Source: Flavobacteriales bacterium
Lineage (GTDB): Bacteria > Bacteroidota > Bacteroidia > Flavobacteriales_D > Sanyastnellaceae
Length of the DNA stretch: 27,194 nucleotides
Reading direction: 5' to 3'
Assembly (NCBI GenBank): GCA_044368835.1
Contig: JBILIX010000001.1
Coordinates: forward strand, 1 to 27,194
Positions 1 through 27,194 of the stretch are shown here, piece after piece. Within the stretch, counting starts at the first letter, position 1; each line of letters begins with the position of its first letter. The notes under the pieces are model-generated. The model saw nothing but the letters and a program-made list of their open reading frames with translations, did not search any database and was not told the DNA's origin. The position numbers and the translations under genes are program-made.

Positions 1-1
1 T

Positions 2-1615
2 TGCAAAGGAACCCGTTTGCGAAAAGACGCCAACTATGTAAAAGTGGAAGGCAAGAGCATCTCCGAGCTGGTGAATATGCCGGTAGGTGACTGCCATCGC
101 TTCTTTGCGAGCCTGAAGCTCAACGAGCACGACGGAAAAATCGCCAAGCGATTGCTCATGGAAATAACCAACCGCTTGGGGTATTTGAATGAAGTAGGAT
201 TGGAGTATCTCACACTCAATCGTCTATCTAACTCGCTAAGTGGGGGCGAGTCGCAGCGTATCAACCTGGCAACAAGCCTTGGAAGCGCTTTGGTAGGCTC
301 GCTTTATATTTTGGATGAACCTAGTATTGGTTTGCACTCGCGCGATACGCATCGATTGATTGGCGTGCTGCAAAACTTAAAAAAGCAGGGCAACACGGTA
401 ATTGTCGTTGAGCACGACGAAGAAATAATGAAGGCTTCTGACTATCTCATCGATATGGGCCCTGAAGCCGGTGTACAAGGGGGACAGGTTGTTTTTGAGG
501 GGGTAATCGGCGAATTGCTCGCTAATGGAAATACGCTAACTGCCGATTATTTGCGTGGCACAAAAACAATTTCGAGGCAGACGCTCAAGAAAATTGGCAA
601 AGACAAAATCAGTATACAGGGAGCGCGCGAGCACACCCTAAAAAATGTAGACGTTACGTTTCCACTGCGCTGTTTTACCGTTGTAAGCGGTGTGAGTGGA
701 AGTGGCAAGTCCACATTGATTAAGAACATTCTTTATCCGGCCCTGCAAAAGGAGCTCGGCGGCTTCCCATCGGTGAATGTGGGTGAATACGATGCCATCT
801 CTGGCGATTGCAAAACCATTGGTGCAGTTGAGTTTGTGGATCAGAATCCGATTGGAAAATCATCCCGCTCCAACCCTGTTACCTACATCAAAGCTTACGA
901 CGAAATCCGTTCGTTATTCTGTCAGCAACCTCTTGCCAAACAACGAGGTTTCAAGCCGTCGCACTTCAGTTTTAATGTAGAAGGCGGTCGTTGTGAAGCG
1001 TGCGAAGGTGAGGGAAAGCAAACGATTTCCATGCAGTTCATGGCCGATATTCAGTTGGTTTGTGAGGCGTGCAAGGGCAAGCGATTTAAAGATGAGGTCA
1101 TCGAAATTCAATACAACGGAAAGTCGATTTCAGACGTTCTCGACATGACCATCGACGAGGCTGTTGTGTTTTTCGCGACAGACATTTCGAAAACGGTCAA
1201 TAAAAATATCGTGGAGCGCTTGAAGCCGCTTCAGCAGGTTGGCCTTGGCTACATCGGTCTCGGGCAAAGCTCTTCTTCACTTTCAGGCGGTGAAGCGCAA
1301 CGCATCAAATTGGCATCGTTTCTTTCCAAAGGCGCGAACGCACAGCACACGCTCTTCATATTCGATGAGCCCACCACGGGTTTGCATTTTCACGACGTGA
1401 AAAAACTAATCGACTCTTTCCAGGCACTGCTCAACAATGGACACAGCATAATTGCAATTGAACACAACCTCGATGTATTGCGTTGCGCCGATTGGCTCAT
1501 AGATATGGGCCCTGAAGGAGGCGTTGGTGGGGGAGTGGTGGTGTATGCCGGACCTCCTTCCGATATTCCTGCTACGACCCATACGGGGCGTTTCTTGCGC
1601 GCTGCGAGCAACTAA
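2..1615 (+). CDS. uvrA: Excinuclease ABC subunit UvrA, C-terminal part (5'-truncated by window edge)
   Basis: The frame is open from position 2 (CKGTRL, end of a UvrA zinc finger), so the TTG at 17 is not the true start. It has two ABC signatures LSGGESQRI and LSGGEAQRI, Walker B LDEPS/FDEPT, Walker A GVSGSGKS and zinc finger CEACEGEG...CEACKGKRF. The MQFMAD hairpin suggests the second Bacteroidota UvrA paralogue (inference). Confidence 0.96.
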   Translation, partial: CKGTRLRKDANYVKVEGKSISELVNMPVGDCHRFFASLKLNEHDGKIAKRLLMEITNRLGYLNEVGLEYLTLNRLSNSLSGGESQRINLATSLGSALVGSLYILDEPSIGLHSRDTHRLIGVLQNLKKQGNTVIVVEHDEEIMKASDYLIDMGPEAGVQGGQVVFEGVIGELLANGNTLTADYLRGTKTISRQTLKKIGKDKISIQGAREHTLKNVDVTFPLRCFTVVSGVSGSGKSTLIKNILYPALQKELGGFPSVNVGEYDAISGDCKTIGAVEFVDQNPIGKSSRSNPVTYIKAYDEIRSLFCQQPLAKQRGFKPSHFSFNVEGGRCEACEGEGKQTISMQFMADIQLVCEACKGKRFKDEVIEIQYNGKSISDVLDMTIDEAVVFFATDISKTVNKNIVERLKPLQQVGLGYIGLGQSSSSLSGGEAQRIKLASFLSKGANAQHTLFIFDEPTTGLHFHDVKKLIDSFQALLNNGHSIIAIEHNLDVLRCADWLIDMGPEGGVGGGVVVYAGPPSDIPATTHTGRFLRAASN

Positions 1616-2715
1616 GGAATAGAGTAGCCATCGGTTAAGCAAAGCAAAAACGCAACTATAGCGTTCTCCTCGGAATCGGTCAAGTGCAGACTTCCTGTGA
1701 TTTGGTGCGCTACGTTTTCGGAGACTTCGGGCTGAAATTGGCCATCGACATCGCGCGCGTTTATGAAGTGAACTACTTCTTTTAATGTGCTAAAGTATCC
1801 GTTGTGAAAGTAAGGTCCTGTGTACTGCACATTACGAAGTGTTGGCACTCGGAATTTACCATTTTCATTGGGGTCTTCTACAACCTTTCCCAGTCCTAGA
1901 TCTTTTGCAGCGTTACCTTCCGGGTTTATAGAAGAGAAGGTCGTATAGTACGGGTTCGCCTCGTTGCGCGGAACTCCCAAATTGTAGTAGCCATAGTTAG
2001 TAAAAAGTATGTGTCCTGTTTCAGCATCCGGTTGTGCACTATGGCACTGGTTGCACTGTGCTTTTCCTTGAAACAATTCCAATCCCAGTTGTTCGTCTTC
2101 CGTAAGTTCAATTTTGCCTTGGAGCGCATAGTCATACTTCGATGTAAATTCATTGAAGAACGAACTTCGCTCGAAAGCAGCTAAGGCGTCACATAAATTC
2201 ACATAGGCCTCTTGCGCATGACGCATTTTACCGAATACCTTTTTATAGAGCGGATAATAGGGAGCGTTGAGTACTTCATTTACAAGAGAAGCAGTATCTG
2301 TATTGTTCATTTCTGCACTATTGAAAAACGGACCTGAAAGCTGATGCTCCAGCGAATTGCTCCGCCCATCCCAAAATAATCCGCCGTGATAAAGTCCTGT
2401 TGAATCGCGTTCCAAAGGGGGAATGAAACCAACATAGGCAAGCGACTGTGCGTTTCGATTTACGAACGCTCCATCGATCATTCCTTCTGAAACAATCGCA
2501 TGATTGGGATCCGCAAATGCAGTTTTCGGGGCATGGCATACGGTGCACGATTGGCCATTGGGATGGCTGAGTGCCTTATCAAAAAACAACTGCCTGCCGA
2601 GCTCTATCTTCAATGCTTCGCGCTTCTCGGATGTGGGTTTTTTCCGAAAGGCCATGATCGATAAAACCACAAACGAGATGAAAACTCCATACAATCGAAT
2701 TCGAACTGCCGACAT
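1612..2715 (-). CDS. Diheme cytochrome c peroxidase / MauG-family protein, secreted
   Basis: Two CXXCH motifs (CTVCH, CNQCH), LGRQLFFD, RNAQSL, FWDGR, EHQLSGPFFNSAEM and KFRVPTLRNVQYTGPYFHNG, plus an N-terminal hydrophobic signal segment. Confidence 0.92.
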   Translation of the reverse strand: MSAVRIRLYGVFISFVVLSIMAFRKKPTSEKREALKIELGRQLFFDKALSHPNGQSCTVCHAPKTAFADPNHAIVSEGMIDGAFVNRNAQSLAYVGFIPPLERDSTGLYHGGLFWDGRSNSLEHQLSGPFFNSAEMNNTDTASLVNEVLNAPYYPLYKKVFGKMRHAQEAYVNLCDALAAFERSSFFNEFTSKYDYALQGKIELTEDEQLGLELFQGKAQCNQCHSAQPDAETGHILFTNYGYYNLGVPRNEANPYYTTFSSINPEGNAAKDLGLGKVVEDPNENGKFRVPTLRNVQYTGPYFHNGYFSTLKEVVHFINARDVDGQFQPEVSENVAHQITGSLHLTDSEENAIVAFLLCLTDGYSIP

Positions 2716-2719
2716 GCGA

Positions 2720-2727
2720 CAAATGTA
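2720..2727 (-). promoter_or_regulatory. Bacteroidota housekeeping-sigma -7 box (TACATTTG) for the peroxidase gene
   Basis: Exact match to TAnnTTTG, 4 nt upstream of the ATG at 2715. Confidence 0.55.
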
Positions 2728-2767
2728 ACATCCAAAAAATGCAACAGGAATGGAAATGATTTTTCTC

Positions 2768-2775
2768 TACTTTAG
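2768..2775 (+). promoter_or_regulatory. Possible -7 box (TACTTTAG, one mismatch) for the SRAP gene
   Basis: 7/8 match to TAnnTTTG, 4 nt upstream of the ATG at 2780. Confidence 0.35.
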
Positions 2776-2779
2776 GCGT

Positions 2780-3556
2780 ATGTGCTATACCATACAACAA
2801 CTCGAGGAGAGGATTCTAAAGCAAGGGCAGCGCAAACATTCAACACCCGCAGAGATTGATGAGGCGCTGCGCATCTTTCGAGAGCAGATAAAGGGTAAGC
2901 CTCTCTTTGCTATCAGCGGCTTCGAGCATCCGGCATTGCCAATACTCATGGATCAAGGGGGATTGCATTGGCAACCCATGCATTGGGGGCTTATTCCACT
3001 GTGGTGTAAAGACTGGAATGCGGCACTTGAAATGAGCAACATGACGCTTAACGCGCGCGCTGAGACCGTTTTCGAAAAGCCTGCTTTCAAGCATGCGGCT
3101 TCAACACGAAGGGGACTATTACCGATTACTGGTTTTTACGAATACAAGCACATCAAAGGCAAGAAGTATCCTCATTTTATTGACTGGAAGGACGAGGATG
3201 TGCGCTGGCTTGCTTGCGTGTGCGATGAATGGAGAGATCATGGCAGGGGAGAAACCTTGCTCACGTTTGCAATAGTCACAACGCGTGGCAACGACCTAAT
3301 GGCGCAAATACACAATAATCCGGAGTTGGACGAACCTCGCATGCCGGTGTTTTTGGAGGGCAACGATTTATTAGCGTGGATGAATAAAGACACCCCAATA
3401 GACAAACTGAAACACATGTTGAGGCCATGCGATTCGGCCGATATGCGCGCGCATACGGTGAAATCATTGCGAGGAAAGCTTTCGCCGGGCAATACTCCGG
3501 AGGCATTCAAGCCGCATGTGTATGCCGAACTTTATGAGCCGCCAACGCTCTTTTAG
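2780..3556 (+). CDS. SOS response-associated peptidase (SRAP/YedK/HMCES family, abasic-site DNA crosslinking protein)
   Basis: Start reassigned from 2750 to the ATG at 2780, giving Met-Cys (catalytic Cys2). Motifs HWGLIP, NARAETV, GFYEY (catalytic Glu region) and IH...RMPV (catalytic His). Confidence 0.92.
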   Translation: MCYTIQQLEERILKQGQRKHSTPAEIDEALRIFREQIKGKPLFAISGFEHPALPILMDQGGLHWQPMHWGLIPLWCKDWNAALEMSNMTLNARAETVFEKPAFKHAASTRRGLLPITGFYEYKHIKGKKYPHFIDWKDEDVRWLACVCDEWRDHGRGETLLTFAIVTTRGNDLMAQIHNNPELDEPRMPVFLEGNDLLAWMNKDTPIDKLKHMLRPCDSADMRAHTVKSLRGKLSPGNTPEAFKPHVYAELYEPPTLF

Positions 3557-6500
3557 CGCATGATGATAAACGAACCGTTGAGCTCTTGTTTAACTCCGGT
3601 CGACTTCGAAACAACAATTGCTGTCCAGTTGTAAGCGCCGTTCGGAGCGAAGTGTTCGCCTCCTCGGATGTTGCCTGTCCAAGGTATAGAAGGATCTGTA
3701 CCTTCAAAAAGCAATTCTCCGTATCGGCTAAAAATCTGGATCTTGAAACGCGTAGGGTCAATATCGGCTCCTTCAAAACGCAGCACATCATTTAGCCCGT
3801 CGTTGTTGGGGGTGAAGGCAGTAGGAACATAGAATTGCAAGATGTCATCAATCGTTACAAGACTTGGTGTAATAACATCCGTGCAATTGTGAATGTCGGT
3901 TACCTGCAGGTTCACGATATAATCGCCGCCGTATCCACTTGGAAATTCAAACACCGGATTGGCAGATGCTGAACCACCCATGAGTTCTCCTGTAATCGTC
4001 GAAAACGTCCATAGATAACTCGTGATGGGATAGCCTTCGGTCATATCGGTAAACTGAATTTCAGTTTGTAGAATATCTGTTGGCTGAGGACCCGCAATGT
4101 ATCCCGCAATAGGAGGTGCATAGCTCGATAACTCCAACGATTGGGGCGCTGTGTAGGTACAGCCTGCCGCATTGGTAAGCGACAAATTCACGGAGTAGTT
4201 TCCGGGATACTCAAAGGTTAGGTTTACATCATCCTGATTGACAAGGTTATTCCCGTCTGAAATACTCCACGTGCTTGAAGCGAACGTCGAAGGATCGCTT
4301 TCAATACTCAAATTAAATCCATTTGGCCAGCAACCCTCTGTAGTATCGGCAGAGTAAAGCACTTCAACCGGAGGCAGCACATCGCTTTGAAAACATGCAT
4401 TGGCGGTATAAGCACAACCATCTTCAACCGTTAAACATACTTGTCCGCTTTGAATTGGGGAGTATACTCCATTGGCTGTGTTGCCAACTGCTACTCCATC
4501 GTAGGTCCATGAGTACTGATAAGGAGCTTTGCCATAAAGCAATTCATACAAATCCATACTCACACTTCCTCCGTCGCAAATCATCGTGTCGTTCGGAGTT
4601 GATATTTCAATCGGTTCTATGAAGTTAATGATGAGTTCAGCAGTATCGCAACCTGCAGGTATGAAGTGGTAATAAGTGCCGGCTGCATCAACCGCTGGAT
4701 CAAAGATTCCGTCTGCCAATGGATTCTCTGCAATGTCCATCCAGGCGCCAAGGGCGTATGGTGTTCCATTCAAACTATCGCGCATTTCGAAAGGGGCTGC
4801 AGTGAGGCAAACATTGATTTCCGCATCATCTCCTGCATCCTGATTCTGGTTTAAGAATACAGTTACATCATCGCTGCTAGCACAATCGGGGTGACCAACT
4901 GGGAAACCGGTTACGGTAAACGTGGTTTGTCCGGTTAGATTCACAATGGTTGGAGCCTGTAAAGCTGGGTTATCGAGTGGAGTGCCCGGACTCCATGACC
5001 ATTCATATCCGTCGGGTGCCCATTGTGCTATATCACCGGGTGGTGCCGGCTGAACAGAATAAATCCAATTCGTAAATGTCCCGCTATTGCATGAAACACT
5101 ACCGTCGGATGTGAAGTTGATGGTAATACACCCACTCGGTGCTGACCAAGACATTCCTGAAGCATCACCCCCAGACCAAGTCTCTATTATAGGTGATGCG
5201 GTATTTGGACCATCGTAAAACGTAATGTCCTCGAAAAATGCTTCCATCTGACCACTTTCGAATGAAAAGGCGATTGAAGTCCCATCACCGGGATTATCCG
5301 TGCAGTAGGTCCAAGTTTGATTGTCGTTTTCGACGTAGCAATAAGTTTCATCTTCGATACAATTGGTGCACTGTGGTGAAGGATATCCTTCATACCAGCC
5401 TTGAAGCACAAGCTCGTCGCATCCTACTCCGAAATCAGCCGGTGCTGTTACATCAATGGCATCGAATACGGTTATGGTAAATGAAGTGTCATTCGAACAA
5501 CCGAAGTCATCTACTACGGTGTATTCATAGGTGTATTCGCCCGGGCTGGTTGGGGTCACAGTAATTTCATCAAGGTTGCTGTCGTTGATGGTTGCAAAAG
5601 GTGCATTGCTCCAATAGGATGTTGCCGGCCCGGGAAGAATTTGAGGAGTATATTCAACTACTTCAGGATAGAGTGATTCGTCCAGAATTAATCCAAAGCC
5701 AACTAATTGTCCATCATCGGCAGCCCAGTTATCGACCACGGTGAGTGTCCAAATTCCATTTGTTGGGCAACCAACCAAGCCATCCAAAGGCGCTAACGGT
5801 TCGTAGTCTCCTTCCGGCAAGGTTCCACCGAAACCACCGCTGGCATTTACCCATTCGACCCACGTCGTAGTTGAAGCCGGCGTAAAGCAATAGTTCCAAG
5901 GTTCTCCCTGAGTGCTTGGGTCGTCGCAGTTTATGTTGTCAGCAGGATTTGGAACACCAATTTGAGTGCCCCCGCCTCCTTGTTGGTGCAGCATTACTTG
6001 CTGACCATTGGGACAGGTCACATAAATAACAATGTCGCCCATAAAGCTGTGCTCCATATCGAGGCAAATACTTTCAATATCATTGATGCTTTCGATATTC
6101 GTTCCCGCCAAAAATCCCATTTGAAAGATGTCGATGTTCTGCGAAATACCTAGTAACGTATCGGGCAAACAACCATTCTCAATTTCAACATTTCCTATGA
6201 AACCACTCCAGGTTACTTGATACAATTCCGGTTGTGCTTCAAAGGTTATTTCTTCTCCTATGCAGAGGGTTTCGTCTTCCTGAAATCCGATGAAATCGGG
6301 TATGGTTGCAACCAATACATCCAGCGATATGAAATTGGAATTGATACAACTGTTATCGGGGTTATTGTCATTTACAAAGAGTTGCACCAAGAAGTTTCCC
6401 GGCTGAGTAAAGGCGTGCTGCACCTGTGTGCCGGGTGCATTGACGGATTCTTGCGAACCATCCATGAAATCCCACGTGTAGCTTTCAAGATTGAATCCGG

Positions 6501-7092
6501 TCTGAGCAAATGAACCCTGCTCTTGAAATGTAACAAGTTCACCCACACAAACACGTATACTGTCAGGCGTAATGCCTCCGACAATTACGCCGCCGGCCTG
6601 CGGTGTTGCGCAGGGAGTATTGCACGATGCTGAGGCGGTGAAACTACCTGTGCCGCTGTCGTTTGATACAAATTGAAACGTGAGACATCCGGATGTGTTC
6701 TGCGGGGTTGCTTGAATAACCACGCCCTGTAGTCCTGTACCACCGTAGTTACCGAGTGAGTTTGCACCAGTGTTAGGGCCGTCGAATACATACATCTGAT
6801 CGGAGTTGTTTGCATTACCTGGCGCCGTATCTACCGTGCTTAATGCAAACAGATTGAATGTTACGGTTACCTGATCACCAGGGGTGTCTGAACAAATGGT
6901 GAAGGTCACATTTTCACCATCGCTATAGCCTGGGCCACCTTGGCCACCTGAGTCAATGATAAACTCATTGCAGGTGTTGAAGGTCTGGTTATTGATTCCT
7001 GCACTCACTGTGATTTGTGCAATTGAACCGGTTGTATACATAATAACAAAGCCAAGGCATATCCACTTGGCAAAGTCCGCGTGAGTTTTCAT
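3553..7092 (-). CDS. T9SS type-B sorting-domain protein (CUB-like, PKD, proprotein-convertase P-domain-like, PKD, gliding motility-associated CTD), paralogue A
   Basis: Signal peptide ending GSIA|Q; PKD motif YTWDFMDG; MEHSFMGD...CPNG and WTLTVVD P-domain-like block; C-terminal FYVPTAFTPNNDGLND...IFSRYGELLF...WTG...YNW. ATG at 7092 preferred over the TTG at 7098. Confidence 0.9.
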   Translation of the reverse strand: MKTHADFAKWICLGFVIMYTTGSIAQITVSAGINNQTFNTCNEFIIDSGGQGGPGYSDGENVTFTICSDTPGDQVTVTFNLFALSTVDTAPGNANNSDQMYVFDGPNTGANSLGNYGGTGLQGVVIQATPQNTSGCLTFQFVSNDSGTGSFTASASCNTPCATPQAGGVIVGGITPDSIRVCVGELVTFQEQGSFAQTGFNLESYTWDFMDGSQESVNAPGTQVQHAFTQPGNFLVQLFVNDNNPDNSCINSNFISLDVLVATIPDFIGFQEDETLCIGEEITFEAQPELYQVTWSGFIGNVEIENGCLPDTLLGISQNIDIFQMGFLAGTNIESINDIESICLDMEHSFMGDIVIYVTCPNGQQVMLHQQGGGGTQIGVPNPADNINCDDPSTQGEPWNYCFTPASTTTWVEWVNASGGFGGTLPEGDYEPLAPLDGLVGCPTNGIWTLTVVDNWAADDGQLVGFGLILDESLYPEVVEYTPQILPGPATSYWSNAPFATINDSNLDEITVTPTSPGEYTYEYTVVDDFGCSNDTSFTITVFDAIDVTAPADFGVGCDELVLQGWYEGYPSPQCTNCIEDETYCYVENDNQTWTYCTDNPGDGTSIAFSFESGQMEAFFEDITFYDGPNTASPIIETWSGGDASGMSWSAPSGCITINFTSDGSVSCNSGTFTNWIYSVQPAPPGDIAQWAPDGYEWSWSPGTPLDNPALQAPTIVNLTGQTTFTVTGFPVGHPDCASSDDVTVFLNQNQDAGDDAEINVCLTAAPFEMRDSLNGTPYALGAWMDIAENPLADGIFDPAVDAAGTYYHFIPAGCDTAELIINFIEPIEISTPNDTMICDGGSVSMDLYELLYGKAPYQYSWTYDGVAVGNTANGVYSPIQSGQVCLTVEDGCAYTANACFQSDVLPPVEVLYSADTTEGCWPNGFNLSIESDPSTFASSTWSISDGNNLVNQDDVNLTFEYPGNYSVNLSLTNAAGCTYTAPQSLELSSYAPPIAGYIAGPQPTDILQTEIQFTDMTEGYPITSYLWTFSTITGELMGGSASANPVFEFPSGYGGDYIVNLQVTDIHNCTDVITPSLVTIDDILQFYVPTAFTPNNDGLNDVLRFEGADIDPTRFKIQIFSRYGELLFEGTDPSIPWTGNIRGGEHFAPNGAYNWTAIVVSKSTGVKQELNGSFIIMR

Positions 7093-7124
7093 TTTCAAGA
7101 AATGTAATCGTGAAATTAAGCAAA

Positions 7125-7149
7125 CAAATTTAGCTGAAAATCAGCTAAA
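7125..7149 (-). promoter_or_regulatory. -7 box TAAATTTG (7125-7132, minus) overlapped by a perfect 9-bp inverted repeat TTTAGCTGA-AAA-TCAGCTAAA (7129-7149)
   Basis: Read directly in the 108-bp gap between the two paralogues. Its function (operator or weak terminator) is not established. Confidence 0.5.
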
Positions 7150-7206
7150 ACAGGCATATTCCGCGTTTACGGAAATCGAATAATCAAAAGGCAATTGTGA
7201 ATTGTA

Positions 7207-10200
7207 TTACCGCACAATCAAGATAGAGCCGTTGATCTCTTTTTTCACTCCGGTCGACTTCGACACTACGATGGCGATCCAATTATAGGCTCCATTGGGG
7301 GCAAAGTAATCACCTGAACGTACCTCGCCTGTCCAAGCATCGGTCGGATCGTTTGATTCAAAAACCAATTCGCCGAATCGATTGAAGATTTGAAATGTAA
7401 ATCGGTCCGGATCAATATCAGCTCCTTCGAGACGCAGAACATCGTTCAATCCATCGTTGTTGGGGGTGAAACCGGTTGGAATGTAGAATTGAAGCAGGTC
7501 GTCAATGAATACAGTTCCGGTAGGCACTACATCGGTGCATCCGTGTATGTCGGTTACTTGCAAATTCACGAGATAGGTGCCACCATAACCATTGGGGAAT
7601 GTGAACACGGGGTTTGCCGCCGCCGATCCTCCCAATGGTTCACCGCTTAAGGTTGTGAAGGTCCAGAGGTAGTTTGTAATCGGATAACCCGATGTTTCAT
7701 CGGTAAACTGTATTTCTGTATTGAAGATGTCTGTTGGTTGTGGGCCAAAGCTGTAATTGGCCGCTGGTGGAGAATAGCTGTTAAGATAGTTTTCAGCCTC
7801 TACCGAATAGGAGCAGCCCGCAGCATTTGTCAAAATCAACTCAACTCCATAACTGCCTGGATATTCAAAGGATACACTTACATCGTTTTGATTGATAAAC
7901 TGTGAACCATCGCTGAGCACCCAACGCAATTGGGCGAACTCAGACGGGTCATTCAATACAGTTAGTTCAAATGCTCCAGGCCAACATCCTGCTGTAGTAT
8001 CGGATGTAAACGCCGGTGAAATTATGGGTAGAACCTCTATTTGAAAACAGTTGTTCACTTCATAATTACAAGCATCCACCACGGTGAGGCACGCTTCTCC
8101 ATCTGCTTCCGGAAGGTAGGTCAGGTCCTGGCTATTGCCGATGCTAACACCATTGTAGGTCCATTGATATTGGAAGGGGGCCAAACCTTCCGACAGTGTA
8201 TACAAGTCAAGATTAATAGATCCTCCGTTGCATACGGTAGAGTCATCGGAGGTAAAAATCTCTGTGGGCAGAGGCATGTCAATTGTTACGGTTGCGAAGT
8301 TTTGACAATCGGCATTAATCGCAATTACATAATCATAATCGCCGGGCACATCATTCATCGGATCGAACGTATCGTCGGTTTGTTCAACCAGTGGCAGTCC
8401 ACCACCCGGGTTGTAATACCAGATTCCACCCGTTGCAGGATTTCCTCCCAACTCGTCAAAGAGGCTGAGAACCGCAGCTGTTGGGCAAATTTCCACATCG
8501 GAATCAGTACCTGGATCACCCAGAGGGTCCACGGAAACGATTACCTGATCGTTCGATGCACACCCGGGATAACCCAATGGATATCCAGTCAGTGTGAAGG
8601 TTGTAGTTTGATTCAGATCAAGCACAGTTGGATCAGAAACGTTGGCATAGTCCAACGGATTATTGGGTGTCCAGTTCCATACAAACGATGCTGCAGCGGC
8701 GCTTCCGGCGCTAACTGAGTACAAGAATTCTTCAGCTCCCCCATCGGTGCAGTTGCCCACGCCATCCCATTCAGAAATGTAAAACGTTAAGCATCCACTT
8801 GGGTTGGTCGCTGTCCAACTTAAACCGGTTAAATCGCCGTTGTACATGCCAAGTTGTGGTGAAGGCCACGTATCGGGGCCATCGAAAACAAATAGGTTGT
8901 CGTTTACTGCTGCCGATCCTTCCAAAAAGGTTATCGATACAAAGCCATCGCCTGCATTGTCGGGGCAATAGGTTTGCTGATAGAAATCAAATACGGTATA
9001 GCAATAGGAGTATACACCGCACGAAGCACATGCAACCACAGGGTCGTTTTCAAGACCGCCATCCAATGGGATGGTTCCACAGGCAATTATCTGGTCAGGA
9101 CCGGCTGTAACCGTGGGGGCTTCGTTAACGGTTACTTGAATAGTGGTGTCAAATTCACAACCGAAACTATTCACAACATAGTAAGTGAAATCGAATGTAC
9201 CTGTAGTTCCGGGTATAATTTCAATCAAGTCGCCATCATTTGAAATGCTATTAATCCAAGGTATGCCATTATCAGGACCTGTAGTCACCCAGTACGATGA
9301 GTCGGGACCAGCGCCTATGGTTGGGGTGAAGGTGGTAACACCCGGATATAACGATGGGTTAAGCCCGATTCCCCATGAGAAAATATATCCATTGTCGATG
9401 GCCAAATTATCGGATACCGAAAACGTCCACTGACCATTTAGTGGGCAGCCAACCAGCGCGCACATATCATCCTGCGATTCATAAATGCCTGGCGTGAGTG
9501 CGTTTCCTGGCGTTGGCGTTGTAACATTTGTAGTATTCGTTGCGGAGTTTTCTCCCCATGTTCCATTGGTCGCAGTGGGTGTCCATGCATAATCCCATCC
9601 AATGCCGGGATCAGTGCCTGCATCATCCAGCGCTTGGCCAAGGAAAGTTCCGCCGCCGCCGTTAGTCCCCCAAGTTACCAGGTTTACTACCGTACCGTTT
9701 GGACAGGTAATGTAAAGTCCCAAATCACCCATGAAGCTATGTTCCATATTCACAAAGACACTGTCGAGGTCGTCGCACGTTTGGAGCAATGCGCCGGCTT
9801 CGAAAAAGTCAAAATTCAAGGAAGTAGAGTAGGAGAATCCAGCTCCATCAGCGAGGTACGTTTCACCTGCAACTACTTGGGGCGGTAGAGCCGTCCAAGT
9901 AGTTCCACTGGCGCTTCCTCCGATGTTGGTGACGTCGTCAACCAACGAGTTTTCACCGATCGCAACAACACCAAAAACGGTATCACCTAGGCACGTTTGC
10001 AAATCAACCATGCCCGCGTAAGTGGGCGAAGTACTCACTAGAATTTGCAGGGGTTGCACATTCAGGCTTTGGCATCCTATCGCATCATCGCCATAGTTGT
10101 TGTCTTCTACGGTGAGTGTTACGATGTATTCTCCGGGCGCAGCGAAGGCATGGGTCACACTGCTTGGGCCGGCATTGCTTATGATGGTTCCATCATCCAG

Positions 10201-10815
10201 ATTCCAGATATAACGTGAAAGATTGAACCCCGCCTGAGCAGCGGAGCCGTTGTCGCCGAACGTAACGCTTTCACCCAAACAAACATTGACCGTTTGGATG
10301 GCTGGGTCAACAGGCGCTGGACTGAGAATTTCAGACTGTGCAATTGGATTAGCACATGGAGTAGTGCATTGAATAGCCGCTTCAAAACCGGGTGAACCTG
10401 CATTAGGTGCGCCATTAGAAGAAAAAACAAGTGTCAAACAACCGGATGTGTTGTTTACCGTTCCGGTAACTTGAAGCCCCTGAATCGAGTTTCCGGTGTA
10501 ATCACCGAGTGTTGGTGCGGCTGTGCTATTGCCATCGAAAATACTCAGGTAGTCGCTGTTGTTTCCGTTGGGACTTGTCTGCAAAGCAAATGCATTGAAG
10601 GTGAGCTGAACCACATCGCCCGGAGTGTCGGGGCAAAGTACGAGTGTGTAGTCTGTATCCGTGTAGGGGCCGCCGAAACCGTCGTCATAAACGTTGAAAC
10701 CGTCCGACACGATAACGCTGCCATCGGGCATACACACAAAACCGGGGGTACCGCATTGAGCAAACGCAAATGTGCTATAAAGAACTGCTGATAGCAGTAT
10801 GAGTGAAATTTTCAT
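7207..10815 (-). CDS. T9SS type-B sorting-domain protein, paralogue B (same architecture as 3553..7092)
   Basis: Signal peptide ending AFA|Q; CUB-like block SDYLSIFDG...GCLTLVFSSN; PKD YIWNLDDG; MEHSFMGDLGLYITCPNG; C-terminal FYIPTGFTPNNDGLND...IFNRFGELVF. Confidence 0.9.
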   Translation of the reverse strand: MKISLILLSAVLYSTFAFAQCGTPGFVCMPDGSVIVSDGFNVYDDGFGGPYTDTDYTLVLCPDTPGDVVQLTFNAFALQTSPNGNNSDYLSIFDGNSTAAPTLGDYTGNSIQGLQVTGTVNNTSGCLTLVFSSNGAPNAGSPGFEAAIQCTTPCANPIAQSEILSPAPVDPAIQTVNVCLGESVTFGDNGSAAQAGFNLSRYIWNLDDGTIISNAGPSSVTHAFAAPGEYIVTLTVEDNNYGDDAIGCQSLNVQPLQILVSTSPTYAGMVDLQTCLGDTVFGVVAIGENSLVDDVTNIGGSASGTTWTALPPQVVAGETYLADGAGFSYSTSLNFDFFEAGALLQTCDDLDSVFVNMEHSFMGDLGLYITCPNGTVVNLVTWGTNGGGGTFLGQALDDAGTDPGIGWDYAWTPTATNGTWGENSATNTTNVTTPTPGNALTPGIYESQDDMCALVGCPLNGQWTFSVSDNLAIDNGYIFSWGIGLNPSLYPGVTTFTPTIGAGPDSSYWVTTGPDNGIPWINSISNDGDLIEIIPGTTGTFDFTYYVVNSFGCEFDTTIQVTVNEAPTVTAGPDQIIACGTIPLDGGLENDPVVACASCGVYSYCYTVFDFYQQTYCPDNAGDGFVSITFLEGSAAVNDNLFVFDGPDTWPSPQLGMYNGDLTGLSWTATNPSGCLTFYISEWDGVGNCTDGGAEEFLYSVSAGSAAAASFVWNWTPNNPLDYANVSDPTVLDLNQTTTFTLTGYPLGYPGCASNDQVIVSVDPLGDPGTDSDVEICPTAAVLSLFDELGGNPATGGIWYYNPGGGLPLVEQTDDTFDPMNDVPGDYDYVIAINADCQNFATVTIDMPLPTEIFTSDDSTVCNGGSINLDLYTLSEGLAPFQYQWTYNGVSIGNSQDLTYLPEADGEACLTVVDACNYEVNNCFQIEVLPIISPAFTSDTTAGCWPGAFELTVLNDPSEFAQLRWVLSDGSQFINQNDVSVSFEYPGSYGVELILTNAAGCSYSVEAENYLNSYSPPAANYSFGPQPTDIFNTEIQFTDETSGYPITNYLWTFTTLSGEPLGGSAAANPVFTFPNGYGGTYLVNLQVTDIHGCTDVVPTGTVFIDDLLQFYIPTGFTPNNDGLNDVLRLEGADIDPDRFTFQIFNRFGELVFESNDPTDAWTGEVRSGDYFAPNGAYNWIAIVVSKSTGVKKEINGSILIVR

Positions 10816-10845
10816 CGATGGATTTGGCCTGGTGAACCACTAAGT

Positions 10846-10872
10846 AAGACACCTATTGATGCAAAAAGTTGC
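10846..10872 (-). promoter_or_regulatory. Putative ECF-sigma promoter GCAAC-N16-TGTCTT upstream of 7207..10815
   Basis: Plus strand GTTGC at 10868-10872 and AAGACA at 10846-10851, 16-nt spacer, oriented towards the gene and ending 30 nt before its ATG. Confidence 0.6.
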
Positions 10873-10905
10873 ACAAGGCACTTAAAATAGTTCTGAAAAG
10901 TGGTT

Positions 10906-12084
10906 CTAATAAAGGACCAAAACATGTCCTTCGAACAAATGACCAATACCGCGTTCAGTATCTCGAGCCAAAATGCGGTAATTGTATTGTCCGCTGCCTA
11001 CAAGGCCTGTAGCGGATGAAAGTCCACCATCCCAGACTGCTAACGTGCTTTCCGACTGAAAAACAACCGTTCCCCAAACATCGAAAATTTCGATAGAAAC
11101 AAAATTGGGATCAATACCCAATCCATTTATTTCCCAAGTGTCATTGATGCCATCGCCATCGGGGGTGAATGCATTGGGCAGATACAACTCAATAGCTTGT
11201 ACAACTTCGATTGATTTTTCAGTGGTCGCAATACATCCGAAGACATTGCTTGCTGTAAGTTTCAAGGTGTAATTTTTCTCGAGATCCGCAGGGAACTCGA
11301 TGGTAGGTTCGAAATCGGAAAGTGGCAGCGCTCCTTCATATTGCCAAGTAAATGAATCGGCTCCATTACTTGTATTTTCAATTTTCAGGGTCGTTTCAGG
11401 TAAATAAAGTCTATCAGAATTAACTTTATAAGATGCAACCGGCGTAGTGTATACGCGAATACCAATATCGAGTGAATCGTTCCACACACAGCCGTAAATG
11501 TCAGTTATGGAAAGACTTGGAATAAAGAGTCCGGGGTCCTCGTATGTATGCCAAGCCGATGCTAGCTGAAGGTCAGAGCGTCCGTTGCCGTAGTTCCATT
11601 TCATTTCGGCGACATACTGAAACGCCAAGAAGTTGGAGGTGAATAGCACATTGACTGGTGAGCAACCTTCCCAAACATCAACCTCAAACTCTGCATTAAT
11701 GGGTTGATGCGGATAAAGTATAAAAGCCTGTGAGGCCGTTTTTCCTGCTGCATCCATAATGACGAGCTGCATCGAAGTGGTATCCGTCAGATTCAATTCA
11801 AGAGTGGGTGCAGAGCCAACGAGTAGGCCGAAGTTTTCCCAGCGGTATTGAAAGGGGGCAATGCCTCCTGTAATGCTATCGGGTGCAATCACAAAGTCTG
11901 ATCCCGGACAGAAATAGATTTCCTCGCTCATATGCAGCACAGGTAACGATTTAAGAGTCGTCACTTGGGCAAAAGATTGAGCAGAAAAAAGCAATGAAAC
12001 AAGAAAGAATACTCCACGAAGAGGGTGGGCGAAAAGTGATGTAATCATGTGTGAAATCCGGAGCATACCGTGCCCTATACGCAA
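10906..12084 (-). CDS. PKD-domain protein with T9SS type-B CTD
   Basis: Signal ending SFA|Q; PKD MKWNYGNG...HTYEDPG; CTD LYLPNAFTPDGDGINDTW...IFDVWGTVVF...WDG...YNY. The start is uncertain (TTG 12084, or ATG 12066 or 12048). Confidence 0.88.
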   Translation of the reverse strand: MRIGHGMLRISHMITSLFAHPLRGVFFLVSLLFSAQSFAQVTTLKSLPVLHMSEEIYFCPGSDFVIAPDSITGGIAPFQYRWENFGLLVGSAPTLELNLTDTTSMQLVIMDAAGKTASQAFILYPHQPINAEFEVDVWEGCSPVNVLFTSNFLAFQYVAEMKWNYGNGRSDLQLASAWHTYEDPGLFIPSLSITDIYGCVWNDSLDIGIRVYTTPVASYKVNSDRLYLPETTLKIENTSNGADSFTWQYEGALPLSDFEPTIEFPADLEKNYTLKLTASNVFGCIATTEKSIEVVQAIELYLPNAFTPDGDGINDTWEINGLGIDPNFVSIEIFDVWGTVVFQSESTLAVWDGGLSSATGLVGSGQYNYRILARDTERGIGHLFEGHVLVLY

Positions 12085-12107
12085 GCACTCGGAAAATGTT
12101 CGAATCT

Positions 12108-15100
12108 TTATCGAATCATTATTACACTTCCTGTAAAGTAGATGTCTTCGGCAGAATTATCTACACGCAGCTTGACACGCCAGTTATAGACTTCGTTCTG
12201 CCCGAAGAATAATCCGTTTTCAATATCCCCGGTCCAGGGTTCATCCGGGTTGTTGGAGTAGAATACGCTATCGCCCCAACGGTTGAAAATGCGCAGCTCA
12301 TATCCTGTCGTATCAAACCCGCGAATAATGGGCTTCCACAAATCGTTGTCGCCGTCGCCATCGGGCGTAAATGCATTCGGTGCAAACACCACATATTCGG
12401 CATCCATATACACATACCTACACGTCGTATCTCGGCAACCGTATTGATTTGCTACATCAAGGCATACATAAAAATTGTCGCTTCGTTCGTTTGGGAAAAT
12501 ATAGCTGGGATTCTCTTCTGTGCTTTCATCCAATCCGTTGAACCACCAATGATAGTAGGCGCTGCCAACTGAATGGTTGGTAAATTCAGCTTCGGGTTCC
12601 AGCGTGGTTAATTCGGTTGGTGATATGGTAAAATCGGCAATCGGTGAGGGGTAAACCTCAGCAATTTCCTCCAAGAACAATGTCGATACGCAATTGTATT
12701 CTGAAATGGCAGTGGCCTCAATATCATAAACACCCGGAACGACCAAATCAAGTTCAAGAGTGTCAGCAATGAATGTTCCTATTCCAGCAACATTCCATAC
12801 AATTTGATCTATGTTTTGGCTCTCGACGGAGGGTATAATTTCAAGAGCAATCGGCTTGCATCCGCGAACTGGATCAGATTGGACAATCAATACAGGAAGC
12901 GGGTTTACATTGATTTGGCTAAAGGCGTTTGAAACGCAACCGAAGTCAGAGGTGGCCTGCACACCAATATAAACCGATGAAGCGGGTTGAAGCAAAGGAG
13001 ACAGCGATGTCGGATCTTCGAAGAGGTTAGACGGAGTCCAGATGCAAGTTGTGTTCACCACATTTGCCAGTGGTAGCGTTTCACCGAAACACAGGTCATA
13101 GGAAGAGTTCAAGTTAATCAAGGGATTCGGCTCAACAATCACGGACACATTATCGGTAAAGGTGCAAACCCCATCGTTTGCGACAACCGTGTAAACGGTA
13201 GTCGTTTGTTGATTAACCTCTCCCGGAATGTTCACCGAAGGTGAAGGATCTGTCGCATTGTCGATGCCTGAAGTTGGCGTCCAGCTGTAGGTAGCTCCGG
13301 GCGCCGGATTGCCACCCAACAGTTGATTGGATGCGCCCGCGCACACATGTATGTCTTGCCCGGCACTGTAGTTAATGCCCATTTGTACATTGAGATCAAC
13401 CAGTGCCTCATCAGCGGGACAAGGTCCGTTGGCTTGTATCCGATATACATAGGTTCCTGATGCATCTTGCCCCGGATCAAAAGTGGAGGAATTGAAAGGT
13501 GAGTTATTGAAGTACCAAGCGCCTGCTCCGGATTGTGATTCGGGAAGAAAATCGCTCAACAATTCAGGGCCGTCTGTGTAACAGAAAATTGCTTCAGCGT
13601 CATCGCCTGCATCGTTCGGTGTATAGGTGATGAGGTCAATTTGCAAGCGCTCTCCACCGCAGTCTATGGGCTGAATCACTTCGTAGACATAGCTTTCGGT
13701 GCCGATAAAATCGATTGCTACAAAATTGGAAATTACCTCATTGCTTGTATTCAGCCAAGTCCCCATTCCAACGGCAGCAGGGGGCAATGCTGTATTCAGA
13801 TTGAACAAGGTGGTGCTCCTGCATACATCGAAGGGGGTTGTGGCATCCTCAATAAGCGGTTGCAGCACTTGTATGTTCAGTTGGCCTTCTTGATCGGGGC
13901 ATGAATTGCCGGAAGGGTTGATGACATTCAATTGAACGCTCGCTTCCAATGCCGGGGCGAAAAGGTTGCTTACCAACGCACCGGTAGCACTCTCGAAATA
14001 GACATTCGATAGGTTACTGAAGTAGTCTGTAAGATTCACTTCTTCTCCGAGGCTGCATAAATAAATAGTCTGACTCAATGGTTCAGCAACCGCAGGCTGC
14101 ACAAAAACAGAGAAGCTTGCTTGATCATCGGCGCAGACATTTGCATTTACCTGGTAGATGTAATTGAACGGGCCTGATGAGGTAGGAGTGAAGATGTTGC
14201 TAACCACATTACCATTGGTCGACCACGTGCCTCCGCTGGTAGCATTGCTGCTGAGCATACTGTTTAAGTTGAATGCTGCATCGGTCTGACAAATCGTAGC
14301 GCTTCCATTACTGCCAGCATTTGCAGGAGCCTCCACACTTATGCTAAGCGTGGAGCTAGCGGGATCGCAGCCAACATTAGGATAGTAATATTCATAGTTA
14401 CCTGCAGGTTCAGCACCGGGATTGAATGAGCCATCCACAATTTCACCAGCCTGGTTGGTCCACGTTCCTCCTGGAATGGGGTTCCCGTCGAGGGCGTTGA
14501 GCATGTTGAGGTTATTGGCTGTGGAGCACAGATCAACATCTGCGCTTAGTCCCGAAGGGTTATCCTGCGTGTAAGTTATGGTGAGAGTTGAAATTTGGGC
14601 GATGCACGGTTGTGCAGAGCTTATCGTATAGGTGTATACTCCTTCCTGCAGGGTAGAGGGATTAAACACATCGGATCCTGCAGGCGTTATCAATCCTGAT
14701 GGACCAGTCCAGTTTCCTCCATCGTCGGGTGTGCCTTGCAATTGGTTCAATAAATTAAACGGGCTGCTTCCTTCACAGACCATAATCGAGGCAGAAGTAC
14801 CTGCCAAACGTTGAGTCTGTTCATCTACGAACATACTGCGAAATACGGGCTGGCAGCCGGCTAGGTTATCGATTACATAGGTGAAAAGTGCGTCATCCAT
14901 GGTCGCCGGATCGAATATTCCTCCAGGAACAATATTCAGCGAAGCATCGAACCATTGGCCAATGGTATCGGGTGAACCCGCCATAAAGTCAACCATCTGA
15001 AACGGCTCGTAGGTTTCACAAATGACATAGGTAGTTGTCAGTCCCACGTCATTCGTTTGAATATAAATACCTGAAGTAACGTCGCAGCCTCCCGAACTGG

Positions 15101-15650
15101 TGGTATAGGTATACCAGCCGTTTTCAAATATCAGCTCGACTTCGTTTGGGTTTGACGGATTGGTTTGCTGCCAAACGGCAATGGAAGAAAGTGATGCGTT
15201 GGGGATTATCAAGCCATTCGGGGCGTACCAAATTCCGCCAGGAGCAAACGACGAAGTTTCCGGAGTCAAATCGTAGGTGTTTACAATGCTGGGATACTGC
15301 TCAAGGCACATATTGATTGAATATGCTGTTCCGAGCGAATTGGCTCCGGCGTCTATATTGAAGTAATGGTCTTCAATTGTTCCGTTCGCATACTCTACAA
15401 CGATGTGATAGACGGAAGGGCATAGGTTGTTTAGAGAGGTAGGCCCTGTAAGAGAAGAAGATGTAGCAACCGGAATATTGGAAACATCAAATAGCTGGTA
15501 GGAGTAGCTCTGCAACCCGGTGGGCTGAAAGGTTATGCTGCCAGTGCATTGGCAAGCATCTGCATCGGAAGGGGTAACAATGAATTGTGCTGAGGCCAGG
15601 TGGCTCAGTACGCACAAAACAACAGGTATTAGCCTTTCAACGAATTTCAC
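12108..15650 (-). CDS. Large repetitive T9SS type-B CTD protein (about eight Cys-bracketed ~80-aa repeats plus PKD domains)
   Basis: GTG start; signal ending ASA|Q; repeats such as AGxxxxxxxC...L...L.G.P..GG.W...F.P....G.Y.Y; PKD YHWWFNG; CTD FAPNAFTPDGDGDNDLW...IFNRWGDSVF. Confidence 0.9.
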   Translation of the reverse strand: MKFVERLIPVVLCVLSHLASAQFIVTPSDADACQCTGSITFQPTGLQSYSYQLFDVSNIPVATSSSLTGPTSLNNLCPSVYHIVVEYANGTIEDHYFNIDAGANSLGTAYSINMCLEQYPSIVNTYDLTPETSSFAPGGIWYAPNGLIIPNASLSSIAVWQQTNPSNPNEVELIFENGWYTYTTSSGGCDVTSGIYIQTNDVGLTTTYVICETYEPFQMVDFMAGSPDTIGQWFDASLNIVPGGIFDPATMDDALFTYVIDNLAGCQPVFRSMFVDEQTQRLAGTSASIMVCEGSSPFNLLNQLQGTPDDGGNWTGPSGLITPAGSDVFNPSTLQEGVYTYTISSAQPCIAQISTLTITYTQDNPSGLSADVDLCSTANNLNMLNALDGNPIPGGTWTNQAGEIVDGSFNPGAEPAGNYEYYYPNVGCDPASSTLSISVEAPANAGSNGSATICQTDAAFNLNSMLSSNATSGGTWSTNGNVVSNIFTPTSSGPFNYIYQVNANVCADDQASFSVFVQPAVAEPLSQTIYLCSLGEEVNLTDYFSNLSNVYFESATGALVSNLFAPALEASVQLNVINPSGNSCPDQEGQLNIQVLQPLIEDATTPFDVCRSTTLFNLNTALPPAAVGMGTWLNTSNEVISNFVAIDFIGTESYVYEVIQPIDCGGERLQIDLITYTPNDAGDDAEAIFCYTDGPELLSDFLPESQSGAGAWYFNNSPFNSSTFDPGQDASGTYVYRIQANGPCPADEALVDLNVQMGINYSAGQDIHVCAGASNQLLGGNPAPGATYSWTPTSGIDNATDPSPSVNIPGEVNQQTTTVYTVVANDGVCTFTDNVSVIVEPNPLINLNSSYDLCFGETLPLANVVNTTCIWTPSNLFEDPTSLSPLLQPASSVYIGVQATSDFGCVSNAFSQINVNPLPVLIVQSDPVRGCKPIALEIIPSVESQNIDQIVWNVAGIGTFIADTLELDLVVPGVYDIEATAISEYNCVSTLFLEEIAEVYPSPIADFTISPTELTTLEPEAEFTNHSVGSAYYHWWFNGLDESTEENPSYIFPNERSDNFYVCLDVANQYGCRDTTCRYVYMDAEYVVFAPNAFTPDGDGDNDLWKPIIRGFDTTGYELRIFNRWGDSVFYSNNPDEPWTGDIENGLFFGQNEVYNWRVKLRVDNSAEDIYFTGSVIMIR
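13380..15341 (-). repeat. Protein-level tandem repeats (about 8 degenerate ~80-aa units, two Cys each) inside 12108..15650
   Basis: Units begin near SINMC, YVIC, IMVC, VDLC, ATIC, IYLC, FDVC and AIFC, and most contain GGxW and a closing Y.Y....C. Boundaries are approximate; no obvious nucleotide-level identity. Confidence 0.75.
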
Positions 15651-15715
15651 AAGTTAGAATTCAAATCAATTTAAGTGGGAGTAAAACTAGCTATGAATAT
15701 AGATAAACATTGCTT

Positions 15716-15744
15716 GATACGGGATGAGTATCCACAAAGTTTCC
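15716..15744 (-). promoter_or_regulatory. Weaker ECF-like promoter candidate GGAAAC-N17-CGTATC upstream of the 15650/12084 gene pair
   Basis: AAAC at -35 and CGTA at -10 with a 17-nt spacer. It deviates from the four stronger GCAAC/YGTCT copies. Confidence 0.3.
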
Positions 15745-15760
15745 ACAAGTACGGGTCAAT

Positions 15761-15789
15761 AAAAAAAACCGCAACAATTGTTGCGGTTT
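15761..15789 (-). terminator. Intrinsic terminator after the sigma/anti-sigma operon
   Basis: Perfect 24-bp palindrome AAACCGCAACAATTGTTGCGGTTT (15766-15789) with an A8 run (U8 on the minus strand) at 15761-15768, about 30 nt past the stop at 15820. Confidence 0.85.
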
Positions 15790-15819
15790 CTTCTGTACAC
15801 GGGTTACAGTTAGCTTTGG

Positions 15820-17079
15820 TTAAGGAAAAACGTTGAATGTGCCGAAGAAATATTTTTGTTCTTGGCTATGGTCGTTCGAAATAATCACTTTGTAGGTGTA
15901 GGTGCTTCCAGATGCAGCTATTGCACCGTTTGGTAATTTCCCATCCCACCCTTTAATGCGGCTCGAGGTCTCGAAAATTTTGCTGCCTGCTTGATCATAG
16001 ATTGAAAGGATGAAATCCACTTTACTCTTTTTCAATCCTTGAGGCATGAACGAGCCAGAGGTAGTAGACCACTGCGCTGGAGCACCGAGCGCAAAATCAG
16101 AGTTCACACTAATATGCTTCACTGCGCCATCAGAGCATCCTGCTTCATTTTTAGCGTTGAGCGCAATCATTTGTCGACCCGAGTTTTGCAATACAAAGGT
16201 GGCACCTTCGGTAATGACTTTCGATTCCAATCCATTACTCCATTCGTATGAGTTTCCGCCTTCGGTGAGGTTTACAATTCTCACTTCCGGGGTGTTTGGG
16301 TTGGTATTGATAAATTCCCATCCGAAGTCTGCATCAGGCGCATCCTCAATGGTAATCATATCGTTCACAACTGTAGTGTTAATCTGGCCGTTGTCGCTCG
16401 TAATGGAAAGCGAAACATCGTAGTGACCTGCTTTTGAAAACTTGTGTTTTGGGTTGATGTCGTCGCTGAAGTGACCATCGCCAAAGTTCCACAGGTAGCT
16501 TCCTGTTTTTGGGCCATTTGTAGTTTGGAAATCAACCTCTTCTCCGCGACAAGCTTTGCGAACGTTGCATCCGAATTCGATAATGTTATCGGGCTTCTGG
16601 CCGTTGGAAATAGTATTCGACTGAACCGGCTGAACGGCTATCTCATCCGATTGGATTATTGCACCGTTGACTCCATCGTTAAAGGAGAGATAGCTTGCAC
16701 CTTCTGATGTTGGGCTGATCACTTGAGAAGCTTTTCCATTCACCATTAAGCTTGGGGCACCGACAGAGATCGCAGTAGTTGGTTGAATAGCAGAGTGACT
16801 TAATCCTCTGGTGGTATTAGTGACATGAATGGCAAACCTCTCCGATGTGTTTGCTTTCTGGGCAAAGGTAGAAGTGTGCTGATGATGATACAGTGCGACA
16901 GCCCCCCCCGAAAGAGCAAGTATGGTTGAAATTAAAGAAACAATCCAAACCGAATTGCCGATTTTAGCCATGCCCATTTGGCGCTGCAAAGCATTCCATG
17001 ATGTATGCTCGTACGGCATTGCATGCTCTTCCATCTTCTCTCGCAGGCTTCGCTCAAATGGCGTAAAGTTCTTTCTCAT
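15820..17079 (-). CDS. Putative membrane-anchored anti-sigma factor with PKD domains and a degenerate T9SS type-B-like C-terminal domain
   Basis: ATGA overlap with the ECF sigma stop. N-terminal FERSLREKMEEHAMPYEHTSWNAL segment; hydrophobic helix at aa 44-64; S/T/P-rich linker; PKD YLWNFGDG...PKHKFSKAGHYDVSL; C-terminus SIYDQAGSKIFE...GWDGK...YTYKVII...GTFNVF. The anti-sigma role is inferred. Confidence 0.65.
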   Translation of the reverse strand: MRKNFTPFERSLREKMEEHAMPYEHTSWNALQRQMGMAKIGNSVWIVSLISTILALSGGAVALYHHQHTSTFAQKANTSERFAIHVTNTTRGLSHSAIQPTTAISVGAPSLMVNGKASQVISPTSEGASYLSFNDGVNGAIIQSDEIAVQPVQSNTISNGQKPDNIIEFGCNVRKACRGEEVDFQTTNGPKTGSYLWNFGDGHFSDDINPKHKFSKAGHYDVSLSITSDNGQINTTVVNDMITIEDAPDADFGWEFINTNPNTPEVRIVNLTEGGNSYEWSNGLESKVITEGATFVLQNSGRQMIALNAKNEAGCSDGAVKHISVNSDFALGAPAQWSTTSGSFMPQGLKKSKVDFILSIYDQAGSKIFETSSRIKGWDGKLPNGAIAASGSTYTYKVIISNDHSQEQKYFFGTFNVFP

Positions 17080-17657
17080 TTAATTGTATGCAAATTCTTT
17101 GTAAGCAATTTCTTCATGTTTTTCTTGGCTTTAGCGTAGTTACTCTTGGAAGTGCCCACACTAATTCCCAACGCTTCAGCAATGTCCTGATGCGTGTAGT
17201 CTTCATATACATAGAGATTAAAAACCGTACGATAAGCTGGTGTCAATTGCTGCATGGCATCAATGATTTGCTCCGGCGTAATGTCATAAATCTCCTCGTT
17301 CTCAGCTGATTCGTCCGATTCTTCATCCGTTCCGCCGCTCCAATTTTCGATATCGTTTTGCTCTCCGAGCAAAACCAAGTCGTGTTTGAGTCGTCGATAA
17401 CGATCAATCGAAAGATTCACCATTATTCTTCTAATCCAGCCCTCGAAAGTACCCACACCGGTGTACTTCTCAAGGTTGTTGAACACCTTGAGAAATCCTT
17501 CCTGCAGCACGTCCATTGCTTGGTCAGAGTCCCTCGTGTATCGCATGCAAACGGATTTCATTTTTCCATAAAACATTTTATGGATCGCCTGCTGCGACCG
17601 TCTGTCTCCTTTGAGACAGCCATCGATCAATGCCTGCAAATGCTTGGTTTCTGCCAC
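17076..17657 (-). CDS. RNA polymerase ECF (sigma-70 group 4) sigma factor
   Basis: Region 2 CMRY...DVLQEGFLKVF...FEGWIRRIMVN and region 4 LTPAYRTVFNLYVYEDYTHQDIAEALGISVGTSKSNYAKAK; 193 aa; GTG start. Confidence 0.95.
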   Translation of the reverse strand: MAETKHLQALIDGCLKGDRRSQQAIHKMFYGKMKSVCMRYTRDSDQAMDVLQEGFLKVFNNLEKYTGVGTFEGWIRRIMVNLSIDRYRRLKHDLVLLGEQNDIENWSGGTDEESDESAENEEIYDITPEQIIDAMQQLTPAYRTVFNLYVYEDYTHQDIAEALGISVGTSKSNYAKAKKNMKKLLTKNLHTIK

Positions 17658-17670
17658 AAGGGTTATGGGT

Positions 17671-17697
17671 TAGACGAGATTTTGATAAAAGGGTTGC
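17671..17697 (-). promoter_or_regulatory. Putative autoregulatory ECF promoter GCAAC-N16-CGTCTA
   Basis: Plus strand GTTGC at 17693-17697 and TAGACG at 17671-17676, 16-nt spacer, ending 13 nt before the sigma GTG. It fits the general AAC(-35)/CGT(-10) ECF pattern. Confidence 0.7.
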
Positions 17698-17771
17698 CCG
17701 CTTCTAGATGCTTGGTCCTATTTCAATTGGATAAATGTAGAGTATTTACATCTAAACTTTACATTCGGATG

Positions 17772-17779
17772 TAATTTTG
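17772..17779 (+). promoter_or_regulatory. -7 box TAATTTTG for mnmA
   Basis: Exact TAnnTTTG, 4 nt before the ATG at 17784. Confidence 0.55.
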
Positions 17780-17783
17780 AACC

Positions 17784-18965
17784 ATGGCTAAGCGCGTCGT
17801 TGTGGGTTTATCGGGTGGGGTCGACTCCAGTGTCGCTGCTCATTTGCTGCTCGAGCAAGGGTATGAAGTCATTGGTATTTTCATGCGCAACTGGCACGAT
17901 GAGTCTGTGATTATCAATAACGAGTGCCCCTGGGTCGACGATAGCAACGATGCTATGCTCGCTGCAGAAGCGCTCGGTATTCCATTTCAGGTGCTGGACA
18001 TGAGTGCTCAATACAAGGAACGTATTGTAGATTACATGTTTCGGGAATACAGCATTGGCCGAACTCCCAACCCTGACGTGCTATGCAACCGCGAGGTGAA
18101 GTTCGATTTGTTTCTCCAGGTGGCTTTGTCGCTCCACGCGGATTATGTGGCAACTGGCCATTATTGCAAAAAAGAGGAGATCAGCGATGCGAGCGGCCAT
18201 GCGGTTTTTCGATTGCTGGCCGGAGCTGACCCCAATAAAGACCAGAGTTACTTTCTCTGCCAATTAAAACAAGCGCAATTGTCCAAAGCGCTTTTCCCGA
18301 TAGGCCATTTGCAAAAGTCGGAAGTTCGGGAAATTGCGCGTCAGATCGGGCTTCCGAATGCGGAGAAGAAAGATTCACAAGGACTCTGCTTCATCGGAAA
18401 GGTCAAACTACCTGTTTTTCTGCAGCAGCAGTTGGAGCCGAAGGTTGGGGATATCATTGAAATTCCCGAGAATTTTCCCGATGCGAATAGAGGCGAAGAA
18501 ATTACGGATGAACTCGTGCGTTTGTCCAACCCACCGGCTTTCTATCCTTCAATGGGTAAAGTTATCGGTCAGCACCAGGGAGCGCACTATTACACCACGG
18601 GTCAGCGAAAAGGGCTTGGGGTAGGGGGCAAGGCACTGCCACTTTTTATATTGGAGACGGATGCTGAAAACAATATAGTATATGTGGGACAGGGTGAAGA
18701 TCATGCGGGTCTATTGCGCCATGCATTGCGGGTAAGTACGGAGGATATCCATTGGGTGCGCGAAGATTTGCGCATGCTACCGGGAGAGGAGAGGAGCTAC
18801 CTCGGACGAATAAGGTACCGTCAGGAACTAGTCTCATGCAAGCTCGTAATGCGCAACGACGGGCTCTTTGTCCTTTTTGATGTCGTGCAGCGCGGAGTTG
18901 CAGCGGGTCAGTTTGTGGCTTGGTATGCCGATGATGAGCTTGTTGGCAGTGGTGTGATCGCCTGA
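17784..18965 (+). CDS. mnmA: tRNA 2-thiouridine(34) synthase MnmA
   Basis: PP-loop [42 protein letters not shown] and GQFVAWY. Confidence 0.97.
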
Positions 18966-18986
18966 AAATTTCATTTACTTGGGAAT

Positions 18987-19014
18987 GCAACTTCTTCCGA
19001 TAATTAATTGTCTT
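18987..19014 (+). promoter_or_regulatory. Putative ECF promoter GCAAC-N17-TGTCTT upstream of the T9SS type-A gene
   Basis: GCAAC at 18987-18991 and TGTCTT at 19009-19014, in the gap between mnmA and 19098. Confidence 0.55.
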
Positions 19015-19097
19015 GAGTAGAGAATGTTTTGCTTAACATTGTAGCAAACCTTTTCTCAAGAAAATTGTTTTAAATCCAAACCCAAATCACTAATACA

Positions 19098-21407
19098 ATG
19101 AGATTTATTTACTCCTGCTTGTTTTCTGCCGCGCTCTTGATGACGTTGGCAGCTAGTGCACAAGTTTTCCCGGGGTCTACTTGCGATTCAGCTATTGAAC
19201 TGCAATGTGGTCTCAGCTACGCCGGCTCCACAGCCGGTATTGTAAATGACTCAGAGACATCAGGTGCTTCTCAGTGCTCTGGTGTTGGAACCGCCGGTCA
19301 GCTTTGGTATTCCTACACAGCTGCTGAGTTTGGTGCTCTCATAGTTTCGACTTGTGGAAGCTCGATAGACACTCGTATCCACGTATATAGCGGAACCTGC
19401 GGTAATGGCAGCCTTTCTTGCTTAGCTCAGAACGATGACTATTGCAATTTCCAAAGTCAAGTTACTTTCGAAACGCTTCAGGGTGAAACTTACTTGATTC
19501 GCGTAGGCGGTTTCGGAGGAGTTTCAGGTTCGTTCATTTTGAACTTGTCTTGCGGTTCAGCTGAGGCTGGCTGCACAAATCCGTATGCAAGCAACTACAA
19601 TCCATTTGCCTTCTCAGACGATGGCTCATGCATCTACAGCGGCTGCACCGATCCATTAGCAGCCAATTACAATTCAATGGCCACAATAGACGACGGATCT
19701 TGCTACAATTGGGTCTATGGCTGCACCAATCCGGCAGCATTGAACTACAACCAGGCGGCAAACGCTGAAGACGGTTCATGTATCATTGAAGGTTGTACAG
19801 ATGCATCTGCTACTAATTACGACGCTGCTGCTACAATTGACAATGGCTCTTGCACCTATTGCAACGGAGCGGGAAGCATTATGGCAAGTCTCTATATATG
19901 CACATTCTCGAATGGTAACCAGGTGGAATTACAAATTGTAGATGATCAAGGTAACGAGGTTTATTATGCTACAGGTTTGAATAATGGAGCCATCATTTAT
20001 GCAAGCATTTGTTTGCAACCCGGTGTATGTTACACTGCGAATATGATTAATAATACCGGCCCATTTGGTTGGTACAACGGTTACTTCTGGGTGAATGCTT
20101 TTGGTACTCAAATTATCAATGCGCATCCTTCTGCAGATGCTCAGTTTGCTTCCGTTCAATTCAGCATCGATGGTACGTGCGGTCCAATCTTCGGATGTAC
20201 AGACCCAACAGCAGTGAACTACAACCCAGAAGCCAACATGGAAAATGGCACTTGCGTTTACCCTATTGCAGGTTGCACAGATTCAACTGCGGTAAACTTT
20301 GATTCACTCGCGTCAGTAGACAACGGTACCTGCTTTTACATGAACGATTGCTTGGGAAGTGTAACAGAGTTCATTCTAACCCCTGGAATGTTTGCTAATG
20401 AGGCGTCTTATGTGATTTATGATGAATTAGGTAATACCATCGCTGCCGGTTCCGGAGCAACTACACAATATGCATGTTTGTTAGATGGTTGCTACACCGT
20501 GGCCATGTACGATTCGTTTGGTGATGGCTGGGATGGTGGCGGCTACCTCGATGTAGTAATAAATAGCGAGACTACCAACTCCTTTGCTCTAACCACCGGC
20601 TTTGAGGGTGCTGACTATTTCGGAATAAACGCAGAAGGTTGTGTGCCTGTTATTGCTGGCTGCACTGACCCTACAGCATTGAACTATAACGCGCTGGCCA
20701 ACGAAGACGATGGTTCATGCCAATACCCATTGAACTGCACAGATAACCTGGTTACCATTCAAATTGTAACCTCAAACTGGGGTTCTGAAGTTGGTTGGAG
20801 CCTCGTAGATGCAGCAGGTGTTGAAGTGGCATCAGGCTCGGGCTACTCAAGCTGGGGATGGTATACAGAGTACGCTTGCGTGGCCGATGGTTGCTATCAG
20901 TTGATTCTCACAGACAGCTGGGGCGATGGTTGGAATGGAGCTTATTATATGATTTCAACGGGCGGAGCTTATTACGAAGGATCAATGTACTATGGCTCAA
21001 ACGCGATCGATATGATTGCAGTGAATTCAGACTGCGGAGTACTTCCGGGTTGCACCGATGTTGAGGCTATCAACTACGATCCGCAGGCATCTTTCGATGA
21101 CGGTTCATGCATGTACAATTCGGGTAGTGGTCTTGGCATCACAAATGGTTTGGAAATGGAGTTCTCCATCTATCCGAACCCAACCAACGGAGGTATTATC
21201 GTTAATGCAACATCACTCGATCCATTGAAAGTAGTTACCGTAAATATCTACGGTGCTGAAGGTCGCTTGGTTCGTTCGATAACTCAAGGTGCAGGTACTG
21301 CAACTGTTCAAATTCAGGAGGACTTGACTGATTTGTCTGCAGGATATTATTTCGTAGAAATGGTGAATGGCTCTGCTCGCGCAGTGAAGCCGCTTGTTAA
21401 GCAATAA
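19098..21407 (+). CDS. T9SS type-A sorting-domain protein with GCTD-type Cys repeats
   Basis: Signal ending ASA|Q; N-terminal beta-sandwich-like module (LWYSYTA...STCGSSIDTRIHVYSG...NDD...YLIRVGG); eight GCTxxxAxNYxxxAxxDDGSC repeats; CTD FSIYPNPTNG...VNIYGAEGRLV...LSAGYYFVEM. Confidence 0.9.
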   Translation: MRFIYSCLFSAALLMTLAASAQVFPGSTCDSAIELQCGLSYAGSTAGIVNDSETSGASQCSGVGTAGQLWYSYTAAEFGALIVSTCGSSIDTRIHVYSGTCGNGSLSCLAQNDDYCNFQSQVTFETLQGETYLIRVGGFGGVSGSFILNLSCGSAEAGCTNPYASNYNPFAFSDDGSCIYSGCTDPLAANYNSMATIDDGSCYNWVYGCTNPAALNYNQAANAEDGSCIIEGCTDASATNYDAAATIDNGSCTYCNGAGSIMASLYICTFSNGNQVELQIVDDQGNEVYYATGLNNGAIIYASICLQPGVCYTANMINNTGPFGWYNGYFWVNAFGTQIINAHPSADAQFASVQFSIDGTCGPIFGCTDPTAVNYNPEANMENGTCVYPIAGCTDSTAVNFDSLASVDNGTCFYMNDCLGSVTEFILTPGMFANEASYVIYDELGNTIAAGSGATTQYACLLDGCYTVAMYDSFGDGWDGGGYLDVVINSETTNSFALTTGFEGADYFGINAEGCVPVIAGCTDPTALNYNALANEDDGSCQYPLNCTDNLVTIQIVTSNWGSEVGWSLVDAAGVEVASGSGYSSWGWYTEYACVADGCYQLILTDSWGDGWNGAYYMISTGGAYYEGSMYYGSNAIDMIAVNSDCGVLPGCTDVEAINYDPQASFDDGSCMYNSGSGLGITNGLEMEFSIYPNPTNGGIIVNATSLDPLKVVTVNIYGAEGRLVRSITQGAGTATVQIQEDLTDLSAGYYFVEMVNGSARAVKPLVKQ
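19569..21116 (+). repeat. Eight ~23-aa GCT(D/N)xxAxN(Y/F)xxxAxx(D/E)(D/N)G(S/T)C repeats in blocks of 4, 2, 1 and 1
   Basis: Blocks at 19569-19859, 20193-20339, 20658-20726 and 21048-21116, read from the translation and located in the DNA. Confidence 0.85.
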
Positions 21408-21425
21408 TTGATAGATCAAATATTT

Positions 21426-21455
21426 AAAAAGGCCGCACAAAGCGGCCTTTTTTTT
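21426..21455. terminator. Bidirectional intrinsic terminator between the convergent T9SS-A and GT2 genes
   Basis: AAAAAGGCCGC-ACAAA-GCGGCCTTTTTTTT: GC stem with an A-tract before and a T8 tract after. Confidence 0.9.
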
Positions 21456-21522
21456 ATGACATCTACTTGATAAATCCTTTGCTAGAATATCAAGTTATCT
21501 GTTTGCGATTTCGTTCTGCTGA

Positions 21523-22476
21523 TTACAATTCCTCACGAATTTTATATTGATTCCTTGACGGTGAATTGCGAGTAATCAACTCGCCCACAAAGCCTGCAAG
21601 GAATAGCTGTGTTCCAAGAATCATGGAGGTGAGGGCTATATAGAAACTCGCTTGGTCTGCCACAAGAGGAGCCTTGCTATGCCATACATACAAGTGCATG
21701 AACTTCTGAAGAATAAGATACGCTGTAAGTCCAAGTCCGATTACAAAGGTTGTTGCTCCAATGGTCCCGAAGATGTGCATGGGGCGTTTTCCAAACTTGG
21801 AAATAAACATGATGGTCAACAAGTCGAGTGGACCATTGATGAATCGCTCCAACCCGAATTTCGTGGTTCCATACTTGCGCGCCCTGTGTTCAACAACCTT
21901 TTCACCGATTTTTTTAAAGCCTTCTCGATGCGCTATTACAGGAATATAACGGTGCATTTCCCCGAAAATCTCTACGCTTTTTACAACCTCATTGGAATAG
22001 GCTTTCAGTCCGCAGTTGAAATCATGAAGGTAAATTCCGCTCATTCTGCGAGTGGCCCAGTTGTAAAGTTTCGTGGGAATCGTCTTTGAAATCGGGTCGT
22101 GACGTTTCTTTTTCCAACCGCTCACCAAGTCGAACCCTTCAGAAGTTATCATGCGATACAATTCAGGAATCTCATCAGGCGAGTCTTGCAAGTCGGCATC
22201 CATGGTAATGACCACTTTTCCATTGCAAGCATCAAATCCGGTATGCAGAGCAGCGCTCTTGCCATAGTTTCGCTGGAATCGAATGCCTCGCACCTCGGGG
22301 TTGTTGGTCTTGAGTTCACTGATGATTTTCCAAGATTCATCTTTCGAGCCATCATCAATAAATAAGATTTCATAGCTCAGGGATGCGCTGTCACATACAC
22401 GCTTGATCCAGGCATGCAACTCAGGCAATGACTCCGCTTCATTGAGCAAGGGTATTACGAGCGAAATGTCTTTCAT
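21523..22476 (-). CDS. Glycosyltransferase family 2 (polyprenol-phosphate glycosyltransferase, ArnC/GtrB-like)
   Basis: Start reassigned to MKDISLVIP at 22476 (ATGA overlap with the upstream gene). Motifs DDGSKD, RNYGKSAAL, MDADLQD, SGWKKKRHD and FNCGLKAY, with two C-terminal hydrophobic helices. Confidence 0.92.
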   Translation of the reverse strand: MKDISLVIPLLNEAESLPELHAWIKRVCDSASLSYEILFIDDGSKDESWKIISELKTNNPEVRGIRFQRNYGKSAALHTGFDACNGKVVITMDADLQDSPDEIPELYRMITSEGFDLVSGWKKKRHDPISKTIPTKLYNWATRRMSGIYLHDFNCGLKAYSNEVVKSVEIFGEMHRYIPVIAHREGFKKIGEKVVEHRARKYGTTKFGLERFINGPLDLLTIMFISKFGKRPMHIFGTIGATTFVIGLGLTAYLILQKFMHLYVWHSKAPLVADQASFYIALTSMILGTQLFLAGFVGELITRNSPSRNQYKIREEL

Positions 22477-23009
22477 GCTGTGATGAACGGGTTTTTTTGT
22501 TCTTTTCGCTTGATGAAAGAAGCACAAATTACGCTGATCAAGGCCATGAAAAGACCACCTTTCAACCAGCTCAGGAGTTGAGCGCCAGGTTTAAACTGTG
22601 ATGGAAGGTCTTTCATTTCCTTTAAAGTCTCTTTAATTGCTTCTTCCGGCGCGCCCCATTTTTCCATCGTTTTTTCGGTCTCTTCCAAAATGCGAACGGA
22701 AAGTTCCTTTGCCAGGCTCTTATCAATTACATTGAAAAGCACAATATTCCAAATAGTTGAAATCAATGTGGCAAGCATGAGCATGGAGAGCAAAATAATG
22801 AATGTCTGCTTCAATTGAAATGGCTCCGATTCATGCTTATTGCGTAGTTGGATGGTGAAGTAACAGATCAACCCGATGGAAATGGGGTACATGATTACGG
22901 AATACCACCAGTTCGCAAAAACATCCATTCCGGCAGCATAGAGCAATGCCATGTAAGCACTGATCACAACACCCACGATTATTCCATAACGGAGTATACT
23001 TTCTTTCAT
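22473..23009 (-). CDS. DUF4199-like multi-pass membrane protein
   Basis: Start reassigned to MKESILRYGIIVG at 23009. About four hydrophobic helices with a charged helical loop before the last one; coupled to GT2. Family call by pattern recognition. Confidence 0.7.
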   Translation of the reverse strand: MKESILRYGIIVGVVISAYMALLYAAGMDVFANWWYSVIMYPISIGLICYFTIQLRNKHESEPFQLKQTFIILLSMLMLATLISTIWNIVLFNVIDKSLAKELSVRILEETEKTMEKWGAPEEAIKETLKEMKDLPSQFKPGAQLLSWLKGGLFMALISVICASFIKRKEQKNPFITA

Positions 23010-23031
23010 ACGCTGAAACAATTGGTTTTGC

Positions 23032-23039
23032 CAAAAATA
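23032..23039 (-). promoter_or_regulatory. -7 box TATTTTTG for the DUF4199-GT2 operon
   Basis: Exact TAnnTTTG, 22 nt before the ATG at 23009. Confidence 0.45.
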
Positions 23040-23106
23040 GTAGGTCAATCAGAAGCGGGAGATTCAATTTTAAGAAAAAACCTACGGGGGTTTGTTGAAA
23101 CAACCT

Positions 23107-23114
23107 TACTTTTG
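23107..23114 (+). promoter_or_regulatory. -7 box TACTTTTG for the SRP RNA
   Basis: Exact TAnnTTTG about 5 nt before the predicted RNA 5' end. Confidence 0.65.
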
Positions 23115-23119
23115 CCGTC

Positions 23120-23225
23120 AAAGGGCAAGTCTTTTACGACCAGCTCCTGTCCAATCCTCCAGGGCCGGAAGGCAGCAAAGGCAGACGGTTGTAGCGGTGC
23201 GATAAATTGGGCTTGCCTTTTTTTT
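23120..23225 (+). ncRNA. ffs: Signal recognition particle RNA (4.5S, small bacterial type)
   Basis: Helix-8 core CAGGGCCGGAAGGCAGCA (23160-23177, GGAA tetraloop) followed by AAGGCAGA. Closing stem AAAGGGCAAGT (23120-23130) pairs with GCTTGCCTTTT (23211-23221), with a T8 tract at 23218-23225. Confidence 0.93.
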
Positions 23226-23322
23226 ATTTCCTTTCATCAACAATCAATAGCCAATAATTCTCTGTGTGCCTTCTTCTATTGGAGGTTTTCAACTGCTAGT
23301 TTCGTTGATCAGTAAAAGCTCT

Positions 23323-23844
23323 ATGAAAAAAATCGATGTAGCGTATTATACACGTCGCGCCAATGCTAAAAAGAAAACGCTTGCCGCTGACCTTAAGAAA
23401 ATTATCAAGAAAAACCCAAAAGGGTTGCTGGCCGATGTGAAGAGCGCTACGGAGTCAACATGGAAGGATGTGAGTTGTGTGGCATGCGGCCATTGTTGCA
23501 TGGAAATGACACCAACCTGGAAGAAGTCAGAAATAAAGCGTGTTGCAGCGCATTTCGGGATGACCTCGGCTCAGTATTACGAAAAGTATTTATATACCGA
23601 GGAGAAGACGGGAGATATCATGAACGATAGCACTCCCTGCCAGCATTTCGACAAGAAGAAGGGGCTTTGTACGATTTACGAAATTCGCCCTTCCGACTGT
23701 GCAGAATTTCCACATTTTCACCGAAAAGATTTTAAGGATCAGGTCGAAGAAGTTTTTATTCCCAACATGGCGCGTTGTCCGGCCACTTTGGTGATGGTAG
23801 AGAAGCTAAACGAGATTATGCGCGAGAAGGGCGTAATAAAGTAA
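23323..23844 (+). CDS. YkgJ-family cysteine-cluster (CxxCxxCC) protein
   Basis: CVACGHCC...CQHF...CTIYEIRPSDCAEFP. Start reassigned to MKKIDV at 23323; Lys-rich N-terminus. Confidence 0.88.
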   Translation: MKKIDVAYYTRRANAKKKTLAADLKKIIKKNPKGLLADVKSATESTWKDVSCVACGHCCMEMTPTWKKSEIKRVAAHFGMTSAQYYEKYLYTEEKTGDIMNDSTPCQHFDKKKGLCTIYEIRPSDCAEFPHFHRKDFKDQVEEVFIPNMARCPATLVMVEKLNEIMREKGVIK

Positions 23845-23851
23845 CAACGAC

Positions 23852-25171
23852 ATGAAGTCACTTGCACATCCGCGACGCGTTCCCTTTATGGTATATGCTG
23901 ACGCAGACGGAAACATATTTGAAGATGAGCGTTACGAAGCAGTTGGGCGAAGTGGATATGACGTCTATCCGCTCACTCCTGAAGACTTCATAGAGTTACC
24001 AACCGGTAGCGACTTATTTACACTTCCCGGCCGACGACCCTATGGTCTGAATCTGGAAACGGGAGAGTTCGATATTTGCGAGGAAGTACAGGCTGTGGCC
24101 GCATTGAATGCACCCGCATACACGCAGTTATATATGGCCGCATTTGGCACTGAAGAAGAGGGCGCACCAACATTGCCTTTGTATTGTTATACGGTGGTGG
24201 GCTGGCTGGACGGGAAGTTCTATACGACTGCGGTTCGAATCGATGCGGATGAACGCCAAGATCTGGAAAACTTTGATCAGGAATTGATCATTGAAGAGAC
24301 TAAAAAGCGACTGCAGCAACATCCGGAGAATAGACTCGTTCAGCACCTTGGCAACAATTGCAGCATTCGCTATTGTTGCCCTGCTGCCCGCAATTTTTTT
24401 ATGGGGCGTTGGGAATGTCCAATTCCGGTTTCGCCTGCATGCAACAGCAATTGCCTCGGTTGTATTTCGTTTCAACCGGAGGAGCATGAATTGACCTCTC
24501 CTCAGGACCGACTCACATTCATTCCGACTGTTGATGAAATCGTTGAATTCACGGTGCCGCATTTAGAAAGCGCTGAAAGGCCCATTGTGAGTTTCGGTCA
24601 GGGCTGCGAGGGTGAGCCTCTGCTCGTATGGCAACTAATGCGCGATGCAATCATTGCTATTCGCAAGAAAACATCGCGGGGAATCATCAACTTGAATACG
24701 AATGGAAGCAAGCCAAAGGCAGTGGAGGAGTTGATGAAGGCCGGTCTGAGTTCAATTCGAGTGAGCACCAACTCAGCTCGAAAATCAGTTTACGAGTCCT
24801 ACTATTTACCCAATAACTATGCATTCGAGGACATAAGAGAGAGTGCGCGCATTGCTCGCCAATACGGTGGCTGGGCAAGTATCAACTATTTCACTTTCCC
24901 CGGCATGACCGACCAGGAGGAGGAGTATGAGGCACTCCGCGATTGGATTCGTTACAGCGATTTGTCCATGATTCAATGGCGCAATTTCAACATAGATCCC
25001 GATTGGTATTTGGGTAAGCTAGGCATTACGGAACTGAAGCCTGGAATGGGAGTTCGTCAGATGATGGTCAAGATTAGGCAAGAGTTTCCTCACTTGGCCT
25101 ATGGATATTTCAATCCACCCAACGAAGTGCAGACGAAATACAATGCGATTCGCATAGAGCTTGGTAGGTAA
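23852..25171 (+). CDS. Radical SAM protein of unknown function
   Basis: CxxxCxxC motif (CNSNCLGC, aa 197-204, nt 24440-24463), SFGQGCEGEP in place of the GGE motif, and NLNTNG and IRVSTNS barrel strands. Confidence 0.88.
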   Translation: MKSLAHPRRVPFMVYADADGNIFEDERYEAVGRSGYDVYPLTPEDFIELPTGSDLFTLPGRRPYGLNLETGEFDICEEVQAVAALNAPAYTQLYMAAFGTEEEGAPTLPLYCYTVVGWLDGKFYTTAVRIDADERQDLENFDQELIIEETKKRLQQHPENRLVQHLGNNCSIRYCCPAARNFFMGRWECPIPVSPACNSNCLGCISFQPEEHELTSPQDRLTFIPTVDEIVEFTVPHLESAERPIVSFGQGCEGEPLLVWQLMRDAIIAIRKKTSRGIINLNTNGSKPKAVEELMKAGLSSIRVSTNSARKSVYESYYLPNNYAFEDIRESARIARQYGGWASINYFTFPGMTDQEEEYEALRDWIRYSDLSMIQWRNFNIDPDWYLGKLGITELKPGMGVRQMMVKIRQEFPHLAYGYFNPPNEVQTKYNAIRIELGR

Positions 25172-25306
25172 GAAACGTGGTTGGCTCATTTCATCGGCAA
25201 AATTGTTTGCTTAGCTGTTGTGAAATCATAACTTGTTGATTTCCTTTGTTTTTATCTTGACTTCTTAAAGAGTTGATGCATCTTTGTGTTACCTTAACGA
25301 AGAAAG

Positions 25307-25603
25307 ATGACCTCGAAAGTATTTTATTGTTCTAAGCAGCGTGCAATGCACCTTGTTCAAGATGTGCTTAAAGAGATGAAGCTAATTGAAACAAAACCGA
25401 ACAGTTCTGGCAACACCCTATTTGCCGAACGCGGTTGGAGTTTTTTGAGTCCTCCGACCGGAGTAGAGGTTAGGATTTTCACCGAAGACAGACGAGTAGA
25501 AGTTGCTGTGAATGTTGAGAGTAAGGTGAAAATGCTCGATTTCGGCAGGAGTGAGTATTTAGAGGAAGAGATTCTGTATCGTATCAAAGAGCGTATAAAT
25601 TGA
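25307..25603 (+). CDS. Hypothetical 98-aa protein
   Basis: Fills the gap between the radical SAM and PhoD genes, has an A-rich upstream region and a plausible alpha/beta pattern. No family recognised with confidence. Confidence 0.7.
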   Translation: MTSKVFYCSKQRAMHLVQDVLKEMKLIETKPNSSGNTLFAERGWSFLSPPTGVEVRIFTEDRRVEVAVNVESKVKMLDFGRSEYLEEEILYRIKERIN

Positions 25604-25605
25604 GT

Positions 25606-26928
25606 TTACCACTGCGGTACATCGCGGGTCCACAGCAATTTTCCATTCGAATCAAAGACATTCATCGTAAGAACGCGGTGTTTCTTTTTTCCAGTAAACT
25701 CTAGTGTAGCGAAATGCCTTACACCTGTTATGGTGTTTTCCACACGCCAACGATTCTCTTCTTTCGACATGTCAAACGCCCTGCTAGTCAGGGGTGAAAC
25801 GGTAAGGTCGTAAACACCATTCTCATTTTTCAGTGGCATAAAGGAAAGCTCCCCGCAATGCCTGTCGCCGGTGAGGAATACAACACCTCGTATATTCTCT
25901 TTTTCGATCGCCTCAATAATGAAGCTTCTTTCTTCGGCATAATTCGAATAGTTCTCAAACACCTCGGCGCTATTTAAGAATTGACCACCGATCGCAATGA
26001 GTTTAAAGGGTGCCTGACTTTGTTTCAGGGCCTGAAGGAGCCATTCCAATTGTGTTGCGCCCAATATCGTGGGCGATGTATGGCCTATAGTGTCTTTCCA
26101 GGTGCGGTGATAGCGGTTGTCGAGCAGAAAGAAGTCAATATCGGAAAACTGAAGTTGGGTTGAGATTCCGCGCCCGGCCTCATCCACGGAGAGCCCATAG
26201 GACGGATTAGGCCAAAACGATTTAAATGCCTCCAATGTCCAGTCTTTGTGAACGAATGAGCCATTTGAATCGTTGGGTCCGAAATCATGATCATCCCAAA
26301 TGGCAAGGTTTGGACAGTGTTTGAGTAGGTTTTGAATTTCTTTTTGCGAGCGAGTGTGTTTGTAGCGGTGTGCGATGCTTGCATAAGAGGTAAAGTCAAC
26401 CTCGCGCAGGTAAATATTGTCGCCCAACCATAGCATCATATCGGGATCTTTTTTTACGATTGTGTCGAATATGTGAAACTCGCCACCATAGGGGTCTCCC
26501 GGACGATCGTAGGCGGGCTCATTCACGAAAGTACAGCTGCCAACAGCCATTTTAAAATCGGGCGCTTCTTTCCGAAACTGCCACAGATCTTGTGTAGTAA
26601 GGGTGTATGTCCGTGATGAAGCATAGCCGCTTGCAACATCTATAAATGGGCGATAATTATAGGTGGTTCCCGGCTCAAGTCCCTCTAAGTCGATGATGCA
26701 TGAAAAGCCGTTGCGTGCGACTGTGTTCGATTTGAAAATAAGTTCAGGAGCTTTACTTCCAGGAAGCGAGACAGCAATGGCTACCGGTTCCTCCATATCG
26801 GTGGCAACCCAAACTCGGGCAGAACGCATTCCCACATAACCCAAAGCATGTTGAATTTGACCGTACGTAAAGTTTGCCCAACAAAGGCTGAGTATCAGCG
26901 AAATTCGAATAGCATTGCCTGAATTCAT
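25606..26928 (-). CDS. Alkaline phosphatase D (PhoD)-family metallophosphatase, secreted
   Basis: GSC, WLGDNIY, WDDHDFGPND, FFLLDNRYHR, LGATQLEWL and TGDRH motifs; signal ending TYG|Q. Confidence 0.92.
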   Translation of the reverse strand: MNSGNAIRISLILSLCWANFTYGQIQHALGYVGMRSARVWVATDMEEPVAIAVSLPGSKAPELIFKSNTVARNGFSCIIDLEGLEPGTTYNYRPFIDVASGYASSRTYTLTTQDLWQFRKEAPDFKMAVGSCTFVNEPAYDRPGDPYGGEFHIFDTIVKKDPDMMLWLGDNIYLREVDFTSYASIAHRYKHTRSQKEIQNLLKHCPNLAIWDDHDFGPNDSNGSFVHKDWTLEAFKSFWPNPSYGLSVDEAGRGISTQLQFSDIDFFLLDNRYHRTWKDTIGHTSPTILGATQLEWLLQALKQSQAPFKLIAIGGQFLNSAEVFENYSNYAEERSFIIEAIEKENIRGVVFLTGDRHCGELSFMPLKNENGVYDLTVSPLTSRAFDMSKEENRWRVENTITGVRHFATLEFTGKKKHRVLTMNVFDSNGKLLWTRDVPQW

Positions 26929-26978
26929 AGTTTTTGCTTAATTGGTGAACAGATTAGTTGATTAAATTGCGTCCCCTT

Positions 26979-27006
26979 GCAACCCGCAAGTTACCTTAAT
27001 CGTCTT
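26979..27006 (+). promoter_or_regulatory. Putative ECF promoter GCAAC-N17-CGTCTT
   Basis: GCAAC at 26979-26983 and CGTCTT at 27001-27006, ending 6 nt before the GTG at 27013. Confidence 0.65.
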
Positions 27007-27012
27007 CTTTCT

Positions 27013-27194
27013 GTGAAATTTTGGTTTAAATATGCCACGTTGGTTCTTTTGTTTGTCTTATCAAGGCAAGTTGGTGTTGCTCAGTTGAGCGGCACAGGTT
27101 GCATTGGGCAAACCTCCTACACCGATGGTCAGCCGGACGATCCCATTTATTATTATCCGGCCGGTCAGTTGGGTGAATTAACTGTGGTGCCAGA
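27013..27194 (+). CDS. N-terminus of a secreted protein (3'-truncated by window edge; absent from the ORF track)
   Basis: My translation from GTG 27013 is MKFWFKYATLVLLFVLSRQVGVA|QLSGTGCIGQTSYTDGQPDDPIYYYPAGQLGELTVVP. The frame is open to the end and has a Sec signal followed by Gln. Confidence 0.75.
   Translation, partial: MKFWFKYATLVLLFVLSRQVGVAQLSGTGCIGQTSYTDGQPDDPIYYYPAGQLGELTVVP

Follow-up and report, generated by a model that had tools for sequence, protein, structure and literature searches.

Flavobacterium psychrophilum SM6 has an ECF-type motif, with a CGT box, upstream of T9SS genes, of small RNAs and of an operon for an ECF sigma and its anti-sigma; the motif, nnAAC ... CGT(A/T)T, occurs for example as GTAAC...GCGTAT and ACAAC...ACGTTT, its T9SS targets are machinery genes (GldN, PorU), the partner of the sigma is 150 aa long and the starts have been mapped (PMC9723704). 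In Porphyromonas gingivalis, PorXY-SigP controls T9SS genes (PMC4800418); SigP, a member of ECF228, has no anti-sigma partner, is stabilised by PorX and drives the por machinery genes (PMC7826278). In a different phylum, the promoter of Streptomyces coelicolor sigma-E is GGnAACC-N16/17-CGTCTT, and hrdD P1 reads GGCAACC...CGTCTT (PMC6767563). The locus analysed here, from a river bacterium, shares with SM6 the order Flavobacteriales and an ECF-type motif before the sigma operon and T9SS-linked genes, but its targets are cargo, and its promoters are read and their start points predicted from the DNA, whereas the SM6 starts were mapped. As with SigP, an ECF sigma is linked to type IX secretion in Bacteroidota; unlike SigP, it has a membrane partner gene, and apart from one PorP/SprF gene the targets are cargo. 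Canonical ECF promoters (S. coelicolor sigma-E, E. coli sigma-E) resemble those described here in the AAC of the -35 element, the (C)GTC of the -10 element, the spacer of 16-17, the copy 5' of the sigma's own gene and the envelope or secreted targets, and the words of hrdD P1 are identical to those of the class I promoter defined below (PMC6767563). Unlike the canonical systems, this one has an unrelated anti-sigma-like partner and two paralogous sigmas with a common -35 core, whose promoters differ in a single flanking base, in the first -10 base and, by one base, in spacer length. Control of the many T9SS-secreted surface proteins of environmental Flavobacteriales is little understood. In this genome they are encoded by about 140 genes, and a defined class of promoter in front of some of the cargo, together with two candidate sigmas with membrane partners, offers a testable entry point.

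An exact search of the window (the whole stretch of DNA analysed, 27,194 nucleotides) for GCAAC-N16/17-YGTCT returns four matches, at 10847-10872 (-), 17672-17697 (-), 18987-19013 (+) and 26979-27005 (+). All four lie between ORFs and are oriented toward the adjacent start. The features concerned are as follows.

7207-10815, minus strand: gene for a 1202-aa CUB/PKD protein with a CHU_C type-B T9SS sorting domain (paralogue B; Pfam, NCBIfam)
10847-10872, minus strand: candidate class II ECF-type promoter, GTGCAACT, spacer 16, TGTCTT, 31 nt 5' of the ATG of the 1202-aa gene (pattern search)
15760-15786, minus strand: predicted intrinsic terminator, GC hairpin and T run, ending the sigma/anti-sigma-like operon (conservation)
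15820-17079, minus strand: gene for a co-transcribed, putative anti-sigma-like membrane protein, 419 aa (domains, overlap, RNA contigs)
17076-17657, minus strand: gene for an ECF (group 4) sigma factor, 193 aa (Pfam, NCBIfam)
17670-17698, minus strand: candidate class I ECF promoter of the sigma operon, GGCAACC, spacer 16 from GCAAC, CGTCTAA (pattern search, conservation)
18987-19013, plus strand: candidate class II ECF-type promoter, ATGCAACT, spacer 17, TGTCTT, 84 nt 5' of the ATG of the 769-aa gene (pattern search)
19034-19041, plus strand: TAnnnTTG box, TAACATTG, 21 nt after the class II motif of the 769-aa gene (alignment)
19098-21407, plus strand: gene for a 769-aa protein with a type-A T9SS sorting domain (domain search)
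26979-27005, plus strand: candidate class II ECF-type promoter, TTGCAACC, spacer 17, CGTCTT (pattern search)
27013-27194, plus strand: 5' part of an ORF with a signal peptide, truncated where the contig ends (ORF, orthologues)

Shuffled versions of the window contain a mean of 0.21 matches, and none of 100 dinucleotide shuffles reaches four. The remaining 2.36 Mb of the genome hold 22 matches, that is, 0.25 expected per window (Poisson P for at least four, 1.4e-4; for the window count of promoter-position matches alone, 2.8e-6). The spacing is specific: genome-wide, 12 of 26 matches with N16/17 spacers are in promoter position versus 2 of 52 with wrong spacers (Fisher p = 1.3e-5; N12-13, 0/13; N14-15, 0/15; N18-19, 1/16; N20-21, 1/8). 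Moreover, GTCT is the top enriched word at the motif distance 3' of GCAAC (15 seen, 1.6 expected) in an unbiased count taken after every GCAAC in the genome. With AAC in the -35 element, CGT/GTC in the -10 element, a spacer of 16-17 nt and enrichment 5' of genes, GCAAC-N16/17-YGTCT is supported as a genuine ECF-type promoter class. A T9SS sorting domain is encoded by 6 of the 10 assessable genes downstream of the motif, compared with about 6.5% genome-wide (141 of about 2160 genes). The earlier note named correctly the four sites and their coordinates, the genes around them (for an ECF sigma, for a PKD/CHU_C protein of 1202 aa and for a type-A sorting-domain protein of 769 aa) and the tie to T9SS cargo; the regulon, which it described as local, extends beyond the locus, with 11-15 sites spread over the genome.

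The 193-aa sigma of the window matches Pfam Sigma70_r2 (E = 2e-15) and Sigma70_r4_2 (E = 2e-16), and Pfam finds no region 3 or 1.1 of sigma-70 in it; regions 2 and 4 only, within about 170-200 aa, are the mark of ECF (group 4) sigmas. It scores 96 bits against NCBIfam TIGR02937 (sigma70-ECF; cut-off 42.9), and its best equivalog-level NCBIfam matches all fall under their cut-offs. Orthologues of 46-99% identity are present in 40 of 41 genomes searched within the order. The GTG start lies 14 nt 3' of the class I -10 element, and a class I copy is kept before the sigma gene, with diverged spacers, in 29 of 30 relatives. Among named Flavobacteriales the sigma's own promoter is strict in 41 of 79, most of the others being a CGTT variant, and the CGT of the -10 element is invariant across about 100 orthologous own promoters. 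Simple position counts were used instead of PWMs to separate the promoter classes; in the 46 class I promoters tabulated, which are drawn from two orthologous loci, G before GCAAC, C after it, C first in the -10 element and a spacer of 16 occur in 46/46. From this depth of conservation the window sigma very probably autoregulates via the class I promoter, as the earlier note had proposed. Elsewhere in the genome class I has only two further conserved targets, a gene for a DUF5684 membrane protein (site kept in 20 of 22 relatives) and an unannotated RNA of about 88 nt (site kept, with a terminator, in 6 genomes); both retain G, C and spacer 16 family-wide. Rfam returned no match for this RNA or for the non-coding stretch behind the C54 site, and a search for targets of the small RNA by seed complementarity near starts gave only AT-rich words typical of promoter boxes, none of them clear.

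The class I promoter would drive a two-gene operon, comprising the sigma and a putative membrane anti-sigma-like protein of 419 aa, that ends at the predicted terminator. Between the sigma stop and the 419-aa gene there is an overlap of 4 nt, RNA contigs cross the junction in two runs, and the hairpin and T run 3' of the gene are kept in 10 relatives. A conserved N-terminus of about 43 aa and a single membrane helix are followed in the protein by a variable linker, then by a PKD domain and a degenerate type-B sorting domain (C-terminal matches to PKD_4 and, weakly, CHU_C); F8, E9, W28, Q32 and W45 of the N-terminus are invariant among 11 orthologues. Neither Pfam nor NCBIfam finds a known anti-sigma domain in it. 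In Dma1, a cytoplasmic N-terminus of about 40 aa is sufficient to bind the sigma, and the 419-aa partner resembles Dma proteins in its N-terminus of about 40 aa, single inner-membrane helix and long variable linker. In contrast, the C-terminus of Dma proteins is an eight-stranded outer-membrane barrel, for which Pfam and NCBIfam give no match in the 419-aa protein, where the PKD domain and the degenerate type-B sorting domain stand instead.

Class II, TGCAAC(C/T), mostly N17, NGTCTT, is found before the three cargo genes of the window and before eight genes elsewhere, mostly T9SS cargo. Among 35 class II sites, T stands at -1 in 31 and G in none, the first -10 base is T in 16, A in 10, C in 7 and G in 2, and the spacer is 17 in 28. 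The combination of G before and C after GCAAC, CGTC and a spacer of 16 is complete at the sigma's own site and at none of the three cargo sites, which have T at -1 (3/3), T after GCAAC and T first in the -10 element (2/3) and a spacer of 17 (2/3); the class I features are lacking at orthologous positions across the genus. The cargo sites are conserved 5' of orthologues, an expectation of the earlier note, with both half-sites kept and spacers diverged at three loci. The site at 10847-10872 has an equivalent in 6 relatives, with diverged spacers; at 18987-19013, GGAATGCAAC and NGTCT are retained 3' of mnmA in most genus members and also in other genera; and the site at 26979-27005 is kept in 10 genus members, in three with diverged spacers. 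At the last of these a GTG lies 7 nt 3' of the -10 element, so the mRNA of the ORF at 27013, whose orthologues are CHU_C type-B cargo of about 1330 aa, is predicted to be leaderless or nearly so. Before the 769-aa gene, TAnnnTTG occurs at the same place in 10 relatives and is a probable second promoter of housekeeping type. The earlier note had given TAnnTTTG housekeeping boxes to mnmA, the SRP RNA, the peroxidase and DUF4199-GT2, and they are present at the first three but, in strict form, not at DUF4199-GT2. It had also called for a scan of the genome and relatives for the motif before T9SS genes; cargo is enriched in this genome, but in other families and distant genus members the strict class II pattern has few intergenic matches, with little excess over a reversed-pattern control, and the motif there is probably looser.

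Only three of the roughly 12 ECF genes of the genome have GCAAC upstream. Contig C309 carries a paralogous ECF sigma, 41% identical to the window sigma, and each of the two is accompanied by a membrane partner. The paralogue's own promoter has T or C at -1, a variable first -10 base and a spacer of 17 in 20 of 20 tabulated orthologues from the genus and family; orthologues from five other genera also have a spacer of 17, with T, C or A and in no case G at -1, and with GTCT as the -10 element in 3/5. When the window cargo sites are compared with the combined class II/C309 pattern (T/C before GCAAC, any first -10 base, GT(C/T)T, spacer 17), two of three agree throughout and the third departs solely in its spacer of 16. 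Because class II matches the paralogue's own promoter at the positions that separate the classes, transcription of the cargo genes is most likely due to the paralogue, and the local sigma may cross-read them to some extent; that they are read by the C309 paralogue, or shared between the two sigmas, appears the more likely assignment from the promoter sequences. The earlier note is supported on the ECF class, autoregulation and the cargo link, but its attribution of one motif to one local sigma finds no support in that form, because the sites divide into two sub-types, with cargo sites unlike the sigma's own promoter; its own caveat, that a different ECF may own the motif, is a live and, on these comparisons, somewhat favoured alternative. 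Taken as a whole, with all four window sites as real promoters for ECF (group 4) sigmas, in two related sub-types, and with the paralogue as the most likely reader of the cargo genes, we consider this explanation slightly more probable than not. A core motif adjoining a sigma gene is no proof that this sigma owns neighbouring sites, a lesson for genome scans.

That the window ECF alone reads all four sites, with the cargo promoters as weaker or looser versions in a local surface-protein regulon, seems to us unlikely, although several observations speak for it. The GCAAC and GTCT cores are common to both classes, one window cargo site has the spacer of 16 seen in class I, and known ECF targets vary upstream of AAC and at the first -10 base, as with S. 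coelicolor sigma-E (PMC6767563). Class II sites also cluster around the window sigma, with three less than 10 kb from it and none within 1.5 kb of the paralogue, and the site after mnmA keeps adjoining the local sigma in other genera. The paralogue's own -10 element is mostly GTTT in the genus, whereas class II and the local sigma promoter have GTCT; no enrichment of a GTTT class was found in the genome. Contigs from four river metatranscriptome runs show high levels of the sigma operon and of the 769-aa gene and a low level of the intervening mnmA, which fits either ownership. However, degenerate sites should drift before GCAAC, where T is found in 31 of the 35 sites and G in none; the true second targets, DUF5684 and the RNA, keep the class I bases and spacing; and the CGT of the -10 element, invariant in the sigma's own promoters, is missing from 2/3 of the window cargo sites.

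It is improbable, in our judgement, that both paralogous sigmas read class II, such that the cargo would integrate two envelope signals. Sigma-W, -X and -M of Bacillus subtilis share promoters. The GCAAC -35 core and the GT(C/T)T -10 core are common to the two sigmas here, which also occur together in RNA runs, and shared ECF motifs have been proposed for F. psychrophilum (PMC9723704). Against this, the strict and separately conserved signatures of class I and class II argue for selection keeping them apart; a single flanking base and a spacer difference of one base may be what insulates paralogous ECF sigmas with near-identical promoter classes from each other. Speculatively, and with no greater probability, the paralogous sigmas would have split, one serving a small envelope module (itself, DUF5684 and the small RNA) and the other the T9SS adhesin-like cargo, with limited cross-reading, while the local partner, which ends in the PKD domain and the decayed T9SS sorting domain, could sense secretion load at the T9SS and thereby couple cargo export to transcription. 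Lastly, that the cargo-gene sites are not promoters but chance matches or another regulator's binding sites, the genes using housekeeping promoters such as TAnnnTTG, is very improbable. In its favour are the conserved box past the motif of the 769-aa gene, the listed RNA contigs of that gene, none of which starts before 19167, and one contig that runs across the 1202-aa gene's promoter; against it stand spacing-specific enrichment in promoter position, half-sites conserved at three loci while their spacers diverged, and the same motif 5' of the sigma gene in the paralogous lineage.

Several other approaches to the ownership of class II were tried and set aside. PWM scoring against the two sigmas' own promoters favours the paralogue at most sites but is overfit, and its orthologous inputs overstate specificity. 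Absence of the paralogue where class II occurs did not discriminate, the paralogue being present in 10/10 genomes tested, and neither did its presence in RNA runs, where both sigmas are found. When the fourth -10 base of the sigma promoter was compared with that of nearby sites at 79 named loci, to look for co-variation, there were 10 C/C pairs and 2 informative T-type loci, too few to use, and the fifth -10 base (T or A), considered as a marker in G005, shows both letters within single genomes. As for the RNA contigs themselves, which are assembled sequences only, two runs have an adapter-joined end at 17653, 19 nt past the -10 element of the sigma operon, and other ends fall at 10820/10821, 26-27 nt past that of the 1202-aa gene.

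[quoted passage not shown] The four window sites are exact matches, with none elsewhere in the window (shuffles gave 0.21), and all four are intergenic and oriented towards the adjacent start, as the earlier note had described. One precedes the ECF sigma gene itself, and the others precede the 1202-aa gene (10847-10872, minus), the 769-aa gene (18987-19013, plus) and the ORF at 27013 (26979-27005, plus). The genes concerned are laid out as follows:

17076-17657, minus strand: ECF sigma
minus strand, overlapping the stop of the ECF sigma gene: 419-aa membrane protein
minus strand, after the 419-aa gene: four large PKD/CHU_C proteins
plus strand: mnmA, then a 769-aa protein bearing a T9SS sorting domain of type A, and other genes
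plus strand, at the contig end (cut): signal-peptide ORF

A conserved terminator lies 3' of the 419-aa gene, and upstream of the next gene (1180-aa) there is no ECF motif of this type; the sigma operon is therefore bicistronic. Across the source genome, a metagenome-assembled genome of 2.39 Mb (88% complete), 12 of 26 motif matches are in promoter position, as against just 2 of 52 in a wrong-spacer control (Fisher p = 1.3e-5). Moreover, in a count that is unbiased, being taken at fixed distances after every GCAAC, GTCT at the motif distance is the top-ranked downstream word (15 seen, 1.6 expected). Leaving the first -10 base free raises the promoter-position sites to 15, one of which is false, as it lies inside a glycogen synthase gene, at its start.

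T9SS sorting domains are encoded downstream of the sites by the 1202-aa and 769-aa genes and by genes on contigs C111, C251 and C318; the cut ORF at the window end has orthologues of about 1330 aa with CHU_C. Cargo thus makes up 6 of the 10 assessable downstream genes, compared with about 141 of 2160 genes genome-wide (binomial 1.3e-5), which bears out the proposal that the sites serve T9SS cargo and secreted proteins. Contig ends cut three further downstream genes, one with IgGFc/Ig_7, one with PKD and one unknown whose product has a signal peptide; the targets other than cargo encode a lipoprotein, a protein with DUF5684 and a member of PorP/SprF. The gene for the last, a T9SS membrane protein (C54:5430-6536), is preceded, 40 nt upstream, by a weak site that resembles class II (CGCAACG, spacer 17, AGTCTG). 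The motif is also conserved upstream of orthologues. The relatives belong to named Flavobacteriales (Crocinitomicaceae, Cryomorpha, Lishizhenia, Fluviicola). Order-wide, 29 of 30 relatives retain the sigma's own site with diverging spacers; it is strict in 41 of 79 named loci, and CGTT or a spacer of 15 accounts for most of the others. The three cargo sites are conserved within the genus despite diverged spacers, and the site after mnmA is found again in other genera. Every genus orthologue of the ORF at 27013 has a GTG exactly 7 nt past the -10 element; only in some is this GTG in the reading frame of the ORF, and two others start at an ATG or TTG some 10 nt beyond it.

The sites fall into two classes. 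In class I, the sigma's own promoter shares with those of the DUF5684 gene and of a conserved RNA a spacer of 16, a G just before and a C just after GCAAC, and a -10 element that begins with C, and these four features are present in 46 of 46 promoters of the two protein-gene loci. Of 35 cargo-type (class II) sites, 31 have T before GCAAC and none has G; the first -10 base is T, A, C or G, and the spacer is 17 in 28. Class I has the same words as classic ECF promoters such as that of S. coelicolor sigma-E (PMC6767563). As a conserved target of the window's sigma, the best candidate is the DUF5684 membrane-protein gene (C54:13428-13930), whose promoter is strictly class I in 20 of 22 relatives, in the family and beyond. 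At C54:11457-11763, the 281 nt behind another site (AGCAACC, spacer 16, CGTCTT) hold no ORF and match nothing in an Rfam search; they may be a second non-coding transcript or a long leader. Outside the window, at C312:6559-6680 (L285:260-381), a class I promoter (GGCAACC, spacer 16 from GCAAC, CGTCA) precedes an unannotated RNA candidate of about 88 nt, kept in 6 genus genomes and comprising a stem-loop at the 5' end that shows one compensatory change, an invariant unpaired stretch of about 26 nt and a terminator; it has no Rfam match and looks like an ECF-dependent small RNA.

The earlier note had the window's sigma driving both itself and the cargo; the promoter class and its cargo-rich targets stand, but with two classes the assignment of the cargo sites to this sigma is doubtful. 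About 12 ECF genes are present in the genome, and just three have GCAAC upstream. One of the three, the paralogue on C309, is 41% identical to the window's sigma. In 20 of 20 orthologues tabulated, its own promoter has spacer 17 and T or C at -1, and the first -10 base varies. In five further genera the spacer is again 17 and G never stands at -1; the -10 is GTCT in three of the five, and one genome has a perfect class II site. Every genome seen with class II sites also carried this paralogue. Because the three discriminating positions match, we would give the paralogue about an even chance of being the main reader of class II. That the local sigma alone reads class II is about half as probable: three such sites cluster within 10 kb of its gene and none adjoins the paralogue, the core in this genus is GTCT and not GTTT, and one class II site has spacer 16. 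Reading shared by both sigmas takes most of the remaining probability. The third GCAAC-type sigma differs in its -10, its own promoter being GGCAACTTT ... TATCAT in 15 genus genomes. It is followed (C254:2330-3896) by a 344-aa protein built like the 419-aa partner, with a short N-terminus, one helix, an S/T/P-rich linker and a PKD domain; the 344-aa protein, however, has a full-scoring CHU_C sorting domain at its C-terminus.

In F. psychrophilum, of the same order, the ECF motif SM6 precedes small RNAs, an ECF operon and genes of the T9SS machinery; starts are mapped there, but its words differ from those found here (PMC9723704). The por genes of P. gingivalis are served by an orphan ECF, SigP (PMC4800418, PMC7826278). 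The first three parts of the 419-aa partner are similar to those of Dma1/Reo; its C-terminus is not.

The window stretch is present in assembled contigs of four river metatranscriptome runs, and the paralogue is found in the same runs. Depth is greatest over the sigma operon (6-31) and the 769-aa gene (mostly 7-16), intermediate over the 1202-aa gene, low over mnmA (0.5-2.5), which is located between the first two, and close to zero over the 392-aa and 1180-aa genes; across 15866-21201, the contig depth of the sigma operon and 769-aa gene is about 5- to 20-fold above that of mnmA. In two runs there are contigs that cross from the sigma gene into that of its partner. Adapter-joined contig ends at 17653 (two runs) and 10820 (one run) lie 19 and 27 nt past -10 elements and place no start; one contig runs through the promoter of the 1202-aa gene. 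A conserved TAnnnTTG box 3' of the site before the 769-aa gene suggests a second, housekeeping promoter. TAnnTTTG boxes occur at 17772-17779 (plus), 2720-2727 (minus), 23107-23114 (plus) and 7125-7132 (minus); one of these boxes precedes paralogue A (3553-7098), which has no ECF motif, at a distance of 27 nt. The boxes end 5 nt from the start codons of mnmA and the peroxidase and 2 nt from the start of the SRP RNA, so near that leaderless mRNAs seem common here.

Follow-up and report, generated by a model that had tools for sequence, protein, structure and literature searches.

An ECF sigma factor gene of a Flavobacteriales bacterium is coupled to a predicted anti-sigma factor ending in a type-B-CTD-like domain, a candidate trans-envelope sensor

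Several described systems resemble parts of the locus reported here. In the dual-membrane anti-sigma factor Dma (PMC10927553), a short N-terminal sigma-binding region is followed by one transmembrane (TM) helix, a long disordered tether that crosses the periplasm and an eight-stranded outer-membrane barrel; its gene lies right after that of a Bacteroidota ECF sigma factor of the ECF21 group. Type-B cargo of the T9SS works with PorP/SprF shuttles, proteins that are bound by type-B CTDs; examples are SprB/SprF, Fjoh_3952/3951 and PG1035/PorP (PMC9143113, PMC12618676). In FecI/FecR/FecA signalling, and in trios of ECF sigma, anti-sigma and SusC-like protein, an inner-membrane anti-sigma factor reaches an outer-membrane protein and controls its cognate ECF sigma factor, by way of a FecR domain and a TonB-dependent transducer. 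In the PorA-PorXY-SigP pathway of Porphyromonas gingivalis (PMC7712824), a CTD-bearing surface protein, PorA, informs an ECF sigma factor over T9SS-related genes; PorA acts via a two-component system, and SigP is without an anti-sigma factor of the kind described below. The FlgM/sigma-28 pair is alike in concept, in that a secretion machine could decide the fate of the anti-sigma factor, but FlgM is soluble, is exported whole and has no homology to the protein studied here. How Bacteroidota adjust the production of their large T9SS surface proteins to what can be exported is, to our knowledge, poorly understood. Type-B shuttles were scarce and needed in stoichiometric amounts in one study, which also reports ipTM values above 0.8 for models of cognate cargo/shuttle complexes (PMC12618676). 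A sigma/anti-sigma layout ending in a type-B CTD was not found described in the literature searched.

The window analysed here is a stretch of 27,194 nt from a Flavobacteriales bacterium (GCA_044368835.1, contig JBILIX010000001.1, positions 1 to 27,194). The following features define the sigma gene and its partner, P0001.

17665-17701, minus strand: predicted ECF-type autoregulatory promoter GGCAACC-N16-CGTCT (PWM 21.6 bits), about 15 nt 5' of the sigma start codon
17076-17657, minus strand: ECF sigma factor gene, 193 aa, GTG start (Pfam and TIGR02937)
15820-17079, minus strand: P0001, an anti-sigma-like ORF of 419 aa directly after the sigma gene
about 15761-15789, minus strand: intrinsic terminator 3' of the sigma/anti-sigma pair (fold -19.2 kcal/mol, z -5.9)

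The sigma factor consists of regions 2 and 4 only (Pfam Sigma70_r2 at residues 29-91 and Sigma70_r4_2 at 129-181) and scored 96.3 bits with TIGR02937, for which the cut-off is 42.9. None of the named NCBIfam sigma models scored above its cut-off for this product, and therefore its subgroup is left without a name. The protein shares 52% identity with the sigma partner of a PorP/SprF-barrel anti-sigma factor and 43% with that of an OMP_b-brl_2 anti-sigma factor; the latter value is the sole hint of membership in the ECF21 group. As noticed in the preliminary description, the sigma stop and the P0001 start overlap in an ATGA at 17076-17079; across about 30 loci the two genes either overlap or are separated by a gap of at most 25 nt. 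That description had also placed a common terminator behind the pair, and folding backs it. The hairpin, ACCGCAAC-AATT-GTTGCGGT followed by a T8 run, sits between the pair and the first downstream cargo gene, and none of 200 shuffles folded as well. A simple terminator scanner made no call at this hairpin, probably because the palindrome offers the scanner no loop. In almost every related locus, the promoter motif, which is of the AAC...CGT type, precedes the sigma gene at an equal distance; it was also found before the sigma gene of locus L115. In the explanation that we consider best as a whole (probability about 0.45, see below), the two genes would form an autoregulated ECF sigma/anti-sigma operon.

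P0001 was divided into six parts.

16951-17079, minus strand: cytoplasmic anti-sigma domain, aa 1-43, two helices (complex model and conservation)
16876-16950, minus strand: single TM helix, aa 44-68 (AF2 helix 45-68)
16591-16875, minus strand: disordered periplasmic tether rich in Ser, Thr, Asn and Pro, aa 69-163 (low pLDDT)
16342-16590, minus strand: PKD domain, aa 164-246 (Pfam PKD_4, E 1e-13; pLDDT > 90)
16102-16341, minus strand: second Ig/PKD-like domain, aa 247-326 (AF2 beta-sandwich and alignment to cargo 1)
15823-16101, minus strand: type-B-CTD-like C-terminal domain, aa 327-419 (CHU_C, hhalign, AF2 and AFDB)

The short conserved N-terminal segment seen earlier was confirmed in 27 aligned homologues of the closer family, in which M1, F8, E9 and W28 are invariant, and AF2 placed helices at residues 7-17 and 25-36. 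In the preliminary description, P0001 had been taken for a single-pass anti-sigma factor, and a model of its N-terminus with the sigma factor had been suggested. This predicted complex scored 0.78, a value that may be raised by likeness to solved sigma/anti-sigma pairs, versus 0.01 for the best control; this mark is attained by 3 of 110 mismatched pairs, compared with 55 of 80 among solved complexes. Residues 5-35 of P0001 lie between sigma regions 2 and 4 in the modelled interface, which supports binding of aa 1-43 to both regions. The model backs the earlier assignment, and P0001 is very probably an anti-sigma factor. It has no HxxxCxxC zinc-binding motif; aa 1-43 contain no Cys and are therefore not a ZAS-type domain. 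None of the anti-sigma models in Pfam or NCBIfam matched the protein, and Pfam found no FecR domain (PF04773) in it.

The one hydrophobic helix reported before was recovered by AF2 as a single TM helix (45-68). Seven K/R residues lie ahead of it and one in the following 15 aa, an asymmetry that favours an N-in orientation. In the juxtamembrane stretch of the closer family, Y64 is nearly invariant and A73 invariant. A cleaved signal peptide was considered for this segment and ruled out by the conserved, positively charged 43-aa stretch and by the sigma-binding model. Because a conserved cytoplasmic domain with seven K/R precedes it, the helix reads as an anchor. Type-B cargo differs here, since it has a cleaved signal peptide, whereas P0001 has an inner-membrane anchor and a cytoplasmic domain.

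Downstream of the pair, four genes encode proteins with type-B CTDs.

12108-15650, minus strand: cargo 1, T9SS type-B CTD protein of 1180 aa (CHU_C 48 bits)
10906-12084, minus strand: cargo 2, type-B CTD protein of 392 aa (CHU_C 56 bits; TIGR04131 47.5 bits)
7207-10815, minus strand: cargo 3, PKD/P-domain/type-B CTD protein of 1202 aa (Pfam and NCBIfam)
3553-7098, minus strand: cargo 4, 1181 aa, a paralogue of cargo 3 with 44% identity (Pfam and locus comparison)

Full-length orthologues of cargo 1 come after the anti-sigma gene in related genomes, and most loci have an orthologue of cargo 3 on the downstream side of the pair. All 13 same-family genomes fetched, and about 30 species-level loci, show the gene order sigma, anti-sigma, cargo 1, cargo 3/4. 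Cryomorpha ignava (locus L032) is a cultivable carrier of the cassette. A match was obtained for 73 of the 74 genomes sampled from the GTDB family to which the window belongs. When 301 genomes of the order were searched, 134 of the best 150 matches fell in frames of 405-500 aa, from at least nine families, and the order sigma, anti-sigma, cargo is conserved in at least nine families of Flavobacteriales. The synteny survey proposed in the preliminary description thus revealed a deeply conserved arrangement; the pair is strictly linked to CTD-B cargo genes, an association of ancient origin. No PorP/SprF gene was found within 10 kb at any locus of the family, and about 20 ordinary CTD-B loci from the same fetch had one within that distance. 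The genome encodes SprA and 11 PorP/SprF proteins. In having no shuttle gene adjacent, P0001 is like the 'orphan' cargo of F. johnsoniae. The window also contains no gene for a TonB-dependent receptor.

The long S/T/P linker of the preliminary description corresponds to a tether of about 95 aa with AF2 pLDDT below 50 over residues 70-163 and a mean column identity of 0.27. Behind it, AF2 predicted three beta-sandwich domains with pLDDT above 90; for the C-terminal one, a value of 88 was also obtained. Two of these had been described as PKD-like. For the first this holds by Pfam, whose match spans residues 174-238; Pfam gave no match to the second (about 250-325), for which the assignment comes from the model and from collinear alignment with the penultimate domain of cargo 1. 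The ectodomain aligns collinearly with the final 230-250 aa of the cargo proteins: the last 230 aa of cargo 1 align with P0001 residues 196-414 (E 1e-15), and cargo 2 aligns with residues 168-399 (E 3e-9). This extent matches the length cited as needed for type-B secretion (PMC12618676). P0001 shares with type-B cargo the CTD fold, homology along the entire C-terminal domain and the Ig/PKD domains ahead of the CTD.

The HMM search suggested earlier matched both CHU_C and PKD domains to P0001, the CTD matches being below the curated cut-offs. Pfam CHU_C (PF13585) covered residues 354-410 with profile positions 27-82 of 86, scoring 24 bits (cut-off 27), and TIGR04131 gave 17.6 bits (cut-off 35). 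Several comparisons support a type-B CTD fold of the C-terminus, as had been expected. In hhalign, it aligned with the cargo CTDs over its full length (99.6%, E 1e-23, 97 columns), and AFDB cluster matches named 'gliding motility-associated C-terminal domain' had TM-scores of 0.64-0.77. The fold ends at the final residue, 419. A PDB fold search with the CTD model returned weak generic beta-sandwich matches only; at the time of PMC12618676, no type-B CTD structure had been solved.

What the domain is missing is the first loop (P-N-x-F-T-P-N-G-D-G-x-N-D; FTPNGDGxND). The clade of the window protein has it deleted, and 18 of the 141 examined family members possess it. Each of the four neighbouring cargo proteins matches CHU_C from profile position 3, and they carry loops of the PNAFTPDGDGxND type, in agreement with the earlier reading of a CTD-B pattern without the loop of its neighbours. 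A paralogue in the same genome (on C254) keeps the loop and matches CHU_C across the full profile with 56.6 bits. Distant relatives keep it as well and, like the paralogue, score above the curated cut-off, their full type-B CTD forming the very end of the protein. Since these relatives and the paralogue retain the loop, its loss is derived, and the loop-less state requires just a single change on the family tree. Further differences from type-B cargo are that RWG is replaced and that the protein ends in P, not R. The label 'degenerate' given to this domain at first is misleading: its mean column identity of 0.62 is on par with the other folded parts, against 0.27 for the linker, and it has a family-specific FMPxxLK motif. 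Judged by this conservation, the loop-less CTD is under purifying selection. We take the deleted loop to be motif A of the five SprB CTD motifs. Each of the five is necessary for secretion of the SprB CTD (PMC12618676). The loop-less domain probably acts as a non-exported pseudo-substrate. The clade is a natural experiment on which parts of a CTD serve binding and which serve export.

We also considered that the anti-sigma factor might copy the tag of its own cargo closely enough to use a common shuttle. This found no support, as the neighbours' CTDs do not stand out among the 45 type-B CTDs of the genome; the best match to P0001 was an unrelated cargo protein (48% over 48 aa), and the CTD of cargo 1 reached 28% over 57 aa.

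The N-terminal motif occurs in other architectures too. A profile of it found 2169 relatives at E <= 1e-3, and motif-headed proteins adjoin ECF sigma genes in unrelated cassettes. Such proteins end in an OMP_b-brl_2 barrel (36 of 92), in CHU_C (25 of 92) or in a PorP/SprF barrel (5 of 92). In one cassette, a sigma gene is followed by a gene for a motif-TM-linker-PorP/SprF barrel protein and then by one for a small TIGR04131 protein. That the motif is common to anti-sigma factors ending in OMP_b-brl_2 and PorP/SprF barrels argues for an outer-membrane or T9SS contact. By the described layout, P0001 resembles Dma in its short putative sigma-binding region, single TM helix, long tether and gene position. 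In contrast to the barrel of Dma, it ends in a soluble PKD-Ig-CTD module, Pfam finding no OMP_b-brl domain, and any link to the outer membrane would therefore need a partner in trans. Its sensor module is also of another kind than those of the FecR systems, and compared with the PorA pathway the CTD belongs to the anti-sigma factor itself.

The explanation that we favour, at a probability of roughly 0.45 as a whole, is a trans-envelope sensor. The 43-aa N-terminus of P0001 would hold the sigma factor at the inner membrane, and the disordered tether would span the periplasm, bearing a PKD-Ig-CTD module that would copy, in collinear fashion, the 'extended type-B secretion signal' at the C-terminus of the downstream cargo. 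Such a sensor would be a split version of the dual-membrane layout of Dma. Its CTD-like end would bind a type-B T9SS component in the outer membrane, be it the translocon or a shuttle of the PorP/SprF type; that the CTD contacts the T9SS or a shuttle at all is a tentative proposal. A change in this contact (a free shuttle, transport activity or the state of the envelope) would lead to proteolysis of the anti-sigma factor and release of the sigma factor, which would then read GGCAACC-N16-CGTCT promoters before its own operon, cargo 3-type genes and other secreted or T9SS genes. Contact with the outer membrane or T9SS, proteolytic release and control of cargo genes are steps that we infer. In a more specific version, which we hold to be doubtful, the tethered domain would be caught by a PorP/SprF shuttle or by SprA, engagement or a pull by the T9SS motor would trigger proteolysis, and transcription of cargo genes would track free export capacity. 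Because the outer end of the inhibitor copies the export tag of the neighbouring surface proteins, the cell may tie the production of these proteins to the T9SS machinery.

It is rather unlikely, but deserves weight, that P0001 is an ordinary single-pass anti-sigma factor whose ectodomain senses a polysaccharide, a surface ligand, periplasmic cargo or envelope stress, and that the CTD is a recycled beta-sandwich. PKD and Ig domains are frequent ligand binders, and a CTD below the curated cut-offs and without its first loop, matched in the PDB by generic beta-sandwiches only, would suit this, as would the lack of PorP/SprF genes within 10 kb of the family loci and of any special likeness to the neighbours' CTDs. 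A recycled domain is harder to reconcile with the relatives and paralogue that end exactly in a complete type-B CTD scoring above threshold, with sister architectures ending in outer-membrane barrels (PorP/SprF among them), with the strict, ancient linkage to CTD-B cargo genes, or with the predicted purifying selection on a CTD that has its own FMPxxLK signature.

The ectodomain could also be a true T9SS substrate, in the manner of FlgM: it would be cut near the membrane, the PKD-Ig-CTD part exported and the inhibitor lost, so that secretion turns the sigma factor on. Many family members with a full type-B CTD, an ectodomain as long as the extended type-B signal and the juxtamembrane conservation at Y64 and A73 speak for this. 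However, the loop deleted in the window clade is, on our assumption, one of the five motifs needed for SprB CTD secretion (PMC12618676), and a cleavage site would be putative only. Export of the loop-less form is unlikely, and we regard the FlgM-like reading as improbable. That P0001 is no anti-sigma factor, but just one more member of the sigma regulon, a surface protein either secreted or anchored in the membrane, agrees with the absence of both a matching Pfam/NCBIfam anti-sigma model and a zinc-binding HxxxCxxC motif. The ATGA overlap with the sigma gene, the conserved 43 aa ahead of the helix, the complex score of 0.78 versus 0.01 and the presence of the motif in neighbours of ECF sigma genes from unrelated cassettes make this highly improbable.

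If the trans-envelope sensor is true, a widespread anti-sigma family bearing a type-B tag or a shuttle barrel offers a concrete, testable link between the T9SS and transcription. Should the pseudo-substrate reading hold, this would be the first case of an ECF switch coupled to secretion by the T9SS, and would represent a 'split' Dma design, with PorP/SprF-barrel-fused and tag-fused versions as two solutions to one contact, and would extend the dual-membrane anti-sigma concept (PMC10927553). It would also account for a conserved, unannotated gene that many Flavobacteriales of the sea and of fresh water carry under the label 'PKD domain-containing protein'.

Further copies of the promoter motif were detected in the window.

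10847-10872, minus strand: predicted ECF promoter copy GCAACT-N16-TGTCT, 31 nt before cargo 3 (motif scan)
18987-19013, plus strand: weaker predicted copy before the type-A CTD gene 19098-21407, whose product has a Por_Secre_tail
26979-27005, plus strand: strong predicted copy (17.8 bits) 5' of a secreted-protein gene that runs off the contig

In total, the window holds 4 copies versus 0.21 expected, a number reached in 0 of 100 shuffles, and the genome holds only 26. A variant upstream of cargo 1, GAAAC-N17-CGTAT, was not significant (a match in 26 of 100 shuffles), and among the cargo genes only cargo 3 has a good copy. In five other genomes (L101, L103, L106, L108 and L023), cargo 3/4-type genes also have the motif at their start or ahead of it. 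The sigma factor more probably than otherwise controls cargo genes. A clear regulon did not emerge from the genome-wide scan (PWM and strict pattern), in which the gene set was mixed and many genes were cut by contig ends. Its top sites lie before genes for a DUF5684 membrane protein, a TonB_C protein and several secreted proteins, one of which has an apparent type-A CTD.

The DNA carries an ECF sigma gene coupled to the gene for P0001, a putative anti-sigma, and four cargo genes encoding proteins with type-B T9SS sorting domains (CTDs). All four cargo genes lie downstream of the pair on the same strand. The features are as follows, the cargo assignments coming from Pfam/NCBIfam.

17076-17657, - strand, ECF sigma gene, 193 aa (Pfam/NCBIfam: regions 2 and 4; TIGR02937 96 bits)
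15820-17079, - strand, P0001 gene, 419 aa, ATGA overlap with the sigma gene
~15761-15789, - strand, strong hairpin and T-run 3' of the pair (-19.2 kcal/mol, z -5.9)
12108-15650, - strand, cargo 1, type-B sorting domain
10906-12084, - strand, cargo 2, type-B sorting domain
7207-10815, - strand, cargo 3, type-B sorting domain
3553-7098, - strand, cargo 4, type-B sorting domain
L110:679-2245 (contig C254, same genome), - strand, paralogous sigma/anti-sigma-like pair

The ATGA coupling, hairpin and domain layout listed in the preliminary description were all confirmed. No named NCBIfam subfamily matched the sigma at cut-off in the Pfam and NCBIfam search.

The architecture of P0001 was modelled with AF2 from an alignment of 27 homologues. 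The model has short helices at 7-17 and 25-36, a TM helix at 45-68, disorder at 70-163 and three confident beta-sandwich domains (~165-246, 250-325 and 335-419). By Pfam, the first sandwich is a PKD domain and the last a partial CHU_C match (profile positions 27-82; 24 bits, cut-off 27). The TM helix has seven K/R residues before it and one after, consistent with an N-in anchor. Family conservation is 0.57 for the N-terminus, 0.73 for PKD, 0.61 for Ig2 and 0.62 for the CTD, and low (0.27) for the linker. Modelling the sigma together with P0001 aa 1-70 gave 0.78 in three runs, against 0.01 for the best of three controls; the 0.78 may be raised by resemblance to solved sigma/anti-sigma pairs. 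At the mark used, 55 of the 80 solved complexes pass, as do 3 of the 110 mismatched pairs. The modelled interface comprises aa 5-35 of P0001, including the conserved F8, E9 and W28, and sigma residues 19-59 and 122-182, i.e. regions 2 and 4. The model supports, but does not prove, binding of the sigma by the P0001 N-terminus.

The C-terminal domain was compared with type-B CTDs. At TM 0.64-0.77, its model (pLDDT 88) matched AlphaFold clusters labelled 'T9SS type B sorting domain' or 'gliding motility-associated C-terminal domain'; a PDB fold search with the same model returned nothing specific. Profile-profile alignment of 36 family CTDs with 16 cargo CTDs spanned 97 columns (99.6%, E 1e-23). 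Moreover, the entire folded ectodomain is collinear with the final 230-250 aa of neighbouring cargo (E 1e-15, 3e-9), the C-terminal length cited as required for type-B secretion (PMC12618676). The first conserved CTD loop is intact as FSPNGDGxxD in more distant family members and absent from the window clade and from Cryomorpha; on a tree of 54 proteins with weak branch support, a single change suffices for the two states. Judged from sequence and modelled fold, the domain is a genuine type-B CTD homologue in which the loop deletion is derived. A family-specific FMPxxL(K) motif just C-terminal to the loop position is common to all members. The deleted loop is presumably motif A of the five type-B CTD motifs, and if so, export of the loop-less P0001 is unlikely. 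These five conserved motifs lie in the last 100 aa, and each is required for secretion of the SprB CTD (PMC12618676).

Searching with a profile built on the first 75 aa of P0001 retrieved 2169 cluster representatives at E<=1e-3. The ~30-aa motif FE..L...L...E.PY....W..L occurs once in P0001, and many relatives carry 2-8 tandem copies in their cytoplasmic part (e.g. P0123, P0124, P0125, P0127). Among 92 representatives of 280-900 aa, the C-terminal end was OMP_b-brl_2 in 36, CHU_C in 25 and a PorP/SprF barrel in 5. OMP_b-brl_2 is the domain reported for the dual-membrane anti-sigma Dma1 (PMC10927553). One cassette (L115:4424-7540, MAG GCA_023251075.1) encodes an ECF sigma, then an anti-sigma-like protein with five motif copies, TM helix, linker and PorP/SprF barrel, then a 214-aa TIGR04131 protein, a mirror image of the window layout. 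Its sigma is 52% identical to the window sigma and is preceded by the same promoter motif. In a second cassette, an ECF sigma (43% identical) precedes an OMP_b-brl_2-ended protein. As type-B CTDs bind PorP/SprF proteins (PMC9143113, PMC12618676), a domain-swapping argument suggests that proteins ending in the tag and those ending in a barrel are two routes to one envelope-spanning link.

P0001 has 187 full-length homologues (identity 35-82%), none with an annotation beyond 'PKD repeat protein'. In ~30 species-level loci the sigma is followed by a P0001 homologue and 1-3 large CTD-B proteins, the latter orthologous over their full length to cargo 1 and cargo 3/4, and the order was identical in 13 of 13 further same-family genomes fetched. 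Among 301 genomes sampled from the order, P0001 matches were found in 73 of the 74 from the window's own family; 134 of the best 150 matches lie in 405-500-aa frames, with at least nine families represented. None of the P0001-family loci has a PorP/SprF gene within 10 kb; ~20 ordinary CTD-B loci from the same fetch have one adjoining. The window's genome encodes SprA, 11 PorP/SprF proteins and ~45 type-B CTDs. The sigma of its second pair, on C254, is 36% identical to the window sigma, and the 344-aa partner combines the shared N-terminal motif, linker and PKD with a complete CHU_C (56.6 bits). This pair lies directly 3' of a gene for a 1786-aa-frame CHU_C protein, and its promoter has GGCAAC at -35 in common but ATCAT at -10.

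The element GGCAACC-N16-CGTCT lies ~15 nt 5' of the sigma start codon in the window and in nearly every related locus. GCAAC-N16/17-YGTCT matched four times in the window against 0.21 expected (0 of 100 shuffles reached four) and just 26 times in the whole 2.39-Mb genome. The three remaining window copies lie 5' of cargo 3, of a type-A CTD gene at 19098 and of a secreted-protein gene at the contig end. In other genomes (L101, L103, L106, L108, L023) the motif likewise precedes cargo 3/4-type genes or coincides with their called start. No significant copy lies 5' of cargo 1, directly after the terminator, and the genome-wide set comprises mixed genes. It is thus likely, though not established, that the window sigma controls at least some of the cargo genes. 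The type-A gene (19098-21407, + strand) encodes a 769-aa protein with Por_Secre_tail as sole Pfam match and has a weaker promoter copy at 18987-19013. At 26979-27194 (+ strand), a strong copy (17.8 bits) is followed by a gene with a signal-peptide-like start, cut by the contig end.

The preliminary description had suggested that P0001 is a cargo-linked anti-sigma that may sense secretion through a type-B CTD-like domain. This interpretation is supported in part: the anti-sigma identity, as predicted by the complex model, the CTD homology and the cargo linkage stand; secretion sensing is still inferred. This reading is strengthened by the sister architectures ending in outer-membrane barrels and tempered by the missing loop, the lack of a linked shuttle gene and a CTD with no special similarity to the neighbouring cargo tags. 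A literature search found no paper in which an anti-sigma carries a T9SS sorting domain.

Among the other genes, cargo 3 and cargo 4 are paralogues (44% identical) with CUB-like, PKD and proprotein-convertase P-domain matches and long stretches without any Pfam family. At 1612-3556, the cargo array is bordered at its end by genes for a MauG/MbnH-like di-haem peroxidase (- strand) and an SRAP (SOS-response-associated peptidase) protein (+ strand), both probably unrelated to the sigma/P0001 cassette. At 23266-25171 (+ strand), a radical SAM gene begins 7 nt downstream of a CxxCxxCC zinc/iron-chelating-domain gene, suggesting a small coupled pair.
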